From NCBI GenBank assembly GCA_030679255.1, contig JAUXTO010000013.1:84383-148382 (forward strand): 64,000 nucleotides of DNA, in the 5' to 3' direction. The stretch is from Candidatus Gottesmanbacteria bacterium. Its GTDB lineage: Bacteria > Patescibacteriota > Microgenomatia > UBA10105 > UBA927. Made by a program: the position numbers and the translations under genes. Below are positions 1 through 64,000 of the stretch, piece after piece (within the stretch, counting starts at the first letter, position 1; each line of letters begins with the position of its first letter). The notes beneath the pieces are model-generated. The model saw nothing but the letters and a program-made list of their open reading frames with translations. It searched no databases and had not been told where the DNA came from.

Positions 1-517
1 AAAAATACGCAGCCCATATATTGATCGTTAATCCAATATTCGCTTCAAAGGCTATCCGCGAAAATTGTATGTGCCATGGTGAAATGGCCATAAATAATGA
101 TGCGAGAATTGGCAATGCACCTGCGATTCTGGGCGAAACTCCCATCACGGTCTCACTCTGATCTTCCCGGGCGTGACGCACTAAAATTTCTACTAAAAAA
201 TATGTCCCGAGAACTGCCAATACGCCAAATAACGCAGAAGGTAACCGAACGGCAAAAACAGAAAGTCCAAATACTGCAACCGATGGAACAGTCAGATAGA
301 CATACAATGGAGGTTTATAATCATCAAAAGACCGAAAACTTAATGGCAAAAAGGACCCATACTCATCCCGACCGGTTTTCAATATACTGTACGCGTTATA
401 CCCCAGAGACACTTCATCCCAGTCAGGACTCACCGGCACGGCACCTAACTGCCAAAATCGCAAAACGATCGCGAGAAATAAAATAATCGCAACGGGAATC
501 GCTGAATATAATCGTTT
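1..517 (-). CDS. GT-C membrane glycosyltransferase (GT39/ArnT-PMT-like), N-terminal part; gene runs off the window start
   Basis: Reverse-complement translation from the ATG at 517 gives MKRLYSAIPVAIILFLAIVLRFWQLGAVPVSPDWDEVSLGYNAYSILKTGRDEYG...FDDYKPPLYVYLTVPSVAVFGL with no stop before position 1. It is closely paralogous to the next two genes. The plus-strand ORF 97..486 is antisense to it. Confidence 0.55.
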
Positions 518-526
518 CATAGCGGA

Positions 527-2167
527 TTACTTCTCAAATAAGGTTAAAACCGGACTACCGTCTAATAATGCAATAGTTTTTATAATTTTTACTCCTGTTG
601 GAACTTGGTTGGGTGGGAAAATGTAGAGTGAACCATCATCCAGAACAGGAAGCGCACTCCCAAAAATAAACGGACCGAATCCGTCAACATGATAAAACCC
701 TGCAGCGTCAAAATATGATGAGTTCCTTTTTTGAAACTCCTCAGGATTATATGCGGTATAAAAAAGTGCATACATATACGCCCTGCCGATTGACTCACTT
801 AAATATATTTTTTTATACTTATTCGTATTGGCGTTTACATATTGAAGCGCCTGCTTGTATCCATATTGCCATTCACCGGAATATATTCTCGGGTAATGGA
901 TGTAATAATTATGAAGGTAATAGCTGACATTCCCTACATACAAAACAACAAGCAATATACTGCATAAAAGATAAACCTTCTTTTTGTGAACGTTGCTCAA
1001 AAAAACGACAATACCAAAAGCAATAAAAATATGCCAAGTCGGAAGTGAGTTGAGTATTCGAAGAGCGTGAGGTGTCTCGCGGGCAACAGCCGCAGGAATA
1101 ATCGCCGTGATAAGCCAATAGATCAAAAACCACGCCTGCGGACGGAAATATGCAAACATGGTGTACACGCCAAGCAACAAGAACGGCAAATCCACACCAT
1201 ACAGTTGGCCTACATCCTGTGTAGAGAATTTCGGATTACCATCGCCTTTTATGAACAAAAAATCCGCGGTAAAATGATCAAAATAGTGAGATAAGAAACT
1301 GCGGGCATACCCTATTCGTCTATTGTCAAAAATAGCGGATATAAACGAATGATTATCAAATGCTCTCCGGTCGTTTGCTCTCTCCACGATACTACTATCT
1401 GAAAAAATATTCACTTCGTTATACCGAAGTCTTGCTTCTTTAGAAAATAAATGCGGAAGTATGGGGAGTAGGAGAACGATCGATAGAATAATTCCTCCCA
1501 GAAAAATCTTTTTATGGACTACTACCTGTTTTCCTATGAAAACAACTACCCCGAGAGCCGCAAACGGGACGAAATACCGTGCACTGTTGAAGGTATAGAC
1601 CGCAGCGACAAACGGCAGCCAACAAACCCAGTAGAGTCTCTCCTGTCGACGAGCCGCCAAGCATAACACAGTTCCAAGGACGATAAAAAAGAGGGCAATA
1701 GTTGCCTCAAACCCGGCCCGCGACAGATTGATGTGCCAGGGAGACAACGCCAGTATCGCTGCTGCAATACTGGCAACATCAAATGACCAATGACCAATGA
1801 CCAATGGTGATATTTCCTTTTCCCGAAATAATTCTTTTACGAGAAAATACGTTAATAGGACGGTCAATGTACCAAAAATTACTGAAGGCAATCGGACGGC
1901 TAATTCGTTCAAGCCGAACAATGCGACAAAAGGAACAGTGAGATAAATCGCGAGCGGTGGTTTATAGTCGCCGTAGCCCACAAACGTATCAATCGGCAAA
2001 AACCGGCCATGTTCATCGCGACCCGTCTTAAGGATGCTATATGCATTGTATCCAATCGATACTTCATCCCAAGAGAGAGCCGGAGGATTATCCCAAACGT
2101 TATAAAAACGGAGACCAAACGCAAGACCTACAATAAAAATTAATATGATTCGTATTTTGATACTCAC
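527..2167 (-). CDS. GT-C membrane glycosyltransferase, GT39/PMT_2 (ArnT-like) family
   Basis: 546 aa polytopic membrane protein. It has the first-loop acidic motif typical of ArnT/PMT GT-C enzymes (WDEVSIGYNAYSILKTGRDEHG) followed by FDDYKPPL...LTVPFVALFGLNE. Confidence 0.75.
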   Translation of the reverse strand: MSIKIRIILIFIVGLAFGLRFYNVWDNPPALSWDEVSIGYNAYSILKTGRDEHGRFLPIDTFVGYGDYKPPLAIYLTVPFVALFGLNELAVRLPSVIFGTLTVLLTYFLVKELFREKEISPLVIGHWSFDVASIAAAILALSPWHINLSRAGFEATIALFFIVLGTVLCLAARRQERLYWVCWLPFVAAVYTFNSARYFVPFAALGVVVFIGKQVVVHKKIFLGGIILSIVLLLPILPHLFSKEARLRYNEVNIFSDSSIVERANDRRAFDNHSFISAIFDNRRIGYARSFLSHYFDHFTADFLFIKGDGNPKFSTQDVGQLYGVDLPFLLLGVYTMFAYFRPQAWFLIYWLITAIIPAAVARETPHALRILNSLPTWHIFIAFGIVVFLSNVHKKKVYLLCSILLVVLYVGNVSYYLHNYYIHYPRIYSGEWQYGYKQALQYVNANTNKYKKIYLSESIGRAYMYALFYTAYNPEEFQKRNSSYFDAAGFYHVDGFGPFIFGSALPVLDDGSLYIFPPNQVPTGVKIIKTIALLDGSPVLTLFEK

Positions 2168-3870
2168 GGTTTTGGAATAGTAATGACCGGCGCTAGTGAT
2201 ATGCTTTCAATCAGTTGAAACGCTTCGGCTCCATCTCTCCAGTTGATGCGTTCGATGAGCTTCGAATTTGGCGTGGCGATGCACCCACCCTTATTTATAT
2301 ACAAAATCCGTAAACCGGGATACTGTCGATCCATAGTTTCACGATATTTTGCGCTGGGACAGTCTAACGGAACAAATATATATTTATCATACCCTGTATA
2401 ATCATAATCTCGTGGTGATCCCAACTCTTGATAACGCGCGGGGCTATAACCCGTATAAAATAACAAATAAATATACGGACTTGAGTTCGTTTTTGTAACA
2501 ACAATTTTATCGTAATTCTGGGTACTTTGTTGCAGGGACTCTACCAACTCCTTGTAGGCAAATCCACGATAATAGGGTAAATGAAAAGGCTGATGAAAAA
2601 ACAATGCGTGGATAAAAAACGAAATATTGACCCCATAGAAAACAGCTATTCCTAAAACCACACCGACGCGAAAGTTCTTACGAACGCATGCAATAGATTG
2701 AAGGATTCCATATGCAACCAAGATGCTGCCCGGCATGATCGCAAAATAGTATCGATGAATATTTGGAGTTTCCTGACCAAATACTGCCAACCCGAGCGGC
2801 GTAAGTAATAACCATCCGAATATGAAATATCCCCACCGCTTTTTCGACTTTACTATTTGATACAAACCAATGAGCATGAATGGCAAGTCGATCAAATACA
2901 TAAATCCAATATTTGGAATTTTTTCCCGTTCCGGTTGATTCGCCTGAAAAAATAAAAAGTCAAATCCAAAATAATTAGTGTAATTACGGATCATATATCT
3001 GCCATAATCAACAATTTTATTGTGATATATACGAGTGGATAGCATGGGAGACCCCGATACTCCATCTTCCCGTATTTGTTCGTTGAGCGGCAATATCACA
3101 TCCTGAGATGAAAATATATTTACTTGCCCGAAACGGGAACCCGAAGATCCAAACATCAAATATATAGCGGTCAACAGAATAGCTATCATATATCCAGCAA
3201 AAACAAGTTTCATTTTTTTATCCAATCGCGGGAAGTAATACCAAAATAAAAGCGGAATAAATCCCAACAACAATACTCTGGGAGAGGCATAGGTGAAACA
3301 ACTTATAATCCAAAATCCTAATCCACAGACCGCCCAGATATATTTTTTGGTGTCCACATATTTTCCGGCACAATACCAGCCAACGAGCATAAAAAGCACG
3401 GCAACCAATGGATCACTTTGCGCTCTTGAAAGAAGTACGGAACTTGGTGAAAACGAAACGATCGCTGCGGTGATCAATGAAAGAAGTACATGTTGTGTAA
3501 GTGCAAACGTCACAACTGCGGATACCAACACAATCAATATTCCTGCGACAGCAGAAGGCATTCTGACGGAAAATTCATTGAGTCCAAATAGTGCGACAAA
3601 TGGAACAGTAAGATAGGAATAGATAGCTCCCTTATAGTCATCAAACGACCTGAGCACAAGTGGGATTGGCTTGCCGTATTCGTCTTTTCCGGTTTTCAGA
3701 AGTGAATACGCATTGTATCCAAAAGCAGCCTCGTCCGCGTGAAATCCTTCCGGAATCTTATCGATTTTCCATATACGGATGATAGCCCCAGACAAGAGAA
3801 TAAAAAAAAGTATAACAAATATCTGCGTTCGTTTCATGGCTAGTATCGTAGTATTTTTTGGACTCTTCAA
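2164..3870 (-). CDS. GT-C membrane glycosyltransferase, GT39/PMT_2 (ArnT-like) family paralog
   Basis: 568 aa with HADEAAFGYNAYSLLKTGKDEYG...FDDYKG...LTVPFVALFGLNEFSVRMPSAV. The stop overlaps the start of the previous gene (ATGA-type coupling). The start may be the internal Met at about 3837. Confidence 0.75.
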   Translation of the reverse strand: MKSPKNTTILAMKRTQIFVILFFILLSGAIIRIWKIDKIPEGFHADEAAFGYNAYSLLKTGKDEYGKPIPLVLRSFDDYKGAIYSYLTVPFVALFGLNEFSVRMPSAVAGILIVLVSAVVTFALTQHVLLSLITAAIVSFSPSSVLLSRAQSDPLVAVLFMLVGWYCAGKYVDTKKYIWAVCGLGFWIISCFTYASPRVLLLGFIPLLFWYYFPRLDKKMKLVFAGYMIAILLTAIYLMFGSSGSRFGQVNIFSSQDVILPLNEQIREDGVSGSPMLSTRIYHNKIVDYGRYMIRNYTNYFGFDFLFFQANQPEREKIPNIGFMYLIDLPFMLIGLYQIVKSKKRWGYFIFGWLLLTPLGLAVFGQETPNIHRYYFAIMPGSILVAYGILQSIACVRKNFRVGVVLGIAVFYGVNISFFIHALFFHQPFHLPYYRGFAYKELVESLQQSTQNYDKIVVTKTNSSPYIYLLFYTGYSPARYQELGSPRDYDYTGYDKYIFVPLDCPSAKYRETMDRQYPGLRILYINKGGCIATPNSKLIERINWRDGAEAFQLIESISLAPVITIPKP

Positions 3871-3898
3871 GTATTATATCCTAGATAAAGAAAAAAAC

Positions 3899-5626
3899 AT
3901 GGGCAAATCTCTATTATTATATCTGACAGCAGTTACCCTATTTACCCTGGTTTTATTTTGGCCGTTTACCCTCCATATCCACGACTCGGTCGTCAATGTC
4001 ATCGACCCTTTATTTTACGCATGGAATTTATCGCATAATGCTGACCATTGGTTTAATGGTTTTGATGCACTCGTCAATACAAATATTTTTTATCCTCTGA
4101 CCAACACCATTGCGTACTCAGATACTCTTTGGGGCCAAAGTGTATTTATAAACCCGATTATATGGATTACCCATAACCCGATCTTGGCACAAAACATAGC
4201 TGTCCTTCTCTCATTCCCACTTTCAGCTCTGGCTATGTTCCTGCTGTCGTATTATTGCACGCGAAATAAAATAGCATCCTTTCTATCCGGAGTATTTTAT
4301 GCTTTTTCATACCCACGGCTTTCTCAAGTCGGACATCTGCCCATGATCAGCAGTCAATGGCTACCCCTCTATATACTCTATCTGTTTAAATTTTTGGGTG
4401 ACCGTACCCGGAAAAATTTCCTTCTCGTATGCATCTGGTATATTCTTTCGATAACATCAAGCATCTATTTTGGTATTTTTCTCATACCGGTAACCGTGAT
4501 CATGATCGTTGCGGACGTTATAAAACATTTGTATCGTCATACCGTATACCAATATAAAAATACAGCACTAACCATCCTTCCTGTGATCGTGCCGTTTATC
4601 ATTGTGGTAGGCATCGTATTATTCCCGTATATCCGCCTAAAAGCAGAGAATCCTGATATAAAACGCACCATAGACGACGTGACGCATTTACGGGCCAACA
4701 TAACGGATTATTTCAGCGTGCTTCCCACTAGCCTCAATATCTATAAGCTTCCGACTAACACGAACGAACACGTTCTCTTCCCTACGATCACGGTACTTCT
4801 CCTTGCTGTCTTTGGTCTCGTTACATCGTATAAACGCAATAGATACACGGTGAGCATAATCGTACTTATTGCATTCATGTCTTTTGTCCTGTCTCTTGGA
4901 AATGAACAGAGATTTACTATCGGATCATATCTCACTGACTCTATAAAGCTACCTTATTATTACCTCTATACCATATTCCCAATGTTTCAAATGATCCGCG
5001 TACCTGCCCGATTTGGAATATTTGTCATTATTGCTCTCAGTGTACTTGCGGCATGGGGCATCGATCATGTCCTGAAAAAAAGTAAATCATTATGGATGAT
5101 GGGAATATTTCTTTGTCTGTTTATTTTTGAAGTCTGGCAAACCACCACTCCATTCGTCACTATCCCTCTTGAGCAATCTATTCCAGACATCTACATGTGG
5201 ATACGCGACCAACCTGAACCAATGATACTCGCCGAGCTTCCCGTATCTCTATCCTTCTACTACGGGAATAACATGGAAGATCAATTATATAGATCCTATA
5301 CTGCGCTCGGGAAGCCGGATGTCTATGCGTTAGAAACGTATCGGATATACTTCTCATCTTTTCACAAAAAACGCATGATAAATGGCTATAGCGGCTTCTC
5401 GCCGGAAAGTTATAATAGAATAGTGGACACTCTGGAAAACTTCCCTTCTGAAGTCTCGATAAAAGCCCTGCAGGACATCGGTGTGACGCATGCAGTCCTC
5501 CATATTCGGCAATATGAAGAGAAAAAAAGAAATGAAATAATACAAGCTCTGACTAACGCATCATTGTTGACCCTCACCTATTCTCACAACGATGATCTAG
5601 TCTATACAATTAATAAGAAGCAATAA
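3899..5626 (+). CDS. polytopic membrane protein of unknown function (possible glycosyltransferase accessory protein or GT-C-like)
   Basis: Long ORF with many hydrophobic segments. The likely start is MGKSLLLYLTAV at 3899; the 3779 start would overlap the divergent gene. No family is confidently recognised. Confidence 0.45.
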   Translation: MGKSLLLYLTAVTLFTLVLFWPFTLHIHDSVVNVIDPLFYAWNLSHNADHWFNGFDALVNTNIFYPLTNTIAYSDTLWGQSVFINPIIWITHNPILAQNIAVLLSFPLSALAMFLLSYYCTRNKIASFLSGVFYAFSYPRLSQVGHLPMISSQWLPLYILYLFKFLGDRTRKNFLLVCIWYILSITSSIYFGIFLIPVTVIMIVADVIKHLYRHTVYQYKNTALTILPVIVPFIIVVGIVLFPYIRLKAENPDIKRTIDDVTHLRANITDYFSVLPTSLNIYKLPTNTNEHVLFPTITVLLLAVFGLVTSYKRNRYTVSIIVLIAFMSFVLSLGNEQRFTIGSYLTDSIKLPYYYLYTIFPMFQMIRVPARFGIFVIIALSVLAAWGIDHVLKKSKSLWMMGIFLCLFIFEVWQTTTPFVTIPLEQSIPDIYMWIRDQPEPMILAELPVSLSFYYGNNMEDQLYRSYTALGKPDVYALETYRIYFSSFHKKRMINGYSGFSPESYNRIVDTLENFPSEVSIKALQDIGVTHAVLHIRQYEEKKRNEIIQALTNASLLTLTYSHNDDLVYTINKKQ

Positions 5627-5631
5627 TATCT

Positions 5632-8058
5632 ATGAAAAGACTATTACTCCTCTACAAAAACCCTTTCTGTATTCTTGGGTTTATTACCATAATATTTTTC
5701 TGGCAAATATTTTTCAAAGGATATGTTCCTTTTCCCGGTGATTTACTGCTTTCGGAATATAATCCCTGGCGCCAGAGCTCCTACTTCGGATACGCTCCTG
5801 GAGCAGTACCGAATAAAGCTCAATATTTTGACACAATCCGGGAATTCTACCCATGGTTGGACTTCACCGTTGGCGAAATAAAAAAAGGAAACATGCCACT
5901 TTGGAATCCTTATAACTTCTCCGGACAACCGCATATAGCCAATTTCCTTACCGCAGTTTTCTACCCTCTGAATTTCATTTATTTTACGATCGGGACCATC
6001 CGTGGATACTCTCTCATGATTGTGCTTGCCCCATTCCTAACGTCCATATTTATGTATTTGTATGCCAAAAAAATCGGAATCTCTCCAATCGGATCTTTCT
6101 TTTCTGCATTGATACTCGCGTACTCTTCGTATATGGTTGATTGGCTGGAATTCGGGGTGGTAGGACATACTCTTGCCTGGTTTCCGCTGGCGCTCTACGC
6201 GATAGAACATTTACGGACCGGTCATAGCACGAAACACTCTCTTATCTTGACGTTTGCGTTGACCGCGTCATTATTTGCCGGATATCCGATGGATTTTATC
6301 TTCTATTTCAGTTTTGTTTTACTCTATCTTGTTTATATTGCCTTTATAGATTCCAAAATCAAGAAACAGCCGTTTACCTTGCCTTTTACCCGTGTCGCAC
6401 CATGCGTAGCATTCTCTTTACTCATCGGGAGCATACAGCTATTCCCCGCTATAGCGTACTACCTCAAGTCAGCCCGGACATCTGTACCCTACGATTTTTT
6501 GATAAATAATATGCTCGTACAACCATATCAGCTGATTATGACCGTGATACCTGATTATTTCGGTAATCCCGTCACAAAAAACTATTGGCTTACGACATCG
6601 TATGTAAGCCTGACGTTATCGTTCGGACTCGCGCCATTACTCTTTGCGTCCATTTTTATCTTCAACCTGCATAAAAAGGAGCGTGTCATGTATCATCGGG
6701 AACATCTGTTTATTGCCGCACTCCTCACCATCTATCTCCTCATCGTAAGAACGCCGCTCACCGAACTATTGTATAGAATGAATATTCCGCTCTTTTCTAC
6801 AAGCTCACCGACCCATCTGTTAACGATCGCCATCTTCATCTGGAGCATTTTAGCTGGACGGGGGTTGGATCTCTATCTGAAAAACAAAGAAAAGCTATAC
6901 ATGCTTATCCCCACCATTCTCGCATTTTGCCTCGCGTGGGCAGGGTTACTCTTTGTGCCGTATGCATATCAAACAGTAGCACTACGTAACAGCGTCTATT
7001 CTACCGGAATTTTTATGACACTATTGGTGTTATTTACTCTCGGATCGATAAAAATGAACGTAAAAAAATACATAATTATACTTATCATCCTCGTGACCAT
7101 CATTGAACGGTTTGTCGCATTTGGAAAATTCAATCCGTTTGTACCCAAAGCGTACGTGTACCCGCAATCAGAAATTTTGACCCACCTTCAATCCATATCC
7201 GGCATCGATAGATTTTATGGATACGGGACAGCAAAGATTGAATCCAATATCAATACGCGGTACAGTCTCCATTCAACAGATGGTTTTGGTGCGATAAACT
7301 ATGCTTTCTATAACGGTTTTATCCGCGCATCCCAAGACGGAAAAATCGTAAAAACGTTTACCCATATAAATCGTAGTGTCGCGGAAATTGCCACGGGGTA
7401 TGGGGCAGAGGATCTTCCGCATAATCTCTACAGGTTACGGATGATGGACGCTCTCGGTGTGAAATATATCCTTGACCGCGTCGAAAATCCAAAAGACGAC
7501 GCTACATTTCCGCGCGACCGGTTCGCGCGGATCTGGGACAATACCGACGGATGGGCAATCTATAAAAATATGTATGCCGCTCCGAGATACTTTTTAACAG
7601 ATAAAATACAATATTACAGTACTGATGCAGAATTCGAAAATATATTTTTTGATCCGAGCTTTAATCCGAGAGACACGGTAGTGTTAGAAAAAAAAGCAGA
7701 ACCACTCATTCACGTTCTTCCGGCAAAGGAAAAAAACGTTGAGCTTGTACGGTATGAACCCAACACCATACAATTCCGTACCAAATCCGATACAGCGCAA
7801 ATTCTCTATCTTTCAGATACGTACGATAAAGGATGGAAATCATTTATTGACGGCAAACAGACCGGAATGTTGAAAGCAAATTACGCATTACGGGCGATAA
7901 ATATCCCGGCCGGAACGCACACTGTTGTCATGAACTACGCACCGGACGAGTTCACATACGGCATAATCGTATCACTCATAGGATTCATACTTTTCACAAT
8001 TTTTTTAACGGTACGGGGCGGCCAAAACGTTAAAGCGCGCCACTCCCGCCTGTGTTGA
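5632..8058 (+). CDS. YfhO-family membrane protein (GT-C-like glycosyltransferase acting on lipid-linked sugars)
   Basis: 808 aa with the hallmark PLWNPYNFSGQPHIANFLTAVFYPLNFIYF segment of the YfhO family and many transmembrane segments. Confidence 0.7.
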   Translation: MKRLLLLYKNPFCILGFITIIFFWQIFFKGYVPFPGDLLLSEYNPWRQSSYFGYAPGAVPNKAQYFDTIREFYPWLDFTVGEIKKGNMPLWNPYNFSGQPHIANFLTAVFYPLNFIYFTIGTIRGYSLMIVLAPFLTSIFMYLYAKKIGISPIGSFFSALILAYSSYMVDWLEFGVVGHTLAWFPLALYAIEHLRTGHSTKHSLILTFALTASLFAGYPMDFIFYFSFVLLYLVYIAFIDSKIKKQPFTLPFTRVAPCVAFSLLIGSIQLFPAIAYYLKSARTSVPYDFLINNMLVQPYQLIMTVIPDYFGNPVTKNYWLTTSYVSLTLSFGLAPLLFASIFIFNLHKKERVMYHREHLFIAALLTIYLLIVRTPLTELLYRMNIPLFSTSSPTHLLTIAIFIWSILAGRGLDLYLKNKEKLYMLIPTILAFCLAWAGLLFVPYAYQTVALRNSVYSTGIFMTLLVLFTLGSIKMNVKKYIIILIILVTIIERFVAFGKFNPFVPKAYVYPQSEILTHLQSISGIDRFYGYGTAKIESNINTRYSLHSTDGFGAINYAFYNGFIRASQDGKIVKTFTHINRSVAEIATGYGAEDLPHNLYRLRMMDALGVKYILDRVENPKDDATFPRDRFARIWDNTDGWAIYKNMYAAPRYFLTDKIQYYSTDAEFENIFFDPSFNPRDTVVLEKKAEPLIHVLPAKEKNVELVRYEPNTIQFRTKSDTAQILYLSDTYDKGWKSFIDGKQTGMLKANYALRAINIPAGTHTVVMNYAPDEFTYGIIVSLIGFILFTIFLTVRGGQNVKARHSRLC

Positions 8059-10074
8059 TTCGACCATATCTTCAAATACACTTGCCGGAATGGCATCAGC
8101 TCGAACGCGAAGCACTCTGATGTCATCATTGGCATAATACATATCCAAAAAGGAAGCCGACGTGGTAGATCCTATCAATGAAACCGGCGAATCGATAATA
8201 TAGCGAATCGGATATTGTTTTACCATAGCTGCGACCTCGATGATATTTAAAGACGACGTGATAATTGATGCGGCTTCTTTTCTTCTTGCGACCTCTTGGG
8301 GCGGGGCTTTAAACCAGTACAAAAACTGCTCTCCGGAATAAAACATCGGTCTATCAAGTAACATGCTAAATACCGGACCTTCCGTGTCAAACTTAAAATA
8401 GCGTGGGTTTACCAGAAACACATCATTGGAGTGTGTTGCGCTTCTCATGGCTACCGCGCCATCGAGAATCCCCTTCGAAATTGAAAAGCCCCTTTTACTT
8501 ATAACATCAGAAAAATTTTGGTATGTTCTGTAAAGTGGTCTGGGCACCGTCAAAAAAATAACAATAAACGCAATTGTTACGCTCAAATATCTGTGCCTAT
8601 CAGTCACATACTGTATAACCAAAGCCGCGTAAAAGGAGGAAAATATGAAAACGGAAATAAGAAAATTAAATGTATTCGACTCTCCGGTATCCTGATTATA
8701 GAAAAATCCCAGAAGAAAACTTGTGAAGAGAGCCGGAAACATAAAGACGTGAAACCCCAGCGGAAATTGTTTTAATGTATTTTTAGTATTAAACAGGGCG
8801 ATGACCTTGGTCCCATAGATGGCGACGATATATATTGCAGTAAATAGGATATTAAAAAACAGTACCTGCATCCATTTATGGTCCCCCTCATAGATAATAC
8901 GTGCCTGTTCCAACCGTAATAGATTCAACCAAGGTTGAACGATAAAATTCTGTGCTCTCCAAAAACCCAAGTAATATAACCCTCCGGCGCCCGCATTTGT
9001 CTGCATATATACGGGAAGAACTAACGCTACGGTGACTAACCCTATTAATGCAGCTATTTTTGACCTATGTCTCATAGCGTCAAATAAGGCAATACTCAAC
9101 AATCCAACATACATAAAAAAAGCCACATATATCTTCATACCAGCAATGCTGGCAAAAAGAAGTGAGGTGACAATGACTGTCAATACGGCAGGTTTTTTTC
9201 GGACATAAAACAACATCATCATTGCAGCTACCCCGACCATCACAGCCATCGCCCTTGGGTAGTTTGCCAAAAAGCCGGGACCGTCTTCAAGGGAGCTCAT
9301 GGAAAAAGACGGAGCGCTTTGTAAAACAGTGATAATCCAATATATCGCGTCGCTTCCAAAGTAAAAGAAAAAAAGAGTCCACAACCCCAAATTCCCGGAT
9401 CCGCCCAATTGCCAAACCAAACCAAACAATAATATGCCCATCATGATAGCAATAAGCACGGTCGAATATTGAAACTGCAACTGAAAAACAGGAAGCCCAG
9501 ATATACGGGATGTTTCTCCAACTACGATATTTGACCAATAGTGATAATTTTCCAACAATGCACCGGTCATACCCGGATGCTCAGGGGGAATTGAATCTAT
9601 TATTTTTCTTGATAATGATCCATAGAAAAAATTATCATTTGCATTACCGCAGCAATAATAGGCAGTGTCTTTAAGTACCACTCCGGTAAACCAAATAGTC
9701 GAGAGCTGCATAAACGAACCGATGAGTATGATCGCCCACAATTTCCAATTCATTGTAAAGGGCGCTCCTATTTCAGTTTTTTGACTTTTCCGCCGCACAA
9801 TCGCCCATATAATAAAACATACAAATAAATAGAAATAGGTGAGAAACCGTATGTGCAAAACCCCAAAAAGGTAACCCTGGTAAGCAAACAACACCATACC
9901 GAGCGTTACGGAAAGCGATATTTTAAAAATCCGGGGAATGCATACTCTACGGAGCAAAAGGGAACCGGGTATATAGTAGGCAATAAATACCACGAAGAAA
10001 TAGTACAAAAACTGCAGCCAAAATATCGGATCTGTGAGAGAAAATGTAGGCATATGAGAATCTGTATATTTCAC
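8005..10074 (-). CDS. large polytopic membrane protein with about 190 aa C-terminal soluble domain, unknown function
   Basis: 689 aa. About 500 aa of transmembrane-rich sequence is followed by a hydrophilic C-terminal domain. It apparently starts at GTG. The 3' end overlaps the convergent YfhO gene by about 54 nt. Confidence 0.4.
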   Translation of the reverse strand: MKYTDSHMPTFSLTDPIFWLQFLYYFFVVFIAYYIPGSLLLRRVCIPRIFKISLSVTLGMVLFAYQGYLFGVLHIRFLTYFYLFVCFIIWAIVRRKSQKTEIGAPFTMNWKLWAIILIGSFMQLSTIWFTGVVLKDTAYYCCGNANDNFFYGSLSRKIIDSIPPEHPGMTGALLENYHYWSNIVVGETSRISGLPVFQLQFQYSTVLIAIMMGILLFGLVWQLGGSGNLGLWTLFFFYFGSDAIYWIITVLQSAPSFSMSSLEDGPGFLANYPRAMAVMVGVAAMMMLFYVRKKPAVLTVIVTSLLFASIAGMKIYVAFFMYVGLLSIALFDAMRHRSKIAALIGLVTVALVLPVYMQTNAGAGGLYYLGFWRAQNFIVQPWLNLLRLEQARIIYEGDHKWMQVLFFNILFTAIYIVAIYGTKVIALFNTKNTLKQFPLGFHVFMFPALFTSFLLGFFYNQDTGESNTFNFLISVFIFSSFYAALVIQYVTDRHRYLSVTIAFIVIFLTVPRPLYRTYQNFSDVISKRGFSISKGILDGAVAMRSATHSNDVFLVNPRYFKFDTEGPVFSMLLDRPMFYSGEQFLYWFKAPPQEVARRKEAASIITSSLNIIEVAAMVKQYPIRYIIDSPVSLIGSTTSASFLDMYYANDDIRVLRVRADAIPASVFEDMVESTQAGVARFNVLAAPYR

Positions 10075-10077
10075 CTA

Positions 10078-10101
10078 TCACTCATGATAGTATCATAGTG
10101 A
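10078..10101. promoter_or_regulatory. 24-nt near-perfect palindrome in divergent intergenic region (candidate operator)
   Basis: TCACTCATGATAGTATCATAGTGA has arms TCACTCATGATA / TATCAT-AGTGA (11 of 12 matching). It lies in the 45-nt gap between the divergently transcribed genes at 8005-10074 and 10120-11844. Confidence 0.35.
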
Positions 10102-10119
10102 AATTATATCGATTATAGT

Positions 10120-11844
10120 ATGAACAAACTTTGGAAACTGCTGGAAAAGCATATCGTTCTGATCAGTATCATTGCGCTTGCATCAGTCTTACGATTTATC
10201 CATCTCGATAAAATTCCAGCTGCAATCAGTGGCGATGAACTTCTTTATACAATAACGGCAAAATCTATATACCTGACGGGGCACGATATATCCGGTACGT
10301 GGAATCCGTTATCTGTGTTTGCATTCCAATATCCGCCGGGCGAACACCAGGCGGAACTCCCCTATTTTATCCACCTTCTGTTTAGTGGTCCTTTTCCATT
10401 TTCACTTCTCATGTCCAAACTTCCATTTGCTTTATTGAGCATCGGAATAGTGATACTCCTGTATAAAATCGCGGAAGTATTATTTGGAACAAAAGTTGCC
10501 CAATGTACGGGTTTTATTGCCGCGATCAATCCATGGCTGGTGGTCATGGGCAGAACCGGCTATGAATCCACACCAGCAACCTTTTTTTACCTTCTTTCGC
10601 TTTATATGTTACTCACAATCCATTCTTGGAAAATTCTATGGAGTCTCATGCCCTTTTTTCTGGCATTTTACTCCTATATTGGTACAAAACTCATCTTCAT
10701 TCCTTTTGTTCTCACTGCGCTACTTCTGGCGTATGAGACGAATAACCACCGATTCCGAAAAATGTATGGAGTGTTACTTTTCATTTGCTTTATCTTTATG
10801 ACTTGGTTCCTGTTTCTCATACATAATGCATCCGGTGGATCCAGAATTTCAGAGCTCTTTTTTCCAAACTCTCCCCAAGTAAGCTCTGAAGTTGATTCCT
10901 TGAGAAAATTATCCATACAGACTCCGATTCTTTCAGGAGTGATAAATAAATATACAGTTTATTTCCAAATGATCACTGCTAAATTATTGAGAGTATTTTC
11001 ACCGTCCTATCTATTTATTGAGGGAGATCAATTCTTCTTACCTGTGAAACAAAGCTTTTTCTATATCATAGATGCTTTATTTGTTTTGCTCGGATCATTA
11101 TTCCTATTTTCAAAAAATAAACGGAAATGTATCATTGTCATTCTATTTATTCTCATTGGTACCTTTCCCCATATTTTTCATAAAACTTCCGGAGATTTCT
11201 CCGGCCACCTTGCGCTCATGTTTCCTTTTATTATTCTTCTGATTGGATTTGGGATATCAAACGCCATCGAACATGTATCCCATAACCATACATCCATGGC
11301 TACCCTGATCGTTGTGCTTCTTTATGCATCCAGTCTAAGCGGCTTTAGTATTAACTATTTTTATCAGTATCCACTCGTAGGGGCAGGAGATTTTCACATG
11401 AGAGTATTGTCACGGTATCTGAATATGCTCAAAGACGACAACACTTCTGTGACTGTGTATTCGACAACAAGTAGAGACCTGCTGAAAAAATATCTTTTTT
11501 ACACCAACAGTATGTCCCGTGCTACTATGCCCGAGATGAAACGTATATTTTCAAATGAAGCACAAATTAAATTTCAAAATATCCGATTGGTTTCCTGTGA
11601 CGATTCAGTAAAATCTCTCACAGACCACAATCTGGTTATTTATGACGAGAAATGCGGTATGAACATAGACTCGCCTTCCATACAAATTTCACGGCTTACT
11701 GATGCAGGAGCAATATATAAAATATTTAATGATACTCTTTGTGCTCAATTCAAACTAAATCCATATCCCACAAGAGTACAAATATCAGACTTTAACGTTG
11801 AGGGGTTATCAACGGAACGCTATTGTAAAACCTACTTTAATTAG
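10120..11844 (+). CDS. GT-C membrane glycosyltransferase (ArnT/PMT-like)
   Basis: 574 aa. The N-terminal transmembrane segment is followed by a loop carrying the ISGDELLYTITAKSIY acidic motif, then multiple transmembrane segments. This is the only plus-strand gene in the 10-54 kb block. Confidence 0.6.
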   Translation: MNKLWKLLEKHIVLISIIALASVLRFIHLDKIPAAISGDELLYTITAKSIYLTGHDISGTWNPLSVFAFQYPPGEHQAELPYFIHLLFSGPFPFSLLMSKLPFALLSIGIVILLYKIAEVLFGTKVAQCTGFIAAINPWLVVMGRTGYESTPATFFYLLSLYMLLTIHSWKILWSLMPFFLAFYSYIGTKLIFIPFVLTALLLAYETNNHRFRKMYGVLLFICFIFMTWFLFLIHNASGGSRISELFFPNSPQVSSEVDSLRKLSIQTPILSGVINKYTVYFQMITAKLLRVFSPSYLFIEGDQFFLPVKQSFFYIIDALFVLLGSLFLFSKNKRKCIIVILFILIGTFPHIFHKTSGDFSGHLALMFPFIILLIGFGISNAIEHVSHNHTSMATLIVVLLYASSLSGFSINYFYQYPLVGAGDFHMRVLSRYLNMLKDDNTSVTVYSTTSRDLLKKYLFYTNSMSRATMPEMKRIFSNEAQIKFQNIRLVSCDDSVKSLTDHNLVIYDEKCGMNIDSPSIQISRLTDAGAIYKIFNDTLCAQFKLNPYPTRVQISDFNVEGLSTERYCKTYFN

Positions 11845-13544
11845 TGTAAATAAGGCACATTCCCGGCTTCGTTCCAATTCTTTTTAGATATTTCAGCGCT
11901 TATGACATACGCCGTCTCCCCCGTCGGATAGGGAATAGCAACCAACTCCACGGCTCCAGGGAGAACTTCCGTTGGAGATCCTACGTATAACACGCGCGGG
12001 TCGAGCGGAACTCCGGTGTTCATATATGTATGAAACTCATATTTATCAAATGCATTTCTCTCTTCATCAAATTTCCCGGATTTGGTTCCCCCGGAAGCGA
12101 GATATTTCGCCGGATCGTACTTCAGATAATAAAGAAAGAATATGTATGGCTGATCCAGGGACGTTGACACAATAATCTTATCAAATTTATCCTGCATGAG
12201 CTTAACCGCGCCTACAGCCTGCTCATGACCGTATTGCCATTCAGAGGCATACTCAACGGGCATATGAATATAGTATTGATGCAGATAAAATAATCCGGAG
12301 AATACTATAATTGCAACTCCGATACCCACTGATGGTATTCGAAACGTTGCTTTCATTGATTCTAACTTCCTATACAGCTCAAACAATCCAATTGCAACAA
12401 ATATCTGTAGTGTGGGTAAAAAAACCAATGTCCGGACTGGATGAGGCAACATCCTAGTAGGAGAGGCAGCAATGGGAGCTGCAAAAAACCATAAAAATAA
12501 TATATATTTACTTTTTCCTTTTTTATTGGCCACGGCAAAAAGCCCATAGAGCAAAACGGGAAGCTCCCATAGATACATAAGACCGAACCCGGGTACATGG
12601 TATTTTCCCTGAACTATTTCTGAAAAAAAGAAATTTGGATCAAAATGAGATAAATAACCCTTTAGAAGGGTTGGAATATCTGCAAACCGCCTGTTATGAA
12701 CAATGGCAGGAAATGGTATCCCCAACGTCTCATCTGTCTGTCTCCAAGATATTGTTCGATTCAGTGGGCCCACATCTCCTAAAGCACTCACTCCACGGGC
12801 TCTCACAAGTCCTTCCGGCGACAGAGACAACTTTAATAGAGGCGTACATAATAGAATAAATACAATTATACCGGCAATAAAATATTTTTTTTGCTGAATA
12901 ATTTCCCGGTAATTAATAACGAAATATCCAACTATAAATATCGGTATAAATACTCGAGAGCTATGATACGACCATACCGATAACGCGAGAATAAAAAATG
13001 CCGGAATATAAAAAATGTTTTTTTTCAATGCTTTTAACAGCAACATGATACCAAAAACAGTAAAAAATACTGCTATATTTGCTTCATAAGCAGAACGGGA
13101 AAATTGCAGATGCCAAGGGGAAATAGCGAGAAGAAAACTTGCAATGAGTCCAATAGATGCGCTTGCAAATAAACTTTCTACCAATACGTACGTAAGATAT
13201 ACGGTTACCGTGCCCAGAACCGCTGATGGTAACCGCACGCTAAAATCGTTTAATCCAAACATTGCGATGCTCGGTACGGTCAGGTAGATATACACGGGCA
13301 TTTTAAAATCATCAAACGACTGAAAGAGAAGTGGAAATTTTTTCCCATATTCATCTTTTCCGGTTTTCAAAATTGAATAAGCATTGTATCCGATTGCCAC
13401 CTCATCCGCATTGAGGCTCGTCGGAACAATACCTAACTTATAGAATCTCAACGTCGCCGCAATAAACAGAATGATCGTTACGGCAATAATTTTTTTATAG
13501 ACTCCCATATTTGTATTATATTTTCTTTTTCCTCGCAATAACAA
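11841..13544 (-). CDS. GT-C membrane glycosyltransferase, GT39/PMT_2 (ArnT-like) family paralog
   Basis: LNADEVAIGYNAYSILKTGKDEYGKKFPLLFQSFDDFKMPVYIYLTVPSIAMFGLNDFSVRLPSAV is highly similar to the genes at 527 and 2164. The start is probably the internal Met at about 13508 (MGVYKKIIAV), which avoids overlap with the methyltransferase. Confidence 0.7.
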   Translation of the reverse strand: MLLRGKRKYNTNMGVYKKIIAVTIILFIAATLRFYKLGIVPTSLNADEVAIGYNAYSILKTGKDEYGKKFPLLFQSFDDFKMPVYIYLTVPSIAMFGLNDFSVRLPSAVLGTVTVYLTYVLVESLFASASIGLIASFLLAISPWHLQFSRSAYEANIAVFFTVFGIMLLLKALKKNIFYIPAFFILALSVWSYHSSRVFIPIFIVGYFVINYREIIQQKKYFIAGIIVFILLCTPLLKLSLSPEGLVRARGVSALGDVGPLNRTISWRQTDETLGIPFPAIVHNRRFADIPTLLKGYLSHFDPNFFFSEIVQGKYHVPGFGLMYLWELPVLLYGLFAVANKKGKSKYILFLWFFAAPIAASPTRMLPHPVRTLVFLPTLQIFVAIGLFELYRKLESMKATFRIPSVGIGVAIIVFSGLFYLHQYYIHMPVEYASEWQYGHEQAVGAVKLMQDKFDKIIVSTSLDQPYIFFLYYLKYDPAKYLASGGTKSGKFDEERNAFDKYEFHTYMNTGVPLDPRVLYVGSPTEVLPGAVELVAIPYPTGETAYVISAEISKKNWNEAGNVPYLH

Positions 13545-14391
13545 CCATATTGTCTCTCACAGGCAAATAAAGTGGCAATTCTCCCAGCCGTAATATATTC
13601 ACAAATCGATAAAGATATTCCGCAATTTTACTTTCCCCACCAGTACGGGCCAGATGTAATACGTATCGCAAACTTAACCACTTCCCGATTCTCGTCCAGA
13701 GAACGGGTTCAAATCCTTTTTTCCGAAGCAACGTCGCCATATTTACACGATTAAAATAATGAATATGTTGTGGCGGACTAAAAAAAGTCCATCTTCTCCC
13801 CAAAATCTTTGCAAATATACTCGCCGTATCTCCAGTTGCGATGACGACGATACCATCATCTTTAAGCAAGGCATGCACTGTCTCCAAATCTTTTCCGGGA
13901 TCCGACAAATGTTCAAAAACATCAAACATCGTCACAACATCAAATGATTTCGGACGTTTGGAAACGTCAGAAAGGACGCATTTTTCTATGAGCGAAGAAC
14001 CTACCAACTTCTTTGCCTTTTTAATCGCGTAATCAGAAGGATCGATACCATGCGCATCATACCCTTGCCTTTGCGAAAGCTCAACAAAAAATCCTAATGC
14101 GCATCCCACATCCAAAAGCTTCCCATCAGGTTTAAATCCACTAATCAACCGTAAAAACTTACGCATGTTCGCTTGTATATACGGCTTATCATGTTCATAA
14201 TTTTCATAAGCAGCCCGGGACTGATCACCTGTGAAATACTCTTTACGATAATACCGATCCACGAATGAACGATACTCCTCGTCCATTGATAAACAAATAT
14301 GTCCGCAAAGCGTACAACGCTGTAACACGTAATTATTCTTAAGTAAATATGGCTTGAGACCTCCCCCACAAATTATGCATGATGCGGACAT
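13516..14391 (-). CDS. class I SAM-dependent methyltransferase with N-terminal zinc-ribbon
   Basis: CIICGG...CTLCGH gives two CxxC pairs, followed by the LLDVGCALGFF SAM-binding motif I and DVVTMFDVFEHL motif. Given the context it is a likely sugar or glycan O- or C-methyltransferase. Confidence 0.7.
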   Translation of the reverse strand: MSASCIICGGGLKPYLLKNNYVLQRCTLCGHICLSMDEEYRSFVDRYYRKEYFTGDQSRAAYENYEHDKPYIQANMRKFLRLISGFKPDGKLLDVGCALGFFVELSQRQGYDAHGIDPSDYAIKKAKKLVGSSLIEKCVLSDVSKRPKSFDVVTMFDVFEHLSDPGKDLETVHALLKDDGIVVIATGDTASIFAKILGRRWTFFSPPQHIHYFNRVNMATLLRKKGFEPVLWTRIGKWLSLRYVLHLARTGGESKIAEYLYRFVNILRLGELPLYLPVRDNMVVIARKKKI

Positions 14392-14406
14392 AATGCCTCC
14401 CAGAAT

Positions 14407-15315
14407 TTATTGTAACGGTACCGACAAATCATCTATTCGACAAATTTGACAATAACGAATTCTGGAAACCAAAACATGAGGAATATACACAAATGCCCAT
14501 ACAAAACCCACTACCATAGCCGCGTCTCTTCGTATAATCGCCTGTACAATCCTTATAGGAGTCCAAATAAGATGTGCCAACCATAAATGAACATTCGATA
14601 AATTTTTCCAAATAAACAAAAATTGATTCCTGTATGCTATGATATTCACCTGTAACGATGAATATCCTTGTTTGATCGCCCCCTTTGCATGTTCATGAGT
14701 AACCACAGATTTAGGTTCAAATACCAAACCATATCCTGACTTTAAGGCCCGATACGAAAGATCAATGTCCTCCCAATAAAATGGACTGAATATCTCATCC
14801 ATACCACCGAGTTTTTCCCAAATTGACTTACGAAATGCTCCACTGCCACCTGAAACCCAAGCAGTAATGGTAGTATCGACTTTTCCTCGCGAGTGGATGA
14901 AAAACCCTTTCTCCCATTTGGCTTCCCCTCTCCCCCGAAAAACCGTTATTTTTTCTTCAATACTATTTTCTATGCAGCCAACGGCAAAAACTGACGGAGT
15001 ATCAAAATGTTTTAATAGTGGAGTAAGAAAGTCCTTTTCCGGCCGCACATCAGTATTGAGGAGTACGACAATCTCTCCGACGGCCTCCCGTACTCCCATA
15101 TTTACCGAACTGGCAAACCCGTCGTTGTGCGTTTTTTTAATAATCTTCACGGTAGGAAATTTCTTGACGAGAAAATCGACAGACGCATCCGTCGATGCAT
15201 CATCAACGACGATGATTTCGCTACCACCGACTGCAGCAAGCACAAATGGTAAATTTTTTTGGAGTAATTCTGCCCCATTTCTATTAGGAATAATAATGCT
15301 GACCTTATAATGCAT
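14407..15315 (-). CDS. glycosyltransferase family 2
   Basis: VSIIIPNRNGAELL...IIVVDDASTDAS...NDGFASSVNMG...LLNTDV are GT2 motifs. The start is taken as MHYKV at about 15315 to avoid a 110 nt overlap with the YfhO gene. Confidence 0.7.
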   Translation of the reverse strand: MHYKVSIIIPNRNGAELLQKNLPFVLAAVGGSEIIVVDDASTDASVDFLVKKFPTVKIIKKTHNDGFASSVNMGVREAVGEIVVLLNTDVRPEKDFLTPLLKHFDTPSVFAVGCIENSIEEKITVFRGRGEAKWEKGFFIHSRGKVDTTITAWVSGGSGAFRKSIWEKLGGMDEIFSPFYWEDIDLSYRALKSGYGLVFEPKSVVTHEHAKGAIKQGYSSLQVNIIAYRNQFLFIWKNLSNVHLWLAHLIWTPIRIVQAIIRRDAAMVVGFVWAFVYIPHVLVSRIRYCQICRIDDLSVPLQ

Positions 15316-17590
15316 ACGAAAATAGTACTGTATGTGTGCCGGCCGGTACCACGATACCCTGAAAAGCATAATTTGTCCGGTATATCTGGGTTTTTTTGCC
15401 ATCAATCGCCGCACGCCAACCCGGGTGATAGGTATTGCTCACCACGAGTAATCTCGGTACGGAAAACGATGTATCAATGTTCAGCCTGTTCGATTGATAT
15501 GTTTTCAATGATACGTATTCTTCGCTTCTCATAGGAACGGAAAGAACAGATACATCTCCTTCAACCACCGCCTCGCGCCGAACATCCTTCACGGCATACA
15601 GCGCTTTTATCGTTTCCTCTTTTCCGCTCGTCCTGATCGTCTTCTCCACCGCCCAAACGCGCGGAAACAATCGGCTGTCTTCATACACTCTCGTCTCTCC
15701 CTCCACAAATACTTTCTTTAAGAATGGCTCGGAGAGATCGGTAAGCGATAGAATATATTTCACATTTACGATCGGAAGTAATGATGAATGCAAAGACGCG
15801 AGCGTAATAATTCTATTAAATCCAAAAGGGGGCGACACATCCGGTTTACCCCGGGCAATTGCCGCCATAAACTCCTCATAACGCGATCCAATGATCGGAT
15901 CATACCCCTCTATGGATTCTATACCAAAATAGCTTGCCGTATTTGGGGGAAGGATTCGTTTATCGACACTCATTATTCGAAACGGGCGTGGCTGTTGTTT
16001 TAGAAATGATAGAATCTTCGTTTCCGGAAAAAAGTATTCTCGCGGGGTAAACGGCGTAAACTTCCACCCGAACCGAAGTAAATCTACCGCGACCAACCCC
16101 ACGAAACTCCATGCGAGTATGTTTCTTAAAGAGACAATACGGTGCAAACGGTGGTACAAGATAAACAATGCTGCAGCAACTATGAACAAAACAGTCGGTA
16201 AGACGAGATTGCGCATGCTCACCTGAAGAGATCCGGAGATCGAAACTACCCAAAGAATAGCAAGTATTCCCCCAAGGGAACACAGGGACCATATCCAACG
16301 ACGTCGTTTCGTATTTTCAAGAAACTCATGACAACCGTACGCGGCTAGCACAGCAAGAGCGAAATCTACGATAAACAAGAGCCTCGTGGGTTGAAGTGAG
16401 GAGAGTATGGGGACTTTCAGGATAAACGGCAAGGCCGAAATAGGTGTTGGAAGAGCAAAAAGCAAAGCGGCTGCACTTATCCAAATCCAAAACCGGTGTT
16501 TCTTGAATGAAGGTGAAAAAATAGCGATGAATGCAAACACCAATGGCAATATACCTATATAGCCCACAAATTCTCCATAATTCCACTGACCCCAGTAGTT
16601 GAGCGTCGTCGGATTACCGAAAAAATCCGGTGCCACGAACTGTACAAGATGTGCCCATGGTATTAACCATCCTTCCTTATTCCAGGCCGCACTATCGAAA
16701 ACACGGCTACTCTGCTGAGTCCAATCCAAAAATGGAATCCATTGAACGGCCGTGAGTATCGCCACCAAGCTTAATAAAAAAATGAACACGAACACTGACT
16801 TTTTTTGCTCTTTCGCTTGAAAAATCCGCATCACACCGTAGGCGATAACCACAAGAATAAAATAAAGTGAAATTTGTGCGTGTCCCGCAAAGAATTGAAA
16901 AACTAAGCTTACTATAAAGACCATCGACCAAAAAATTGATTCCCGCTGGAGTTTACCCCGCCTTTGGCGGGACGGGAATGACATCCCTGCTAGAAGCATT
17001 CTGTCTATAGAAAGGAGTGCTAGCGGCAGCCAGAGAGCTACGTGACCAATGGTCCCCCACGTAAACCAAGCGACATTAAATCCCGAAAAACTCCAGGCTA
17101 TGGCTCCCAAGAGACTTGCAATAGACCGCAAGGCAAGCGACCGGAGATACCAATACATGAAAAGTCCTGCAAGCAACGGCTGGAGCATGATGAGCATCGC
17201 CCATGCATCAATAAACGGGAATACTAAAAAAAGGATATTTAAAGGGTACAAAGCAGCCGCTTGAATATTGGTAAGGATCGGAGCTCCGGAAAAGTTATAT
17301 GGATTCCATAGTGGGATTTCCCCCTGCTTCCATTGATCAATGGCAATTTTTCTCCATGGAATCTGCTGCCGAACGGGATCAGTAATCAGAAAATTTTTGA
17401 ATGGAACCCCCCGGGGATTCGTATCACTGTAGAGATCCCGCCATGGATGATAAAGTCCGACCAGTGTATCAGAAGGGACCGGCAATTTACCTTCAAAAAA
17501 TACTGGTGAAAAAAATACGGTCACGACGAACAAAAGGGCTGCAACCGCAAACACCTCGCCAACCCAAGCGTGGAATGATTTACGCCTCAT
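15305..17590 (-). CDS. YfhO-family membrane protein
   Basis: 761 aa with IPLWNPYNFSGAPILTNIQAAALYPLNILF and many transmembrane segments. Confidence 0.7.
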   Translation of the reverse strand: MRRKSFHAWVGEVFAVAALLFVVTVFFSPVFFEGKLPVPSDTLVGLYHPWRDLYSDTNPRGVPFKNFLITDPVRQQIPWRKIAIDQWKQGEIPLWNPYNFSGAPILTNIQAAALYPLNILFLVFPFIDAWAMLIMLQPLLAGLFMYWYLRSLALRSIASLLGAIAWSFSGFNVAWFTWGTIGHVALWLPLALLSIDRMLLAGMSFPSRQRRGKLQRESIFWSMVFIVSLVFQFFAGHAQISLYFILVVIAYGVMRIFQAKEQKKSVFVFIFLLSLVAILTAVQWIPFLDWTQQSSRVFDSAAWNKEGWLIPWAHLVQFVAPDFFGNPTTLNYWGQWNYGEFVGYIGILPLVFAFIAIFSPSFKKHRFWIWISAAALLFALPTPISALPFILKVPILSSLQPTRLLFIVDFALAVLAAYGCHEFLENTKRRRWIWSLCSLGGILAILWVVSISGSLQVSMRNLVLPTVLFIVAAALFILYHRLHRIVSLRNILAWSFVGLVAVDLLRFGWKFTPFTPREYFFPETKILSFLKQQPRPFRIMSVDKRILPPNTASYFGIESIEGYDPIIGSRYEEFMAAIARGKPDVSPPFGFNRIITLASLHSSLLPIVNVKYILSLTDLSEPFLKKVFVEGETRVYEDSRLFPRVWAVEKTIRTSGKEETIKALYAVKDVRREAVVEGDVSVLSVPMRSEEYVSLKTYQSNRLNIDTSFSVPRLLVVSNTYHPGWRAAIDGKKTQIYRTNYAFQGIVVPAGTHTVLFSYAL

Positions 17591-18636
17591 AGGGTAATCT
17601 TTGATAGAATCGCATCAAACGAATCACAAAATCGGGAAACAGAAAATTCCTTACTTTTTGCTACAGTATTTTTTTGCATCGTTTCCGCAAGAGTATTATC
17701 CGTCATGAGCAACGTCGTTTTGGCTATCAGATCGCTCCTTGAGGTCCAAAGAAACCCATTCGTTCCATGATCGACAATTTCAGATTGACCCCCACCATGA
17801 AAGACGACTGGAATAACCCCAACTGACATGGCCTCTACCGTAGAAATTCCGAAATGTTCCATGAAACGCGGATCAGATTCTCCAAATCCGGCTGCATGCC
17901 AATATATCCGAGCGCGAAGATAATAATCAGTGAGTTTGTTGAATGAGATATTCGGTTCAAATATAATCGGCAGTCCTCTTGATATATCTTTAAGATGATT
18001 CAAATACCCCTCCTCACCTGGCATCATCCCACCCGCAAACACCAATTTCCATCCGTTCCATTTCTTGATTTTTATTCCTTCAGTAAATGACTCTATAAGG
18101 ACGTGTTGCTTTTTAGCGGTATGTATTCCGGTAAACCGCCCTACTGAAAGTATAATATTTTCTTTTTTTGTACGAGACGTTGGAACCGGGGAAACGGGCG
18201 GATATATGACGCACGCATCGCCACGGATACGTCTATCCAGAGCATCTTTGGTAAATTGAGAATTGCAAACGACCACCTGGTAACGAGTTAGCTTAATGGG
18301 CGAATAGGATATATTCCCAAATGGAGATTGGTAATGGAGAATATTGTATTTGGCAAGCGTGGAAGGAATGCTTCCATCACTCAGGAAAAAAATAAGATCA
18401 TATTGGCGGGTCAACACCAGCTTTTTGAGCACGGAAGTATCCCCAAATATATTCCGGGCAACTTTAATTCTCGAAAGGTCAATATTGAAACGTTTTTGAG
18501 CGTTGCGTAAAATGTCGCTCTGATTCCAAAAAACTGAAACCGAATGCATCTTGGACCAATGGGAGGCAAGGGTAAAAACATACCTCTCGCCGCCGCCAAG
18601 CGTATCTAAATACGGAGAATAGAATCCTATATTCAT
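17587..18636 (-). CDS. glycosyltransferase family 4 (Glycos_transf_1)
   Basis: The C-terminal EHFGISTVEAMSVGVIPVVFHGGGQSEIV segment is the GT4 E-x7-E-type signature. The likely start is MNIGFYSPYL. Confidence 0.7.
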   Translation of the reverse strand: MNIGFYSPYLDTLGGGERYVFTLASHWSKMHSVSVFWNQSDILRNAQKRFNIDLSRIKVARNIFGDTSVLKKLVLTRQYDLIFFLSDGSIPSTLAKYNILHYQSPFGNISYSPIKLTRYQVVVCNSQFTKDALDRRIRGDACVIYPPVSPVPTSRTKKENIILSVGRFTGIHTAKKQHVLIESFTEGIKIKKWNGWKLVFAGGMMPGEEGYLNHLKDISRGLPIIFEPNISFNKLTDYYLRARIYWHAAGFGESDPRFMEHFGISTVEAMSVGVIPVVFHGGGQSEIVDHGTNGFLWTSRSDLIAKTTLLMTDNTLAETMQKNTVAKSKEFSVSRFCDSFDAILSKITL

Positions 18637-20936
18637 ACCTTTTTTATACGGTAGATCATGATCATCATTGATACTCCGCCTATAACCGCAATCCATAATC
18701 CATAAACAAAGCTCTTTGGCCAGTATACCATCCGGATGGTGTGCTCACCCGGAGGCACTCCAACTACCCGGAAATCATAGTCCGCCCGGTCTATTCTTGC
18801 ATCCTCTCCATCAACTGTTGCTTGCCAGCCATTATCATAGACATCAGAAAGAAACAATAATTTCGGCACCGCAGACTTTGATTGCAGCACAATTTCGTTG
18901 GGAGTATATTTTGCAATGTCCACACTTCCTTCTCCCGATTGAGGAATCAGCACCGGTTCACGCTCTAATACAACAGTATCTCTGGGATTAAAATGGTCAG
19001 AATAGAGTGTATCCAGTATGCTTTGATCATTTACTGCAATGCGATAAGAAGAAGCCAAAAAAGCACGAGGCAAGACTTCTGCATTTTCATACACCTGGTA
19101 ATGCTTATTTCTATAGATACTTTGATAATTCGGATAGTTCCAATATGGATATGTCCATGACTGCCGACCGTCACTCAATCGATGTGCCAATAAACGCGTA
19201 CCTAATAGGCGCAATACTTGCTCTGCAAACTTTCCATTTTTTGGAAATTGCACGACCGACCGTTCCGGTGTTGTGAGTGTTCCATCATACGCGAAGCGTA
19301 TAAACTCACCGTACCGCTTTTGATACACCGCATCATACCCTTCTATACCAGCTAGTGAGAATCCATTGGTCACCTCACCTCCAACATTGCCAAAAAATCT
19401 ATCATACCCGATGTTTTTTTTAATAAATAGCAAAATATCCACATCGGGATAGACATACTCCCGCCGTTCAAACGGCATCCACTTTATCGCATACCGAAGC
19501 ATATCCATTGCAGTGATACCAATGCATAAACCTATCAACATTCGCCTCATGAATTTCCACCGCTTGATATACCCAACAATTACGAATAGACAAAAACTCG
19601 CGGAAAGAACTGTTGAAAATATAACGTTCCTCTTTGCAATTAATAGTTTATCCACCGGAAAGGGCCGATAAATGAGAAGAATGCCCCAGATCAAAATAAG
19701 GCAAATACCGATACCGAGTAGAAATGGTGATGAAATATTCTTTTTGTTGGATTCCCAATCTTCTCTCAGCCTGTCCAATCCGAATGCTGCAATGACCACC
19801 AGAGAAAAACTTGTCAATACAATAACACGTGCGGCATAACTCGTTGAGATCGCAGGAATTTTAAGTAATAGCACTAGGTTATTGAGTGGAGAAGGAGTCG
19901 CCATGAATAACGTGATGATAGCTAAGCCTAAAAAAAATGCGATCCCTCTCGTCCGCCGCACAATGGCATAGATGACGAGAAGGAAAGGAATGACCCCAAT
20001 GTAAGATGCCCATTCAGCATAATAGCCAAACCAATCATTGCGGGTTACCGGATTACCAAAAAAATCCGGTGAAAACAATGTCACCAGATAGTTCCACGCA
20101 ATTCCACCAGTCTGGGCAAATAATTCGCTCCGAACTGAATGGCTATATGCTTCCAAAGATAGCAAAATCTGCGGGGAGCTCGCCATGAGACCGATAACAA
20201 CTGCCATACCCAGTTCTACTCCAGCTCTACCGTGCTTCACTTGATATGTTTGATACATAATGTAACTCGATACGGCAATCAACACGTACATGCTAATCTG
20301 AAAATGACCTGAAAAAAATGACCAGGCAACAAAAAATGATATGAATACGAGATTCCACCACGTTCGATTATTGACATGCATGCTCACAAGCGCCATCAAA
20401 AGTGGTAACCATAATATCGCCCAACCGAGCGTCCCATACGCCATCCATACGGTCAAAAATCCGCAAAACATGAATGCTATAGATCCAAGGGTACTCGCCT
20501 CCTGTGACCGCTTGAGACAACGAAGAAAGTAATACATAAAAAATCCAGCTAATAAAGGCTGAAGAAGAATACTCATACTCCACGCATCCATAAATGGTAA
20601 AATACCATAGAGGAGATTAATCGGAGAAAACACTGCTGTTTGATAATTACCTGCATGCGGAGTGCCAGAAAAACTGTACGGATTCCATAATGGGATCTGG
20701 CCCTCTCTCCAACTATCTATCGTAATTTTCTTCCATGGATATATTTGCGAGATAACATCCGGCATTGCATTATTTTTCACCGGCATACCGTATTCAGTGT
20801 TCCAGGGAGGAAAGAATGTAACAAGATAAGAACTTGGAAACGGGACAAGATTCCTCAAAAAATACGGTGAAGAAAAAATAAACCAGACTAAAATGATAAC
20901 TCCAATTGGCCAAGATCGTACTAAAAAATGTTTCAT
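18633..20936 (-). CDS. YfhO-family membrane protein
   Basis: 767 aa with IPLWNPYSFSGTPHAGNYQTAVFSPINLLY. This is the third YfhO paralog in the window. Confidence 0.7.
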   Translation of the reverse strand: MKHFLVRSWPIGVIILVWFIFSSPYFLRNLVPFPSSYLVTFFPPWNTEYGMPVKNNAMPDVISQIYPWKKITIDSWREGQIPLWNPYSFSGTPHAGNYQTAVFSPINLLYGILPFMDAWSMSILLQPLLAGFFMYYFLRCLKRSQEASTLGSIAFMFCGFLTVWMAYGTLGWAILWLPLLMALVSMHVNNRTWWNLVFISFFVAWSFFSGHFQISMYVLIAVSSYIMYQTYQVKHGRAGVELGMAVVIGLMASSPQILLSLEAYSHSVRSELFAQTGGIAWNYLVTLFSPDFFGNPVTRNDWFGYYAEWASYIGVIPFLLVIYAIVRRTRGIAFFLGLAIITLFMATPSPLNNLVLLLKIPAISTSYAARVIVLTSFSLVVIAAFGLDRLREDWESNKKNISSPFLLGIGICLILIWGILLIYRPFPVDKLLIAKRNVIFSTVLSASFCLFVIVGYIKRWKFMRRMLIGLCIGITAMDMLRYAIKWMPFERREYVYPDVDILLFIKKNIGYDRFFGNVGGEVTNGFSLAGIEGYDAVYQKRYGEFIRFAYDGTLTTPERSVVQFPKNGKFAEQVLRLLGTRLLAHRLSDGRQSWTYPYWNYPNYQSIYRNKHYQVYENAEVLPRAFLASSYRIAVNDQSILDTLYSDHFNPRDTVVLEREPVLIPQSGEGSVDIAKYTPNEIVLQSKSAVPKLLFLSDVYDNGWQATVDGEDARIDRADYDFRVVGVPPGEHTIRMVYWPKSFVYGLWIAVIGGVSMMIMIYRIKKV

Positions 20937-20939
20937 TGA

Positions 20940-21773
20940 TTAATTGTTTAATTTATTTCTGTGTGGTAAGTAATTATGTTTCGAAACTATTGACCTGCCG
21001 AGACGTTTTTCTAAATTTCTCCTGGCTCCTCCTGCTATTCCTCCGCCGGCTATGGCATCGGATTTTAGCTTCGGAACTCCTTTGGAATCTTCATTTCGGT
21101 GAATTTCAGTGGTCGAGCGCTCTCCGAGCATTGTAAAGATCAACTCAAAGTCATCCATGTGGTCACGCAGATTTTCCTTCTTTAATCTTTTTAAATCTTT
21201 ATACTGACTCGGAGTAACACCAAATGTTGCTTTGGAAATTTCTGCGGTCAATATCTCGTAGTCTCTTTGTTCTTGCGCCCCACGGTTCTGCCACTCATCA
21301 GTGAGTTCCTCACGAATCGCAATACCACGCATACGCTTTTCAATCCAGTCATCGGGATACCCCTTCAGCTTGTACAACATCCTCGTCCTCTTGGTTGCTA
21401 ATTCTGGGTCCTCAATTTCTTTCACCCGCTCGTATCCTACGCGCGCGAGCCAACGCTTTAATGGCTCTGCCTTGGGAGAAGGAATTGACTGAATGAGACG
21501 AAATATTACTTCTGTGCTTGCGCAATCAGTAATGCGCATCCTTCCGTCTTCTGCGAGCATCTTCAAACCGTTACATTTTGTAACGGTTTCGTTTGATCCT
21601 TCATCAATGAGCCTTTTTTTGAGAACGCGCCAATAAACCTGGGGGTTTGCGCTCTCTGTTAACGCACCAACGACGTCTACTACCGAAAACCACCATTCGC
21701 CGTGATACAAAATCCTTCGGATAGTACGACCCTGAAATAGTGCAATTTTTGAAGTATCAGAAATTTGTTTCAT
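20940..21773 (-). CDS. DinD-like DNA-damage-inducible protein / Bro-N (KilAC-type) domain protein
   Basis: N-terminal LFQGRTIRRILYHGEWWFSVVDVVGALTES is a Bro-N motif. The C-terminal LKKENLRDHMDDFELIFTMLGE resembles the LKKNQKILDHMGSTELAANLF region of E. coli DinD. Confidence 0.55.
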   Translation of the reverse strand: MKQISDTSKIALFQGRTIRRILYHGEWWFSVVDVVGALTESANPQVYWRVLKKRLIDEGSNETVTKCNGLKMLAEDGRMRITDCASTEVIFRLIQSIPSPKAEPLKRWLARVGYERVKEIEDPELATKRTRMLYKLKGYPDDWIEKRMRGIAIREELTDEWQNRGAQEQRDYEILTAEISKATFGVTPSQYKDLKRLKKENLRDHMDDFELIFTMLGERSTTEIHRNEDSKGVPKLKSDAIAGGGIAGGARRNLEKRLGRSIVSKHNYLPHRNKLNN

Positions 21774-22507
21774 GGTTTATTCCAAACCCCAAATCCGTGA
21801 TCACCTGGAAATAATGTTATCTCTGTTGCCCTGTTCTCATCTTTAATTATTTCTTTTAATCTATTTACTACCCATTCAACTGGAAAATACGCTTGTCCTT
21901 TGGTGAACTCCTTTTTCTTCTCTTCAAGAGGTTTCCCACCAAAGTTTGTTAACGTGCTACCCAAAGTAATTAGGCAGAATTTTGGCTGTCTCCCATCAAA
22001 TTCTTCAGCCAGACTTAATGTTAAACCGCGAAGTGCAAACTTACTTGCGCAGTAAGTACTTCGATTCTTCATAGGAATTGTTCCAGCACCTGAACCGATA
22101 TTCATAACAAACGACTGTTTGGATTTTTTTAACCTATCAAGTAAATAACTTGTAAATAAGAAGGGGGCCATTATATTTACATTTAACATCGCTTTAAAAT
22201 CTTTCAAAGAAGATCTTTCAAACGGTGAATATATGCCTACTCCAGCGACGTTAATGAGTCCATCCAAAATTGGAAACGAACCACGTATTTTGTCACAAAT
22301 ATCGATAATTCTACGTGAATTATTAAAATCACAATTATAGTATGTAATAATACTCTTACCCGTTTGAGCTATGACCTCCCTAAGTTTCTTCTCTGACCTA
22401 CCGACGAGAATAAGTTGCGTTCCTTCCTCAGCCAATCTTGAGGTTAACGCGGATCCGATACCGCCGGATGCACCCGTAACAAGAAAAACTTTATTGTTTA
22501 ATAACAT
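21770..22507 (-). CDS. short-chain dehydrogenase/reductase (SDR)
   Basis: VFLVTGASGGIGSAL is the TGxxxGxG motif, with the catalytic NRSTYCASK (YxxxK). Confidence 0.75.
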   Translation of the reverse strand: MLLNNKVFLVTGASGGIGSALTSRLAEEGTQLILVGRSEKKLREVIAQTGKSIITYYNCDFNNSRRIIDICDKIRGSFPILDGLINVAGVGIYSPFERSSLKDFKAMLNVNIMAPFLFTSYLLDRLKKSKQSFVMNIGSGAGTIPMKNRSTYCASKFALRGLTLSLAEEFDGRQPKFCLITLGSTLTNFGGKPLEEKKKEFTKGQAYFPVEWVVNRLKEIIKDENRATEITLFPGDHGFGVWNKP

Positions 22508-22516
22508 ATCCCTTTT

Positions 22517-23275
22517 CTATCTGTGTTTTGACTGTAATTCCCACAATTTTGCGAACGTAATAAATATGCTAAACGCTTGATAAATGCTTTCGATTAAGCC
22601 GACCACTCCTGCGTGCCATCCGCCTTTTTTGATAAACGAATCCAAAAATCCGGTCAGCATGACACGCAAGAATCTCCACCACACGACGGGTGGATGACCA
22701 GCATCCAACCGAAGTTGCGCCTCAATACGTGACCACTCATTCGTTTTAGCAACCATCTCCTCGAGCGTCCGGTGGGTATCGTGGACTACTGCCCCATTTA
22801 GTCGACCCACAGCTCCGTTCACACGAGCCGTTTCATGAAGCGTTCCGTACCACTCTACGAGCGCATCTTTACGCATGAACCGCAATAGATATTCATCATT
22901 GGGCCACTGCGCACCCAAATAATAATTCTTCCTTCGTACTTCATATCCGTTGATGAGTGATGAGGAACGAGTGATGTGGTCTTGAATCTCTTTGCGTAGT
23001 TCTTCGGAAATTATCTCATCGGCATCGATATACAAAAGCCACTCACCATGGGCTTTTTCTTTTCCTATATTACGAAGCCCGGCAAAGTCACGGATATCTC
23101 CGGCCGAGACAACAATCGATCCCTTTTTATTCGCTAACTCCCGTGTGGTATCTGTGGATCCGCTGTCTACAACGATAACCTCATCCGCCCACGCAAGTGA
23201 TGACAAGCATTTTTCGATCCTTGCTTCTTCATTTCTGGCGATGACTATTGCTGATATTTTCATGCCTTTCCCCAT
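22517..23275 (-). CDS. glycosyltransferase family 2
   Basis: ISAIVIARNEE...VIVVDSGSTDTT...YIDADE are GT2 (DxD) motifs. The start is probably MKISAIV at about 23263. Confidence 0.7.
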   Translation of the reverse strand: MGKGMKISAIVIARNEEARIEKCLSSLAWADEVIVVDSGSTDTTRELANKKGSIVVSAGDIRDFAGLRNIGKEKAHGEWLLYIDADEIISEELRKEIQDHITRSSSLINGYEVRRKNYYLGAQWPNDEYLLRFMRKDALVEWYGTLHETARVNGAVGRLNGAVVHDTHRTLEEMVAKTNEWSRIEAQLRLDAGHPPVVWWRFLRVMLTGFLDSFIKKGGWHAGVVGLIESIYQAFSIFITFAKLWELQSKHR

Positions 23276-24198
23276 CTTCCTGTAAATGCATCGACCACTG
23301 CTTTTCGATGCGTTGACGGTCCCGTCACGAAAAACCGTAGAGCTTCACGAGCAAGTGCAAATTTCGTCCGTATTGATGCATAGCGCATACCCATCAGCAG
23401 TCTGTTCCTAGTCATATAGTATTGATGGGTCTCACTTCCTACGCCGCTTGAACCCGCGTTCTTGTGCCAAACAACTGACTGCGGCGCGTACAGGAGTTTA
23501 TAGCCGGCGCGTTTGGCACGCAAACAATAATCCAGATCCTCTAGGTACGCGAAAAATTTCTCGTCAAATAGTCCGATTTTTTCAAACACCTCTTTCCGCA
23601 CCATCATGGAACAACCGGTGACAAATAGCGTCTCCTCTGTCTTATCATATTGTCCCTTATCCACTTCATCAACCCCACGGTGTGACGCGTACATATTCTC
23701 CCAGTCAATAAAACCTCCGGCGTACCAAATCACTTTTCCCAATTCCGTCTCTTGGTATCTTTCTTTATGATATTCCCGCCCCGACGCAAAATAAATTTTT
23801 GATCCGGCTATACCAACACGGCTATCGCGGCACGCATCAATAAGTGTTGTTAAAGCGTTTTTATCCACGACGGTATCGTTATTGAGAAGCCATACGAAGT
23901 CAGCTCCCTGTTCCCGCGCTCTCCGGATTCCGGCGTTATTGCCTCCCGAAAACCCAAGATTTCGACCGGTCTCAATTACTTCCACATCGGGAAAATTATT
24001 TCTGATAGCCTCCACAGAACCATCGGTAGACCCATTATCGACAACAATAACTTTGACTTTTTCAGCCAGAGGCTGATCCACCTTTGGCGGAGACTTTTGA
24101 CTTTTGACTTGCCGAAGCGAAGCGAGGCATTCAAGTGTATCTTTTTTACCATTCCAGTTAACCAGGATAATAGCGACGTATGATTTGATCATGATCAA
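23260..24198 (-). CDS. glycosyltransferase family 2 (rhamnosyl/WbbL-like) carrying an in-frame partial copy of the heptamer repeat
   Basis: VAIILVNWNGKKDTLECLASLRQ-[VKSQKSPPKVDQPLAEKVK]-VIVVDNGSTDGS...NLGFSGGNNAGI. The bracketed stretch is about 12 aa longer than the usual spacing in GT2 enzymes. It is encoded by TTTTGAC heptamer repeats at 24094-24110. Confidence 0.65.
   Translation of the reverse strand: MIMIKSYVAIILVNWNGKKDTLECLASLRQVKSQKSPPKVDQPLAEKVKVIVVDNGSTDGSVEAIRNNFPDVEVIETGRNLGFSGGNNAGIRRAREQGADFVWLLNNDTVVDKNALTTLIDACRDSRVGIAGSKIYFASGREYHKERYQETELGKVIWYAGGFIDWENMYASHRGVDEVDKGQYDKTEETLFVTGCSMMVRKEVFEKIGLFDEKFFAYLEDLDYCLRAKRAGYKLLYAPQSVVWHKNAGSSGVGSETHQYYMTRNRLLMGMRYASIRTKFALAREALRFFVTGPSTHRKAVVDAFTGRWGKA
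24082..24128. repeat. partial copy A of the heptamer repeat (heptamer arm only)
   Basis: CCTTTGGCGGAGACTTTTGACTTTTGACTTGCCGAAGCGAAGCGAGGC. It shares the CTTTTGACTTTTGACTT arm but lacks the stem-loop. It lies in-frame inside the GT2 gene at 23260-24198. Confidence 0.45.
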
Positions 24199-24824
24199 TA
24201 TGTAACTATTCGGATTCTGGCATTTTGAATATTTGTATCATATTTAAGCGTCGATAATCCCATCACACGGTACGTTCTTGCGCCTGATTCAAGTGTGATC
24301 GCTGCTTCCTTTTTCGTAAGCACGGGTCCTTCCGAACTTACTTCACTAAACCAAACATCGTGTTTATCCGTCACATTATAAAGCTTGGCATACACTTGGC
24401 CGTTTGCGGTGGGAATCTTGAGATACACTTCAAACGTCACTGATTTAATGGCAGGATAATTGGCGGTATCGATAATAGCTTCTACTCCTGGAATGTCCTG
24501 CCAAACATTACTTTGAGTCATACCGGATCCAAACGAAATATAATATTCCTTTACACTCCCGCTTGTCTGCGGCGGCGAACGTTGTTCAGAATTAGTGGTA
24601 GGTAACGCATCTATACGCTCACGAAGTGCACTAATTTGAGTTTCACAGAATGATGAACATGCGTCTATCGGAGCTGGCGTGGGTAAAATACGTATAGTCG
24701 TTGCAGCCATTTCGCTTGGACGCACAGAGCGACCAGAAAATATCACAAGATCAAGCATCACGATATTCACCGTAAGGAGTAACAAAAACGACGCGACAAG
24801 CCCAATCTTAACGGTAGGTGGCAT
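24195..24824 (-). CDS. hypothetical exported/membrane-anchored protein
   Basis: 209 aa. The N-terminal hydrophobic segment VKIGLVASFLLLLTVNIVMLDLVIF is followed by a hydrophilic domain. No family is recognised. Confidence 0.35.
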   Translation of the reverse strand: MPPTVKIGLVASFLLLLTVNIVMLDLVIFSGRSVRPSEMAATTIRILPTPAPIDACSSFCETQISALRERIDALPTTNSEQRSPPQTSGSVKEYYISFGSGMTQSNVWQDIPGVEAIIDTANYPAIKSVTFEVYLKIPTANGQVYAKLYNVTDKHDVWFSEVSSEGPVLTKKEAAITLESGARTYRVMGLSTLKYDTNIQNARIRIVTY

Positions 24825-25731
24825 ATTTACGTACCATACGGTACCACAGTTTCTTCATAACATTCGTAGTCTGAGAAATTTTGACGCTCAGCAACCAATA
24901 TCGAACCTCGCGCTGGGCTCGACTGATCTCCTCCTCCACATGGTTCATCGATACTTCACGCTCTATAAATTTTCCCATCTCCCATAATTTTGCATAGGTA
25001 CAAAATGTATAAAACGCTTGAAATACACTAAGCATTAGACCATGAAAACCGGCTTTATATCCGTATTGCAAAAAATATATTTTCAAAAAATCTGATAGTG
25101 GATAACGAATTACATCATGCCAATTTATTTGATTATGCAACTCCTTCAGATACAATGCCTCGCTGGTAGATGCTCGATCAATTTTCATGAGGTATTGATG
25201 AACTGATTCGTAATTATAATGAATATAGGGTTCTACCAGTTGTCCCGTAGACCCTGAAACCTCAATATATTCATGAATATGCATACATGGAAATTTACCG
25301 TTACCACGCCGAAACAATCGAAGCTGTCTGTCCGGCCACCATAATCCGTATTGAATCCATTTTCCAAACAGAATATTCTTTCTTGCTATCCAAAAGCCAT
25401 CGATCTGCTTGTTGGAAGCGGAGAAATTAGAATTGAGAACTCTATGTTTTATCTCCTGAGCTAATTCCGCAGGAATCACTTCATCTCCATCAAGATTGAG
25501 AATCCAGTCGCTTTTTGCTTTCACAAATCCCATATTTTTATTGATATTAAGCATGAGATTATTCTTAGCTTTATACACCTTTGCACCATACGATGTTGCA
25601 ATGCTCACGGTTCGATCGGAGGACTCATTGTCAATAACAATAATCTCGTCGGCCCAATGGAGAGCCGCAAGTGTACGACCAAGTTTCGCTTCTTCGTTGT
25701 ATACAGATAGAACAACACTTATCGTTTCCAT
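24808..25731 (-). CDS. glycosyltransferase family 2
   Basis: ISVVLSVYNEE...IIVIDNESSDRT...NLDGDE are GT2 motifs. Confidence 0.7.
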   Translation of the reverse strand: METISVVLSVYNEEAKLGRTLAALHWADEIIVIDNESSDRTVSIATSYGAKVYKAKNNLMLNINKNMGFVKAKSDWILNLDGDEVIPAELAQEIKHRVLNSNFSASNKQIDGFWIARKNILFGKWIQYGLWWPDRQLRLFRRGNGKFPCMHIHEYIEVSGSTGQLVEPYIHYNYESVHQYLMKIDRASTSEALYLKELHNQINWHDVIRYPLSDFLKIYFLQYGYKAGFHGLMLSVFQAFYTFCTYAKLWEMGKFIEREVSMNHVEEEISRAQREVRYWLLSVKISQTTNVMKKLWYRMVRKYATYR

Positions 25732-27179
25732 AATGTAGAAAGATTAGATGTAAGCGCACGTAATTTTTCACGTTCGAATACCCATACTATACCTCCAAAG
25801 AGTATACCACCCGTAATCACCGCAACTATAGTATTCGGAAGTGATGAACCAAAAAACATAATAATTCCAAAAGATAACATCACCTGTCCAATACTCCCGA
25901 TAAACGGTATTTGGACACAAGTCAGAAAAGAAAACGGAACTGCTCGCTGAGTAAGGATTACTACAAGAATAAGAGTCGATGTGATAAGAAGTAACGAAAA
26001 GGCAACTCCGTTAAATCCCAAAATAGGAAGAAGAGATACGGTAAGTACCCACGTGAGCAAGGTCCAAAGAATCATAAGTTTGAGTGTTGTTTTGATAAAC
26101 CCCAGCGCATTAAGTGCATTCGTGAGTGGAGTAGATAGACTTGCAATTGCAGAAGCAACGGCAAAGAGATAAAAAGAAAATACTGCAGGTTCCCATTTGC
26201 CGTAACGTGGAATAATCGCAATAAGTGGTTTGATTGCTATAATCATTGCGATTGTAATCGGAAAAATAGTTACTGACAACCCAAACAATGTTTTCTCTAT
26301 CGCGAGACGCAACCGTTCCTTATCATGCTGCAGTCTTGAGAAAGCAGGAAACGTTACGCGGATTACGCTATCCATGATGAGTCGCAATGGTACTTCCGCC
26401 CATTTCTTAGCCCAACCGATATACCCAATATGACTGAGAGGTAAAGCTCTTCCCAAAAACACCGTCAAAAGATCATCTTTAATAAGCGCTAAAAAAGAAT
26501 TTAATTGAAACGGAATGCCATACCTCATGAGATGCTTGGCGACCTCCCGAGAGATCCCAAATCCTGGTTTCCATGGAGCAACAATGTACATAGCAACAAA
26601 CCCGACTATTGCCCGTACTGCTACTGCCCAGGTAAAACTTGTTACGCCAAATCCAAGCCACGCGAGGAAAATTGCAGTTGAATAGAAACCAATAGTTTCA
26701 AGAATCTGCGGAATAATTAAAGTAGAAAATGCCAATTCCCGTTCAAGTAATATCGATGGAATAGTTTTCAGTGACGAAATAAAAAATGCAATAGCAAGTA
26801 CGCGTAAAAGCCATATACCGGAGTCATCAAGCCCATACCAACCGCCAATCGTTGTAGACCCGGCAAGCGCGATTATCACCGCAGAACCAACTAATATTTG
26901 TTGGATAGTAAATGTTGTCACGAGATCTTCACGCGTAAGTTTTTCCTTTTTTTGTATGAGCGCGGCGGCAAGACCGACATCAGAAAAGTATCCCAAAAAA
27001 GAAATTATTGCTGAAACAACATAAAATAATCCAAACACTTCGGGAGTTAAAAAAATGGTAAGAAAAATAGTCGCGACAAATGCGATAATCTGCAATATAA
27101 ATGTACGAGAGGTCAGCGCCACTACGCCTGCAATTGAACGCGCTTTTATCACTTCGATCCCAAATTCTTTATGAGCCAT
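25719..27179 (-). CDS. polysaccharide biosynthesis protein / Wzx-like flippase (MOP superfamily)
   Basis: 486 aa with about 12-14 transmembrane segments. The organisation is typical of Polysacc_synt/Wzx oligosaccharide-lipid flippases. Confidence 0.65.
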   Translation of the reverse strand: MAHKEFGIEVIKARSIAGVVALTSRTFILQIIAFVATIFLTIFLTPEVFGLFYVVSAIISFLGYFSDVGLAAALIQKKEKLTREDLVTTFTIQQILVGSAVIIALAGSTTIGGWYGLDDSGIWLLRVLAIAFFISSLKTIPSILLERELAFSTLIIPQILETIGFYSTAIFLAWLGFGVTSFTWAVAVRAIVGFVAMYIVAPWKPGFGISREVAKHLMRYGIPFQLNSFLALIKDDLLTVFLGRALPLSHIGYIGWAKKWAEVPLRLIMDSVIRVTFPAFSRLQHDKERLRLAIEKTLFGLSVTIFPITIAMIIAIKPLIAIIPRYGKWEPAVFSFYLFAVASAIASLSTPLTNALNALGFIKTTLKLMILWTLLTWVLTVSLLPILGFNGVAFSLLLITSTLILVVILTQRAVPFSFLTCVQIPFIGSIGQVMLSFGIIMFFGSSLPNTIVAVITGGILFGGIVWVFEREKLRALTSNLSTLWKR

Positions 27180-27909
27180 AATCTTTTCGAATCCATGGAC
27201 GTGTCCAAAAAAGCCTCCAAAGACCTCTGAGGTCTCCCATTGCTGTTTTCATGACCCGCACGGTCGATCCGGGATTATCTATCCATGTCACTGGTTCTTC
27301 ATAGATCCTGTACCCTAATTTTTCGGCTAAAATAAGCAATTCACTATCAAAAAACCATTCATTATCTATCACGCGAGGAACGAGTCGTTCTGCCATATGT
27401 CTTGTGGTCGCTTTAAATCCGCACTGAGCATCAGAAAAATGTACCCAAAAAAATAATTTGATCAAGAGTATGTATCCTTTTGATGTTACGGTACGCAGAA
27501 TACTCCTACCATAAACCCGCGACCCACGGGCATTTCTTGTTCCAATTGCGATATCATACCCCCGCACAAGTGAACCAACTAAAGCAGGAAGATGCTTTAG
27601 ATCCGTTGAGAGATCCACGTCCATATACGCAACAAAATCTGTCGAAAGGGAGTCCCACGCAAATTTTACCGCACGTCCACGTCCTTTTTGATCCAAGTGG
27701 ATCACTCGGACGGACTTATCTTTCCGGGCTATATCCCGACCGATTGAGAGCGTGCTATCGGTAGAGGCATTATCCGCTATAGTTATGACCCAATCAAAAT
27801 CAGATAAATACTCTCCTGCGAAACGACAGAGTGTGCGGATGCACGCTAATAATTCCTTTTCTTCATTATAAACAGGAATAACGATATTAAGCGATAATTT
27901 TTTTGCCAT
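27169..27909 (-). CDS. GT2 polyprenyl-phosphate sugar synthase (Dpm1/GtrB/ArnC-like)
   Basis: LNIVIPVYNEE...DVDLSTD...DAQCGFKA are characteristic of dolichyl/undecaprenyl-phosphate hexose synthases. The start is MAKKLSL. Confidence 0.7.
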   Translation of the reverse strand: MAKKLSLNIVIPVYNEEKELLACIRTLCRFAGEYLSDFDWVITIADNASTDSTLSIGRDIARKDKSVRVIHLDQKGRGRAVKFAWDSLSTDFVAYMDVDLSTDLKHLPALVGSLVRGYDIAIGTRNARGSRVYGRSILRTVTSKGYILLIKLFFWVHFSDAQCGFKATTRHMAERLVPRVIDNEWFFDSELLILAEKLGYRIYEEPVTWIDNPGSTVRVMKTAMGDLRGLWRLFWTRPWIRKDYGS

Positions 27910-29551
27910 AGATACGTAAAAACAGTAAAACAACGAGTATGCTTATTATATTCCCCGCCGTGCGCACTGGAGTATTGGTAAAATGCAACTCCACGACACT
28001 CCGACCCGAGGGAATCCTGACCATCGGTAATCCATTCGTCTCGCGAGCTGTCTGGACTGATCCATTGACCCAGTATATCCACCCAGGGAAATAGACTCGA
28101 TTAAGCACGACTTCAATCGGATTATCCGTATAAACCGCAAGCTTTACGTATGTTTCCGTATTGATCTCTGTTTCTACCCGGTAACCCAATAACGGTTGAG
28201 TGCTGAGAATCTCACGCGCCACACGAGATGGATTTCCAGGCTTAACAAAAGATTGGGGTAAATATTCATCGGAAATTCCAGAAACACGCCACAGTAGTTC
28301 TGCTTCGCCCTCATACGATTCTACCGGTTTGTCATAGACATATTGGGGCACAAATACTTTAGCGTTTACTACAATGACTCCCATTATCATGATCACGGCA
28401 AGTCCTCTCCGTATCCACTTCCGGGATATCCAAAAAAGTATCGATCCCCCAAAAACAGATGCTGCAAATACTAACCCCGTGAGAAACCGCCATGGATATT
28501 GTACATATGCCAAACCCGGAATAATTTCCCATACCGGCTGTGAGACAGAAAGAAGCATGACAGCGCTTCCTATTCCAAATATACTCATAAATCCAATAGG
28601 GTGAATCCAAAATTCTTTTTTCAGACGCAACGCGGCCAAGACCACCCCAAGAACGCCCAATACTACGTGGAGTTTACCGATTTTAAAAGACATACCATCG
28701 ATACACCCGGGAGCAGAACCACCGTATCCCCACAACGAATTCCAAAGTTGTCCGATGCAAACAAAATGATTACGGAAATTTGCCGTGGCCCCAATCTGAC
28801 CTGCAACATTTGTATATCCCATCTCAGTGATGGCGGGAATCCAAAAAAAAGCGGACAGACCAAGTCCGACCAGAAGAAGTGAAAAATGATACGTAATGAG
28901 GGATGAGTGAAAACGTTTCGTAATCAATACATATGCCGCATAGAACACGAAACCTAATCCATAAAACACCACCGACACGAATCCCGTGATAGTGTGGGAC
29001 AGGATGATACCGGCCAGCCCCAATCCGCCTATCCATCCACCATGCTTGCGTCGGTTTAGATCTGTGTATAAATAAACTCCAAGAAATAAAAGTGGTAACA
29101 ATGCGTATGCCCATAGCTCGCCGAGCGCTCCCCGTACATATAACTGGACTGCGTGGTAGGGTGCATATGCATAGAGAAGACCGGCTATGATCCCACTCAG
29201 GTCACCAAACAGCATTCTGACAAAAACATACATCGTGATGGCAGCAATGATCATTCCCAATACCATGACTGCTTTGGTTGATCGAAGACCATCTAATCCT
29301 GCCGCGTAGAGGGAGCCTCCCAGATAGTAAGGGAGCGGACCATAAAAATTATATAACGGATATCCATAGCCATATCCGAGATCTGAAACCCACCGTACAG
29401 GAAATTGACCGTTTCGGATTGCTTTCCCCATGACAATGACTCGTGCGATCTGCGTATCATCATGCATCGAAAAATATCCCTTCGAAAGTATTGGCTGGAC
29501 AATGGGGATGCAAAGAATAATAAGAAAAACGATAATGAGTAATTTCTTCAT
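27887..29551 (-). CDS. PTPS-related polytopic membrane protein (PF10131-like; putative membrane glycosyltransferase)
   Basis: 554 aa. YFSMHDDTQIARVIVMGKAIRNGQFPVRWVSDLGYGYGYPLYNFYGPLPYY matches the 6-pyruvoyl-tetrahydropterin-synthase-related membrane protein family. About 12 transmembrane segments are followed by a C-terminal beta-rich domain. Confidence 0.5.
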   Translation of the reverse strand: MKKLLIIVFLIILCIPIVQPILSKGYFSMHDDTQIARVIVMGKAIRNGQFPVRWVSDLGYGYGYPLYNFYGPLPYYLGGSLYAAGLDGLRSTKAVMVLGMIIAAITMYVFVRMLFGDLSGIIAGLLYAYAPYHAVQLYVRGALGELWAYALLPLLFLGVYLYTDLNRRKHGGWIGGLGLAGIILSHTITGFVSVVFYGLGFVFYAAYVLITKRFHSSLITYHFSLLLVGLGLSAFFWIPAITEMGYTNVAGQIGATANFRNHFVCIGQLWNSLWGYGGSAPGCIDGMSFKIGKLHVVLGVLGVVLAALRLKKEFWIHPIGFMSIFGIGSAVMLLSVSQPVWEIIPGLAYVQYPWRFLTGLVFAASVFGGSILFWISRKWIRRGLAVIMIMGVIVVNAKVFVPQYVYDKPVESYEGEAELLWRVSGISDEYLPQSFVKPGNPSRVAREILSTQPLLGYRVETEINTETYVKLAVYTDNPIEVVLNRVYFPGWIYWVNGSVQTARETNGLPMVRIPSGRSVVELHFTNTPVRTAGNIISILVVLLFLRIYGKKIIA

Positions 29552-31071
29552 CGTCGGTATGTTTTAAACAAATACACAATATATACGAGCGCCCCAACAA
29601 ACGAAACGAAATCAGCAAGAAATCGAGGCACTGTCTCCCGAAACTCTGCGATGAACCGGTGGCTTCCCACGGGAACAGACACTTCAATAAATCCGTCAGG
29701 ATTCTGATATGATATTTTCGTAGGAACATTATTAATCATGATTCCCCACCCGGGATAATAGATGGTATTGAGCCGTACAACACTCTCTTCCGAGGTTTCA
29801 ATATGTGCGATGATGCGTTGTGTATTGAGATACTCATAGACTATTCTACCTCTCCCTGAACTAATAATAAGTCGTTCTGAAGATCTGGAATTTTGTATGC
29901 GTGACACCCAGCGTGGCATATATTCGTTCATAACCGTCGTGGTCCCCTCATTGGTCGTATAGTACCCTTCGTCACGATGAGTATATGAAATGTTATTCAG
30001 TGCACTCCATACTGGAATCGCAAGGATAAAAATCAATACGACCGAGAACAATACTTTTTGATTAACAAATTTTTCTGAAACCGATGCTACTACCCATGGC
30101 GTCATAAGCGTTCCCACAGCAAGAAACCGGAACGGGAACTGAACAAGTGTTGCAAAAGTAGGTATCTCCCATAATGACCGACTAAACGGAGATGCTAACC
30201 ACATGCTTATCAAAAAAAAGAACAAATAGATACCTACGGAATTTTTAATTGATAATCTTCTGAATTTTAAAAGAATTAAGAAGCAAGCAACAATTCCCGA
30301 TAATCCTACAAGCCAAAAATTTTGCAGGGTAAGAAAATATGCAAATGGATCTGATACCAAAACCATGTCAAACCGGATTAATTTCTTTTCCATGAGCGCG
30401 GGTAACCAAAAGAAAGTTGCCATAACTATTCCTAAAGCCAACAACCATAGATATTCAAATTTTGTTTTCACGAGTATAAAAACAAGTAAAACCAAAACAA
30501 AAAGAAGAGCGAGTGTATTATGGCTGACGATAAGAAATGCGATAGAAATAGGAAATAACCATTTTTTTCCACTTTCAATGCTATAGATACCCAGTGAAGC
30601 CGGAAAAAATGCAAGTATCTCACCCACAGACCCTCTCTTATACAAATCAAAAAGCAGGTACGGTGCACAAATAAATGCCAAGACGCCAACGCTACTTGAG
30701 AATCGTGAAAACTCCCTACGCAACCCTAAATAAAGTATTACCGCAGTGCCAATCACAGATCCGCCAAGCATGATCTTGACACTGTCAACAAATGTGAATC
30801 CTATGTAATGGAGTAAGGACCCAATGTAAAGAAATCCAGGGTATAAAAAATTAGCGACTGGATATCCGTAGCTATTATTCAATCTTCCCAAAAATCTTAC
30901 TGGAAATTGGTGATCTCTTAAGCTCTGATAAAAAGCGGAGAGCCGGATAATCATCCATTCTCCATCATCAGAGATATAAAACCCCGGACGAATAAGTGGC
31001 CATAAAACAACCATGATGGCAAGTACGACCAACAGAATGGGAAACAATGATTGTATCCGCTTTACATTCAT
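29548..31071 (-). CDS. PTPS-related polytopic membrane protein, tandem paralog
   Basis: GFYISDDGEWMIIRLSAFYQSLRDHQFPVRFLGRLNNSYGYPVANFLYP has the same architecture as the upstream gene. Confidence 0.5.
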   Translation of the reverse strand: MNVKRIQSLFPILLVVLAIMVVLWPLIRPGFYISDDGEWMIIRLSAFYQSLRDHQFPVRFLGRLNNSYGYPVANFLYPGFLYIGSLLHYIGFTFVDSVKIMLGGSVIGTAVILYLGLRREFSRFSSSVGVLAFICAPYLLFDLYKRGSVGEILAFFPASLGIYSIESGKKWLFPISIAFLIVSHNTLALLFVLVLLVFILVKTKFEYLWLLALGIVMATFFWLPALMEKKLIRFDMVLVSDPFAYFLTLQNFWLVGLSGIVACFLILLKFRRLSIKNSVGIYLFFFLISMWLASPFSRSLWEIPTFATLVQFPFRFLAVGTLMTPWVVASVSEKFVNQKVLFSVVLIFILAIPVWSALNNISYTHRDEGYYTTNEGTTTVMNEYMPRWVSRIQNSRSSERLIISSGRGRIVYEYLNTQRIIAHIETSEESVVRLNTIYYPGWGIMINNVPTKISYQNPDGFIEVSVPVGSHRFIAEFRETVPRFLADFVSFVGALVYIVYLFKTYRR

Positions 31072-32582
31072 GGTATTGGACGGGGAAGTGCTACTGTATA
31101 CAGACGTAAACTCCGGTCCTTCCGTAATCCCTTATTGTATCGGGCGACAAGGGTCAGATTCCAATTTTTTGGTGCAACCTCAAGCTCATTGAGCACTAAA
31201 TACGTTGGGAATTTTTTCACAGATTCGATAACCTCCAGCGGTGCCTTGTCAGGAATCGGCCATATACCATGAATTTCTATATTCGGCAAATCCACAAGAT
31301 ACATCTCAAGTCCATACGGTAACAAACCAAATGTTCCGTCTGTATAAACGATTACGTTCCCCTTGGTGGACTCTTGCAAGATAAAATCTTTTACCTCACG
31401 TACTCCCCAACCAGATGGCCAATCGTTCATATATTGTCCCCGGTCAGCTTGGGCAATAGGAGCATATATTGGTTTTGTAATTAAGAGATACTCTGTCCAG
31501 ATACTCGGAAAAATGATACATACTATGAGAAGAATCCCAAAAAAAGTTTTTCCACATTTTTTTATTATTCCGTCAGTTACGGCGGCTGCAAGGATCAATA
31601 ACGGCATCGTCATAAAAAAAATAAACCGGGGATAGAGTACTCGGGCAAATAGCGCTAACGCCACAAACGGCGCAAGCCACCACGCGGTCAACAACGCTTT
31701 TTCCCGGCCATACTTGTTCACCGTGAATACAGCCCCAAGCACAATGATCCATACAGGCCACGTAAGATAATTAATAAGCCAATCAAGCAAACCACGGACA
31801 TTACCGAGAAAAAAATTCGTGGGATGCTTCAACCACTCGGTAAAAGGATACACAAAAATTGCATTTTTTTGGTCAATGACGCCAAAAAATGGAGAAAGAC
31901 GAAGGACGCTATACATGGCTTGTGAAATGAGAGCGGCGATAAAAATATATAAAAACCATAATCCTAAGCGCCGCCTCAACCCATCCTTGTTCCAATCAAA
32001 AAGAAATAGCGTAATGGGAACCATATAGAGACTCAAAAATCCCGACGTTTTATTGAGCATGCCCAATCCGAGCGTTATTCCAAATATCATTGCAATATCA
32101 AGCCGTAAATGAGTGACGAGTAATACAGATAAATAAAGATTCCAGAGCGAAAACATCGTCACAAGAGAATCGTAAAGAGCCATCCGGTCATAGACCAAAG
32201 CAAAAGGACTCAAAACATAGAATATGCTTGCTATGACACCAACTCGTACACTCTTAAAAAGTAGTCGTCCAAGAAAAAACATCGCAATAAGACTACCTAA
32301 TCCGGAAAATACTGATACTAGCCGACCGGCCAAAATAGGATCGTTGATGAAGCGCATGAAACCCATGGCTATCCATGTATACATCGGTTGCTTCCCGTCA
32401 ACGAGAGAAATAAAACGCCACGCTGCGTCTCGACTTCCGATTTGCGACCACCGGATATAGATTGCTTCATCGGTGAAAATCGGGAATGACGTTAGGTTAA
32501 TGAGACGTGTGGCAAAATAGGCAACCACGATACCTGCAATGATCAATACAAATCCGTTTGAATGTGAAGATTTTTTCATCAT
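31068..32582 (-). CDS. GT-C membrane glycosyltransferase (ArnT/PMT_2-like)
   Basis: 504 aa. The N-terminal transmembrane segment is followed by the SFPIFTDEAIYIRWSQIG acidic loop motif, then multiple transmembrane segments. Confidence 0.6.
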   Translation of the reverse strand: MMKKSSHSNGFVLIIAGIVVAYFATRLINLTSFPIFTDEAIYIRWSQIGSRDAAWRFISLVDGKQPMYTWIAMGFMRFINDPILAGRLVSVFSGLGSLIAMFFLGRLLFKSVRVGVIASIFYVLSPFALVYDRMALYDSLVTMFSLWNLYLSVLLVTHLRLDIAMIFGITLGLGMLNKTSGFLSLYMVPITLFLFDWNKDGLRRRLGLWFLYIFIAALISQAMYSVLRLSPFFGVIDQKNAIFVYPFTEWLKHPTNFFLGNVRGLLDWLINYLTWPVWIIVLGAVFTVNKYGREKALLTAWWLAPFVALALFARVLYPRFIFFMTMPLLILAAAVTDGIIKKCGKTFFGILLIVCIIFPSIWTEYLLITKPIYAPIAQADRGQYMNDWPSGWGVREVKDFILQESTKGNVIVYTDGTFGLLPYGLEMYLVDLPNIEIHGIWPIPDKAPLEVIESVKKFPTYLVLNELEVAPKNWNLTLVARYNKGLRKDRSLRLYTVALPRPIP

Positions 32583-32618
32583 ACTTCGTTGCTTCCTTTA
32601 ATTATACCAGGGAATACA

Positions 32619-33809
32619 TTATAGATGCGTTTTCCATCGTCGAAGAGGCACCTTGGATTGAAATACGAGCATCATGCAGATCACAAAAACAGGCATGATT
32701 GTGACCCATAATTTAATCGCCGGAACAGGATCGCCCCAATGTCCGTAATAAAGAAACGGAGTATATCGGAGTAGCAACCCTAACGAAAAGGCACCGGCGA
32801 TCAGAGTCATATTACGCTTCCCGGGTAGAAGCGCAATAAAAGGCATAATCCATACAAAATACCATGGAAGCACCTCCCGCCCCATTACGACCATCACAAA
32901 TCCAACGATCATGCCAGCCAAGGCAATGCCTCTCGACCACTTAAAGAAAAAACTGGGAATCAAAAATATCGTCATAAACTTAATCCCGATTGAGATGGCA
33001 AGCAGCCACCAAGCAACGAATAACTGCTTTTTTTGTATATAAAAAACCATGGACCATATGGCGACAGCCATCATGACAATATCGTTGTGTCCGCTTACCA
33101 GGCTTTCGACAATTATTAACGGATTAAATGCAAACACTGCCATGCCAAGTAACGCATGATCAGGATCCACTTTTTTTAGAATACTATAGATTCCTCGTAT
33201 GGTAAGAAGATAAAAAATTGCTGCAATAATTTTAAAATTCCATAAAATGAGAAGAAATGTCCCAAAACCGAAAAAGTAGGCAGGCAACGAAACAAGGATC
33301 CATGCGGGAGTATATGCGCTCGGCAAGTGAATCCAACGCATAACATTTATCCACGGATCAATGGATATAAATTGCATCGGAAGCACTTCATAAGGATTTT
33401 TTCCATAAAAAAGTACTGTTTTGGCAGTAAACATATAATTGAAAATATCATAGGAAAACGCCGGGTATGATAAAACCAATACGAAGCTTATACAAAATAC
33501 AATTCTCCACAAACTCCGTATCGTGAGGACACCAGAGCGAATTTGTTGCAATGTCACGATATAAAGTCCATAAAAAATTCCGAGCAAACCAAGATATATC
33601 AGCGCTGAATACGTCCTCTCATAGTAACCGACATACTGAAACGCCTTCTGGATATATTGCCAAATATTTGCTGTAGAAAGAGTCAGGTTAAGATCTACTT
33701 GAGTGTAAGAATACAAAAATAATGCAAATGAAGCTAGCACGTACCCCACAAGCAGTATGTTTTTTCGAAATATTTTCACATTTTTATAAATATAGTCCTC
33801 GAAAAGCAT
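32619..33809 (-). CDS. polytopic membrane protein, possible GT87/DUF2029-like mannosyltransferase
   Basis: 396 aa, about 11 transmembrane segments, SGHNDIVMMAVAIW motif. The assignment is tentative. Confidence 0.35.
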   Translation of the reverse strand: MLFEDYIYKNVKIFRKNILLVGYVLASFALFLYSYTQVDLNLTLSTANIWQYIQKAFQYVGYYERTYSALIYLGLLGIFYGLYIVTLQQIRSGVLTIRSLWRIVFCISFVLVLSYPAFSYDIFNYMFTAKTVLFYGKNPYEVLPMQFISIDPWINVMRWIHLPSAYTPAWILVSLPAYFFGFGTFLLILWNFKIIAAIFYLLTIRGIYSILKKVDPDHALLGMAVFAFNPLIIVESLVSGHNDIVMMAVAIWSMVFYIQKKQLFVAWWLLAISIGIKFMTIFLIPSFFFKWSRGIALAGMIVGFVMVVMGREVLPWYFVWIMPFIALLPGKRNMTLIAGAFSLGLLLRYTPFLYYGHWGDPVPAIKLWVTIMPVFVICMMLVFQSKVPLRRWKTHL

Positions 33810-34536
33810 TCACCCGAATGCGGATAATATCAAGGAGTCCTTGCCAAGAATCCTTGATGGGACTTACCCGTCTTGTTTCTACATAATGCCATTCGACAGG
33901 AACTTCTTTTATGTTGCATCCAAGCTGCTTGGCGAGGAATAAGACTTCAATATCAAACCCCGCGGTAACCATGGATCCCTGCACGATATGACTCCTTCCA
34001 TATAATTGAAGCCGTTCAAAAATTTTTCGCGCAGTAGACTGCCGGAACGCTTTAAATCCACATTGTGTATCTGAGATACCATGGAGACCGAGAATCATCG
34101 ACCGGATCCACATAAATCCGATTGCCATAGCTTTGCGGGTCAGAGGCGCTCCCACACGCTTGCCGCTCCTCGATCCAATCACCACATCAAAATCTTGATC
34201 AAACCAGGGCAATATGTTTTCCAACTCACGGATGGGTGTGGCTTGATCCAGATCTGTGAATAACACAATGTCTCCGCGGGCCGCTAAACTGCCCGCTATG
34301 ACGGTAGCCGCTTTACCTTGATGAGGATTATGTATGATCCGGAAGGCGTGTGTTATGCGCGCATATTCATCAAAGAGTTTCGCTGTGTCATCGGTAGACC
34401 CATCATCCACAAGAATGACCTCCCAACGAAATTTCCGGCTCTCCATATACCGCGATACTTTATCAAGCGCGCCAAGCCGGATATTTGTTTCTTCGTTATA
34501 CGCAGGAATAACCACGGAGAGATATGGTTTGGACAT
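33784..34536 (-). CDS. GT2 polyprenyl-phosphate sugar synthase (Dpm1/GtrB-like)
   Basis: LSVVIPAYNEE...VILVDDGSTDDT...FTDLDQATP...DTQCGFKAF are Dpm1-type motifs. Confidence 0.7.
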   Translation of the reverse strand: MSKPYLSVVIPAYNEETNIRLGALDKVSRYMESRKFRWEVILVDDGSTDDTAKLFDEYARITHAFRIIHNPHQGKAATVIAGSLAARGDIVLFTDLDQATPIRELENILPWFDQDFDVVIGSRSGKRVGAPLTRKAMAIGFMWIRSMILGLHGISDTQCGFKAFRQSTARKIFERLQLYGRSHIVQGSMVTAGFDIEVLFLAKQLGCNIKEVPVEWHYVETRRVSPIKDSWQGLLDIIRIRVNAFRGLYL

Positions 34537-34538
34537 AC

Positions 34539-36170
34539 CTATAAGTGTATCAGTTTATGAATGGTGACAAATGATGTCTTCCAGGTGCCGGATATTGTGG
34601 CACTCCCGAATCCGGCAATTTCCCATAACGGGTGACCGAGCGGTTTGCAATCTGGCTCCTCACAAATCACAATCAACTGGTCGGTCACAGTTTTTCGCTC
34701 CGGATCTGCAAACTCCGGCTTGATCGTAACCGGAGGATTTCCCCAAATATCAAAAAAATATCGGTATACATGATCAGAATTACCTTGAGTGATCAGGGCA
34801 AAATTAAATGGCTTCTGACCGGTTTTATCAATTGCAACTTGTGCAATGCCGCGGGCTTGAGCCAGTTGATTATTCGGGGCAAATTGGAACGGCTGACCCT
34901 GCCAATTCCACCATAATAATAAAGCCGTCACGCCCACAGAAATTGCCATTCCGATGACATGAATTTGTTTGAGACGATAGAGAATAATACCGGTTACCAA
35001 AAACGGCAGGGTAAACCAAATGCCGAAGTAATAATCGTAAATTGCCCGTTTATAAAATCCAAATAAGACGGCTACGACAAAGCCCCAAAGCAGGAGAAGC
35101 AACGATGACCGTCGCCATCGGGCCGTATTGTTGATGGGATTGCAACCTATAACTAACAGGCCAATTCCAACCGTGAGAATGCCCACTATTCCCCAATGCC
35201 ACAACCCCTGCTGCCAAGACGGAATATCCGACCATATTTCCGGCTGCGGAAACCGGAGCACGAGTCTTCCGACTAACCGATAAAGAATGTCCTGGATAAT
35301 AATCCGGTATTTTTCTGGAGCGAGCCCTGTGTCGTTTCCCGCAAGAACAAATTGTATAATGGATTGTGTATTCGGAAATCCATGACGCAGTTCAAACAGG
35401 AGAAACGGCCCGAAACCCACCAGAAAACCCATCATACCAAGAATTCCCGTTTTGATCCGTTCCCGTACTTTGGTATACACGAGAACCCAAATGGCCGCAA
35501 CCGGAAAAAGAAATAAAAACAAGTAGTGAAGCTGCAAGCCTATTCCCATACATATCCCGGCACCAACTATATTCCTCAATCTTCCGTTTTCGGCAAATCT
35601 CCACAGAAGAAAAATCATCAGTAATGAAAAAAACGGCACGATATTGGGATTCCATGATGAACGGGAGTATGCGATGACCACCGGCGAAAGCGCATAGAGC
35701 GCGCTTGCCACGATTCCCACCCATGAACCAAACATATCCCGACCGCTCCGGTAGAGAAGATAGACGGTTGCGACACCAAATAACGCAACCATCACAGCAG
35801 GTCCCGTGGGGTCGAGTCTCCATGCCCAAAGAAAGGGCAGCATAAAATAATAATAGATTGGCCCCAAGAAAAATCCTCCCACGGATGCGGTAGGCCCGAG
35901 AAGCGTCCATTTATGATCAACGATCATCTGTTTGACGACCAGTGCGTCACGTCCTTCATCGCCCAAAAACGTCATATAGCCGGATATATTGTAAAGGCGG
36001 AGGTATGCTGCAACGAAAAGAATGACTACTATCAACAACTCAGACCAAGGAACTTTCCAACGTTTTGACTTTTGACCTTTGACTTTCCCGCCTGCAACGC
36101 TTTGCTTAGCATTGCGGGCAGGTGACTTTATTTTTTCCATATGACTTTTGAATACATTGTGTAATTCCAA
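34539..36170 (-). CDS. GT-C membrane glycosyltransferase (ArnT/PMT_2-like) with the repeat element in its 5' region
   Basis: LGDEGRDALVVKQM acidic loop motif followed by multiple transmembrane segments. The N-terminal residues KSPARNAKQSVAGGKVKGQKSKR are encoded by the 67-nt repeat at 36063-36129. An alternative TTG start downstream of the repeat (LLIVVILF) is possible. Confidence 0.6.
   Translation of the reverse strand: MELHNVFKSHMEKIKSPARNAKQSVAGGKVKGQKSKRWKVPWSELLIVVILFVAAYLRLYNISGYMTFLGDEGRDALVVKQMIVDHKWTLLGPTASVGGFFLGPIYYYFMLPFLWAWRLDPTGPAVMVALFGVATVYLLYRSGRDMFGSWVGIVASALYALSPVVIAYSRSSWNPNIVPFFSLLMIFLLWRFAENGRLRNIVGAGICMGIGLQLHYLFLFLFPVAAIWVLVYTKVRERIKTGILGMMGFLVGFGPFLLFELRHGFPNTQSIIQFVLAGNDTGLAPEKYRIIIQDILYRLVGRLVLRFPQPEIWSDIPSWQQGLWHWGIVGILTVGIGLLVIGCNPINNTARWRRSSLLLLLWGFVVAVLFGFYKRAIYDYYFGIWFTLPFLVTGIILYRLKQIHVIGMAISVGVTALLLWWNWQGQPFQFAPNNQLAQARGIAQVAIDKTGQKPFNFALITQGNSDHVYRYFFDIWGNPPVTIKPEFADPERKTVTDQLIVICEEPDCKPLGHPLWEIAGFGSATISGTWKTSFVTIHKLIHL
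36063..36129. repeat. 67-nt heptamer/palindromic repeat element, copy B
   Basis: TTTTGACTTTTGACCTTTGACTTTCCCGCCTGCAACGCTTTGCTTAGCATTGCGGGCAGGTGACTTT: TTTTGAC heptamers, an imperfect stem-loop (CCCGCCTGC...GCGGGCAGG) and a GTGACTTT terminus. It begins inside the stop codon of the upstream GT2-GtrA gene and encodes the N-terminal segment of the next GT-C gene. Confidence 0.7.
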
Positions 36171-37237
36171 AGGAGTCCGATTCCTACGCCTATAAGGTAA
36201 AACCAGCGATAAAAGGAAACCCCAAATACCATGGATCCTGTCGCAACGGCACCTGACTGAATAAGCACGGCACCGAAAGACGTTGCATTAAATTGCAGAA
36301 ATTTTCTTATCGCATCAAATCCACGGACTTTTCTCGATCCAAATGTCCAGGAATTATTCAAAATGAAATTAGAAATGATGGCAAATTCTGCCCCGAAGCT
36401 ACTTCCTATGACAGGATGAAATCCGAAGTGAACGAAAACCTCCAACATGGCCGTATTAATGATAAAACCTATACTCCCCACCACCAGAAATTTACCAAAC
36501 GATCCGGTGACTATTTGCGTGAAGCGCTGACGCGTGATATACCCGAGTACATCACGAATATATTGAGATGGTGCTATTTTAGAATGTCCAAACTTTCTAT
36601 CCGTAAACCGTATCGGGACTTCAGTAATTTTTGCACCACGAAGTATCGATTTATGGAGATATGCGATTTGAAATACATATCCCTGGTATTGAGATAAATC
36701 CGAACGGCTATATCGCGCTATTTTTTCTGTATACGCCCGATACCCACCCGTCCAATCATGGACGTTCGTGTATCCCAGACCAAATCGTACAATTCCGTTG
36801 CCGACAATGCTAAACAGTTTCCTGTGCCATCCCCAGTTGTCCGGTATTGATCCGCCCTCTATATACCGGCTGCCGACGGCAAAATCTGCGCCGCTATTGA
36901 TAGCTTTTATAAAATGGGGTAGCGATACGGGGTCGTGAGAGAGATCTGCATCCATCTGTACGATAATCTTTGCATGTAAAACATCAAGTGCGTACGCAAT
37001 CGCATACAACAGTGCACTCCCCAATCCTTCTTTTTCTTTTGTCAAAAGTATGACATTTGGATGTTTGCTTCTATATTGCTTCACCACTTCTGACGTGCCA
37101 TCCGGAGATTTATCATCGACAACGAGAATGGTCAGACTATGCCCGCGGATATTGACCCATACGTCAAAAATGCTATCCAAAAGGGTTTTAATATTTTCCC
37201 GCTCATTGTACGTCGGAAGTATGACGACGGTGTTCAT
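36128..37237 (-). CDS. GT2 polyprenyl-phosphate sugar synthase fused to a C-terminal GtrA-like 4-TM domain
   Basis: VVILPTYNEREN...VVDDKSPDGT...DADLSHDP...GSRY...TGGYRAY are Ppm1/ArnC-type motifs, followed by four transmembrane segments resembling GtrA. The start is MNTVVIL. Confidence 0.7.
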   Translation of the reverse strand: MNTVVILPTYNERENIKTLLDSIFDVWVNIRGHSLTILVVDDKSPDGTSEVVKQYRSKHPNVILLTKEKEGLGSALLYAIAYALDVLHAKIIVQMDADLSHDPVSLPHFIKAINSGADFAVGSRYIEGGSIPDNWGWHRKLFSIVGNGIVRFGLGYTNVHDWTGGYRAYTEKIARYSRSDLSQYQGYVFQIAYLHKSILRGAKITEVPIRFTDRKFGHSKIAPSQYIRDVLGYITRQRFTQIVTGSFGKFLVVGSIGFIINTAMLEVFVHFGFHPVIGSSFGAEFAIISNFILNNSWTFGSRKVRGFDAIRKFLQFNATSFGAVLIQSGAVATGSMVFGVSFYRWFYLIGVGIGLLWNYTMYSKVIWKK

Positions 37238-37244
37238 GGAGCTA

Positions 37245-38201
37245 TTATACCCGTTCACGCCAGTAGTTGAGAAGGTCCTCCATCGTTTTTTCAAAAGGAA
37301 TCTCCGGCTTCCAACCCGTTTTCTTTACAAACTTCGTGTTATCACCGATCAAAACCGGTACATCGGACGGCCGCATACGGGAAGCATCTTCTTTTACGTC
37401 TACGTTCACCTTGGAGAAGGAAAGAAGCATCTTGAGCAAATCTCCGATCCTTATGGCCGTCCCTACTGCGATGTTATAGACGTCCCCAGGATCACATTTT
37501 TCCACGGCAAGAACATACGCCCGGACCATATCCCGTACATCAGTATAATCGCGCTTGGCGTCAAGATTCCCGACACGTATGACCGGTTCCTGTTTACCCT
37601 TTTCGATAAGCGCTATTTGCTTGGCAAAATTAGATTCGGCAAATGTTTCCCCACGTCGCGGGCCCGTATGGTTAAACCCACGTGTCCGTATAATCCGTAC
37701 TTTGTAGGACTGGAAATACTGGTATCCCAAATAGTCCATCGCAACTTTAGATACGGCATACGGAGACAGCGGACGCAACGGATTGGATTCTTTTATAGGA
37801 AGCTCATTTTCGTGTACCAACCCGTATTCCTCCGATGAACACGCAATTTGTATAACTGAATCTATTCCAGCCTGTCGAACCGCTTCAAATAGATTTGCGC
37901 TTCCCACAATATTGACTTCCAAAGTCACAGACGGAGAAACCCATGAAGTTGGCACAAAAGATTGTGCCGCTAAATGAAAAATATAATCCGGTTTTATACG
38001 GGAAAGAGTTGTATAAAGACTATGTGTATCCAAAAGATCGGCGTCTTCCAGATGAAGTTTGTTGATAATAGATTCTATATGATCGCGCTTTGTTCTTGGA
38101 CGGCACATGCCATAGACTTCATACCCCTGTGACAATAATAACTCTGCAAGATGACTTCCTACAAAACCAGCGATTCCGGTAATTAATGCTTTTTTTGCCA
38201 T
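37245..38201 (-). CDS. NAD-dependent GDP-sugar dehydratase/reductase (GDP-mannose 4,6-dehydratase / Rmd-like)
   Basis: ALITGIAGFVGSHL Rossmann motif, YAVSKV (YxxxK), and FNHTGPRRGETF resembling the GMD motif FNHESPRRGETF. Confidence 0.6.
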   Translation of the reverse strand: MAKKALITGIAGFVGSHLAELLLSQGYEVYGMCRPRTKRDHIESIINKLHLEDADLLDTHSLYTTLSRIKPDYIFHLAAQSFVPTSWVSPSVTLEVNIVGSANLFEAVRQAGIDSVIQIACSSEEYGLVHENELPIKESNPLRPLSPYAVSKVAMDYLGYQYFQSYKVRIIRTRGFNHTGPRRGETFAESNFAKQIALIEKGKQEPVIRVGNLDAKRDYTDVRDMVRAYVLAVEKCDPGDVYNIAVGTAIRIGDLLKMLLSFSKVNVDVKEDASRMRPSDVPVLIGDNTKFVKKTGWKPEIPFEKTMEDLLNYWRERV

Positions 38202-38231
38202 ATATCCTCCCCTTGCCCGCCTAAGACCGCT

Positions 38232-38270
38232 CTTTGCATCGTGTACGAATAGTACTGAAAAGATGCAAAG
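38232..38270. other. stem-loop (9-bp perfect inverted repeat, 21-nt loop) in ugd / gmd-like intergenic spacer
   Basis: CTTTGCATC-(21 nt)-GATGCAAAG. No U-tract follows on the coding (minus) strand. A GGAGG Shine-Dalgarno for the downstream gene follows. Confidence 0.35.
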
Positions 38271-38284
38271 CTAGGTCAGGAGGG

Positions 38285-39583
38285 TTACATTCTCCCTACA
38301 CCATAATACATGAAGCCAAGTTGTTTTACACTATTCGGATCGTACACATTTCGTCCGTCAAACATAACGCGTTCTTTGAGTTCCTTTGCGAGTCTCACCA
38401 AATCCAATTGCCGGAACTCATTCCATTCGGTCACCACAATCACGGCATCTGCGCCCCGGGCTGCATCATAGGCGTCTTTTGCATAAAAAACGCCTGTCGG
38501 TAGTAATGGTTTGGCATTTTCTATAGCCACCGGATCAAAAACGCGGATACGAGCACCCATTTGCGTGAGTTTTCCGATAATTTCGACCGATGGCGCTGAT
38601 CGCATGTCATCCGTATCCGGTTTGAATGAAAGACCCAAAACCGCAAACAACTTCCCCTTTACATCACCATGAAAATGGCGGGATATTTTATCAATAAACC
38701 GGCTCGCGGCTTCCTTATTCACTTCTTCGACCGCGGTAAGAATTGAAAAATTGTACCCGTATTCTTTTGCGATTGCAATAAGCGCGCTTACATCTTTTGG
38801 AAAACAGCTTCCGCCATATCCCACACCCGGATAGAGAAAGCTTCTTCCGAGACGTTTATCAAGCCCCACTCCCTCAAGAACTTTTTGGGCATCCGCACCA
38901 ACCTTTTCAGAAAGAAACGCAATCGCATTGGCAAAAGATATTTTTGCAGAAAGGAGGGAATTGGATGCATATTTGATAAGCTCAGCGGTCTCCAGATTAC
39001 AAAGAACTTTTTTTCCATCAATGGATTTATGAAGATCGAGAAGTAATTCTTCGGCGCGTTTTGATGTCGTTCCAATGACGACGCGATCAGGATGAAGGGT
39101 ATCACGGATCGCCGTCCCCTCCCGTAAAAATTCAGGAACTGATGCGATGGAGAATGATGATTCTCCTGATTTTGTACGTTCAAGAATTTCAGAAACTTTT
39201 TTATTTGTCCCGGGTGGCACGGTGCTCTTCGTGACGACCACCTTATACCCAACGAGCGCTTTTCCGACACTTTCAGCAGCCGCAAACACACTGGTGAGAT
39301 CCGCCTCACCGGATTTTTTCGATGGCGTACCGACACAAATGAAAATAATTTCTGACGGGGCAACCGCTTGGCCGTAATCCAGGGTAAACAGCAAGCGGCC
39401 GGCAACAACATTTCTTTTCACTAATTCCTCAAGTCCCGGTTCATAAAATGGTGCTTTCCCTTTTTTAAGGTTTTCAATTTTTTCTCTCGTCCGTCCCACG
39501 ACCCATACGGTATTCCCCAAATCCGCAAATACTGCGGCAGTTACTAACCCTACATACCCATGACCGATAAATGAAATTGTCAT
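38285..39583 (-). CDS. UDP-glucose/GDP-mannose dehydrogenase family (likely UDP-glucose 6-dehydrogenase)
   Basis: ISFIGHGYVGLVTAAVFADLG N-terminal NAD fold, GGSCFPKD catalytic Cys motif, 432 aa. Confidence 0.8.
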   Translation of the reverse strand: MTISFIGHGYVGLVTAAVFADLGNTVWVVGRTREKIENLKKGKAPFYEPGLEELVKRNVVAGRLLFTLDYGQAVAPSEIIFICVGTPSKKSGEADLTSVFAAAESVGKALVGYKVVVTKSTVPPGTNKKVSEILERTKSGESSFSIASVPEFLREGTAIRDTLHPDRVVIGTTSKRAEELLLDLHKSIDGKKVLCNLETAELIKYASNSLLSAKISFANAIAFLSEKVGADAQKVLEGVGLDKRLGRSFLYPGVGYGGSCFPKDVSALIAIAKEYGYNFSILTAVEEVNKEAASRFIDKISRHFHGDVKGKLFAVLGLSFKPDTDDMRSAPSVEIIGKLTQMGARIRVFDPVAIENAKPLLPTGVFYAKDAYDAARGADAVIVVTEWNEFRQLDLVRLAKELKERVMFDGRNVYDPNSVKQLGFMYYGVGRM

Positions 39584-40433
39584 ACAAGGAACCGTACCCC
39601 TTCATGAAAGGGGATCATTGATAGACCCAAAGATTCTATTTTTAAAGTTTGTAAAACCGCGCGGAGAGGTCGCGGAGCACGATTCTTATAATACAATGCC
39701 CATGACGTCGGCGCAATTGTTGATTTATCCAAATGCAGGGTGTCTGCAATGAGGATTGCGGCTTCAAAGGGAGAAAGTGCCTGACTCCCCACCGCGTGAT
39801 AGATGCCGGATGCGACGCTTTTTACTAACGCATGGATTACCCCGACAATATCGTCAATATACGTAGGCGTGATGCGCTGATCAGTCACCGCAACCACCGT
39901 CTCACCTGCTGCAAGTTGATCTTTGATACGCTGAACAAAATCCGGTCGGACGCTCGGTGCTGATCCATAGGGAAATGCAATACGCAAGATAAGACCGCTC
40001 TCCCCAAGTCGAGCGACCAATTTTTCTCCTTCATATTTCGTGGTGGCATACCAACTCATAGGACTGGGGGTGCTCTCTTCGGTGTATGGACCAGTATTGC
40101 CGTCAAATACGAAATCCGTCGAAAGATACAACACACGCTTCTTAAATTTCTGGGCGGCTTCAACAATATTCCGGGTTCCCCCGACGTTTACCCGCCAGGT
40201 ATTACTAGCCTCCCCAAGATCACGCTCTTTTTCACTTGCGTCCAAATCCGTACGAGCGGCAAAATGAAATATCCAGGAGGCATCCGACGAGGCAATTTTT
40301 TCCATCACGACATCTTTTTGTGTAATATCAATACCGGTTTCGAGGCTTAAATTTTCAAACTGGAATTCAGGCGTCAGAAGTTTTGTCACCCGAGAACCCA
40401 CAAGTCCTGAGAGTCCGGTGCCAATGATATTCA
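39580..40433 (-). CDS. rfbD: dTDP-4-dehydrorhamnose reductase
   Basis: RmlD-like SDR with YATTKYEGEK (YxxxK). The probable GTG start overlaps the rfbB TGA stop (GTGA), which implies translational coupling. Confidence 0.7.
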
Positions 40434-41414
40434 CGGCGTTCCCCCATATTTTGCGCGTCTCCACCACGATTCATGGTTTCTATACCAATCTATGGTGTCT
40501 TGTAACCTTGACTCAAATTTTTGTAATGGCCTCCAACCAAGCTCCGTTTCAATCTTTGTCCAATCGATCGCATACCGCCGGTCATGTCCGGGCCGGTCGG
40601 CAACAAATTCAATCATGTCTTCGCGGCCCCCCATGAAATCAAGAATTTTCTTGACAACCGTTATGTTGTCCATGTCATTCGTGCCTCCGCCGATACAGTA
40701 CGTCTCACCTATTGTTCCACGGGTCAATACTGCGTCAATTGCCCGGCAGTGATCTTCAACATACAGCCAATCCCGCACATGAAGCCCATCACCGTATACC
40801 GGTACATTCTTACCCTCCAAAATATTTGTAATGACCAGTGGTATAAGTTTTTCCGGAAAATGGAACGGTCCGAAATTATTTGAACAGTTGGTAATCGTCA
40901 CTGGTAACCCGTATGTTTCGTGATATGCACGCACTAAATGATCCGAACTTGCTTTACTTGCAGAATACGGACTTCTGGGGTCATATGGTGTTCGTTCAGT
41001 AAATTTACTCAAAGTATCAAGTTCAAGCGATCCGAACACCTCATCTGTTGATATGTGATGGAATCGGGAAATCTTTGCCTTTGTTGCTGCCTCTAGGAGA
41101 GTGTAGGTTCCCATAATGTTCGTCGTAATAAATGGAGCCGGAGCACGTATTGACCGGTCTACGTGACTTTCCGCCGCAAAATGTACAACGACATCCACGC
41201 CCAACAATGCTTTTTTCACTATATCCGGATCACATATATTTCCATGAATAAATGTATAGTTGGTATTGTCTTTAATTTCGGTTAGATTTTCCAGATTTCC
41301 GGCGTACGTTAGGGCATCAAGATTGACCACGCTATCCGTTTGATGCTCACGCAGCCAGTAAAGGATAAAATTTGATCCGATGAAGCCGGCGCCGCCGGTG
41401 ACTAATAATTTCAT
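40431..41414 (-). CDS. rfbB: dTDP-glucose 4,6-dehydratase
   Basis: [16 protein letters not shown]...[15 protein letters not shown]...[18 protein letters not shown] are canonical RmlB motifs. Confidence 0.85.
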
Positions 41415-41884
41415 GTAATATTTTTATTGGTGATCGTCACGCCTCGTACCCAATCGTAGCCAATGAGATCATCATCGTAAGGAATACGGCCCTCTTCGTC
41501 TTTAGAATAGATGCCGCTGGTAACGTACACTAATTCCGCCGGACCAGTGATCACCTTTAACCCATGGGCAACCCCTGCCGGAATCTTAAGAATGATATCC
41601 TGTCCCCCGTCGCCCAACGTATATTCATTGAGCTCTTTGTATGTGGTGCTCGCCGATCTATAGTCATAAAGAGCAACCTTTATTGTGCCTGTAACGATAT
41701 ACCACCAATCAATCTGTGTTTTATGCACATGCCATGCCTTCACTACTCCCGTCACCATAGATGAACGGGAAAGTTGTCCGAATCCTTCAGAAAATATCGG
41801 ATCGCTCATCCGTATCAGTTCTTCAAAAAAACCCCGCTCATCAGGGAGACGGATGAGATTTTTTGTTTGTGTGCCGTCAATCAT
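41411..41884 (-). CDS. rfbC: dTDP-4-dehydrorhamnose 3,5-epimerase-like cupin
   Basis: [28 protein letters not shown]...[14 protein letters not shown] aligns with the RmlC His-Lys/Asp active-site region. It is short, at 157 aa. Confidence 0.6.
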
Positions 41885-42618
41885 AACTTTCCCTCTTTGA
41901 CCATAGCCGCTACCCGGGAGTTGGCATTGAGGAGTTCGTCATAGGAAGTTCCCGCATCGATCCACCAATCGATGATTTCGCAGGTGAGCTCTCCGGATCT
42001 CAAATAATAATTATTCAAATCCGTCACTTCCAATTCTCCGCGGCCGGAAGGCGATAAATGCTTAATACAGGCAAATACGGTATGGTCATAGATATATATT
42101 CCGGTCTGTGCGATATCAGATTTGGGATGTTCCGGTTTTTCCTCAATAGATAAGACTTTTCCGTTTTTATCGACTTCGATAACCCCATATTGTTTCGATT
42201 CTGTATCCTTATGGACTCCAAATACCATGCCGCCTTTGCTTTTTACTTCAAATTTTCGCCGTGCTTCTAAAAGATTGAAATTAAAAATATTATCTCCCAA
42301 CAGGACAAGAATTGGCTCATCGTGGGCAAACTCCTCAGCAAGGGCAATGGCATCAGCAATACCACCTTTAGGGTTCTGCTGTACCGCATAATAAAGTTTA
42401 AGCTGGAAATCCTCTCCATTTTTTAAAAGATTAGCAAAATGTCCTGCATGGTCGCCCGAAGTCGTCAGTAGGACTTCTTTGATGCCTGCTTTCCGCATCG
42501 CTTCCAGAGGATAATAAATCATGGGCTTGTTGTAGATAGGCAACAAGTGTTTATTGGTAACGAGCGTAAGGGGACGAAGTCTTGTCGCGAGTCCACCGGC
42601 TAAAATGACACCTTTCAT
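41881..42618 (-). CDS. rfbA: glucose-1-phosphate thymidylyltransferase (short form)
   Basis: MKGVILAGGLATRLRPLTLVTNKHLLPIYNKPMIYYPL sugar-nucleotidyltransferase signature. Adjacent to rfbBCD. Confidence 0.65.
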   Translation of the reverse strand: MKGVILAGGLATRLRPLTLVTNKHLLPIYNKPMIYYPLEAMRKAGIKEVLLTTSGDHAGHFANLLKNGEDFQLKLYYAVQQNPKGGIADAIALAEEFAHDEPILVLLGDNIFNFNLLEARRKFEVKSKGGMVFGVHKDTESKQYGVIEVDKNGKVLSIEEKPEHPKSDIAQTGIYIYDHTVFACIKHLSPSGRGELEVTDLNNYYLRSGELTCEIIDWWIDAGTSYDELLNANSRVAAMVKEGKL

Positions 42619-42633
42619 ATGTTCGAGTCTCCT

Positions 42634-42882
42634 TTAATAACCCAATACAATAAACAATAGGATTATCGCGATACTACCGACAAATATATATTCTATCACA
42701 ACTTTCCGGTGCAAATCCCCTTGCATGGCGTGATGAATCATGCCCCATGCGATATAGGCGACACTCGTCACAACGCCAATCATAAGCTGGAGGCCGGTAT
42801 TCCCGTGAGCCAAGAAAAACATTCCTGTTCCACCCGCAAGAATCAAAAGAAGAACAATAAAATGAAGAATGTGTCCTTTCAT
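42634..42882 (-). CDS. small two-TM membrane protein, hypothetical
   Basis: 82 aa with two hydrophobic helices. Confidence 0.3.
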   Translation of the reverse strand: MKGHILHFIVLLLILAGGTGMFFLAHGNTGLQLMIGVVTSVAYIAWGMIHHAMQGDLHRKVVIEYIFVGSIAIILLFIVLGY

Positions 42883-42888
42883 ATTGCC

Positions 42889-43794
42889 TTAAAGCACCGC
42901 TCCTCTCGTGGCAAGCTGCAACAAGAGTAGTAACACCGCAAAAAATGCCATGTGTCCGACGCTGTGGCCGGATACGCGAATAATTTTTCTCCGATAGACA
43001 TACCAGCCGTCTATCACAACAACCAAGAGAATAAGCCCTGCAAATCCGGTCGTTACCTGTTTGGAAATCGAGGAAATATCAACCAGCGGCTGCTTCAGTA
43101 CGTCCGTCAGCCCAAACGTGTTATTTTGAGCTGCTACTGTCGCAAACGGCTGTACCACGACAAGTGCTGATGGGGCCGTTGCCGCCGCCGTCGGGGTGAG
43201 AATGGTAGGCTTTATCTGATAGGCGAGTTGGCTATCTCCGGCACCGAACATTTGGACCACCAGCGTAGTTTCCTCTCCGGCCAACACACCGTTAACCACA
43301 GCAAAACCTATATCTTTATAGTCGCCCCGCATAATATTTTCCCGGTGGGTGGGGGAAGCCATCCAGGCATCTACAACTCCGCTGCTTACCGAAAAATTCT
43401 TGGCAAGGTTCTCGCCGGCTACCCGATAGCGATACCCTGCCACAGTGACAAATTCCCACGGTGTTTTACCGCTAGGGCTGTTGTGCGCCCAATACCCCTT
43501 AGCAAACATGTCCTGCGCTTTGAGCGCGGCTGCCCGGGAGAGTCGTTGATCTAAAACGAGCGCCCCGAGTCCTGCTTCGGCACGTTTCGCGTTGATGGCA
43601 GAAAAAAGCTGCTCTACGCGGATGTCTGTGGCAAACCCCAACACATCGGGAAATTGCGTATGTCCCAGAGTAAGGAGGAACTTGAACAAGACGAATGCAA
43701 GAAGATATACAAACATCGCGTCTACATGGAGTACGCGCGCGTGATGATTATTACTGTGATGTGGCGTAAACAAATGACGGATACCATTACCCAT
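42889..43794 (-). CDS. CAP/SCP (PR-1-like, YkwD-type) domain protein, membrane anchored
   Basis: N-terminal transmembrane segment, then GYWAHNSPSG...GENLA...AWMASPTHRENI, which are CAP-domain motifs. Confidence 0.55.
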   Translation of the reverse strand: MGNGIRHLFTPHHSNNHHARVLHVDAMFVYLLAFVLFKFLLTLGHTQFPDVLGFATDIRVEQLFSAINAKRAEAGLGALVLDQRLSRAAALKAQDMFAKGYWAHNSPSGKTPWEFVTVAGYRYRVAGENLAKNFSVSSGVVDAWMASPTHRENIMRGDYKDIGFAVVNGVLAGEETTLVVQMFGAGDSQLAYQIKPTILTPTAAATAPSALVVVQPFATVAAQNNTFGLTDVLKQPLVDISSISKQVTTGFAGLILLVVVIDGWYVYRRKIIRVSGHSVGHMAFFAVLLLLLQLATRGAVL

Positions 43795-43839
43795 ACAGTA
43801 CTATCATAGCAACCTCACGCAAAATTACCAACGGAAGAT

Positions 43840-44748
43840 TCAAGAAGAGTATCGATCATCTTCATAGATTGGCACAACGGTTTGTCCTACGAATAAATTA
43901 TTGATGGGAACTCCAAGAAGAACTCCAAGTGTATTGGCAAGAGCAACACCCACGCGAAGGCCGGTATAGGAACCCGGACCTGTATTGACGCGTATCGATG
44001 TAATATCGCCAAGGACGTGGTGTGACGTATCTAAAAGTTTCACAATCAAGGGAAGTGCCTCCTGAGCTTTACCCACACGCATATCGCGCGCTTTGAGCGT
44101 TTGATGGCCGTGCGCATCGATGAAGCTCACGGCTATGACGTCCGAGCGTGATGTGTCAATAGTAAGGGTGAGCGGCTGTTTCAACAGTACGACTCCCTGA
44201 CGAATAATCCTAATGGTTCCGGTGGAACAATCTACGACGGTTGACGCGTTCCCGATAGAACATACCCCAGGTACGACATAATCCACGAGCTTGATGAGCT
44301 CCAGATCCAAATCTTCATAGCAGTAGGGAGTAGGAGACCCATGAAAATTGGCTGATGGCCCGAGGATCGGCACACCCACCCCTCGGATAAGCTCCAAGGC
44401 GGTCTCGTGATTGGGCATACGTAAACCAATATTTTTTCCGCTACCACGGATAGGGGAGTACACTAAATTTTCTTTACACCCAGCGATAATAGTAAGCGCA
44501 CCGGGCCAATACGTTTTCATCAGATGTCGTACAATTTCTGACGGATCGAGATAGTAGGCGAGAGCCATAGCCTTGGATGCAACCAGAACCGGGGTCGCCT
44601 GTGTACGCGGGCGTTTACGGAGCTTAAACAGTCTGTCTACCGCTTTCACATCATCCATCCGGCACCCTATGCCGAAAGCTGTATCCGTCGGATACATGAT
44701 GATACCGCCCTCCTTTAAAACCTGAATCGCTTGCTTGATACTTTCCAT
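43840..44748 (-). CDS. fusion of L-threonylcarbamoyladenylate synthase TsaC (YrdC domain) with an N-terminal-domain-only TsaB (YeaZ) module
   Basis: N-terminal 185 aa: MYPTDTAFGIG...LGPSANFHG...STVVDCSTGTIRIIRQG is the YrdC/Sua5 signature. C-terminal 115 aa: LTLTIDTSRSDVIAVSFI...NTGPGSYTGLRVGVALANTLGVLLGVP is the TsaB/YeaZ N-domain signature. Confidence 0.6.
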   Translation of the reverse strand: MESIKQAIQVLKEGGIIMYPTDTAFGIGCRMDDVKAVDRLFKLRKRPRTQATPVLVASKAMALAYYLDPSEIVRHLMKTYWPGALTIIAGCKENLVYSPIRGSGKNIGLRMPNHETALELIRGVGVPILGPSANFHGSPTPYCYEDLDLELIKLVDYVVPGVCSIGNASTVVDCSTGTIRIIRQGVVLLKQPLTLTIDTSRSDVIAVSFIDAHGHQTLKARDMRVGKAQEALPLIVKLLDTSHHVLGDITSIRVNTGPGSYTGLRVGVALANTLGVLLGVPINNLFVGQTVVPIYEDDRYSS

Positions 44749-44753
44749 AGTTA

Positions 44754-45272
44754 TTAGATGACTCGCTCCATCGAAATTTTATGCGAATCGTTTTCCAATA
44801 CCTCAAATCGTATATCAACCCTTCTTTTTGGAAGTAATCCACCCAATGTATCAGCCCATTCGATAAGTACGATCGAATCCGAATCTCTCAGCATTTCCGG
44901 GATTCCCAACTCAACAAGCTCTTTTTCGTCACCAATACGGTACAAATCGATATGATATAAAAATCCTGATTGTTTTACCAGTTGATAACGTCGTACAATA
45001 TAAAAAGTCGGGGAGAGCAGGCGAGAGGTAATTCCTAATGCTTTTCCAAATCCCTGAACAAACGTCGTCTTCCCACTGCCCAGTTCCCCATATAAACAAA
45101 CAGTCAATGCTCCCCGATCTTGTTCACTTTTGACTTTTGACTTTCCCGCCTGCAACGCTTGATGCGTAGCATTTGCGGGCAGGTGACTTTTGACTATATG
45201 AATCCCCAACTCTTGGCCAATGCGCGCAGTTTCTTTGGGCTCCGTGGTAATAAATGGGTAAGTGAAATCCAT
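44754..45272 (-). CDS. tsaE: tRNA threonylcarbamoyladenosine biosynthesis protein TsaE with a 23-aa in-frame insertion
   Basis: LYGELGSGKTTFVQGFGKALG P-loop and YHIDLYRI...LIEWAD C-terminus. The insert KSHLPANATHQALQAGKSKVKSEQ sits between helix alpha-1 (ETARIGQELGIHI) and strand beta-2 (ALTVCLYG). Confidence 0.7.
   Translation of the reverse strand: MDFTYPFITTEPKETARIGQELGIHIVKSHLPANATHQALQAGKSKVKSEQDRGALTVCLYGELGSGKTTFVQGFGKALGITSRLLSPTFYIVRRYQLVKQSGFLYHIDLYRIGDEKELVELGIPEMLRDSDSIVLIEWADTLGGLLPKRRVDIRFEVLENDSHKISMERVI
45127..45195. repeat. 69-nt heptamer/palindromic repeat element, copy C
   Basis: CTTTTGACTTTTGACTTTCCCGCCTGCAACGCTTGATGCGTAGCATTTGCGGGCAGGTGACTTTTGAC is about 85% identical to copy B, and the loop region differs. 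It lies in-frame inside tsaE and ends at the VanZ-like gene stop codon. Confidence 0.7.
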
Positions 45273-45607
45273 GCAATGCTTGCTCCTATGGCGTCAATTA
45301 TAACATCCCGAAGCCTCCCCTCCCGTGTCGGAACGAACAGTTGGTGTATTTCATCCGTAACAGCATAGATGAGTGTCAAAAAAAATGCGACCGCAAGTAA
45401 ATTGATTCCGATGGAAGCACGTAGAGTATTTTTTAATGCTCGGAAGTACAAAACAAACAAAATGGAGTACTCGATCACATGGAGCGTTTTAAAAAATAGG
45501 AAATTGATGAGAGGCTCCTGGGCAACCTGAACGCTTGACCTGCCAGATAAGAAAAAAATCACTCCCATCCAGGCCACAACCGGAAGCCAATATCGGACAA
45601 ACTTCAT
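45194..45607 (-). CDS. VanZ-like family membrane protein
   Basis: 137 aa, four transmembrane segments, TDEIHQLFVPTREGRLRDVIIDAIG VanZ motif. The 3' end overlaps the tsaE start by about 77 nt in another frame. Confidence 0.5.
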   Translation of the reverse strand: MKFVRYWLPVVAWMGVIFFLSGRSSVQVAQEPLINFLFFKTLHVIEYSILFVLYFRALKNTLRASIGINLLAVAFFLTLIYAVTDEIHQLFVPTREGRLRDVIIDAIGASIAWISLTHLLPRSPKKLRALAKSWGFI

Positions 45608-46509
45608 TTATCCAGTATATCAGAATGATGCTCCCGCGCGATCTTCCAGGTATAAACCCCGGCAAGCATAGCCAAACCAATCGCCACTAAGAGCATAGAA
45701 ATGACCATCGGCTTCCAGGAATTATTGGAAGCATACGCGCTTGGCGATGATGTTTTCGCTTCGACACGCTCGCCCAATACGAACAGCTCCCTCACGGCAG
45801 GTTGTTCCTCTGCGTCTTCTGCGGTTGAAGGTACTCCGGGAGACGGAGATTTGGATACCATAAGTGTAGACATAGGAGTACTCGTTGGTGAAGGTGTCTT
45901 CGTCGGTGTAGCTACAGCCGTGGGCGTAGGAGTAGCGGTAGGCTTAGTAGTGGGGGTAGGAGTTGGCGTCTTTGTTGGCGTAGGCGTAAAAGTTGGGGTG
46001 GCTGTGGCTTGCGGCGTAGGTGTTGGAGTCGGTGTTGGAGTTGGTGATGGCGCCAAATCAGAACATTTCGATGATGATTTCGATGGCGTTTGATTTACTT
46101 GCCAACTCCCACCATCCGGAACCCGCGCGTATGATTTATCCGCAGAACTACTCGCGTATTGATAACTATCAATAAGCGAACCATCAAGCTTAAATATCGT
46201 TGGCGTGTCGCCATTGTTGTTCAGATACGTCGAAAGCTCTACATAGCATGTTGCACTGGATAATAATAAACCAGAAATTGCAAGTCTTCCCGATGAGCCG
46301 CTATCAGAATCAAAATTAGTATCATCATCAAAGTAATAATTCGATAAATCCTCCGAGGATGGCTCAGTGTTATAAAACTCAATCCACTCTACGTTCCCGC
46401 TTGAAGGCGCTGGAAGAAATTCATTGATAACAACGGCGGCAAAAGCACGAGGAGGAAATGTAATGAAGAAACAGAGACTGATAAAAGCCTTGATTAAAAG
46501 GGGTCTCAT
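45604..46509 (-). CDS. secreted lamin-tail-domain (LTD) protein with Pro/Thr-rich linker and C-terminal TM anchor
   Basis: Signal peptide [24 protein letters not shown], then the LTD motif [22 protein letters not shown]. The (TP)n linker is about 65 aa and there is a C-terminal hydrophobic segment. The start is taken at the Met adjacent to the upstream stop. Confidence 0.55.
45920..46120. repeat. low-complexity coding repeat (Pro-Thr linker)
   Basis: GGTGT/AGGNGT-type repeats encode [34 protein letters not shown]... in the LTD protein. Confidence 0.6.
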
Positions 46510-46510
46510 G

Positions 46511-46855
46511 TCACATCCCTCCCTCTCTTGTATGTCGCTCTTTTTTATACGCATACACAAACCGTGACTCGTCACTCCCGCCGCCTGACCCTCCATCTGT
46601 TTGATAGTTTGTAATAAAGTACCGCTCTACTCTGCGCGCCGCATCTGCGGTAACGCATTCCCTATATATCCAATAATCCATATCTTTGTTTACGCCATGC
46701 TCTTCAAACAACCTCGCTTGCGCGTTTTCGGCAATACCCACATACCAGTCTGTGGACAGCGTATTGGTTTTATGGATATATTCAACTATGTCGTTTACAA
46801 TACTGCTTTCTTGTTGTGGCATAGTCCAAGTGTAGATTGGTGATCGGTGACTCAA
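46511..46855 (-). CDS. small hypothetical protein, possible GIY-YIG-like (YhbQ/UPF0213-type) domain
   Basis: YVGIAENAQARLFEEHGV resembles the YIG...R...H half of the GIY-YIG motif. An upstream IYTW may be the GIY half, and RRVERYF a possible Glu site. Its stop is 1 nt before the LTD gene start. Confidence 0.3.
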   Translation of the reverse strand: MSHRSPIYTWTMPQQESSIVNDIVEYIHKTNTLSTDWYVGIAENAQARLFEEHGVNKDMDYWIYRECVTADAARRVERYFITNYQTDGGSGGGSDESRFVYAYKKERHTREGGM

Positions 46856-46882
46856 CTGCGACTCACGGACGAGTCGGGAAAT

Positions 46883-48190
46883 TTAGGAGAGTTTCGAAGT
46901 GAGCGCGGGGTTGATACAATACTTTTTGTCTGTGTGAGAGATAAGCTTGACACCAGTCAACTTCTTCACTTTGGCATTGACCGCCTCAACCGCATCGTAC
47001 ACAAGCCGCTTCACGTTTTTCTGTTCATCGAGCTCTCCCATAGCATCAGATAGATCAAGCGTATCATAGTGTCTTTTTGGATTTTTGAAGAGCAGTTTGC
47101 ATATATCGTGTTGATACGAATCGGCTGGGATATCTATAGCATGAGTATCATTGATAATGATTTTGCTTTCTGATGAATCGAAAATAATCCGATCAACGAC
47201 AATGTATTGAGGATTAATAAGCGCTGCTAACCGCTCTTCAATAATTTCCCTGATGTCACGGCGATAAATAAAAAGCGTAAACACTGCAAACATAAAAACG
47301 GAAAACAACCCCACGGCAAAAGACAGCATCAACTGATTGCCGAGTATCCTACTCAATTGATCGAGCCCCTTGCCTATGGCAACCAGTCCAACAGTTTCTC
47401 CATTGGCCAGGATCGGTTCAACGTAAAGCATGAACTTCTGTTGGGACCGCCCATCGCTTATGACCGAAAAATCTTTACGCCTCAGGGCATCCTGAAGATA
47501 GCTTTTGTCGATATATGCCGGCGGACCACCTATACTTTTATGACTTATGTTAAACGTATCGATGATTTCAAACGAGATATTGTGGTCAAGCTCTTTATCA
47601 ACGACGCGTGTCGCATCCAGCGTCTCATTGGTCAATGAGATCTGACCATCAAGTATCTCTGCATTTTTCAACAGTATCATATCCAATTCCTTTTCAGATC
47701 GGCCGGCCGGCTCAAAGTATGCCAAAAGAATCACACCCTTTTCCTGACCAATTCGCACGATCGGATACGAAAATACCCGCCACGGTTCACTGACCGCAGA
47801 AATGATCGTTTTGGGTGTCGGGAACGATGAGGCATAGGCATAATTGGACGTATCCAACAAGCCGCTGATAACGTTCATACGGTCGATAAGGAATCCATCA
47901 AGGGAAAAAATATAAAGCGGGCTCTCTGAAGGAGTCGTCGTGTCCGATAAATACTTATTGGTATTCCATACGCCATCTTTGTATTCAAAATCCCCGGAAA
48001 CCACGCCTGCGGTGGTACGTAAATATGATTTTATGTCATTGAGTGATAATGTGCGGATGATAAAATAGCCGGCAATCAAATATAAAATAAAAAGAACAAG
48101 GAATACCGTAGATAATCGAAGGATGAGACGCATCTCTGCTTTATCCGCATGAAGTGCCTTAATAAAACCTGAAATATGAGCTATTGCCAT
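46883..48190 (-). CDS. two-TM membrane protein with cytoplasmic C-terminal winged-helix (OmpR/ToxR-type trans_reg_C-like) domain
   Basis: Transmembrane segment at about residues 22-46, a roughly 240 aa extracytoplasmic domain, a second transmembrane segment at about 290-310, then a C-terminal ...YQHDICKLLFKNPKRHYDTLDLSDAM...KNVKRLVYDAVEAVNAKVKKLTG region resembling a wHTH DNA-binding domain. Confidence 0.4.
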   Translation of the reverse strand: MAIAHISGFIKALHADKAEMRLILRLSTVFLVLFILYLIAGYFIIRTLSLNDIKSYLRTTAGVVSGDFEYKDGVWNTNKYLSDTTTPSESPLYIFSLDGFLIDRMNVISGLLDTSNYAYASSFPTPKTIISAVSEPWRVFSYPIVRIGQEKGVILLAYFEPAGRSEKELDMILLKNAEILDGQISLTNETLDATRVVDKELDHNISFEIIDTFNISHKSIGGPPAYIDKSYLQDALRRKDFSVISDGRSQQKFMLYVEPILANGETVGLVAIGKGLDQLSRILGNQLMLSFAVGLFSVFMFAVFTLFIYRRDIREIIEERLAALINPQYIVVDRIIFDSSESKIIINDTHAIDIPADSYQHDICKLLFKNPKRHYDTLDLSDAMGELDEQKNVKRLVYDAVEAVNAKVKKLTGVKLISHTDKKYCINPALTSKLS

Positions 48191-48228
48191 GCGCGAGCGA
48201 ATTGTTTGCAGAACAAATCGATCCTATA

Positions 48229-49362
48229 CTACTGCACATGCAGGTAAAAACTCAAGACCCCGTCGCCATGCTCAATATATTTTATTTTTATGATACTCCC
48301 GCTGCCACACGCTTGACTTGATGAATAGAGATCACCATCACTCGGTGCCCGGATGATATTGCTTCCGGTTGATACCATATCAAATCCCGTATGAATACCA
48401 CTGGAATACTGATACCGCCATGAATAGGGCGTCTTACCGAAATACTGGGTTATTCTGATCGTGTCCTCCAGAGGCCAGGCCCAGCTTCCACTTCCCAATG
48501 TTGCGTCACCTCCGTTTTGATCATCTTTCACCCGTTTGGAGGACAAATACCCACCAGGGTCAACCCATGATCCCCCTTTTCGTACCTCAAAATGAAGGTG
48601 CGCGCCAGTCGAACAACCAGGAAACCCGGTGTTTCCGACGACAGCAATAGGGTCACCTTTTTTCACCGGGCCAAGTTTCACCGAATCGATAAGTGCACGG
48701 TCAACGGCTTGCTTCTCAGCGAGCGCCTGAGCCAGAAGCTTTTGATAGACCACTTCACTGTTTTTGGTTTGATCCAATAACACTTGCTTTTCCTTTTTTT
48801 GACGGGCAAGGGATGCACTTTCCTTCTCTAATTGCTTTTTGAGTTTTTCCTGTTCAAGTTTTTTGCCTTCACGAAGATTTTTTCTTTCGGTGAAATTATT
48901 TTGCGTCGCTTTCAATTGAAACAGAAGCGCTGCATCATGCTCTTGTATCGTGGATATATACTTTACCCGCGAAACAAATTCAGAAAAAGAACTACTGAGA
49001 AGAAACATCCCGAACTGAGAAGTATTTCTCCTCTTGTACGATTCTGGTATACGCCGGAGGACGAGTTCCGTGCGTCTTGTCAGTAGCCCCTCTAAGCGCT
49101 CTATTTCACCGGCTAGCTCATCGATTTCTGCCGTAAGTTTGACCACCGCTGATCGTATCGTATTTATCCGAAGGGACGTCAAGGAAATCTGTGAATCGAG
49201 GAGAGAAATTTGTTTAGCAAGGGTATTTTCTTCCTGCTGGAGTTGAGATATTTTCTTGGTCAGTTCCTCAATAGTTTGATTGACGTCCCCGTCAACTGCA
49301 TGCACGGAGAGCTGAAAAAAAAATAAAAAGAAAAAAAGGAAACCCAAACATAATCGTTTCAT
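48229..49362 (-). CDS. M23 family metallopeptidase with N-terminal coiled coil (EnvC-like)
   Basis: Signal peptide, long coiled-coil region, then a C-terminal LytM domain with GDPIAVVGNTGFPGCSTGAHLHFEV (HxH) and GIHTGFD. It is immediately downstream of ftsEX. Confidence 0.65.
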   Translation of the reverse strand: MKRLCLGFLFFFLFFFQLSVHAVDGDVNQTIEELTKKISQLQQEENTLAKQISLLDSQISLTSLRINTIRSAVVKLTAEIDELAGEIERLEGLLTRRTELVLRRIPESYKRRNTSQFGMFLLSSSFSEFVSRVKYISTIQEHDAALLFQLKATQNNFTERKNLREGKKLEQEKLKKQLEKESASLARQKKEKQVLLDQTKNSEVVYQKLLAQALAEKQAVDRALIDSVKLGPVKKGDPIAVVGNTGFPGCSTGAHLHFEVRKGGSWVDPGGYLSSKRVKDDQNGGDATLGSGSWAWPLEDTIRITQYFGKTPYSWRYQYSSGIHTGFDMVSTGSNIIRAPSDGDLYSSSQACGSGSIIKIKYIEHGDGVLSFYLHVQ

Positions 49363-49371
49363 TGTACATTG

Positions 49372-50268
49372 TTAAAATTTCAAATAGCGGCCTACTGCGA
49401 CCATGCTTCCGATGCTTCCCAGAAGAAATCCGGTCAAGGCAAGTCCCCCGAAATATGCAAATGCAGCGAGCAAAAAAGCAATCGATGTAGGAGCTCCAAT
49501 CACGGTGCCGATTGCAGGAATAACACCTAAAAACGTAAGAAGAAACGGATAAAGCCAGAGCGTGAGTACTGCGATGATGAGTCCCGCAATCCCCGCGCCA
49601 AAAAGTCCATAGAGACCTCCTTCTAAAAGAAATGGCATCCTGATATGCCATGGGGAGGCGCCTACCAAATTAAGCACTTCCACTTCCTGTTTCCTAAGCG
49701 CAATTTTCATGCCAATGATCGTCATGACGATGAGAATAGAATCCACCGCCAAGAGCCCCGCAAGTGATCCACCGACCCATCGGATGGCATTGGTCCAGGA
49801 TATGAGCGTCTCAACGACATCACGCTGATAGACAACTTCTTCAACGCCTTCTGACTTTTTAATAACTTCTTCGAGATCTGATAAAAAATTCGGCTCGGTT
49901 GCCGACACTTCAAGCGAAGCCGGAAGGATATCGGCCGTCACCATCTCAAGGAGCAGCGGATCACTTTTATTTTGCTGGCGGTAGAGGGCGAGCGCATCAT
50001 CTTTTGTTATGTATTTGATGCTCACGGTTTTACCGGTCGCGGTGAGGTCGTTTTCTAGTGTATGGATGACATCCTCTCCCGTCTTATCCTGAAAATAAAC
50101 GGTGATCTGAGGTTTTCCCTCAAAATATTTCAAAACAAAATATGATGCAGTGCTCGCCAAGAAAAAAAGTCCCACCAGAAGCAGAGTCAAAAACATCGTG
50201 AGTATCGCCGCCATAGCCTGATACGGCGAGCGGCGCATGTGTTTGTATGCGGTCGTTAGGGCAATCAT
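49372..50268 (-). CDS. ftsX: cell division ABC transporter permease FtsX
   Basis: 298 aa with 4 transmembrane segments and a large first periplasmic loop. The start overlaps the ftsE stop. Confidence 0.75.
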   Translation of the reverse strand: MIALTTAYKHMRRSPYQAMAAILTMFLTLLLVGLFFLASTASYFVLKYFEGKPQITVYFQDKTGEDVIHTLENDLTATGKTVSIKYITKDDALALYRQQNKSDPLLLEMVTADILPASLEVSATEPNFLSDLEEVIKKSEGVEEVVYQRDVVETLISWTNAIRWVGGSLAGLLAVDSILIVMTIIGMKIALRKQEVEVLNLVGASPWHIRMPFLLEGGLYGLFGAGIAGLIIAVLTLWLYPFLLTFLGVIPAIGTVIGAPTSIAFLLAAFAYFGGLALTGFLLGSIGSMVAVGRYLKF

Positions 50269-50972
50269 GATTTAGTGATCCTCCGGGCTTTTTTATGAAT
50301 ATGATACCTTCCGCGGGCTTCATCGCTGACTATCCCTCCGTGTTCTAGAGTAATCGTTCGTTTTTTCAATTCATTGACGATACTCGCGTTGTGCGTGGCC
50401 ATGACGATCGTCGTACCGATATCGTTAATTTCCTGAAGGATATCGAGAATTTCCCAAGAAGTTTCCGGATCCAGATTACCCGTCGGTTCATCGGCCAAAA
50501 GAACTTTTGGACCACCAACAATGGTACGCGCAATACTCGTCCGCTGCATCTCTCCCGCGGATAATTGTTGAGGAAACAGAAATTTCTTCTTGGAAAGGCC
50601 AACAATATCGAGCACTTTATTGACATCACGGGCTATCTCATGCTCTTCTTTCCCTAATATCTCGAGCGCCAGCGCGACATTTTCATACACCGTCCGGTCC
50701 GTAAGAAGTTTAAAATCCTGAAACACCACACCGACGCGCCTTCGTAGGAGATGAATCGAGGCGTGGGGAAGATCGTTGATCTTCCAATCATCCAGATGGA
50801 TATCTCCAGAAGTCGGGGTCATCTCTCGGGTAAGAAGCTTAAGAAATGTTGTTTTTCCGGCACCCGAAGGACCAATAAGAAAAACAAATTCTCCGTCTTG
50901 AATCGTCACGGAGACATCAGAGAGCGCGTGGGTTTCCCCATAAAGCTTGGTAACGTGGGCAAATGAAATCAT
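50265..50972 (-). CDS. ftsE: cell division ATP-binding protein FtsE
   Basis: GPSGAGKTTFLKLL Walker A, LSAGEMQRTSIAR signature, [11 protein letters not shown] Walker B. Confidence 0.8.
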   Translation of the reverse strand: MISFAHVTKLYGETHALSDVSVTIQDGEFVFLIGPSGAGKTTFLKLLTREMTPTSGDIHLDDWKINDLPHASIHLLRRRVGVVFQDFKLLTDRTVYENVALALEILGKEEHEIARDVNKVLDIVGLSKKKFLFPQQLSAGEMQRTSIARTIVGGPKVLLADEPTGNLDPETSWEILDILQEINDIGTTIVMATHNASIVNELKKRTITLEHGGIVSDEARGRYHIHKKARRITKS

Positions 50973-51427
50973 TCCAAAATTTCAACTTTTCCTACATCCA
51001 TGAGCCATGAAGCCTTTTTTGCGGCGAACGTTTCTCCCCAAACTTTTACTTTTTTTCCTACATACGTATCCAAATCAATGACCGATGAGACGAGATATGC
51101 TGTCTGCGATGGTCCTCCGTCCCGAATAAGCTTATGCGTTCCCTCTCCATTGATCCCACCTTTTTCCATCAGGCCTTCTGCTGAATCTTTAAAATTCTTC
51201 GTGTCGCTCACGCCTTCAACTTTATCCGTCTTCACCATGTTGGAGGATTCGTTTGGCTGTGTGTTCGTTATTTTTGTATTTCTGGTCATGAGATATCCTG
51301 TGCCCAATCCCAACGCAATGAGCAATACATACACGACCATTGCGGTCATACGCATCGTTTTCTTATCCGAAGGAGGAGATGCAGGATTGGTAGGTTGTGG
51401 TACATGAGATTTAGGAGTAATGATCAT
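50969..51427 (-). CDS. hypothetical membrane-anchored protein
   Basis: 152 aa. One transmembrane segment (MTAMVVYVLLIALGLGTGYLM), then a hydrophilic domain. Confidence 0.3.
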   Translation of the reverse strand: MIITPKSHVPQPTNPASPPSDKKTMRMTAMVVYVLLIALGLGTGYLMTRNTKITNTQPNESSNMVKTDKVEGVSDTKNFKDSAEGLMEKGGINGEGTHKLIRDGGPSQTAYLVSSVIDLDTYVGKKVKVWGETFAAKKASWLMDVGKVEILE

Positions 51428-51446
51428 ATAGAGATAGTATTACTGT

Positions 51447-52457
51447 TTAGGAAAATCTTTTCAAGTAGGAAGTAATAAATGCATCGAGATCTCCATCGAG
51501 GACACTCTCCGTGTGGCTCGTTTCGTATTGTGTGCGCAGGTCTTTGACCATATGATATGGATGAAGTACGTACGACCGGATTTGATTACCCCAACCGGGT
51601 GTTTTATATGCACCTTTCATTTTTACCTCCTCTTGCCGCTGCTCTTCTTCCTGAGCCGCCCAAAGTTTCGCCCGGAGCACTTTGAGCGCATACTCACGAT
51701 TTTGCCCTTGATACCGCTGCGTTTGACAAGTAACGATTATACCTGTGGGCGTATGCGTCAATCGAACTGCTGTGGAGACCTTATTGACGTTCTGTCCGCC
51801 CTTCCCACCGGAACGGAAAAAATCCCACACCAGATCATCTTCTTTAATGACCGGACCCACGGCATCCTCCACAACCGGCAATACTTCTGCCATCGCAAAC
51901 GATGTTTGCCGCAAATTATCGGCATTAAAAGGAGATTGGCGGACAAGCCGGTGAACTCCTGCTTCAGCCTTCATATGTCCATACGCATATGCCCCAGTCA
52001 CATGAAAGGTAATGCTTTTAATTCCTGCTTCCTCTCCCATGGTGCAGTCGAGTATTTCAAATTCCCATCCTTTCCGCTCAAAATACCGTTGGTACATCCG
52101 TGAAAGCATGGCGTTCCAATCCATGGCCTCGGTCCCTCCTTGACCGGAGTGCAGCGCGACAATTGCGTCTCCCCGATCATAGACCCCAGAGAGATACACC
52201 GCATATTCCATACGGTCCACTTCACGGGAGAGCTCTCCCTCGTCCCCGCTCCCGATCATAAGCTCGAGCATCTCCCCTTCTTCCAATTCTTTTTGGAGTA
52301 CGGATAGGAGTTTCATCTTTTTTGCAGCCGTCTGAGGGTCTTGCCAGAAGTCCTGCTTCATCGTCTCAGCCTCAAGCTCACGAATATCTTTTCGTTTATC
52401 TTCAAGCTCTAGTTTATTGAGAATATCTCGTGCACGTGTAAGCAGTGCTTCATCCAT
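51447..52457 (-). CDS. prfB: peptide chain release factor 2
   Basis: SPF tripeptide (VRQSPFNADN) and GGQ motif (RSGGKGGQNVNKVST). The reading frame is uninterrupted, so there is no programmed +1 frameshift site. The start is taken at MDEALLTRARDIL. Confidence 0.8.
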   Translation of the reverse strand: MDEALLTRARDILNKLELEDKRKDIRELEAETMKQDFWQDPQTAAKKMKLLSVLQKELEEGEMLELMIGSGDEGELSREVDRMEYAVYLSGVYDRGDAIVALHSGQGGTEAMDWNAMLSRMYQRYFERKGWEFEILDCTMGEEAGIKSITFHVTGAYAYGHMKAEAGVHRLVRQSPFNADNLRQTSFAMAEVLPVVEDAVGPVIKEDDLVWDFFRSGGKGGQNVNKVSTAVRLTHTPTGIIVTCQTQRYQGQNREYALKVLRAKLWAAQEEEQRQEEVKMKGAYKTPGWGNQIRSYVLHPYHMVKDLRTQYETSHTESVLDGDLDAFITSYLKRFS

Positions 52458-52470
52458 GGGACGTATTGTA

Positions 52471-53706
52471 TCATGAGGCAAAAAATTGCCAGAAGATACC
52501 GGCTGATCCAAGTGTTAACACGATGACGGTCACCCACCCAAATACATTATCAAACCAACGGTTTACCATAGATCCCATGATCTTTCTATCGTTACACATA
52601 AAAAGAATAAGCGAAACAAGGAGCGGACCAAGCATACCGCCTAATACCTGCGAATAGAGAAGTGCTTTCATGGGAGCCACCCCGCTTACCGCGATACCGA
52701 CTCCCACGACCATTGCCGCGGTAATAACCATATAAAATCCTTTTGCTTTATTTGGCCGATCCGAGAGGCTTTCTCTCCAACCAAATATCTCTGCCACAGC
52801 GTACGCAGTCGATACAGCGAGTACCGGTATAGCCAGAAGCCCGGCCCCAATGATACCGACAGAAAAAAGAAGGGTTGCCCCGGATCCTGCGAGAGGCTCG
52901 AGCGCCCGCGCGGCATCGGCAGCAGTAATAAACGCAAGACCATTTTTGCCCGCAAGTGCTTGAGCGGAAGCAATCATAATAAAAAATGAAATAATATTGC
53001 TGTATATAAAACCCGGAGCTATAAGACGATCCTCATGTCGGGCCGTTTCTATCATTTCTTTCTTTGAATTATTTTCTTCAGCTCCCTGCTTGGATTGCCA
53101 AAAGAATAAAAACGGCGTAATAGTGGTTCCCAAAAGTCCGACACCCGCCAAGAGATACCCCATAGAAAATTCTATATGCGGCGAAATAATTGCCTTCAAC
53201 ACGTGGGTCCAAACAGGACGGGATAGAAATCCCGATACAACATATGCCAAATAGACGAACGATAAAAACAAAAGATATCGCTCAATGAGACGAAAACTTT
53301 TAAATACGACGATCGCCCATATGAGGAGAGCTGTCGGGACCACCCACCAGACGTATGATGTCCTGGTTAACATCCCTAAGACCTCAGATACTCCCGCAAG
53401 ATCTGCCCCAAGCGTCGTCATGTTGGCAATAATCAGTGTCCCCGCCACAACATACGCGACAGCCGGCGAATAATGTTCTCTGATAATGAGCATGAGTCCT
53501 TTTCTTTTCACATCCCCAAGCCTCGCGCACATAGCTTGAACCGCGATCAGCATCGGAGTCGAAAGCACAAGAAGCCATAACTGATGGTATCCAAATTGTG
53601 CTCCGGAGATAGAGTAGGTTGCAATTCCAGCGGGATCGTTATCCGCTCCTCCGGCGATGATGCTCGGAATCCAACGTTTCAGCGTTTTGCGCAATCGGTT
53701 TACCAT
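52471..53706 (-). CDS. NRAMP-superfamily transporter with NRMT-like (Mg2+-type) binding-site substitutions
   Basis: GADNDPAGIATYSISGAQFGYHQLWLLVL aligns to the NRAMP TM1 motif DPGNIxTxxQAGAxFGYxLLW. DPGN is DPAG here, so the Asn is lost. The TM6 MPH motif is TPF (TTITPFLFF). Confidence 0.55.
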   Translation of the reverse strand: MVNRLRKTLKRWIPSIIAGGADNDPAGIATYSISGAQFGYHQLWLLVLSTPMLIAVQAMCARLGDVKRKGLMLIIREHYSPAVAYVVAGTLIIANMTTLGADLAGVSEVLGMLTRTSYVWWVVPTALLIWAIVVFKSFRLIERYLLFLSFVYLAYVVSGFLSRPVWTHVLKAIISPHIEFSMGYLLAGVGLLGTTITPFLFFWQSKQGAEENNSKKEMIETARHEDRLIAPGFIYSNIISFFIMIASAQALAGKNGLAFITAADAARALEPLAGSGATLLFSVGIIGAGLLAIPVLAVSTAYAVAEIFGWRESLSDRPNKAKGFYMVITAAMVVGVGIAVSGVAPMKALLYSQVLGGMLGPLLVSLILFMCNDRKIMGSMVNRWFDNVFGWVTVIVLTLGSAGIFWQFFAS

Positions 53707-53719
53707 AAGCAGATACGTT

Positions 53720-54094
53720 TTACTCTTTTGGTTTGCATATCATTTCCACGACCCGGTTTTGTTGGGGAATAGGAAGCTGATTGTATTGCTTGACGACTTG
53801 AGAGGCTACCTGATCAGAAACGATTTGAGCCACTTTCTGCTCAACCGATGACGTCACGATGCCTGCGACGGAGGAAACCGTATCGGAAAAATTCAAAATG
53901 TTCCCACCATCGCCCGTTACACCGAGTAATTTAGCGGTATTTTGTCCAACTTCCGTACCTAAAACCGCACCCCGTACTTGATTGAGTACAAGCGGTTCAG
54001 TCCTGTCGGTAAACTTCGGCCAAAGCAGGCTCGCTATGGCCACCACGGCCGCACTCCCCGCAGCCACAACAATATATTTAATAATCTGTTGCAT
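53720..54094 (-). CDS. hypothetical membrane-anchored protein
   Basis: 124 aa with one N-terminal transmembrane segment. Confidence 0.3.
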   Translation of the reverse strand: MQQIIKYIVVAAGSAAVVAIASLLWPKFTDRTEPLVLNQVRGAVLGTEVGQNTAKLLGVTGDGGNILNFSDTVSSVAGIVTSSVEQKVAQIVSDQVASQVVKQYNQLPIPQQNRVVEMICKPKE

Positions 54095-54151
54095 CCATTA
54101 CAGTATAACCCGTTGAGAAAGTTTCTACATCCGTGATATAACAAGCTTCAT

Positions 54152-54640
54152 ATGAAAATCATCGGAATCGATCCGGGCACAGCCCGTGTAGGATGGGCGC
54201 TCATCGATGTGATGGGGTCCACCATCCGACCGCTCTCATACGGTTGTATCACGACGCCCGCCGGACAAACGCCGGAAACCCGGCTTCTAACCATTCACCG
54301 GGAAATTACCAAAATCCTCACCAAGGATAAACCATCCTCCTTGGCCATTGAAGATTTATTTTTTGCGTCCAATGCGAAAACGGTTATACCGGTCGGTCAA
54401 GCACGGGGTGTCATTCTCTTGGCGGCAGCAGAGCAGAATATTCCCGTAGCCTCCTATTCACCCAGAGCAGTCAAAAGTACGATCGCCGGCGACGGGAGAG
54501 CCGATAAAACACAAGTATTATCCATGGTCATGCGCATCCTCCACCTTGACACACCACCAAAACCGGATGATACTGCCGATGCCATAGCCATTGCCTTAAC
54601 ACACGCATACTCGTATAAACTCAAAGGAAAAATCACATGA
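54152..54640 (+). CDS. ruvC: crossover junction endodeoxyribonuclease RuvC
   Basis: MKIIGIDPGTARVGWAL...AIEDLFF...DTADAIAIALTHA catalytic acidic residues. Confidence 0.8.
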   Translation: MKIIGIDPGTARVGWALIDVMGSTIRPLSYGCITTPAGQTPETRLLTIHREITKILTKDKPSSLAIEDLFFASNAKTVIPVGQARGVILLAAAEQNIPVASYSPRAVKSTIAGDGRADKTQVLSMVMRILHLDTPPKPDDTADAIAIALTHAYSYKLKGKIT

Positions 54641-55209
54641 TCGGAGCTCTAAACGGCATTGCCCACACGCCAATAATAAATCCACTCCTCGTCATGGTGG
54701 GGGGGGTAGGCTACCGCGTGGCAGTCCCCGAACATATATTGAACGACATCCACGCCGATAAACCTCTATTTCTCTACACGCATACGCATGTACGGGAAGA
54801 TGCACTGGATCTCTATGGATTTGTGAGTCCCGAAGAACTATCCCTTTTTACCCTCCTTATCTCGGTTTCCGGTATCGGACCAAAAACGTCGCTCACGATC
54901 GTAGACCGCGGAGCCTCGGCCGTGCGACTGGCTATTACGACGGCGGATGTATCTTTTTTTACCTCTATACCGAGACTCGGGACAAAAAACGCACAAAAAA
55001 TCATCATTGAGCTCAAAACGAAACTCGGGAGCATCGAAGAACTCGATCTATCCCAAGAACATGGAGAGACGAAAGAAGTTTTGGAAGCGCTTGAATCCAT
55101 GGGCTTTGCCAAAAAAGAAGCATATGCGGCCCTCAAACAACTGACAGCCGGTGATCTTCCGGTCGAAGAACGGTTACGGCAAGCACTGAAATTATTAAGC
55201 AAAAAATAA
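54637..55209 (+). CDS. ruvA: Holliday junction DNA helicase RuvA
   Basis: GVGYRVAVPEHIL...LISVSGIGPKTSLTIV helix-hairpin-helix motifs. The start overlaps the ruvC stop. Confidence 0.8.
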   Translation: MIGALNGIAHTPIINPLLVMVGGVGYRVAVPEHILNDIHADKPLFLYTHTHVREDALDLYGFVSPEELSLFTLLISVSGIGPKTSLTIVDRGASAVRLAITTADVSFFTSIPRLGTKNAQKIIIELKTKLGSIEELDLSQEHGETKEVLEALESMGFAKKEAYAALKQLTAGDLPVEERLRQALKLLSKK

Positions 55210-55215
55210 CCCTGC

Positions 55216-56256
55216 ATGAAACACACCAAAAAAAATCTCGTCGAAGACGCGGTGACCGCTAGTCCCACTCCCGAGGAGGAAAAACTTTTGACGTCGCTGC
55301 GGGCTGCATCCTGGGATGAATTTCATGGGCAAAAAAAGCTCAAGGAAACGCTCCGGATCTCAATCACCGCTGCCAAAAAACGCAAAGAGCCATTGGAGCA
55401 TATACTCCTCTACGGCCCTCCGGGACTCGGTAAAACGACGATGGCACATCTCATCGGCCGTGAACTTGGGGTAAACGTGCGGGTCACGAGCGGTCCCGCT
55501 ATAGAGCGGGCAGGAGATCTGGCATCAATCCTCACGAACCTTGAGCCGCATGACATTCTGTTTATCGATGAAATACACCGATTAAATAAAGTGGTAGAGG
55601 AAACCATCTATCCCGCCATGGAAGATTTTGCCCTCGATATCATCATAGGGAAAGGTCCGTCCGCGCGTACGCTTCGTCTCGATCTTCCTCCGTTTACGAT
55701 CGTGGGGGCCACTACACGCATCGGACTTCTTTCTAATCCCCTCCGCGACCGGTTTGGGGTCGTTTCACGCCTCGCATTCTATGAACCGGAAGAGCTCAAA
55801 TACATCCTGCAGCAAGCGGCGATCAAACTCAAAACAAAAATCCATCCGTCTGCATTAACGGAACTTTCCCGGCGGGGTCGTGGAACGCCCCGGGTTGCTC
55901 TCCGGCTCCTCAAGCGGGTCAGGGATGTGGCCCAGGTAGAGGGCATCGGCGACATAACGGAGGCAATTCTTGCCCGGTCACTTTCTATCCTCGAAGTGGA
56001 TTCGATGGGGCTCGATAGCTCTGACCGGAGGCTTCTTTCGACCATCATCGATAAATTTGCCGGTGGACCGGTAGGAATCGAGACCATCGCGTCCGCTCTA
56101 TCAGAAGACATCGGCACGGTCGAAGAAGTGCTCGAACCATATATCATGCAGATTGGGTTTCTCAAGCGCACTCCACGCGGGAGAGTCGTCACTGCGTCAG
56201 GATTTGCGCACTTGGGCAAGGCAATCCCCAAACGTCTGCAGGAAGAATTATTTTAA
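55216..56256 (+). CDS. ruvB: Holliday junction DNA helicase RuvB
   Basis: [18 protein letters not shown] Walker [11 protein letters not shown] Walker B, C-terminal winged helix. Confidence 0.9.
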
Positions 56257-57102
56257 CATCTCATCAATTGCCGCTTTCATTGTCTCAAAAGGTACTGCGC
56301 CGGGTATAAGGTTTGTTTTGCCGGTTTTGGTATCAAGAAGTATATTACCCGGCGTTCCGGTCACCCCCGCTTTAGAACCACCGTTCATATCATCTTTGAC
56401 ATGGGAAGCATACCGTCCGCTATCCAAACAACCTTTAAACTTTGCTTCGTTCAGTCCGATTTCCACAGCAATTGGCACGAGTTTATCGAGCGCAAATCCC
56501 GTACCGTTTGACGTTGTACGGTCATACACCGCATCAAGATATTTCCAAAACGCATCATTCCCGCCTAATTCATTGGCGCACTCAGAAGCTTCCGCTTCTT
56601 TTTGCGCGTTAGCATGGAATGCGAGCGGATAATGCCGGTATACCCACATCACTTTTCCTTTATACGCATCAACCACTTGTTGAGCAGTCGGATGAAATCG
56701 TTTACAAAACGGACATTCTATATCGGAATATTCAACGAGGGCAATACGCGCATTACGGTCACCCCGAACATGATCATCCTTGGTGACTTTTGGTACATCT
56801 TTGGCATCCTGCGTTGGTGGCAATACTGCTTGTCCTCCAGCTCCTGCAGTAGTTGGTTGACCAGCAACAATCGGACTGACGGCTGATACCCCTCCACGTT
56901 CAAGAATCTGCACTTTCGTCCAAAGTGAACCCAACAGGAATGAACACACGATAAGAAGAATAATGACTACCGCCTGAATGACGCCGCCAATCTGTTGTAT
57001 GACTATTGTGGGTTGTTCTAAATGCGCCTCGTGACGTTTGGAAAGCTTCTCCATAGTCTGGTCATTGTAATGGAGAAGAAACTCCGAACACAAGAGGGTC
57101 AA
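56248..57102 (-). CDS. DsbA-like thiol:disulfide oxidoreductase, membrane anchored
   Basis: N-terminal transmembrane segment, then a thioredoxin fold with the CPFC active site ([11 protein letters not shown]). The likely start is the internal MEKLSKR. The 3' end overlaps convergent ruvB by 9 nt. Confidence 0.6.
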
Positions 57103-57488
57103 ACAGCATCAATGACAATTGTTTTTCCTGCTTCATCTCTTGAAATACCAATGGCGATATAATTAATTTCTTGATCAGTTAGATTTTTCATCACATGAAT
57201 CGTGTTTTCCGGAATTACCACAATATCCCCTTTTCCCAGTGTCGATTTTTTCCCTCCGACAGTTATCTCCACTTCTCCATTCAATATAATAAACACTTCC
57301 TCCATAGCCTCATGATAATGCCTTCTGAATGACTTATTGGGCAAAAGAGTCGACCAGTTGATCATCTGAATCCTGCCCGGAGCTAAATCATCACGCCTGA
57401 ATAGTACCTGCTTCAATACCCCCGGATTCTTTAAATCCTCATGGGAGGCAGGCGCCTTTGGTATAGTACTACTTCGTACAATCTTCAT
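57099..57488 (-). CDS. cupin domain protein
   Basis: HYHEAMEEVFIILNGEVEITVGG...GDIVVIPENTIHV is a cupin_2 two-motif pattern. Confidence 0.5.
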   Translation of the reverse strand: MKIVRSSTIPKAPASHEDLKNPGVLKQVLFRRDDLAPGRIQMINWSTLLPNKSFRRHYHEAMEEVFIILNGEVEITVGGKKSTLGKGDIVVIPENTIHVMKNLTDQEINYIAIGISRDEAGKTIVIDAV

Positions 57489-57546
57489 ATAAAATAAATT
57501 GTATCACGATAAGAAATCATACTATTTTCCGTGCTATGATACAAAC

Positions 57547-57969
57547 ATGGACAAAACGATGAATGGTGTATTCCTGACCTCTATTTCTGCTGCATTATAT
57601 GCCATTATCACCCCGCTTCTCAAAAGGGCGGGATTAAATCCCTTTGCAACGATCATAGTACAAACCGGATTTTTATGGCTATCGATTCTCCCCTTTTTTC
57701 TTTTTACCGCAGCCTCAAAAAATCTATCTTTCGCCGGTGTCACGCTGCCGCTACTTGCTCTTGCGGGCATCATTAACGCCCTAGGATATTATCTTTCTAT
57801 CCGGTCGTATGCCTATCTTCCGATTTGGCAAATAAATCTCTTTTTCGCCGCAATCAGTCCGATTGCAGGAAGTATTGCTGCATACTTCCTGCTTCACGAA
57901 CCAATCTCGGCAAAAATGTTTGTGGGTCTTGGGATTGTATTAGTTGGGTTAACCGTTGCATTTCGTTAG
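57547..57969 (+). CDS. EamA-like (DMT superfamily) small membrane protein
   Basis: Four transmembrane segments in a single EamA-type half-transporter. The start is taken at MDKTMNGVF. Confidence 0.45.
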   Translation: MDKTMNGVFLTSISAALYAIITPLLKRAGLNPFATIIVQTGFLWLSILPFFLFTAASKNLSFAGVTLPLLALAGIINALGYYLSIRSYAYLPIWQINLFFAAISPIAGSIAAYFLLHEPISAKMFVGLGIVLVGLTVAFR

Positions 57970-58453
57970 TATCTCCATGATGAAAATACTTCCCCTCAAT
58001 GATACATTTCGACCATGGACAAATAATTTTCTTGACCGCGAATGGGGGCCACCCGGCATCGTGACGCGCGGCAAGCTCCACGAAACAGCTGAGCTTTCGG
58101 GATTCGTAGCGATCGAAAATAACGAGCCAATTGGTTTGATTACTTACTCTATCGAAAAGAACGAGTGCGAAATTGTTTCTCTTAAAAGTCTCAAAGAAAA
58201 ACGTGGTATCGGCTCAGCGCTTATTGAAGCGGTAGTACAAGCTTCCAAGACCCACGGGTGTCAACGTCTAGTCGTTATTACGACAAACGACAACACCAGC
58301 GCGCTCCATTTTTATCAAAAACGGGGATTTCATCTCCGTGCTGTTTATCCAAACGCGCTAGATATCTCACGAAAACTAAAACCATCAATACCCATAACCG
58401 GTATAGACGATATTCCGCTACGCGACGAAATCGAGTTAGAAATGCTTCTATAG
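57956..58453 (+). CDS. GNAT family N-acetyltransferase
   Basis: RGIGSALIEAVVQ...GCQRLVVITTNDNTSALHFYQKRGF are GNAT motif A/B. Confidence 0.65.
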   Translation: MHFVSISMMKILPLNDTFRPWTNNFLDREWGPPGIVTRGKLHETAELSGFVAIENNEPIGLITYSIEKNECEIVSLKSLKEKRGIGSALIEAVVQASKTHGCQRLVVITTNDNTSALHFYQKRGFHLRAVYPNALDISRKLKPSIPITGIDDIPLRDEIELEMLL

Positions 58454-58513
58454 TCTCTCTCAAGTCATCTGTACTAACCTACAATCACGGTATTGCCCTG
58501 CGCGTCCGAGGTC

Positions 58514-58765
58514 CTATCTCTGATAATGATCGTTTACATCGACAATTTCCGCTTCATCAGGCGTCACCAGGATAAATATAGCACGATATTTCCTATCGAT
58601 GCGAAATGAGTACAGTCGCAGCTTTTTCGGCTCGAGAATCTCCGTATTAAGTGAAGGATGACGAGGATTATCGGTAAAGAGAGTAAGTTGTTTAAAAAAT
58701 TTTTTTGTCAGATCCCGTTTCTTTATATAGCGGAGAAGATCATTCCGCAACGGTTTAACGTGCAT
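58514..58765 (-). CDS. type II toxin, RelE/ParE family
   Basis: LYSFRIDRKYRAIFILVTPDEAEIVDVNDHY is a RelE/ParE-type C-terminal pattern. It lies immediately downstream of, and overlaps, the RHH gene. Confidence 0.5.
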   Translation of the reverse strand: MHVKPLRNDLLRYIKKRDLTKKFFKQLTLFTDNPRHPSLNTEILEPKKLRLYSFRIDRKYRAIFILVTPDEAEIVDVNDHYQR

Positions 58766-59018
58766 ATGAAGAAGATTTTGAAAGGCCGGAAACGACACTG
58801 TCTATAAACTTCTCACCGTATTTTCCGGTCCTGGTCAAATCCGTTTTTATCTCTTTCAGAGGTTTTGGAATGAACGGTTCCAAAGAAAGCTCTCCGGTAA
58901 AATAACGACGCAAAAGGCTGCGCATGAACTCGGAGCGCGTACTAAACCCGAGTTTATGCGTGTGCAGGTCTACTTGTCGTGCGATCTGATCTGGTAGAGA
59001 AATCGTAAATGTTGACAT
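58755..59018 (-). CDS. type II antitoxin, ribbon-helix-helix (CopG/ParD-like)
   Basis: MSTFTISLPDQIARQVDLHTHKLGFSTRSEFMRSLLRRYF is an RHH signature (beta strand, then two helices). Confidence 0.5.
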   Translation of the reverse strand: MSTFTISLPDQIARQVDLHTHKLGFSTRSEFMRSLLRRYFTGELSLEPFIPKPLKEIKTDLTRTGKYGEKFIDSVVSGLSKSSSYAR

Positions 59019-59021
59019 ATA

Positions 59022-59060
59022 TGAAATATTAACAAAAATTAAGCAATTTTGTCAACTATA
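59022..59060 (-). promoter_or_regulatory. sigma70-like promoter upstream of the RHH/RelE-ParE toxin-antitoxin pair (leaderless configuration)
   Basis: On the minus strand: TTGACA (59050-59055), an 18-nt spacer, TAATAT (59026-59031), then only 7 nt to the ATG at 59018. Confidence 0.4.
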
Positions 59061-59063
59061 TGT

Positions 59064-60263
59064 TTATTCATATCGTAATGCTTCGATGGGGTCAAGGCGC
59101 GCGGCGCGGATAGCGGGAGCAACGCCGAACACGATGCCGATGAGAGCGGAAAAACCCGATGCCAGAAATACGGACCAGAGGGTTACTTCCGTTTGGACAA
59201 ATGACCGGAGTGCGAGTGACCCCGCTCCCCCCAGGAGTATCCCGATGATACCACCGACTAAGCTCACGATCACTGATTCAATGAGAAATTGAAGGAGGAT
59301 GTCACGGCCTGTTGCTCCCACGGCTTTGCGAAGTCCTATCTCCCGCGTGCGTTCTGTAACAGATACCAGCATGATATTCATAATGCCAATCCCCCCAACG
59401 AGCAGCGAAATAGCTGCGATGCCTCCGAGCGCAATGGTGATGACGCTCAAAAATTGTGTGATAGTACTTAACAGTTCTTTCTGTTCAAGCACGGTAAAAT
59501 CATCTATTTTGAGCCGCCGGAGGAGTGTCCGGCGTATATCGCTTGCCGCCTCAACCACCGCGTCTTGATCGGAGGCCTCCACAAGCATCATAAACGGACG
59601 ACTTTGATTAAATTGCCGAAGTGCGGTCGTAAATGGAATGACTATCCGTTCATCAATATCCCCTCCGAGTGCCCCTCCACCGCCTTTTGACACTAATACA
59701 CCCTTAACTTGGTATCGGATATCTCCAATCGTTACCGTTTTTCCTACGGGTTCTGCATCTCCAAAAAGATCTTTCGCCGGTTTAGATCCCAACACCACAA
59801 CTTTGCGCGTACGTTCGACGTCGTTTTGCGTTATGACACTTCCTACGTCGGCAGAAAAATTTCCCATGGCGAAATAATTTTCCCATACCCCAAATATATC
59901 TGCGCGGGTAATTTCACCTTGGTAAGTAATCGTTCCTGCTTGTGTGACTACGGGAGTTACGTCTTTTATGACGACACTACCCCGCATGATATCAGTGACA
60001 TCACCAAGTTCAAATTTACTGACTGGCGTCGTGGGCCTGCCTCCGACGCGCTTCAGATCAACTTTTCCCGGCAATATAAATACTTTATTGGAGCCGAGAG
60101 ACGCAAACTGCTGAGTGACGTAGGCCTGAAGCCCTGTGCCGATGGATACGAGAAGTATGACCGATGCGACCCCGATGATAATCCCGAGCATCGTGAGAAT
60201 GGAACGGATTTTATTGGTCCGCAAAGCCCGCAGGGCAAGAATCATATATTCCATGATATTCAC
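59064..60263 (-). CDS. ABC transporter permease (MacB/FtsX-like)
   Basis: 399 aa. N-terminal transmembrane segment, large periplasmic domain, three C-terminal transmembrane segments (FtsX-like fold). Confidence 0.7.
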   Translation of the reverse strand: MNIMEYMILALRALRTNKIRSILTMLGIIIGVASVILLVSIGTGLQAYVTQQFASLGSNKVFILPGKVDLKRVGGRPTTPVSKFELGDVTDIMRGSVVIKDVTPVVTQAGTITYQGEITRADIFGVWENYFAMGNFSADVGSVITQNDVERTRKVVVLGSKPAKDLFGDAEPVGKTVTIGDIRYQVKGVLVSKGGGGALGGDIDERIVIPFTTALRQFNQSRPFMMLVEASDQDAVVEAASDIRRTLLRRLKIDDFTVLEQKELLSTITQFLSVITIALGGIAAISLLVGGIGIMNIMLVSVTERTREIGLRKAVGATGRDILLQFLIESVIVSLVGGIIGILLGGAGSLALRSFVQTEVTLWSVFLASGFSALIGIVFGVAPAIRAARLDPIEALRYE

Positions 60264-60955
60264 GGTCTCCCCACTTTCTTGTCTTCCACTATCTTCCCAT
60301 CCGCGATCCGGACAATCCGCCTCGCTTGACGGGCGACATCCGCGTCATGCGTGACGAGAATAATGGTTCTCCCGTTCTTATGCAGACCCTCAAATAATTC
60401 AAGTATCTCTGTGCCGGATTTGCTGTCCAGGTTTCCTGTGGGCTCGTCAGCCAGAAGTATCTGCGGATCGGTAACGAGTGCTCTTGCTATCGCCACCCGC
60501 TGCTGCTGCCCGCCGGAAAGTTGGGAAGGAAAATTATTGAGTTTATCGCCCAATCCCACCTGTCTGAGGATTTTTTCGGCGATACTCCGGCGCTCCCCCC
60601 CACCAATCCCGCGGTAAACCAATGGGAGTTCGACGTTGGCAATGGCCGACGTCCGGCGGAGTAAATTAAATTGTTGAAACACAAATCCGATTGACGTATT
60701 GCGGATACGGGCAAGGACGTGATCAGATGCATGGGATATATCTTGACCCACTATCTCGACCCTCCCCGCCGTTGGCCGGTCGAGGCATCCGATGATATGC
60801 ATGAGCGTTGATTTTCCGCTTCCGGATGGACCCATGATCGCAACGTATTCGCCGTGTTTGACCGATAGCGAAACATCACCGACAGCGGTAAACTCAACGC
60901 CATCCATCGTATAAATTTTGGATATGTGGGAAATACGGAGTACGTCTGATGTCAT
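60260..60955 (-). CDS. ABC transporter ATP-binding protein (MacB/LolD-type)
   Basis: [40 protein letters not shown]. Confidence 0.8.
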
Positions 60956-60968
60956 GATGATAATGTTC

Positions 60969-62015
60969 TCATTGTGGGATATCTTTAAATCCTTTCACTA
61001 CTACGAGATCCCCTTCTGTAAGACCCGAGGTAACCACCGCTTCACCATCGCTTCGAGCTCCCAATTCAACCGTTGTCTTTTTATAGGTATTTCCTACTTT
61101 TTTATACACATACACTGCTTTTTGTTCTTCACGGACTGCTTCTATGGGTACGACAAATACGTCTGATTGAGTTTCCGTATGGATTGCAACATCACCGTTC
61201 ATACCAATCCGCACGGCCGATGCTGTAGCAACCGCAACCTCAACGGGAAACACCGTTGCCCCCCCACTTGATGTTTTAGCGGCAAATGCAATTTTAGAGA
61301 CCGTTCCGAAAAACGGAGCACTTGGATATGCATCCAAAGTTACCTTCGCTGTGCTCCCCAGAGAAATCGCGGCCACATCCACTTCGTCAACACTTGCCTC
61401 AAATACGAGAGAATTCGGATCAACAACTTCAAATACCGCTGTAGCTGGGGTAATATTTATTCCGGCAACCGGAGTGTCGACCCTAGTCACAATGCCCGTA
61501 ATTGGAGTAATAAGTGTCGAATATTCGAGAGAGAGATGTTTGAGTTCCACATCAAGGACTGCCTTCTCGAGATCCCACTGATTTTTCTCGAGAATACGCT
61601 TCACGGTATCGGTGAGCGCAGAGTCAGGATTTTTTATTCCTTTATACGTCACGCGCCACATCTCTTCAAAGTCATTTCGCTGGGCAGAATAATCGCGGAG
61701 AACCTTCTCTAGATTTTTTTGTACTTCCCGGCTGTCTAATTGGGCAATCGCCTGATATGCTTCAACCCGGTCCCCCTCTTTGACGCCGACCCACGTGAGC
61801 TTACCTGATGTTTGAAACTTCAATTCGACGGCGCGTGCAGCCTTTGTTTTTCCCGATGAAGCGATGGACTTGGTAAAATTTGTACGCCGTACCACAGCCG
61901 TCTGTATCGTGGAAACAGTCTTGACCGCTTGTTGTTGTTTGGTATACGCCACCCCTCCACCACCAGTAGCCAGTATACCTGCTAAGGCTAATGTGGCAAT
62001 ATATCGTTTTGTCAT
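60969..62015 (-). CDS. HlyD/MacA-family periplasmic adaptor (membrane fusion protein)
   Basis: N-terminal anchor, coiled-coil region, beta-barrel/lipoyl-like segments. It is operonic with the ABC ATPase and permease. Confidence 0.6.
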   Translation of the reverse strand: MTKRYIATLALAGILATGGGGVAYTKQQQAVKTVSTIQTAVVRRTNFTKSIASSGKTKAARAVELKFQTSGKLTWVGVKEGDRVEAYQAIAQLDSREVQKNLEKVLRDYSAQRNDFEEMWRVTYKGIKNPDSALTDTVKRILEKNQWDLEKAVLDVELKHLSLEYSTLITPITGIVTRVDTPVAGINITPATAVFEVVDPNSLVFEASVDEVDVAAISLGSTAKVTLDAYPSAPFFGTVSKIAFAAKTSSGGATVFPVEVAVATASAVRIGMNGDVAIHTETQSDVFVVPIEAVREEQKAVYVYKKVGNTYKKTTVELGARSDGEAVVTSGLTEGDLVVVKGFKDIPQ

Positions 62016-62075
62016 AAATGCAACGTATTATATACCCAAAAAGGCTCAAACTGTGAGGCGAACGCACTGAACAAA

Positions 62076-63773
62076 TTATCGTTCGAATAAAGGCTGGACG
62101 AGGTCTAATAATCTTTTTTTATTGTTTACTGTTTCGTCTTGAACAATTTCGCTTTCTCTCATTAATTGCTCGTATTGTACCCAATCGAGCTTGCGGGGTT
62201 TGTGAAGTTTTGACCCGTTTGGATGATCAATTTCCTCTTCAATAAGATGTACCGGAATATATCGATGAATCACCGGATCATGATCAATATTCTGGGTGAT
62301 GAGACCGAGTTTATGAGCCGCAATCAAACGCTCAATCTCAGGAAGTGCCCGTTTGATCTCAGAATGAATTGAGGGAGCGTCCGGATTATCACGCGTCTCT
62401 AAATAAAGAGATTTCTGACCATGGATGAGATTACTTATAGTCGGTGTGCCAATTTCCGGTGATGCAGCATTGACGACCACCCCTGAGGTATCCCCCACCG
62501 TGACATCAACGCCGTCACCTAATGACCGGGCGATCATATGTCTGGCAATTCGGATAGACGTTTCATTGCTCTCCAAATCAGCTCTCGGCATGTTACCTCT
62601 CCCGATCTCAAGCAAGCGGAAAATGACGAGCGCATCACCGGATTGATCAATCGTTTGTGTCGGCAATACATTATGCAGTATGCCGTCTACAATAGGATTT
62701 GATTCATTCGCGCCAACAAGCTTTACCAAATTGTTGGCTAAATTCCTGAGATACGTCCGTTTAAACCGGTTTCGGTCCGTGCTTGTAAACGGATGCGCAA
62801 GTTCAGATGCAAGCGCCGGGGAGGCTCCATTGATGGTATCGAAATCTTTATATTGCTGAAAATACTCAAGTGCCTCGAACCCGTTGGAAAATACCGTTCC
62901 ACGCAAATGTTGTTTTTTGTGATTTATTTTGTCTTCTAACAGCGACTTTGACTCCGACATTTCTTTTTTGACTTTAACGTTTTCAAGAACCGAAGAGAGA
63001 GCAGTATATTCATCGTCACTCCTGATACCATTCTTTGCGATACGGATTGCATCTTCCGCGCTTATGAGACCATGTTGAACTGCATGCCGGATATCTTCAA
63101 CAATCTGAATAAATCCGTCGAGTTGTATTTGTATATCTTTAAATCCCCCATCGCTCCAGTTGACCATGAGTGCCTCTGCTCCTGACGCACGAATTTGCTC
63201 GAGTATTGTTTTTTTGGCTATGGCATCAGCACGCAGAAATGATGCGTTGATAGACCCCATCCGAAGTTCCGGATCTAATGTGATTACGACACTTTTCCCT
63301 GTTTCGGCTAAAAAGTTTAACGCTGAAATATAGGTTTCTTCTTTTTTAGATTCCGGAGATAAATCCTGAAACCGTTCACTGGATATATCTTGAGAAAGAG
63401 CAATAAGTCCTTTTCTCCGCAATCCTTCTCCTGATCGGATCGTCTCTTCCTCGCGGATAAATTTTCCACCCCTCCAGTTGATACCTCCCGAATACACCAC
63501 GACTTGTATACCTTTTTCTTTCGCTTTTGCAAGAATCGTCGGAAGATCTGTTTTGTCATCTGCATGCAACGCTTCCGGAAGAAAAAAAACTGAAGCACCA
63601 AGACTGTACCGCTTCTCAACCCCTGCGTTCGTTAAAGATTTCGCTATTATCAAACTCAAATCTTCGCTTGCAACATTAATCCTATTAAACCGTTCCACAT
63701 GACGAGATTTTTCTGGAACCCCTGCCCCAAACCAGAGTGTTTTATTTTCTAATGGTTGTCCAACTTCTGCCAT
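62076..63773 (-). CDS. hypothetical soluble protein (565 aa), unknown function
   Basis: Long ORF with no recognisable motif. It is not membrane-associated. Confidence 0.3.
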   Translation of the reverse strand: MAEVGQPLENKTLWFGAGVPEKSRHVERFNRINVASEDLSLIIAKSLTNAGVEKRYSLGASVFFLPEALHADDKTDLPTILAKAKEKGIQVVVYSGGINWRGGKFIREEETIRSGEGLRRKGLIALSQDISSERFQDLSPESKKEETYISALNFLAETGKSVVITLDPELRMGSINASFLRADAIAKKTILEQIRASGAEALMVNWSDGGFKDIQIQLDGFIQIVEDIRHAVQHGLISAEDAIRIAKNGIRSDDEYTALSSVLENVKVKKEMSESKSLLEDKINHKKQHLRGTVFSNGFEALEYFQQYKDFDTINGASPALASELAHPFTSTDRNRFKRTYLRNLANNLVKLVGANESNPIVDGILHNVLPTQTIDQSGDALVIFRLLEIGRGNMPRADLESNETSIRIARHMIARSLGDGVDVTVGDTSGVVVNAASPEIGTPTISNLIHGQKSLYLETRDNPDAPSIHSEIKRALPEIERLIAAHKLGLITQNIDHDPVIHRYIPVHLIEEEIDHPNGSKLHKPRKLDWVQYEQLMRESEIVQDETVNNKKRLLDLVQPLFER

Positions 63774-64000
63774 ACACTACTATTACCGCATAAATCGAAT
63801 CACTGCACAAGTCAAAAGAAAAAACCCGGAGTGTCTTAAGGAATTTTTGGATAATGGCATTTCTTCCATTTCTTGCCGCTCCCGCAGGGACACGGATCGT
63901 TGCGACCAAGTTTTTTGGGTACGACGGATGATTGAGGACGTACGTCTGATGACACAAGAGTACTTGGTTGCATCGTTTTTATTGGTTTTTCGATAACAGG

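Follow-up and report, generated by a model that had tools for sequence, protein, structure and literature searches.

A lineage-conserved, putative envelope-glycosylation island rich in GT-C membrane enzymes in a Candidatus Gottesmanbacteria genome

What would a bacterium with a tiny genome glycosylate with a set of at least 18 membrane glycosyltransferases predicted to act at the outer face, a number which points to an unusually elaborate sugar coat on the cell surface? The host is an uncultivated Candidatus Gottesmanbacteria (CPR/Patescibacteria) groundwater bacterium known from a metagenome-assembled genome. We analysed 64,000 nucleotides of it, referred to here as the window. The homologues are named Candidatus Gottesmanbacteria (P0258 is 100% identical), in agreement with the CPR-type genome supposed in a preliminary description of this DNA.

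Extent and conservation of the island

Positions 1-42618 hold 34 tightly packed genes and are 99.5% coding (Table 1). We found that 15 of these genes encode GT-C-fold membrane glycosyltransferases, which occupy 25,638 of the 42,618 bases (60%): seven PMT_2/ArnT-like, three YfhO, two PTPS_related, one DUF6311 and one MptA_B/GT87 protein, and g5. The preliminary description had counted at least 13 in three families. Pfam, paralogy and fold indicate that the count was understated, and three families are too few for at least four unrelated GT-C branches. The gene it had missed is g5.

A metagenome contig (L033) is identical to the window over 15.6 kb with 0 mismatches, and on it the cluster runs 6.1 kb further left with three more GT-C genes. 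This raises the total to at least 18 and the conserved island to more than 48 kb. The content described earlier for 1-42618 stands, but the locus extends beyond the left edge of the window. None of the ~24 ORFs scanned in 42.9-64 kb is a GT-C gene. The GT-C density of the island is unusual.

The locus had also been called co-directional. This holds from 11841 to 42618, where 27 genes share one strand with a largest gap of 83 bp, but not for the left part, where three genes (g3, g4 and g6) lie on the + strand. Donor-synthase genes stand directly ahead of GT-C genes in the operon (g27-g26 and g25-g24-g23-g22-g21), and g20, of the same synthase type, adjoins the Wzx gene g19.

Gene order in the right half is identical in a sister species at ~80% identity, and the left core is kept in 14 Gottesmanbacteria-type loci. 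The GT-C paralogues form one-per-genome orthologue groups across ~13 genomes; g1 is such a group in 13 genomes, with D34-E35 conserved, and g6 forms a group of its own. Some members vary: g2 has orthologues in 4 relatives and is missing from many relatives' loci, several loci carry a different gene in place of g5 or a highly divergent version of it, and in L002 the homologue of g6 (41% identity) is encoded on the other strand.

Table 1. Genes of the island and two neighbouring genes, with the basis of each assignment.
Gene	Position	Strand	Product	Basis
g0	2..520	-	PMT_2/ArnT-like GT-C, N-terminal 173 aa of 556 aa	PMT_2 23 bits
g1	527..2167	-	PMT_2/PMT GT-C, 546 aa	PMT_2 38.6, PMT 37.3 bits
g2	2164..3870	-	PMT-like GT-C, 568 aa	PMT 29.6 bits; BLAST to g7 2e-70
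g3	3899..5626	+	DUF6311-family GT-C, 575 aa	PF19830 in homologues, also precomputed for identical protein
g4	5632..8058	+	YfhO GT-C, 808 aa	PF09586 70.8 bits; PLWNPYNFSGQP motif
g5	8005..10074	-	GT-C-fold protein, un-named family, 689 aa	AglB-like C-terminal domain
g6	10120..11844	+	divergent PMT_2-like GT-C, 574 aa	PMT_2 24.7 bits; BLAST to g1 6e-22; GDE motif
g7	11841..13544	-	PMT_2/PMT GT-C, called as 555 aa; probable start near 13508 (gene call in L033)	PMT_2 50.8 bits
g8	13516..14391	-	class I SAM methyltransferase	Methyltransf_23 102 bits
g9	14407..15414	-	GT2, called as 302 aa; probable start near 15315	Glycos_transf_2 82.9 bits
g10	15305..17590	-	YfhO GT-C, 761 aa	PF09586 80.3 bits
g11	17587..18696	-	GT4 (GT-B)	Glycos_transf_1 69.6, Glyco_transf_4 32.5 bits
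g12	18633..20936	-	YfhO GT-C, 767 aa	PF09586 77.7 bits
g13	20940..21773	-	Bro-N domain protein, phage protein family	Bro-N 41 bits
g14	21770..22507	-	classical short-chain dehydrogenase	adh_short 137 bits
g15	22517..23275	-	GT2	Glycos_transf_2 65.5 bits
g16	23260..24198	-	GT2, rhamnosyltransferase-like	Glycos_transf_2 79.9 bits; TIGR01556 rhamnosyltransferase 72.8 bits, under cut-off
g17	24195..24824	-	209-aa protein, one N-terminal TM helix	no known family
g18	24808..25731	-	GT2	Glycos_transf_2 67.6 bits
g19	25719..27179	-	Wzx-type (MOP superfamily) lipid-linked sugar flippase, 11 predicted TM helices	Polysacc_synt_3 171.7, Polysacc_synt 82.7 bits
g20	27169..27933	-	soluble GT2, polyprenyl-phosphate sugar synthase type	best PDB match DPMS 5mlz
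g21	27887..29551	-	PTPS_related GT-C, 554 aa	PF10131 40.6 bits
g22	29548..31071	-	PTPS_related-like GT-C, 507 aa, g21 paralogue	BLAST to g21 2e-26 over 553 aa
g23	31068..32582	-	PMT_2 GT-C, 504 aa	PMT_2 44.9 bits; TDE motif
g24	32619..33809	-	MptA_B/GT87-type GT-C, 396 aa	PF26314, precomputed for identical protein
g25	33784..34536	-	soluble GT2, polyprenyl-phosphate sugar synthase type	ArnC 6e-15
g26	34539..36170	-	PMT_2 GT-C, called as 533 aa	PMT_2 52.5 bits; GDE motif
g27	36128..37294	-	DPMS-type synthase with fused GtrA-like 4-TM domain, called as 369 aa	Glycos_transf_2 90, GtrA_DPMS_TM 61 bits
g28	37245..38201	-	extended SDR, GDP-4-keto-6-deoxy-mannose reductase (Rmd)/GMD-like	GDP_Man_Dehyd 281 bits; best PDB match 2pk3, GDP-6-deoxy-D-lyxo-4-hexulose reductase, 4.9e-84
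g29	38285..39583	-	UDP-glucose 6-dehydrogenase (ugd)	all three UDPG_MGDP_dh domains
g30	39580..40467	-	rmlD	RmlD_sub_bind 176.7 bits
g31	40431..41414	-	rmlB-type 4,6-dehydratase	GDP_Man_Dehyd 282, Epimerase 230 bits; between rmlC and rmlD
g32	41411..41884	-	rmlC	dTDP_sugar_isom 66.5 bits
g33	41881..42618	-	rmlA	NTP_transferase 197 bits
	42889-43794		CAP protein, membrane-anchored
	45604-46596		LTD-domain protein, C-terminal anchor	Thr/Pro/Ser-rich linker with run of Thr-Pro repeats

GT-C families and their first loop

Pfam scans placed the ORFs in the GT-C, YfhO and PTPS-related families as the preliminary description had claimed. Five of its seven ArnT/PMT-like proteins exceed the PMT_2/PMT gathering cut-off (g1, g2, g7, g23 and g26). 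The other two lie just under it and are clear paralogues by BLAST: g6, against a PMT_2 cut-off of 26.1 bits, and g0, which scores low because its N-terminus is truncated. The remainder of g0 lies left of the window (full gene 4952-6622 on L033); it matches g7 at 1e-51 and has a WDEV motif in loop 1. The PMT_2 groups are linked to each other by hhalign, and g26 also matches Agl23 TIGR03663 weakly.

The three proteins assigned to YfhO by a PLWNPYxFSGxP signature all score 71-80 bits with PF09586, and the signature is visible in each. PTPS and YfhO are related at 99.4% by hhalign. A Pfam scan gave no match for g22, a protein with 9 TM helices. The protein at g3, read earlier as possibly PTPS-related, is instead a DUF6311 protein allied to YfhO (98.8% by profile-profile hhalign) and PTPS (96.9%). 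Its longest ORF begins at 3779 while its homologues start at 3899. The AF2 model of g3 (pLDDT 91.7) matched only GT-C structures in Foldseek (STT3, DPY19, AglB, PglB and ArnT, E down to 1e-8). The suggestion that g24 is GT87-like was borne out: PF26314 (MptA_B_family) is present in all 120 homologues listed, many of which also carry PF09594 (GT87).

In every GT-C family an acidic residue is kept in a long loop that follows a short basic N-tail and TM1. In the PMT-like proteins this is D34-E35 (in at least 85% of 50 sequences), in YfhO D67, in PTPS D31 and in g5 D147. Both D36 and D75 are invariant in g3, as is D120 of g24, within SYDIFNY. In all GT-C proteins except g5 the loops are 37-100 aa long and come after short basic N-tails. 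The D-E motif proposed earlier is therefore conserved rather than unconserved, and its loop is placed outside rather than in the cytoplasm by hydropathy and the positive-inside heuristic only. The conserved acidic loop is predicted to be the canonical extracytoplasmic catalytic loop, and from these sequences we soundly infer a large repertoire of outer-face glycosylation reactions. The WWDYG motif of STT3, PglB and AglB is absent from every GT-C here, and protein N-glycosylation, one of the outcomes suggested earlier, has no support.

Putative donor synthases and cytoplasmic enzymes

The three synthases described as Dpm1-type best match solved polyprenyl-phosphate glycosyltransferases (DPMS, ArnC), and all are far under NCBIfam equivalog cut-offs. 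The P. furiosus DPMS 5mlz aligns with g27 over its full length including the TM domain (1.3e-41) and with residues 12-242 of g20 (1e-12), for which ArnC comes next; the top NCBIfam matches of g20, all under cut-offs, are PgfS, ArnC and dolichyl-P-hexose transferase. Other PDB matches of g25 are DPMS (2e-10) and GtrB (1e-8). By NCBIfam comparison, g9 is not of the polyprenyl-P synthase type.

Pfam also recovered the Wzx-like flippase, four further GT2, one GT4 and the methyltransferase of the preliminary description. Its ugd, rmlABCD and GMD-like enzyme (the Rmd-like reductase g28) are likewise present. Only one of its two SDRs, g14, is a classical SDR.

Candidate acceptors of a proposed transmembrane glycosylation system

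[quoted passage not shown] In the cytoplasm, RmlABCD, Ugd and the Rmd-like reductase would yield dTDP-L-rhamnose, UDP-glucuronate and a GDP-6-deoxyhexose, and the four GT2, the GT4 and the methyltransferase would build or modify a lipid-linked glycan. The DPMS/ArnC-type enzymes g20, g25 and g27 would load polyprenyl phosphate with single sugars, and g19 and the GtrA-like membrane domain of g27 would carry lipid-linked sugars to the outer face. There the GT-C enzymes, at least 15 (18 with the left flank), would draw on few lipid donors, each adding a sugar to an extracytoplasmic acceptor at a position or in a linkage of its own. For the dTDP-rhamnose, UDP-glucuronate and methyltransferase, a role in cytoplasmic GT-A/GT-B steps is no less plausible than one in GT-C steps.

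Since there are about six GT-C proteins per donor synthase and every paralogue persists as an orthologue of its own, the main acceptor is most likely a wall glycopolymer or lipoglycan that contains rhamnose, is complex and highly branched, and is largely built or decorated outside the membrane. The same logic applies to mycobacterial arabinan/lipoarabinomannan and to streptococcal rhamnose polysaccharide side-chain addition. In monoderms, wall polysaccharides and teichoic acids receive sugars from PMT_2 GT-Cs (GacL, CsdD/F, GtsC) and from YfhO, and the Wzx-type GacK flips C55-P-GlcNAc, a donor made by a soluble GT-A (PMC8035078). In mycobacteria one decaprenyl-P-arabinose donor is common to several GT-Cs (PMC11127046). 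ORF scans of the window found no priming phosphoglycosyltransferase, Wzy polymerase, O-antigen-type ligase, LCP ligase or ABC exporter, so the backbone pathway is incomplete here and the acceptor polymer hypothetical.

A possible but doubtful alternative is that the island serves chiefly to O-glycosylate proteins. Every PMT-like paralogue, and perhaps other GT-C paralogues too, would then have surface-protein targets of its own (Thr/Pro-rich linkers, pilins, S-layer), to which it would transfer sugars from polyprenyl-phosphate donors as actinobacterial Pmt and Caldicellulosiruptor GT39 do. In actinobacteria and C. bescii, PMT/GT39 relatives O-mannosylate proteins, and the C. bescii GT39 (556 aa) glycosylates alternating Thr-Pro linkers (PMC6151902). 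The seven paralogues matching PMT/PMT_2 have a similar length, 504-574 aa, and carry the loop-1 D-E motif. The anchored LTD protein with its long Thr-Pro linker, 3 kb from the island, fits a protein acceptor and counts against a polymer-only reading; an anchored CAP protein, whose synteny with the locus extends to the sister species, also favours O-glycosylation. However, most characterised monoderm PMT_2 and YfhO GT-Cs work on glycopolymers (PMC8035078), the MptA_B/GT87 family acts on lipoglycans (by family name only), polysaccharide loci typically carry GT2/GT4, Wzx and rml genes like those found here, and the PMT Pfam scores are modest (26-37 bits). Within the glycopolymer model, part of the PMT-like paralogues may also O-glycosylate Thr/Pro-rich surface proteins.

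The island could instead be a set of independent, exchangeable three-component Gtr-like decoration modules that diversify the surface for phage evasion or host recognition, with no single assembly line; the variation of g2, g5 and g6 among relatives speaks for this. Gtr-type modules are classic phage cargo (PMC11127046), and the phage-family gene g13, which matches phrog_15286 over its full length (1.5e-93) and possibly has a regulatory role, is embedded in the operon with gaps of 3 and -4 bp on its two sides. We regard this reading as improbable, since three synthases for 15-18 GT-Cs depart from the 1:1 pairing of characterised systems (PMC8035078), the synteny of the right half and the one-per-genome orthologue groups argue against exchange, and no integrase, repeat or compositional break was found.

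That g3 and/or g5 are divergent oligosaccharyltransferase-like enzymes, which would attach a whole lipid-linked oligosaccharide flipped by Wzx to protein or wall for other GT-Cs to trim or extend, is very unlikely: their best fold matches are STT3/AglB/PglB and both a Wzx and cytoplasmic GT2/GT4 enzymes are present, but TM-scores are only ~0.4-0.55, the WWDYG-type motif is missing, g3 is homologous by hhalign to YfhO, which transfers monosaccharides (PMC8035078), and the window has no priming transferase.

The small protein g17 had no match in Pfam, NCBIfam or PHROG; its orthologue in the sister species (L034) is 66% identical and lies at the same position.

Composition of the GT-C locus

Window positions 1-42618 hold 34 ORFs, numbered g0 to g33 from left to right, at a coding density of 99.5%. 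Fifteen of the genes encode GT-C membrane glycosyltransferases and occupy 60% of the 42.6 kb. We found that they represent no fewer than four branches unrelated to one another: seven PMT_2-like proteins, six members of a YfhO/PTPS/DUF6311 supergroup, one MptA_B/GT87 protein and g5, which represents a family of its own. The preliminary description had claimed three GT-C families; those families are present, but the number of branches was underestimated and g5 was not mentioned. From rmlA down to g7, 27 genes lie on one strand, separated by no more than 83 bp. Elsewhere the window carries housekeeping genes (a Sua5 fusion, TsaE, FtsEX, a PcsB-like protein, RF2, Nramp, RuvCAB, DsbA, MacAB and the SecA C-terminus).

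Features of the locus and its surroundings, with window positions
Gene or feature	Position (strand)	Assignment
g0	2-520	PMT_2/PMT-like, below cut-off (Pfam scan)
g1	527-2167	PMT_2/PMT-like (Pfam scan)
g2	2164-3870	PMT_2/PMT-like (Pfam scan)
g3	3899-5626	DUF6311
g4	5632-8058	YfhO (Pfam scan)
g5	8005-10074	g5 family
g6	10120-11844	PMT_2/PMT-like, below cut-off (Pfam scan)
g7	11841-13544	PMT_2/PMT-like (Pfam scan)
g8		methyltransferase (Pfam scan)
g9, g15, g16, g18, g20, g25, g27		GT2 (n=7; Pfam scan)
g10	15305-17590	YfhO (Pfam scan)
g11		GT4 (Pfam scan)
g12	18633-20936	YfhO (Pfam scan)
g13	20940-21773 (-)	Bro-N protein
g14		sole classical SDR (Pfam scan)
g19		Wzx-type flippase (Pfam scan)
g21	27887-29551	PTPS_related (Pfam scan)
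g22	29548-31071	paralog of g21
g23	31068-32582	PMT_2/PMT-like (Pfam scan)
g24	32619-33809	MptA_B/GT87
g26	34539-36170	PMT_2/PMT-like (Pfam scan)
g28		GMD/Rmd-like extended SDR
g29		ugd
g30, g31, g32, g33	39580-42618	rmlD, rmlB, rmlC, rmlA
ORF of ~84 aa	42619-42888 (-)	predicted membrane protein
CAP-domain protein	42889-43794	C-terminal anchor
302-aa protein	43840-45272 (-)	Sua5/YrdC fusion
Lamin-tail-domain protein	45604-46596 (-)	secreted, C-terminal membrane anchor
prfB	51447-52511 (-)	RF2
EamA (DMT) protein	57499-58453 (+)	half-size transporter (156 aa)
Two small ORFs	58400-59100 (-)	98 and 95 aa

Pfam scans bore out the gene assignments of the preliminary description almost one for one, although two SDRs were claimed there and only one classical SDR, g14, was found. 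Five proteins (g1, g2, g7, g23 and g26) score above the gathering cut-off for PMT_2/PMT (PF13231/PF02366; GT39/GT83-like). The window edge cuts g0, which reaches 23 bits for PMT_2, under the cut-off, and is a BLAST paralog of g7 (1e-51), while g6 scores 24.7 bits against a cut-off of 26.1 and is a BLAST paralog of g1 (6e-22). Despite their sub-cut-off scores, sequence similarity makes both unambiguous paralogs of other PMT_2-like proteins. All three YfhO proteins pass the PF09586 cut-off (g4 70.8, g10 80.3 and g12 77.7 bits) and carry the PLWNPYxFSGxP signature. PTPS_related (PF10131) matches g21 with 40.6 bits (cut-off 26.4); g22 has no PF10131 match and is a paralog of g21 by BLAST over its whole length (2e-26). 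The RmlABCD families (NTP_transferase, dTDP_sugar_isom, a dehydratase-type extended SDR and RmlD_sub_bind) are all present and adjacent.

Predicted folds and catalytic loops

Local Pfam scans at E values up to 10 returned nothing for g3, g22 and g24, and for g5 a single weak, sub-threshold DUF6608 match. The family calls for g3 and g24 are based on precomputed PF19830 and PF26314 matches and on their homologs. For g24, PF26314 (MptA_B_family) comes from the precomputed annotation of an identical protein on a metagenome contig, and the same family was found on 120 of 120 homologs listed (at least 120 in all), many of which also carry PF09594 (GT87), and one bears the name 'glycosyltransferase 87 family protein'. 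The earlier suggestion of a possible GT87-like protein was therefore right. A g24 profile had no match in the PDB.

DUF6311 (PF19830) is carried by g3, whose start was placed at 3899 because its homologs are 575 aa long. It had been taken for a possible PTPS_related protein, to which it is akin at the profile level only: a profile of 42 g3 homologs matched the YfhO profile with a probability of 98.8% (E 8e-17) and the PTPS profile with 96.9%. The AlphaFold model of g3 (pLDDT 91.7) had high-probability fold matches to GT-C proteins only, namely STT3, DPY19, AglB, PglB, ArnT and ALG12. No family was assigned to g5 by Pfam scan or NCBIfam; its model (pLDDT 90) gave Foldseek matches to DPY19, STT3, AglB, PglB and AftA, and its family comprises 1,582 representatives at 50% identity (E up to 0.001). 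Sequence searches of g3 and g5 against PDB chains found nothing meaningful, and fold comparison was needed. Comparison of the predicted models places both in the GT-C fold. DUF6311 and the g5 family are two GT-C families without a characterized member.

Hydropathy analysis indicated 8-13 transmembrane segments in the 14 full-length candidates and four in the truncated g0, so that all 15 are polytopic, and the AF2 models of g3 and g5 show helical bundles. In every GT-C family but g5, which has three additional N-terminal helices, a short basic N-terminal tail and the first transmembrane segment are followed by a loop of 37-100 residues. Among 50 PMT-like sequences at least 85% have D34-E35. Conserved acidic residues were also found in YfhO (D67) and PTPS (D31), and invariant ones in DUF6311 (D36/D75, n=42), the g5 family (D147, n=45) and MptA_B (D120, n=7). 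These residues sit in long loops predicted to be extracytoplasmic, an arrangement that matches the canonical GT-C layout. Their outside placement was derived solely from the positive-inside rule and from N-tails that are short and basic, and by the same rule the D147 loop of g5 would also face outward. The D-E loop motifs of the preliminary description are thus conserved and, by this rule, on the outer side.

Extent and conservation of the island

A metagenome contig from Logan (L033, sample SRR13727518) agrees base for base with 15,626 nt of the window and extends 6.1 kb to its left. This stretch encodes the rest of g0 (556 aa), a PMT_2 protein (513 aa) and a PTPS_related protein (576 aa); it also encodes a 548-aa protein that is probably g22-like, judging from blastp against locus L016 of the sister species. 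This brings the cluster to at least 18 contiguous GT-C genes, and in relatives three more genes (GT2, MptA_B-like and PMT_2-like) follow further left. A second metagenome contig (L001) matches positions 28285-41403 with zero mismatches. Because two independent contigs agree with the window without a mismatch, the assembly is sound.

The named homologs come from Candidatus Gottesmanbacteria or the 'Patescibacteria group' (lineage Patescibacteria group, Microgenomates group, Candidatus Gottesmaniibacteriota). A homolog of g24 (P0258) on a 307-kb contig of a Candidatus Gottesmanbacteria MAG is 100% identical over the aligned part, which covers 68% of g24. A genome collection scanned for the g3 family contained 14 loci of Gottesmanbacteria type, and in all 14 g3 lies within one GT-C run of the order MptA_B-like, GT2, PTPS-like, PMT_2, g0-like, g1, (g2), g3, YfhO, (g5), g6, g7, with further genes on either side. 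In a sister species (about 80-93% identity) the order of the right half is exactly the same: CAP, rmlA, C, B, D, ugd, Rmd-like, DPMS, PMT_2, GT2, MptA_B, PMT_2, g22, PTPS, GT2, Wzx, GT2, g17, GT2, GT2. Loci that are clearly Gottesmanbacteria-like also stand in several records with the title 'uncultured Gammaproteobacteria', and these titles look like mislabels. More distant members of the DUF6311 family, at 23-32% identity, come from MAGs of Chloroflexota, Acidobacteriota, Armatimonadota, Thermodesulfovibrionia and Desulfobulbaceae (L015, L017-L027, L029-L031); BLAST detected no window-like GT-C genes around these distant copies.

Clustering of the 50 PMT-like sequences gave one-per-genome ortholog groups for g1, g2, g6 and g0/g7, whereas paralogs inside the genome share 20-53% identity. 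Since the ortholog groups are conserved and the paralogs so divergent, the duplications are old and under selection and do not reflect recent amplification. Recent tandem amplification or misassembly is ruled out by these findings together with the two contigs. We also rejected a mobile-element origin, as there is no tRNA, Rfam match, integrase or compositional break.

The CPR/Patescibacteria are ultra-small, mostly uncultivated episymbionts whose surface is the interface with hosts and phages. Their surface chemistry is essentially uncharacterized. In a genome of about 1 Mb, this conserved island, which exceeds 48 kb, would take up several per cent, and its GT-C count exceeds the whole-genome total of most free-living bacteria. 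This argues that an elaborate glycan built outside the cytoplasm is central to these organisms. Apart from the two uncharacterized GT-C families, the components are all of known kinds; what is new is the scale and organization, with at least 18 GT-C genes of at least four branches in one conserved operon-like CPR island. Our literature search found no description of GT-C, PMT or YfhO super-clusters in CPR, and passing mentions only of multi-copy dolichol-phosphate mannosyltransferases in Peregrinibacteria and Saccharibacteria. The locus also provides ortholog-resolved GT-C sets for structure-function work.

Donor supply, related systems and possible functions

Three of the GT2 proteins have domains of the DPMS/GtrB/ArnC type by sequence comparison. 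The first, g27, carries a GtrA_DPMS_TM domain and matches the dolichyl-phosphate mannose synthase of Pyrococcus furiosus (5mlz) from end to end, membrane domain included (residues 14-375, 1.3e-41). The other two have no transmembrane segments; the best PDB matches are ArnC (6e-15), then DPMS and GtrB for g25, and DPMS (1e-12), then ArnC for g20. In NCBIfam the best matches of all three are polyprenyl-phosphate glycosyltransferases (ArnC, PgfS, dolichyl-P-hexose transferase, AglJ, PpgS), at 26-62 bits, far below the equivalog cut-offs of 325-529, so that the sugar is not specified. Each synthase gene adjoins GT-C genes or the flippase gene in transcription order. The three adjacent synthases indirectly support polyprenyl-phosphate sugars as the probable GT-C donors. 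The remaining four GT2 proteins look like ordinary cytoplasmic transferases, g16 being rhamnosyltransferase-like. For g28, which lies beside ugd, the best PDB match is the Rmd-type GDP-6-deoxy-D-lyxo-4-hexulose reductase 2pk3 (4.9e-84), and a UDP-xylose synthase (8.5e-21) was rejected.

The characterized monoderm systems combine a GT-A enzyme that makes a C55-P-sugar, a GtrA- or Wzx-type flippase, and a PMT_2/YfhO GT-C whose targets outside the membrane are teichoic acids or rhamnose polysaccharides; variants with a soluble GT-A or a Wzx-type flippase (GacK) are known (PMC8035078). The Gram-positive multi-component transmembrane glycosylation systems, namely the CsbB/GtcA/YfhO, GacI/GacJ/GacK/GacL, Csd and Gts systems, resemble the island in combining a polyprenyl-P synthase of GT-A type, a GtrA/Wzx-type flippase and an external PMT_2/YfhO GT-C, and in their ties to rhamnose polysaccharide genes. 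However, they have one GT-C per synthase and are scattered, with 1-3 systems per genome, whereas the island has 15-18 GT-Cs of at least four branches and three synthases in one contiguous conserved CPR stretch.

The mycobacterial machinery for arabinogalactan and lipoarabinomannan, which uses decaprenyl-P-arabinose and polyprenyl-P-mannose (EmbA/B/C, AftA-D, MptA/B/C, PimE), likewise employs many linkage-specific GT-Cs and few lipid-monophosphate donors for a branched polymer outside the membrane; g24 is of MptA_B/GT87 type and g5 is AftA-like in fold. In contrast to mycobacteria, the island has no Emb/Aft sequence homologs and no DPPR synthase or DprE genes, and the envelope is of another type. 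Mycobacterial GT-C genes are dispersed across a genome of more than 4 Mb and do not form one operon-like block. Several of these GT-Cs draw on one decaprenyl-P-arabinose donor (PMC11127046).

All parts of the characterized three-part systems are encoded by the island, with about six GT-Cs per synthase, which favors coordinated assembly or branching at the outer face of a complex, probably rhamnose-containing, envelope glycan. This is the favored reading, at about even odds. No Wzy, O-antigen ligase, Bac_transf or WecA/MraY-type protein was found among the window ORFs scanned, the Wzx protein g19 being the only such component. It speaks against every polymer model that genes for a priming transferase, a polymerase, a ligase and an exporter are all absent from the window.

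Protein O-glycosylation as the main function is the chief alternative; it is distinctly less probable, and the two readings are not exclusive. A 556-aa GT39 enzyme glycosylates Thr-Pro linkers in Caldicellulosiruptor (PMC6151902), and a membrane-anchored lamin-tail-domain (LTD) protein with a long Thr/Pro/Ser-rich linker is encoded 3 kb from the locus. The island's PMT-like proteins resemble the protein O-mannosyltransferases of family GT39 (yeast Pmt1/2/4, M. tuberculosis Pmt, C. bescii Cbes_1864) in their PMT/PMT_2 matches, loop-1 Asp-Glu and size, and in the Thr/Pro-rich candidate substrate; they differ in their low scores and in being seven paralogs rather than one. The general Pfam scan of these seven proteins found no MIR domain. 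Protein acceptors are candidates only. The LTD protein, whose linker has Thr-Pro repeats, is a plausible O-glycosylation substrate.

We consider it improbable that the genes are exchangeable decoration modules. Some plasticity of gene content and the phage-type Bro-N gene fit such modules, but the 3:18 ratio of synthases to GT-Cs and the conserved synteny do not. The Bro-N protein g13 (277 aa) matches phrog_15286 over its full length (1.5e-93) and sits inside the packed operon with gaps of 3 bp and -4 bp to its neighbors and unremarkable GC; it may be a phage regulator that has been domesticated, or an insertion of phage origin.

An oligosaccharyltransferase-like en-bloc step by g3 or g5 is the least probable reading: their architecture, a 13-TM-type GT-C domain with an AglB-like C-terminal globular domain, best matches STT3/AglB/PglB (GT66), but they lack WWDYG and sequence-level similarity to this family, including any match to oligosaccharyltransferases in the PDB. 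The expression W[WYF]D[YWF][GA] matched none of the 15 GT-C proteins; because a WWDYG-type motif is absent from all of them, none is a canonical oligosaccharyltransferase, and this identity is ruled out for g3 and g5. As an improbable extension of outer-face glycan assembly, Gottesmanbacteria, perhaps many Microgenomates, might build their main envelope glycan almost entirely at the outer face with about 20 GT-Cs, DUF6311 and the g5 family forming a new en-bloc or chain-transferring class, in a mycobacteria-like, independently evolved manner that possibly serves host attachment. If true, this would be a CPR-specific extracytoplasmic glycan assembly line in which two families with oligosaccharyltransferase-like architecture lack WWDYG.

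The ArnC/ArnT pathway of lipid A modification (GT2 and GT83) is related in that g25 is closest to ArnC structures and the PMT_2 paralogs belong to the ArnT fold family; it differs in that the island has no ArnA/B/D. Lipid A synthesis is not known from CPR bacteria. ArnE/F-type polyprenyl-P-sugar flippases resemble the EamA type. Outside the locus, the half-size EamA transporter lies beside a GNAT acetyltransferase, and its link to the island is possible.

Immediately upstream of rmlA, at the operon head, the ORF of ~84 aa (~81 aa from the first Met) has three predicted transmembrane segments, and the sister species has a gene for an 82-aa protein (DUF5656, weak) at the equivalent spot. The product might serve as a minor membrane component that assists the system, like GacJ or GtrA. 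The CAP-domain protein is syntenic with rmlA in the sister species.

In the 302-aa protein a Sua5/YrdC domain is joined to a short TsaD/TsaB-family segment (residues 229-282), and TsaE follows it, overlapping a VanZ-like gene; the t6A genes are fused or compacted. Long ORFs are missing from just one sizeable gap, where the two small ORFs lie; by eye, their translations suggest a toxin-antitoxin pair (ribbon-helix-helix antitoxin, RelE/ParE-type toxin). The prfB ORF has a TTG start and shares ~41 bp with the 3' end of the Nramp gene.

Follow-up and report, generated by a model that had tools for sequence, protein, structure and literature searches.

Comparison with described systems

The nearest analogues of the element described here are the SDR elements of Nostoc and the palindromic elements of Rickettsia (RPEs). 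Elhai et al. 2008 (Genome Res 18:1484) reportedly described SDR1-8 of Nostoc punctiforme and its relatives, which are hairpins of 21–27 nt. SDRs are reported to keep their structure via compensatory changes, to lie often in tandem heptamers and to be nested in their own copies; several unrelated SDR families reportedly share one context, with no enzyme known. SDR elements are restricted to Nostocaceae (PMC5861425). RPEs (Ogata et al. 2000, summarised in PMC10969869) are palindromic, lie in-frame in unrelated housekeeping genes, and are translated and compatible with the protein fold. They measure ~100–150 bp and form ten families, in Rickettsia only, with one conserved peptide per family (PMC10969869).

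In the 64-kb window, i.e., the whole stretch of DNA that we analysed, we find what is likely a very small non-autonomous selfish palindromic DNA element of 36 nt, or 12 codons, which spreads within genomes and between phyla. It meets the SDR pattern of a tiny hairpin with compensatory pairing, a tandem-heptamer setting and self-nesting, and it likewise has several unrelated module families in one context and no known enzyme. In contrast to the SDRs, its core is 36 nt long (range 32–45 nt), it occurs in Patescibacteria, PVC phyla and others, and it is often in-frame in essential genes and linked to GIY-YIG/tRNA cassettes; SDR sequences themselves were not compared. As in the RPEs, a palindrome is inserted in-frame in protein-coding genes and read into protein. 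It differs from the RPEs in its 36 nt, its four frames, its cross-phylum hosts and its heptamer arrays, although no comparison with an RPE consensus was made.

REP and REPIN sequences, which are moved by RAYT tyrosine transposases, are extragenic and species-specific, carry GTAG at one end and occur around the RAYT gene (PMC3116915, PMC3733652). Our element is similar in being an imperfect GC-rich palindrome of 20–40 nt with conserved mismatches, many copies, a probable single-strand active form and a conserved GTAG tetranucleotide. However, ~40% of its copies are intragenic, one sequence recurs in several phyla, no RAYT-like gene turned up within 400 nt of the copies, and its GTAG is internal to the hairpin, adjoining the 3' arm on its 5' side, instead of terminal. 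Bacterial MITEs derived from DDE insertion sequences are usually 50–500 bp, with ends that match the parent IS (review PMC10969869). They share with our element the terminal inverted repeats, a short flanking direct repeat (clear in only a minority of our copies), a non-autonomous nature and the occasional in-frame gene fusion, whereas our element has only 36 bp, is nearly all inverted repeat, and no parent IS was found. The GC clusters of yeast mitochondria are short GC-rich mobile palindromes in an AT-rich genome, with short target duplications, and sometimes lie in-frame in a coding gene (var1). They differ from our element in being organellar, unrelated in sequence and without heptamer arrays.

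A search of the literature by arm, full core, encoded peptides and topic gave primer coincidences alone and no description of the element. The element is absent from both Rfam and the literature searched, which supports the suggestion of a first-pass annotation, made from sequence alone, that the family is undescribed.

Two copies of the hairpin in the window

The arm pair CCCGCCTGCAA...TTGCGGGCAGG has exactly two occurrences in the window (36087–36122 and 45145–45183), where 0.00 are expected. Copies A (36063–36129) and B (45121–45194) each consist of a hairpin, CCCGCCTGCAA-N14/17-TTGCGGGCAGG, set in phase within an array of TTTTGAC heptamers. The heptamers lie on both sides of the hairpin and keep their phase across it: (TTTTGAC)n TTT / hairpin / TGAC (TTTTGAC)m. 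The features of A, B and a third site, C, are as follows:

23260..24192, minus strand: GT2 glycosyltransferase gene, host of site C (Pfam Glycos_transf_2; 100% match to protein P0241 of Candidatus Gottesmanbacteria)
24051..24062, minus strand: site C heptamer flank CTTTGAC TTTTT
24063..24091, minus strand: site C core, second module CAGCCAGAGGCTGATCCACCTTTGGCGGA, a 29-nt double palindrome that forms two small hairpins
24092..24108, minus strand: site C heptamer flank GAC TTTTGAC TTTTGAC, encoding VKSQKS
34539..36140, minus strand: GT-C / family 39 glycosyltransferase gene, host of A (Pfam PMT_2), counted from the conserved MEKI start
36063..36086, minus strand: copy A heptamers on the coding-sense 3' side, plus strand TTTTGAC TTTTGAC CTTTGAC TTT, encoding KVKGQKSK
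36087..36122, minus strand: copy A hairpin core, 36 nt, exact arm match, coding strand CCTGCCCGCAATGCTAAGCAAAGCGTTGCAGGCGGG, translated PARNAKQSVAGG
36123..36129, minus strand: copy A flanking heptamer TGACTTT, a 7-bp direct repeat with 36080–36086
44754..45272, minus strand: tsaE gene, host of B (Pfam TsaE, E = 5e-32, residues 38–161 only)
45121..45144, minus strand: copy B heptamers on the coding-sense 3' side, plus strand TGTTCAC TTTTGAC TTTTGAC TTT, encoding KSKVKSEQ
45145..45183, minus strand: copy B hairpin core, 39 nt, inside TsaE, exact arm match, translated LPANATHQALQAG
45184..45194, minus strand: copy B heptamers on the coding-sense 5' side, plus strand TGAC TTTTGAC

The repeat array of copy A was delimited as 36063–36083. 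A and B align over ~67–69 nt with few substitutions and two small indels, and their peptides (PARNAKQSVAGG from A, LPANATHQALQAG from B) are read in two different frames of one strand. Exact matches to TTTTGACTTTTGAC were found at 24095, 36063 and 45128; with ≤2 mismatches there were 6 matches against 1.0 expected, a number reached in 0 of 100 shuffles. The core of copy A scored 62.2 bits with covariance model R1 on the minus strand and 27.4 bits on the plus strand, and that of copy B 46.5 bits on the minus strand. Over the window, this model detected no copies beyond A and B. The RNA fold of the minus strand of copy A reached −23.9 kcal/mol (z = −2.8).

A tRNA scan of the window gave no tRNA. 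Rfam 15 had no match in the whole window at gathering scores, and around copy A, with E up to 10, it returned chance-level matches alone (E above 4), none of them relevant. Neither A nor B was flagged by promoter scans or by terminator scans, the latter on both strands. The U-tract of an intrinsic terminator is absent: on the coding strand, AAAGTCA comes straight after the hairpin.

At site C (24051–24108), a different palindromic module occupies the same kind of heptamer array, and its core adds PPKVDQPLAE to the GT2 protein. This second module is itself a dispersed family, with members (≤5 substitutions) in L023, L024, L079, L094, L096, L103 and twice in L127, where both copies are flanked by TTTTGAC-type units.

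The first-pass annotation had claimed a repeat with TTTTGAC heptamers inside the 5' coding regions of three minus-strand genes, as two full copies and one partial copy. The repeat in three genes held, and so did the likeness of A and B, although our bounds of B are 45121–45194 as opposed to 45127–45195. Its placement of the heptamers had to be corrected, as the arrays flank the hairpin on both sides and run in phase across it. The partial copy at 24082–24128 failed, because site C is a separate second module at 24051–24108.

Insertion alleles in orthologous genes

Sites A, B and C are all insertions relative to orthologues. Copy A spans codons 6–24 of the GT-C/PMT_2 gene, whose MEKI start is kept in orthologues. 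The GT-C orthologues have empty alleles (MEKINKST...) or carry one heptamer, four heptamers or another palindrome. For instance, L145 has four AAAGTCA units at the A site and no hairpin, and L144 has one unit. Copy B lies after the N-terminal helix and before the P-loop strand of TsaE, a protein that aligns with 172 aa here versus 148 aa, without the segment, in most relatives. The AlphaFold model of this TsaE has a confident fold; its sole stretch with pLDDT <50 is the insert, residues 32–51, modelled as a loop joining helix 12–29 to strand 56–61. In the relative L120, the same 5-unit array as in our copy B carries the hairpin one heptamer further along. At the C site, the GT2 orthologues are empty (285 aa), carry heptamers alone or contain one of three different modules. 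Hairpin-free heptamer arrays occur at orthologous sites, and their units vary by lineage (TCACTCG in L147, AAAGTTA in L148). All orthologous alleles examined in TsaE, GT-C and GT2 keep the reading frame.

Contact of A and B with upstream stop codons had been pointed out in the first-pass annotation. Its coordinates hold: the flanking heptamer of copy A is overlapped by the stop codon (36128–36130) of the upstream GT2/GtrA gene, and the 5'-side heptamers of copy B adjoin the TAG (45194–45196) that closes an overlapping VanZ-like ORF. The contact is incidental: at A, ATGGAAAAAATAAAGTCA, which contains the upstream TAA, is kept in orthologues without the hairpin, and the contact there is a matter of conserved gene overlap.

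One alternative explanation is that the heptamer arrays are the functional part, as contingency loci: slipped-strand mispairing of 7 nt in the 5' coding region would turn surface glycosyltransferases on or off, with the hairpin carried along as a passenger. In line with this, the glycosyltransferase genes that host A and C carry them close to the start and belong to a large GT cluster, and a fourth array, (TTGGTCA)3 at 1780–1800, lies within another GT-C gene. Furthermore, the heptamer length is not a multiple of 3 and the number of units varies among orthologues. However, the arrays are short (just 2–5 units) and every allele examined is in frame. The same arrays also occur in the essential genes tsaE, topA and argS, where switch-off would be lethal. 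We therefore regard this explanation as very unlikely.

Family size, hosts and genomic placement

The hairpin family comprises at least 119 loci, according to one scan. An identical 36-mer occurs at 19 loci of Patescibacteria (CPR) and 14 loci of Verrucomicrobia, Lentisphaerae and Kiritimatiellia (PVC), in hosts with a GC content of 31–62% (median host GC 0.41 in CPR and 0.58 in PVC). Other hosts are TPA assemblies labelled 'Gammaproteobacteria' and 'Bdellovibrionales', taxon labels that remain unverified. There are several hairpin copies per genome, and independent assemblies from many studies contain the hairpin. Groundwater metagenomes provided 12 further distinct copies with TTTTGAC flanks; Pfam assigned five of their host genes to glutamate dehydrogenase, ArgRS, topoisomerase I, a UvrD-type helicase and a ROK kinase.

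Copies lie mid-gene in topoisomerase I, ArgRS, glutamate dehydrogenase, Mur ligase and GlnE, and in TopA, GDH and MurE-like proteins the inserts separate one Pfam domain from the next. Positions upstream of genes or at their 5' ends account for 24% of the copies versus 12% of random windows, and short ORFs or intergenic DNA for 30% versus 9%. Intergenic copies are found in both orientations (19 vs 16).

Carriage by phages or plasmids was considered as the cause of the cross-phylum spread, and was dropped because the arm pattern occurred in only 1 of 2.9 million viral contigs and the plasmid and phage collections contained no match to the hairpin.

GIY-YIG nuclease cassettes at tRNA genes

Among the ORFs located up to 400 nt away from 123 copies, only one neighbouring protein family recurred, GIY-YIG. 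Within this same range, which leaves whole genomes out of scope, no RAYT-like cluster was found and no transposase adjoined any copy. In the sampled loci, the hairpin precedes the FYTYVL motif by 18–24 nt (40 nt in one case) in 10 of 15 GIY-YIG genes. The small GIY-YIG cassettes adjoin tRNA genes in CPR genomes, with a fixed distance from hairpin to start, and the cassette hairpins lie in a duplicated 5' piece of the tRNA gene located downstream. A position of the hairpin within a tRNA D-loop (L015 and L117) was rejected, as ARAGORN finds no tRNA at either place; the tRNA-like sequence of these two loci duplicates the 5' part of an intact tRNA gene that lies downstream of the GIY-YIG gene.

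Possibly, the mobilising enzyme is this ~80-aa, domain-only GIY-YIG nuclease with the hairpin ~19 nt before FYTYVL, but it is a candidate only and no mobilising enzyme has been shown. Neither the 64-kb window nor 33 PVC loci contain GIY-YIG genes, and hence the link may be CPR-specific or reflect hitch-hiking. The cassettes at tRNA genes do offer a concrete and testable enzyme candidate.

Frame selection and translation of coding copies

About 40–45% of the copies lie inside long ORFs (46/115 in one count). This holds for 49 of the 88 copies with a 3n length versus 3 of the 27 non-3n copies (Fisher p = 4e-5), and in-silico deletion of the non-3n copies restored an ORF in 2 of 27 only. In 37 of 46 coding copies, the search-pattern strand is the template, and the mRNA matches its reverse complement. 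Four different frames are in use among the coding copies, with the nucleotide sequence conserved, and the hydrophilic frame PARNATHSVAGG is used by 33 of 55 (60%). The position of the insert along the proteins was discarded as a measure because the loci are truncated.

Our results show that genic copies are kept only when they preserve the frame, and that they are located in loops or inter-domain linkers. Because nearly all coding copies have 3n lengths and 60% use one hydrophilic frame, they are, as judged from the sequences, translated and tolerated, and not spliced out or removed. The idea of a REP/MITE-like 'coding insertion' that tolerates translation, put forward in the first-pass annotation, is thus supported by the frame selection and by the orthologues without insert. 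The checks it had proposed came out the same way: insert-free versions exist for all three genes, and a wide search gave many more copies, ~40–45% of them in ORFs, with clear frame selection. It had missed the cross-phylum spread, the status of C as a second module family and the independent variation of the heptamer arrays.

An alternative might be that the element is removed from the transcript or the protein, as an intron or intein would be, in which case the frame would be irrelevant. Patescibacteria are intron-rich, group I introns have been described in their tRNA genes (PMC13011429), and the hairpin interrupts tRNA-like sequence in the GIY-YIG cassettes. However, the strong 3n selection applies to coding copies specifically, and taking out the non-3n copies fails to bring ORFs back. 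The coding copies favour a frame and an orientation that yield a benign peptide, intein motifs are absent from the 12 aa, and a self-splicing intron would need more than 36 nt. As for the tRNA pieces that are interrupted, they duplicate 5' sequence and lie upstream of a tRNA gene that is itself intact. This alternative is largely refuted and very unlikely to be correct.

Another explanation would be that the segment is an ordinary conserved linker of low complexity, that the copies resemble each other by chance or that they arose in assembly; the flanking peptides are indeed Lys/Ser-rich and of low complexity. This is refuted by the negligible chance expectation of the arm pair, the lack of the segment in orthologues, the conservation of the nucleotide sequence despite four reading frames, and the presence of the element in independent assemblies from many studies, so that we consider it all but excluded.

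Hairpin structure and signs of mobility

Of 69 distinct variants, 46 have an interior that lengthens the stem by ≥4 bp, compared with ~13% of shuffles, and 38 different stem sequences are used for this. This comparison is a direct stem search against shuffles, which replaced a MAFFT alignment of the interior that was too inconsistent for pair counting. The inner stem is kept by compensatory changes, and therefore the single-stranded hairpin, as DNA or RNA, matters to the element. Covariation of the arms is uninformative, since the search pattern itself dictated the arms in the main set and the extra arm-variant copies from model R1 have mostly single mismatches. Both strands fold better than shuffled sequence (z = −1.9 to −2.9). 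Asymmetric features are conserved as well, namely a C·A mismatch, the unpaired TAGCA and the covarying inner stem. The conserved (G)TAGCA lies inside the hairpin beside the 3' arm, and the flanks are T-rich on the search-pattern strand.

Hairpins nested in hairpins occur in L007, L039, L037, L072, L062 and L076, and head-to-tail arrays without spacer in L041 and L064. A 69-nt nested composite is common to TsaE (L125) and TopA (L138). Direct repeats of 7 bp flank 12 copies with a match of 6–7 out of 7, versus 0.58 expected, and this applies to k = 7 only; a clear 7-bp repeat is present in just 12–19 of 122 copies (~10–16%). Period 7 was detected in the joined flanks of 7 copies versus 1 of 2399 control windows. 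Besides A and B, the heptamer-embedded copies are L016, L047, L049, L089, L115 and L116. The nesting, tandem arrays and 7-bp flanking repeats point to mobility, as does the one-unit shift of the hairpin between copy B and L120, although no movement was observed directly.

Alternatively, the hairpin might be a cis-regulatory junction structure of the host, acting as RNA or as DNA to terminate transcription, to stabilise mRNA or to control translation; it would have been recruited for its ability to fold and would be repetitive only incidentally. In favour of this, the sequence folds better than its shuffles on both strands and the inner stem covaries. Copies are enriched upstream of genes, at 5' ends and in intergenic DNA, their distance to GIY-YIG start codons is constant, and their flanks are T-rich on the search-pattern strand. 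In contrast, 40–45% of the copies lie deep in ORFs of unrelated housekeeping genes, in inter-domain linkers, and the intergenic orientation is mixed. The terminator scan was negative at A and B, no Rfam family matched, and the stop-codon contact at A persists without the hairpin. Self-nesting and tandem arrays have no regulatory logic either. We consider this explanation unlikely; the first-pass annotation had raised a gene-junction RNA structure as its own alternative, which is unsupported given the mid-gene copies, the negative terminator scan and a stop contact that is independent of the hairpin.

A protein binding or uptake site conserved across phyla, like parS or a DNA uptake sequence, would fit the near-invariant arms, which are palindromic across phyla whatever the host GC, and the several copies in each genome. 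However, the insertions are polymorphic among close relatives, and copies are nested in each other or arrayed without spacers. The C·A mismatch, unpaired TAGCA and covarying inner stem fit a hairpin in single-stranded form more readily than an operator in duplex DNA, and the element is not known to have a partner protein. This possibility is very unlikely as well.

Proposed explanation

Under our preferred reading as a selfish element, the hairpin of the Gottesmanbacteria lineage sits in arrays whose heptamer unit is specific to the lineage (AAAGTCA in the coding sense), with a 7-bp direct repeat flanking it. Insertion is inferred to duplicate 7 bp of the target, and loss would proceed via deletion between the direct repeats. 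Deletion and slippage may then build and reshape the heptamer arrays and leave heptamer-only 'footprint' alleles, and several unrelated palindromic modules would share the heptamers as landing pads.

Several results do not fit this reading easily. Simple target duplication explains neither the hairpin-less arrays with lineage-specific units nor one shared unit at three sites of one genome. The near-identity of the arms across phyla could possibly reflect a conserved host function. Enrichment at gene-upstream and 5'-end positions, and in short-ORF or intergenic DNA, also speaks against it.

A bolder reading, which we consider unlikely as a whole, is that the 36-mer and its sister modules are the non-autonomous partner of an unrecognised transposition system. 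Here, the ~80-aa GIY-YIG nucleases, whose cassettes would integrate into tRNA genes and restore them, are predicted to recognise the extruded hairpin. The nuclease would move the hairpin by a 7-bp staggered cut at a heptamer target that may change between lineages. If true, this would be the smallest mobile DNA with an identified enzyme and a major source of insertions in Patescibacteria proteins, able to cross phyla.

Returning to the selfish-element reading, mobile elements of 36 nt are almost unknown, and this one looks like one of the smallest known. The only comparable report is that of the Nostoc SDRs, which had been placed in a single cyanobacterial family (PMC5861425) and whose mechanism is not known to have been solved. 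To find a heptamer-set hairpin, self-nesting and several module families again outside Nostoc suggests a general, unrecognised route of moving DNA.

Consequences for host proteins

In CPR proteins, the element accounts for many insertions that are lineage-specific and many linkers rich in Lys and Ser. Gene calls and orthologue alignments can be led astray by it, and it is a marker of recent genome dynamics in unculturable organisms.

Hairpin copies in a heptamer array

All genes at the three sites considered here (A, in a GT-C transferase gene; B, in tsaE; C, in a GT2 glycosyltransferase gene) have the minus strand as coding strand. At A and B, a hairpin core of 36 or 39 nt, referred to below as the 36-mer, is embedded in TTTTGAC heptamers.

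Hairpin copies in the window, plus-strand reading
Copy A, 36063-36129: TTTTGAC TTTTGAC CTTTGAC TTT / CCCGCCTGCAACGCTTTGCTTAGCATTGCGGGCAGG / TGAC TTT
Copy B, 45121-45194: TGTTCAC TTTTGAC TTTTGAC TTT / CCCGCCTGCAACGCTTGATGCGTAGCATTTGCGGGCAGG / TGAC TTTTGAC

The heptamer phase is unbroken across both hairpins; in effect, each is flanked by a 7-bp direct repeat (TGACTTT) and further tandem units. The 14-mer TTTTGACTTTTGAC has three exact matches in the window and six at ≤2 mismatches, against 1.0 expected; for the arm pair the count is two, with an expectation of 0.00. On the coding strand, the predicted fold has an 11-bp outer stem, in which one C·A mismatch is conserved, and an inner stem (copy A, -23.9 kcal/mol, z = -2.8; copy B, -20.4 kcal/mol). 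A covariance model made from the family matched only copies A and B in the 64 kb, with clear strand discrimination (62 vs 27 bits).

Insertion alleles in orthologous genes

Our results show that sites A, B and C are all insertions within genuine coding sequence. Most TsaE homologues have 148 aa, with an N-terminal helix leading directly into the P-loop strand. The window TsaE has 24 additional residues between these two elements, and the Pfam TsaE model covers only its residues 38-161. AlphaFold predicted a confident fold (pLDDT 83.7, pTM 0.80), in which the insert, residues 32-51, is the sole stretch with pLDDT <50 and is predicted to be looped. The 86% identical TsaE of locus L120 has the same five-heptamer array, but its hairpin is displaced one unit along and holds a second, nested hairpin in its loop. 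In the 66% identical TsaE of L122, the same heptamers enclose a different palindrome.

The GT-C start (MEKI/MEEV) is conserved among orthologues. Just behind it, orthologues either lack an insert (MEKINKSTLL...) or have one heptamer (L144), four heptamers without a hairpin (L145, MEKIKSKVKSQKSKV) or another palindrome (protein P0126). Relative to the L144 state, the window allele is longer by 36 + 21 nt (19 codons). Similarly, GT2 alleles are empty (285 aa), heptamer-only (RQVKSQKSKVKS) or filled by three different modules.

The first-pass annotation had also noted that copies A and B touch the stop codon of the upstream gene. At A this is true but incidental: the TAA falls within ATGGAAAAAATAAAGTCA, which is kept with or without the hairpin, so that the contact is a by-product of a conserved gene overlap. 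At B, a VanZ-like ORF (45194-45607) shares 79 nt (45194-45272) with the conserved tsaE N-terminus in another frame, and its stop codon TAG adjoins the outermost heptamer. Possibly, its endpoint was altered by the copy B insert.

Site C and other palindromic modules

Site C had been taken for a partial copy of the hairpin, a claim that failed. The gap between its heptamers is occupied by CAGCCAGAGGCTGATCCACCTTTGGCGGA (CAGCCNGAGGCTGGTCCGCCTTNGGCGGA), 29 nt with two small hairpins, which recurs with ≤5 substitutions in Nomurabacteria, Portnoybacteria, a Kiritimatiellaeota MAG and others.

Occurrences of the second module (29-mer)
Window, 24063-24091: one copy, at site C
Database loci L023, L024, L079, L094, L096, L103: second module
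Groundwater contig L127: two copies

This module thus spans several CPR (Patescibacteria) classes and the Kiritimatiellaeota MAG; in the window lineage, TTTTGAC arrays surround it and the 36-mer alike. Because the 29-mer is dispersed, and both L127 copies likewise lie between TTTTGAC-type units, site C is a complete member of a second module family, in the same heptamer context. L127 also has a 36-mer with the same heptamer flanks.

In relatives, the same heptamer sites of genes orthologous to those of the window are filled by at least three further palindromic modules (hosts P0246/P0247/P0250/P0251/P0299 and L128; P0283 and L122/P0003; P0126). Three of their peptides are SREAGSRSAGQ, SFGKAQDDPERSRMGQ and NPSARLRMTLSEVEW. 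Another hairpin, CCCGCCCGCAGCGATGCAGCAGCTTCGGGCAGGG, was found nested inside the 36-mer loop.

Translation of coding copies

Compared with random windows, copies were under-represented inside long open frames (46 of 115 copies; random, 67%). They were over-represented at the 5' edge of long ORFs, either immediately before them or at their start (28; random, 12%), and in intergenic or short-ORF stretches (35; random, 9%). The length was a multiple of 3 in 49/52 copies inside ORFs vs 39/63 elsewhere (Fisher p = 4e-5). In-silico removal of non-3n copies restored the ORF in only 2 of 27 cases. Hence, it is likely that coding copies are translated, as inferred from sequence alone. An alternative explanation, that they are spliced out, would not produce the observed constraint on length. 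The earlier claim of an insertion that tolerates translation held, supported by the empty GT-C and GT2 alleles, the 148-aa TsaE without insert and this 3n-length bias.

Four of the six frames of the 36-mer are free of stops, and 55 coding copies used them unequally (PARNATHSVAGG 33, LPAMLRIALQAG 7, PPATLCVALRAG 7, PACNAMRSIAGR 5). Copy A is in the favoured frame and copy B in the second. Inserts lie in loops or between Pfam domains, and the mRNA strand was the reverse complement of the search-pattern strand in 37/46. We infer purifying selection on the encoded peptide; more tentatively, there may also be selection against the orientation in which the mRNA would have a T-rich tract following the hairpin.

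Size and spread of the family

The element is real and widespread. A scan for 22 arm bases in one-genome-per-species contigs yielded at least 119 loci. By record title, ~65 were Patescibacteria of many classes and 33 Verrucomicrobia, Lentisphaerae or Kiritimatiellia (PVC); another 17 were TPA assemblies titled Gammaproteobacteria or Bdellovibrionales, labels that remain unverified. Of all cores, CCCGCCTGCAACGCTATGCGTAGCATTGCGGGCAGG is the most frequent; 19 CPR and 14 PVC loci share it without any difference (median GC 0.41 and 0.58, respectively), and hairpin flanks in different genomes show no relation.

In 46 of 69 distinct variants (shuffles, ~13%), the variable interior adds ≥4 bp to the stem beside the 3' arm; 38 different inner-stem sequences are involved, and (G)TAGCA remains unpaired. 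Three short segments covary in the variants of 39 nt (Y...Y'...Y), so that two alternative triloop hairpins would be possible.

A metagenome scan with the window's own heptamer and arm returned 20 loci, 15 of which had the hairpin (3 in degraded form only). After exclusion of L125 (the L120 contig) and L139 (a duplicate of L132) as redundant, 12 further distinct copies remained, mostly from groundwater. Five metagenome copies are in-frame, reading ...KSQKS-PARNATQSVAGG-KVKS... or a close variant, in a glutamate dehydrogenase, ArgRS, topoisomerase I, UvrD-type helicase and ROK kinase according to Pfam. The helicase gene (L140) also has an intein (Pfam Intein_splicing, residues 231-577) apart from the 36-mer insert at residues 676-688.

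Plasmid and phage collections contained no copy, and only one of 2.9 million viral contigs had the arm pattern. This contig (L146, IMGVR_UViG_3300049984_000018) has three copies in 9 kb (524-559, 1619-1654, 6525-6560); it may be a genuine phage of a CPR or PVC host or a misclassified chromosomal fragment.

Probable mobility and heptamer units

Nesting, tandem arrays, a shared composite, 7-bp flanks and period-7 arrays together make mobility likely. Hairpins are inserted in hairpins at six loci (L007, L039, L037, L072, L062, L076), tandem arrays without spacer occur at L041 and L064, and a nested 69-nt composite is common to TsaE and TopA genes. Flanking 7-mers agree at 6 or 7 of 7 positions in 12/122 copies vs 0.58 expected from permuted flanks, an excess confined to k = 7. 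Seven copies belong to arrays in which a period of 7 is clear and the unit is particular to the genome (CTTACTC, CTTCTAA, GGAATTT, AATTTCG and ATCGCGR among them).

In a UvrA-like gene of L041 (~986-2444), several head-to-tail 36-mers read (PARNATHNVAGG)n, broken by a masked run of N. This might be a tolerated in-frame tandem expansion or an assembly problem.

Orthologues mostly have heptamer arrays at the same permissive sites, with units differing by lineage. Many orthologues of GT2 site C have 7-aa-periodic peptides, and arrays persist there across lineages though the unit changes.

Arrays with other heptamer units
L147, 10076-10103: TCACTCG x4, GT2 site orthologous to C
L148, ~1220-1255: AAAGTTA x4-5, GT2 site orthologous to C
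Window, 1780-1800, minus strand: (TTGGTCA)3, encoding PLVIGHWS, in a GT-C-like ORF (527-2167)

The window array in this list is the fourth there, and no palindrome adjoins it at 1780-1800. The cyanobacterial STRR2 repeat has this same unit, TTGGTCA, possibly by coincidence.

In the window genome, one heptamer unit is common to three sites. Slippage can homogenise a single array, but not arrays at separate loci. Either modules may move together with their own heptamers, or an insertion machinery may have a heptamer specificity that shifts between lineages.

A candidate partner

When all ORFs ≤400 nt from copies were clustered, the only family to recur was that of GIY-YIG proteins, ~80 aa long and consisting of the catalytic domain alone. 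The cassette reads [tRNA 5' piece a] - hairpin - [piece b] - GIY-YIG ORF - [intact tRNA = a + b + rest], and is present in L015, L021, L055, L068, L073, L078, L090 and L100, with L073 carrying a tandem pair of identical 297-nt units. Pieces a and b duplicate the 5' part of the tRNA gene that stands directly behind the GIY-YIG ORF. After the end of the hairpin, which may be in either orientation, the FYTYVL motif follows at 18-24 nt (40 nt in L015); the hairpin keeps a constant distance to the GIY-YIG start codon, and the interrupted tRNA position differs among cassettes. L105 has the standard layout with a variant hairpin. A different arrangement occurs in L019, whose GIY-YIG gene lies between tRNA genes and has the hairpin upstream, ~175 nt ahead of the motif. 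Cassette-type GIY-YIG genes numbered 10/15 in ~1 Mb of sampled loci, and no GIY-YIG gene at all was present in the window or in the PVC loci.

Judged by sequence only, the cassette looks like a small element whose target is a tRNA gene, which it restores on integration. The nuclease may move the hairpin, be regulated by it, or merely land beside it; resting on association only, it is no more than a candidate partner.

Relation to known elements

The 36-mer shares several behaviours with Nostoc SDR elements, which are reported to be tiny hairpins with compensatory changes, within tandem heptamers and self-nested (Elhai et al., 2008). Among the HIP1-rich cyanobacterial genomes considered in a study that refers to the SDR work, no SDR occurred outside Nostocaceae (PMC5861425). 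In-frame coding insertion is shared with Rickettsia palindromic elements (PMC10969869). However, the 36-mer differs from both in size, sequence and host range, and is a member of neither. It does not qualify as a REP/RAYT element or a MITE, given its location, its size, the fact that no parent element was found and, less firmly, the position of its tag; Rfam has no matching family. Within Rfam and the literature searched, the claim that this is not a described family thus held. Most likely, the element is undescribed but of a known, poorly understood kind, whose mechanism of movement is not established.

Neighbouring genes

The gene immediately after tsaE (43840-44748) fuses a Sua5/YciO/YrdC (TsaC-type) domain (PF01300) to a short TsaD/TsaB-like segment (PF00814, residues 229-282); the t6A genes are therefore clustered and partly fused. 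The window is a large glycosyltransferase cluster. Repeat-finder families D1 and D2 (345-421, 1995-2071, 13333-13409; also 23149, 24021, 25614, 34389, 37099) are conserved coding segments of its paralogous glycosyltransferases, such as the VVDNGS region of GT2 genes for D2, and are unrelated to the hairpin.

Follow-up and report, generated by a model that had tools for sequence, protein, structure and literature searches.

A TsaC–TsaB fusion protein with an N-lobe-only TsaB domain, encoded next to tsaE in a Candidatus Gottesmanbacteria genome

The locus and its gene neighbourhood

We analyzed a stretch of 64,000 nt (henceforth, the window) from Candidatus Gottesmanbacteria, a candidate phylum of the CPR (assembly GCA_030679255.1, contig JAUXTO010000013.1), in which a first-pass annotation had recognized a single polypeptide joining TsaC to the N-terminal domain of TsaB beside tsaE and had placed that arrangement in a reduced genome, a setting with which the CPR affiliation agrees. 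The reading frame in question starts with ATG, encodes 302 aa, has no internal stops, and contains all five of the motifs that had been quoted for it—YPTDTAFGIG, LGPSANFHG, STVVDCSTG, LTIDTSRSDVIAVSFI, and NTGPGSYTGLRVGVALA. Profile HMMs, two confident AlphaFold models, and Foldseek searches bore out the two-domain reading, and the features of the locus are the following:

43840..44748, minus strand: the whole tsaC–mini-TsaB fusion gene, a single ORF of 302 codons plus TGA
44188..44748, minus strand: TsaC/YrdC catalytic domain, residues 1-187 (TIGR00057, Foldseek, motif alignment)
44173..44187, minus strand: in-frame linker, L188-L-K-Q-P192 (junction comparison with the split loci L003, L004, L085, L087, and L089)
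43897..44172, minus strand: mini-TsaB core, residues 193-284, β1-β2-β3-α1-β4-α2-β5 of an ASKHA N-lobe (TIGR03725, DSSP, Foldseek)
43843..43896, minus strand: C-terminal tail, residues 285-302, with the P293-I-Y295 motif at nt 43864..43872 (alignments)
44754..45272, minus strand: tsaE, whose 172-aa product is the ATPase subunit in the t6A transfer complex (PF02367, TIGR00150)

The tsaE gene lies upstream, with 5 nt between its stop codon and the ATG of the fusion; its product matched PF02367 (E 5e-32) and TIGR00150 (104 bits, above the cutoff of 60), and kept the Walker A sequence GELGSGKTT along with SPTF, YHIDLYR, and EW. Compared with the TsaE of relatives, this one carries an insertion of ~25 aa ahead of the Walker A. 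On the other side, a CAP-domain gene (42889..43794) begins only 45 nt past the stop codon of the fusion, so that there is no space for a TsaB C-lobe after it; nor did tblastn with E. coli TsaB, or profile HMMs run on all the six-frame ORFs, find such a C-lobe anywhere in the 64 kb. A scan for promoters and terminators stayed at the level of chance. The identical protein (P0001) is present in NCBI under the title 'MAG: L-threonylcarbamoyladenylate synthase [Candidatus Gottesmanbacteria bacterium]', and also in a Logan assembly.

The window had been said to lack tsaD, and neither a six-frame motif scan, nor tblastn with the E. coli K-12 TsaD, nor profile HMMs found the gene there. The same was observed farther afield: tblastn with the E. 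coli K-12 TsaD and TsaB on 80 related loci returned no tsaD and no full-length tsaB, no tsaD lay within ±10 kb in about 25 related loci, and eight genomic contexts around fused and split genes were all syntenic, with tsaD in none of them. A degenerate scan of viral contigs for CTDN[GA]AMI recovered six TsaDs, each of which was either Proteobacteria-like or from the flank of a Firmicutes-like prophage; CPR was not represented among them. A TsaD partner is nonetheless implied by the SPT(F/Y) peptide retained in TsaE, which peptide inserts into the TsaD active site; tsaD would accordingly be located elsewhere in the genome.

The TsaC domain

Residues 2-188 matched TIGR00057, the NCBIfam profile for TsaC, with 157 bits (cutoff 123.2), while PF01300 covered residues 9-185 over its entire length (model positions 1-178 of 178; E 1.4e-44, 152 bits against a cutoff of 25.1), in keeping with the YrdC signatures that had been located in residues 1-185. 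In Foldseek, this domain superposed on Sua5/TsaC structures—those of the P. abyssi and S. tokodaii Sua5, the T. maritima TsaC2, and the E. coli YrdC—with E values down to 4e-18 and an rmsd of 1.3-2.9 Å, the value for Sua5/TsaC over ~187 columns being 1.3-2.0 Å. The PTDT motif and S132-x-N134 align with the P. abyssi Sua5, and S132-A-N134 and R46 are invariant within the clade. The KxR site of TsaC is represented by R44-K-R46, the Lys being replaced by an R44 that is invariant in 85 members of the clade, which replacement is conservative, yet counts against the enzymatic reading of the domain. Residues 1-187 correspond to the complete YrdC-fold synthase domain of a type-1 TsaC/YrdC with PTDT and SxN, differing from both the type-1 and the Sua5/TsaC2 enzymes in the Arg of the KxR site, and the domain is predicted from these features to make L-threonylcarbamoyl-AMP (TC-AMP). 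The fusion shares with Sua5 the possession of an extra C-terminal domain of ~110 aa past a short linker; but Sua5 structures cover only residues ~1-187 of the fusion, whose extra domain is a TsaB N-lobe, in contrast to the SUA5 domain of Sua5/TsaC2.

The mini-TsaB domain

The linker between the two domains comprises 5-7 residues and occupies the position at which relatives have the stop codon of tsaC and the start codon of mini-tsaB. Beyond it, in the part of the protein where TsaB/YeaZ signatures had been noticed, TIGR03725 (TsaB) matched residues 195-282 with its model positions 2-88 of 212 (E 7e-17), though the score—62.1 bits for the whole protein and 65.4 for the domain alone—lay under the curated cutoff of 69.3. 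PF00814, which had been proposed together with PF01300 as a check of the domain assignment, likewise gave a match, at residues 229-282 (E 1.6e-9). The core aligns with E. coli TsaB residues 4-89, and Foldseek superposed this part on YeaZ/TsaB N-lobes (E 1.6e-8, rmsd 1.6-2.9 Å). Helix α1 contains Q229..L232-P233, and G257-P-G-S-Y-T-G-L-R265, which is invariant or nearly so, opens helix α2; in the model, DSSP placed helices at residues 228-242 and 261-278. Only the N-lobe of the two-lobed ASKHA fold was seen by DSSP of the models, and TsaD/Kae1 profiles scored the ASKHA part with 18-21 bits, far below their cutoffs of 208-375.

Comparison with the canonical TsaB/YeaZ (E. coli 1OKJ/4YDU, T. maritima 6S84) indicates a common N-lobe topology β1β2β3α1β4α2β5, with GPGxxTGxR, the Q..LP of α1, the C-terminal EP-x-Y tail, and the linkage to tsaE likewise present in both; and canonical TsaB, through TIGR03725, is both the best HMM and the best fold match of the mini-TsaB. 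In contrast, the mini-TsaB has about 105 aa instead of 200-231, lacks helix α3 and the whole C-lobe, which together amount to about 110 residues (E. coli ~100-210), and is, in the window, covalently joined to TsaC. The first-pass annotation had described the C-terminal half of TsaB as absent and the protein as stopping after about 115 aa. The absence is confirmed; the simple stop, however, does not hold, since a tail is retained after the missing portion. The nearly invariant P293-I-Y295 is the counterpart of the E. coli C-terminal 'EPVY217LR'; Y295 recurs in 90% or more of the sequences in three alignments (A2, A3, and A4); P-x-[YF] occurs near the C-terminus of 117 of the 118 full-length TsaBs and, among the stand-alone minis, of 105 out of 116; and in a mixed alignment of mini and full-length proteins the tail Tyr falls on the E. 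coli Y217 in all 28 of the minis scored. These alignments show the mini-TsaB to be the outcome of an internal excision of the C-lobe with the canonical EP-x-Y tail kept, and not a plain truncation.

The AlphaFold2 model of the fusion had a mean pLDDT of 90.7 and a pTM of 0.68, the latter value suggesting no fixed mutual orientation of the two domains. The model of a stand-alone mini-TsaB (pLDDT 93.8, pTM 0.86) gave TsaB/YeaZ chains for all its best 30 PDB matches in Foldseek, 29 of these at E ≤ 1.7e-7, with a TMq of 0.68-0.80 and a TMt near 0.40.

A stand-alone family and its fused and split states

Homology searches show that the short TsaB belongs to a large stand-alone family of ~105 aa in Microgenomates/CPR and is not a product of the fusion, its closest relatives being thousands of stand-alone proteins of that length. 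Residues 186-302, when searched exhaustively, had 3535 matches, among whose best 149 representatives 137 were complete, Met-initiated proteins of 95-125 aa and only one was a full-length TsaB; a profile search gave 6278 matches, of which the best 120 were nearly all of 100-116 aa. TIGR03725 was the top family for all 76 of the minis scored. The members have about 40% mutual identity, with G-P-G-S-x-T-G, the Q/L-P of α1, and the tail Tyr invariant. Their genes reside in an operon of conserved order, ...ftsE-ftsX-...-tsaE-tsaC(193 aa)-miniTsaB(104-106 aa)-CAP-rml, which is syntenic with the 64-kb stretch; the linkage tsaE-tsaC-tsaB was present, and tsaD unlinked, in every related locus examined. 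The existence of a TsaE-TsaC fusion (P0107) indicates that neighboring t6A genes fuse elsewhere too.

How widespread the fusion was in related lineages had been posed as a question, and the answer depended on the sampling. The two-domain layout is shared by 91 of the 120 best homologues of the fusion protein, with fused relatives at 89%, 79%, 73%, and lower identities, as far as 50%, in NCBI, JGI, ENA, and Logan assemblies; yet inspection of the ORFs in the 12 GTDB species representatives having both domains found only two fused, so that the fusion is in the minority there. In the split loci, the tsaC stop and the mini-tsaB ATG overlap or sit 1-25 nt apart, and in two of them (L003 and L004) the genes are in frame with one stop codon between; mini-tsaB keeps its own start codon in the split state, even after insertions. 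Fused and split states are, moreover, interleaved on the TsaC tree: the fusion is a labile condition of two neighboring genes, less common than the split one and separated from it by one stop codon, and it has been gained, lost, or exchanged by recombination repeatedly. From this lability, together with the count of two in 12 species representatives, any advantage of tethering must be modest.

Alternative explanations

The proximity of the two genes in relatives—above all in the two loci with one in-frame stop—is such that one error could mimic a fusion, and an indel or a base-call error in the MAG might thus have merged tsaC with mini-tsaB, a frameshift having indeed been named as an outcome that would overturn the first reading. 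The frame is, however, continuous, and the layout is conserved across many independent assemblies: the relatives of 50-89% identity that dominate the best matches have it, and four loci (L001, L002, L098, and L099) consist of uninterrupted fused ORFs. Although the identical proteins of the NCBI MAG and the Logan assembly, which may both stem from the same reads, add less to this argument, we consider an assembly or sequencing artefact extremely improbable. Scarcely any credence is left for an ordinary Sua5/TsaC2-type synthase whose last ~115 aa were a divergent SUA5 domain, an identity that the first-pass annotation had also recognized as fatal to its proposal. A length of 302 aa is Sua5-like and the NCBI title mentions only the synthase; but the Sua5 structures align over no more than the ~187 YrdC columns, the remainder superposes on YeaZ/TsaB N-lobes, the segment matched by TIGR03725 encloses the PF00814 match, and that same segment occurs as a stand-alone protein annotated as TsaB. 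The Pfam and NCBIfam profiles together with Foldseek accordingly ruled out a SUA5 domain in the C-terminal part.

If the C-terminal part is then a TsaB N-lobe, it might still be a decaying, non-functional remnant, with a full-length TsaB elsewhere doing the work, as the TIGR03725 score of 62-65 bits, under the cutoff, could intimate. We hold this to be very unlikely, because a family of thousands at about 40% identity has retained invariant motifs, the start codon is preserved in the split state, the structure models are very confident, and full-length TsaB was represented by one protein among the 149 closest representatives and by none in the related loci searched. A somewhat less remote, though still unlikely, proposition is that the mini-TsaB mainly homodimerizes TsaC through a YeaZ-type α1/α2 homodimer instead of docking on TsaD: isolated TsaB/YeaZ proteins do dimerize via α1/α2, the T. 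maritima TsaB also via β3, and the mini-TsaB retains all these elements. In the characterized systems, nevertheless, the active form is the TsaB-TsaD heterodimer, by which the TsaB homodimer is displaced, and t6A synthesis is abolished when the TsaB-TsaD interface is mutated; the linkage with tsaE is conserved; and the stand-alone minis far outnumber the fusions, so that dimerization of TsaC cannot be the primary role of the domain.

Comparison with known systems

The linkage of a YrdC-family adenylate-forming domain to an ASKHA module of the Kae1/TsaD family is common to the fusion, HypF, TobZ, and the Pandoravirus TsaN, the shared logic being the delivery of a labile acyl-adenylate. With HypF, both domains align in the same order in Foldseek, though the global superposition is poor (rmsd about 13.6 Å). 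In HypF, TobZ, and TsaN, however, the ASKHA partner is complete, catalytic, and two-lobed, whereas that of the fusion is an N-lobe only, which places the protein outside that class; being half of the non-catalytic paralogue TsaB, that part would leave the transfer still dependent on a separate TsaD. A functional analogy may be found in Pcc1 of KEOPS and in the second copy of Qri7, where two helices contributed to a bundle on the N-lobe of Kae1 or Qri7 suffice: in bacteria, the mini-TsaB would play the part of such a minimal partner, although the Pcc1 fold is unrelated to TsaB and the mini-TsaB is a true TsaB derivative.

Mergers of a t6A gene with a neighbor are also represented by the archaeal Kae1-Bud32, the Mycoplasma genitalium TsaC/HemK, and the TsaE-TsaC protein mentioned above, but the pairing of TsaC with TsaB is not among the fusions mentioned in three reviews (PMC4615747, PMC9654439, and PMC10484737). 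The architecture had been thought to be undescribed, and we too found no description of a TsaC-TsaB fusion or of a truncated TsaB in those reviews, in PMC9297842 and PMC6744442, or in full-text searches, a prior description being still possible.

Proposed mechanism

We regard as the probable product of this gene a bifunctional t6A protein, consisting of a type-1 TsaC and a mini-TsaB that docks on a separately encoded TsaD. The TsaC domain would make the labile TC-AMP from threonine, bicarbonate, and ATP; the α1/α2 helices of the mini-TsaB would provide its docking surface for TsaD; and TsaE would reset the TsaD complex. The docking is deduced from the retention of α1, α2, GPGxxTGxR, and the tail, which elements—the two helices forming part of a four-helix bundle—are placed at the TsaD interface of TsaB by published structures (PMC6009658, PMC9654439). 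Most Microgenomates encode TsaC and mini-TsaB in two adjacent genes under translational coupling; in the lineage of the fusion, the stop and start codons between those genes would have been lost, giving rise to a fusion that might hold TsaC on the TsaD-TsaB platform in a 1:1 ratio, with the TC-AMP released beside the transferase, from which arrangement some benefit of channelling may follow. In this picture the architecture, the fold, the family membership, the conservation of the operon, and the mutational path from split to fused genes are shown by the data, whereas the enzymatic activity, the binding to TsaD, and any gain from channelling are deduced. Since TsaE normally touches both TsaB domains, the loss of the C-lobe must alter the TsaE-TsaB interface. 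A more far-reaching version, possible but doubtful in our judgment, is that of a CPR branch with a C-lobe-less TsaB in which the α1/α2 bundle and the tail suffice for TsaD, the fused TsaC takes the place of the C-lobe and hands TC-AMP over to TsaD in a manner like that of HypF/TobZ, and the TsaE/tRNA surface is reshaped.

Significance

Few tRNA modifications are universal; t6A37 is one of these, and most bacteria cannot live without it. TsaB and TsaE are bacteria-specific and regarded as drug targets. With a score just under the TIGR03725 cutoff and a fusion named only as TsaC, the TsaB of these organisms may be wrongly reported as missing, which omission may affect pathway reconstructions in CPR genomes as well as marker-gene completeness estimates that use TsaB; TIGR03725 is presumably a member of the GTDB bac120 marker set. 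A natural TsaB reduced to its N-lobe, in thousands of members, offers a test of which TsaB parts are needed, and the closely related fused and split TsaC-TsaB proteins form a ready pair for testing the effect of tethering on the use of TC-AMP; the finding bears in this way on the role of the TsaB C-lobe and on the route by which the unstable TC-AMP reaches TsaD.

The fusion gene and its domains

The gene under study is one uninterrupted reading frame, whose product, as the first-pass annotation had proposed, joins a TsaC domain to an N-lobe-only TsaB (residues ~193-302; hereafter mini-TsaB), and which lies, as had also been noted, directly beside tsaE. In Pfam, PF01300 (Sua5/YciO/YrdC) covers residues 9-185 (E 1.4e-44) and PF00814 (TsaD/TsaB family) residues 229-282 (E 1.6e-9); in NCBIfam the protein scores 157 bits against TIGR00057 (L-threonylcarbamoyladenylate synthase; cutoff 123) and 62 bits, slightly below the cutoff of 69.3, against TIGR03725 (TsaB), the latter match spanning residues 195-282 and only positions 2-88 of the 212 of that model. 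The junction is in frame (...RQG-VVLLKQP-LTLTIDTS...).

Genes at the fusion locus, and insertions in related loci with separate tsaC and mini-tsaB (window coordinates unless a locus is named)
42889..43794, minus strand: membrane-anchored CAP-domain protein, starting 45 nt past the fusion stop
43840..44748, minus strand: tsaC-mini-tsaB fusion, a single 302-residue ORF with no internal stops
44754..45272, minus strand: TsaE, directly upstream, its stop codon 5 nt from the fusion ATG
45604..46596, minus strand: upstream protein of 330 aa, with an extended low-complexity linker rich in Pro and Thr and a transmembrane segment at its C-terminus
L096 1073-1486 and L097 619-1032, antisense: retropepsin-like aspartic protease of 137 aa (PF13650/PF13975), exactly between tsaC and mini-tsaB
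L084 10579-10818: hydrophobic 79-aa ORF without Pfam matches, between tsaC and mini-tsaB

Two readings named in the first-pass annotation as refuting it—that a frameshift or sequencing error had joined two genes, or that the C-terminal part was a Sua5 domain—are excluded by the range of homologs, the AlphaFold2 model, and the Foldseek matches. Both domains occur in one protein of ~285-340 aa in 91 of the 120 best homologs, a majority that reflects ranking, since two-domain matches receive higher scores; these proteins, 89% down to ~45% identical to the fusion, come from NCBI, JGI, ENA, and Logan assemblies, and none of the 91 has the ~400 aa expected of TsaC plus a full-length TsaB. The exact fusion protein is also present in NCBI, in a Candidatus Gottesmanbacteria MAG (Patescibacteria group, Microgenomates group), and in one Logan assembly. 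In the AlphaFold2 model, built on an 85-sequence alignment (mean pLDDT 90.7), the YrdC fold comes first; after it come β1 (194-198), β2 (204-210), β3 (216-222), α1 (228-242), β4 (251-254), and α2 (261-278), and finally a short β5 and the tail. In Foldseek, residues ~1-187 superpose on structures of Sua5/TsaC (E 4e-18, rmsd 1.3-2 Å) and the C-terminal ~91-104 residues on the YeaZ/TsaB N-terminal domain (E 1.6e-8, rmsd 1.6-2.9 Å); how the two domains of the fusion are oriented relative to each other is uncertain (pTM 0.68).

An internal excision in TsaB

The short TsaB had been read as simply stopping after its N-terminal half: the C-lobe—the second lobe of canonical TsaB—is indeed absent, but the C-terminal tail is kept. 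In a mixed MAFFT alignment, β1-β5 of mini-TsaBs and full-length TsaBs are aligned, residues ~100-210 of E. coli TsaB fall on a single long gap in the mini-TsaBs, and the mini-TsaB tail Tyr falls on E. coli Y217 in 28 of 28 scored; mini-TsaB is therefore an N-lobe core plus the canonical C-terminal tail, produced by internal excision and not by truncation. The tail carries a nearly invariant P-x-Y, often AEP-x-Y (P293-I-Y295 in the window), found in 105 of 116 stand-alone mini-TsaBs, and P-x-[YF] lies inside the last 30 residues of 117 of 118 full-length TsaBs (EPVY217LR in E. coli).

In the published complexes (PMC6009658, PMC9654439) α1/α2 of both N-domains form the four-helix bundle that constitutes the TsaB-TsaD interface, on which bundle the GPGxxTGxR motif sits; the TsaB tail reaches across the interface onto TsaD; TsaE touches the bundle end and both TsaB domains; and Pcc1, a small unrelated protein, mimics the bundle on Kae1. 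On the basis of that interface, mini-TsaB would thus keep the parts that bind TsaD and lose those that do not, some of the contact with TsaE being the exception.

A large stand-alone family

Residues 186-302, searched exhaustively with HMMER against 1.84 billion cluster representatives, matched 3535 of them. Complete proteins of 95-125 aa, each with a Met start, make up 137 of the best 149; only a handful are fusions, and a single one (P0233, 204 aa) is a TsaB of normal length. A profile from 76 mini-TsaBs, all 76 having TIGR03725 as best family match, retrieved 6278 proteins, the best 120 nearly all of 100-116 aa. The short TsaB is therefore a large stand-alone family, some members of which carry a plain TsaB label in JGI and NCBI PGAP. 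The model of one, P0301 (pLDDT 93.8, pTM 0.86), had only TsaB/YeaZ chains as its 30 best PDB matches (29 with E ≤ 1.7e-7, TMq 0.68-0.80, rmsd 1.3-3.0 Å), TsaD/Kae1 N-lobes coming next; TMt was ~0.40, so that the N-lobe of the targets alone is covered.

Fused and split states

Both parts are fused in only 2 (L001, L002) of the 12 GTDB species-representative loci possessing them. In split loci the stop codon of tsaC is separated from the ATG of mini-tsaB by 1-25 nt, or the two overlap by 4 nt, and in L003 and L004 both genes share a frame with one stop codon between; one substitution or small indel is enough for the switch between the two states. In a neighbour-joining tree of the TsaC domain, fused (n=91) and split (n=29) members are interleaved, with at least 20 changes by parsimony versus ~26 with shuffled labels. 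Part of this interleaving is recombination, as seen in the closest opposite-state pair, the fused L098 and the split L096. These share 95% identity across the initial 485 nt of tsaC and 99% across the final 138 nt of mini-tsaB; between these stretches L096 has a diverged replacement segment, within which lies a 640-nt insert carrying the antisense retropepsin-like gene. This junction has the look of a hot spot for insertion or recombination.

A relative encodes a TsaE-TsaC fusion (P0107, 323 aa; PF02367 at residues 3-122, PF01300 at 144-318), and therefore different pairs of adjacent operon genes have merged. The representative search also returned P0121 (284 aa), a KTI12/AAA_33-like P-loop kinase domain joined to a mini-TsaB 53% identical to that of the window; this protein, a single cluster, may be a chimera. 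Four GTDB records with the Microgenomates-type operon (L001, L003, L009, L010) are titled 'uncultured Gammaproteobacteria bacterium'; mislabelling of the MAGs or contamination by foreign contigs is the probable reason.

Genomic context and the search for TsaD

Relatives keep the order ...prfA-like, ftsE, ftsX, ..., tsaE, tsaC (192-193 aa), mini-tsaB (101-109 aa), CAP-domain gene, dTDP-sugar genes; the CAP-domain gene always follows the tsa genes, and the linkage of cell-envelope and dTDP-sugar genes to the t6A genes is conserved. Since the CAP-domain gene starts after 45 nt, a hidden C-lobe downstream of the fusion is impossible. The window TsaE has a ~25-aa insertion (KSHLPANATHQALQAGKSKVKSEQDRG) right before Walker A, missing in four relatives, and its 5' end overlaps an upstream VanZ-like ORF (45194..45607) by 79 nt, as in L084. 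GC skew is negative over the entire window, the examined genes near the fusion are mostly on the minus strand, and ARAGORN found no tRNA or tmRNA genes in the 64 kb.

That the window holds no tsaD was borne out: with TsaD and TsaB of E. coli K-12 as queries, tblastn found nothing similar in the 64 kb beyond the fusion segment, and profile HMMs on every six-frame ORF agreed, with no TsaD and no further TsaB. Every related locus examined, all syntenic with the window, likewise lacks tsaD; a second, full-length tsaB may exist elsewhere in the genome. A TsaD motif scan also matched IMG/VR contig L094 (1..14962), a prophage integrated beside the tsaD and rimI genes of a Firmicutes-like genome, unrelated to the fusion.

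Proposed function and novelty

We infer the function of the fusion from what is established for TsaC, TsaB, TsaD, and TsaE. The TsaC domain retains PTDT, S132-x-N134, and R46, the KxR Lys being R44 here (R44-K45-R46, window 44611..44619, minus strand), which residue is invariant in 85 clade members, fused or unfused; the domain would be expected to synthesize L-threonylcarbamoyl-AMP (TC-AMP), and mini-TsaB to form a heterodimer with a TsaD encoded elsewhere. In the window TsaE, Walker A is conserved, and so is the SPTF peptide, which enters the TsaD active site (PMC6009658); this retention argues for an existing TsaD partner. Fusion would fix the TsaC:mini-TsaB stoichiometry at 1:1 and place the source of labile TC-AMP onto the transferase platform, the same end as in HypF, TobZ, and TsaN, where YrdC is joined to a complete Kae1-like domain. 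The benefit of fusion is probably modest, since the fused state is in the minority and is often reversed; the C-lobe-less TsaB is the more fundamental feature.

Reviews and structural papers on t6A describe TsaB as a two-lobed ASKHA protein, and as fusions Kae1-Bud32, TsaC/HemK, HypF, TobZ, and TsaN (PMC4615747, PMC9654439, PMC10484737); neither in these nor in a full-text literature search did we find a fusion of TsaC to TsaB, or a TsaB reduced to its N-lobe, mentioned. Public databases already contain such proteins, the fusions labelled TsaC only and the minis TsaB only. TsaC-mini-TsaB is thus a real feature and a novel form of the t6A system.
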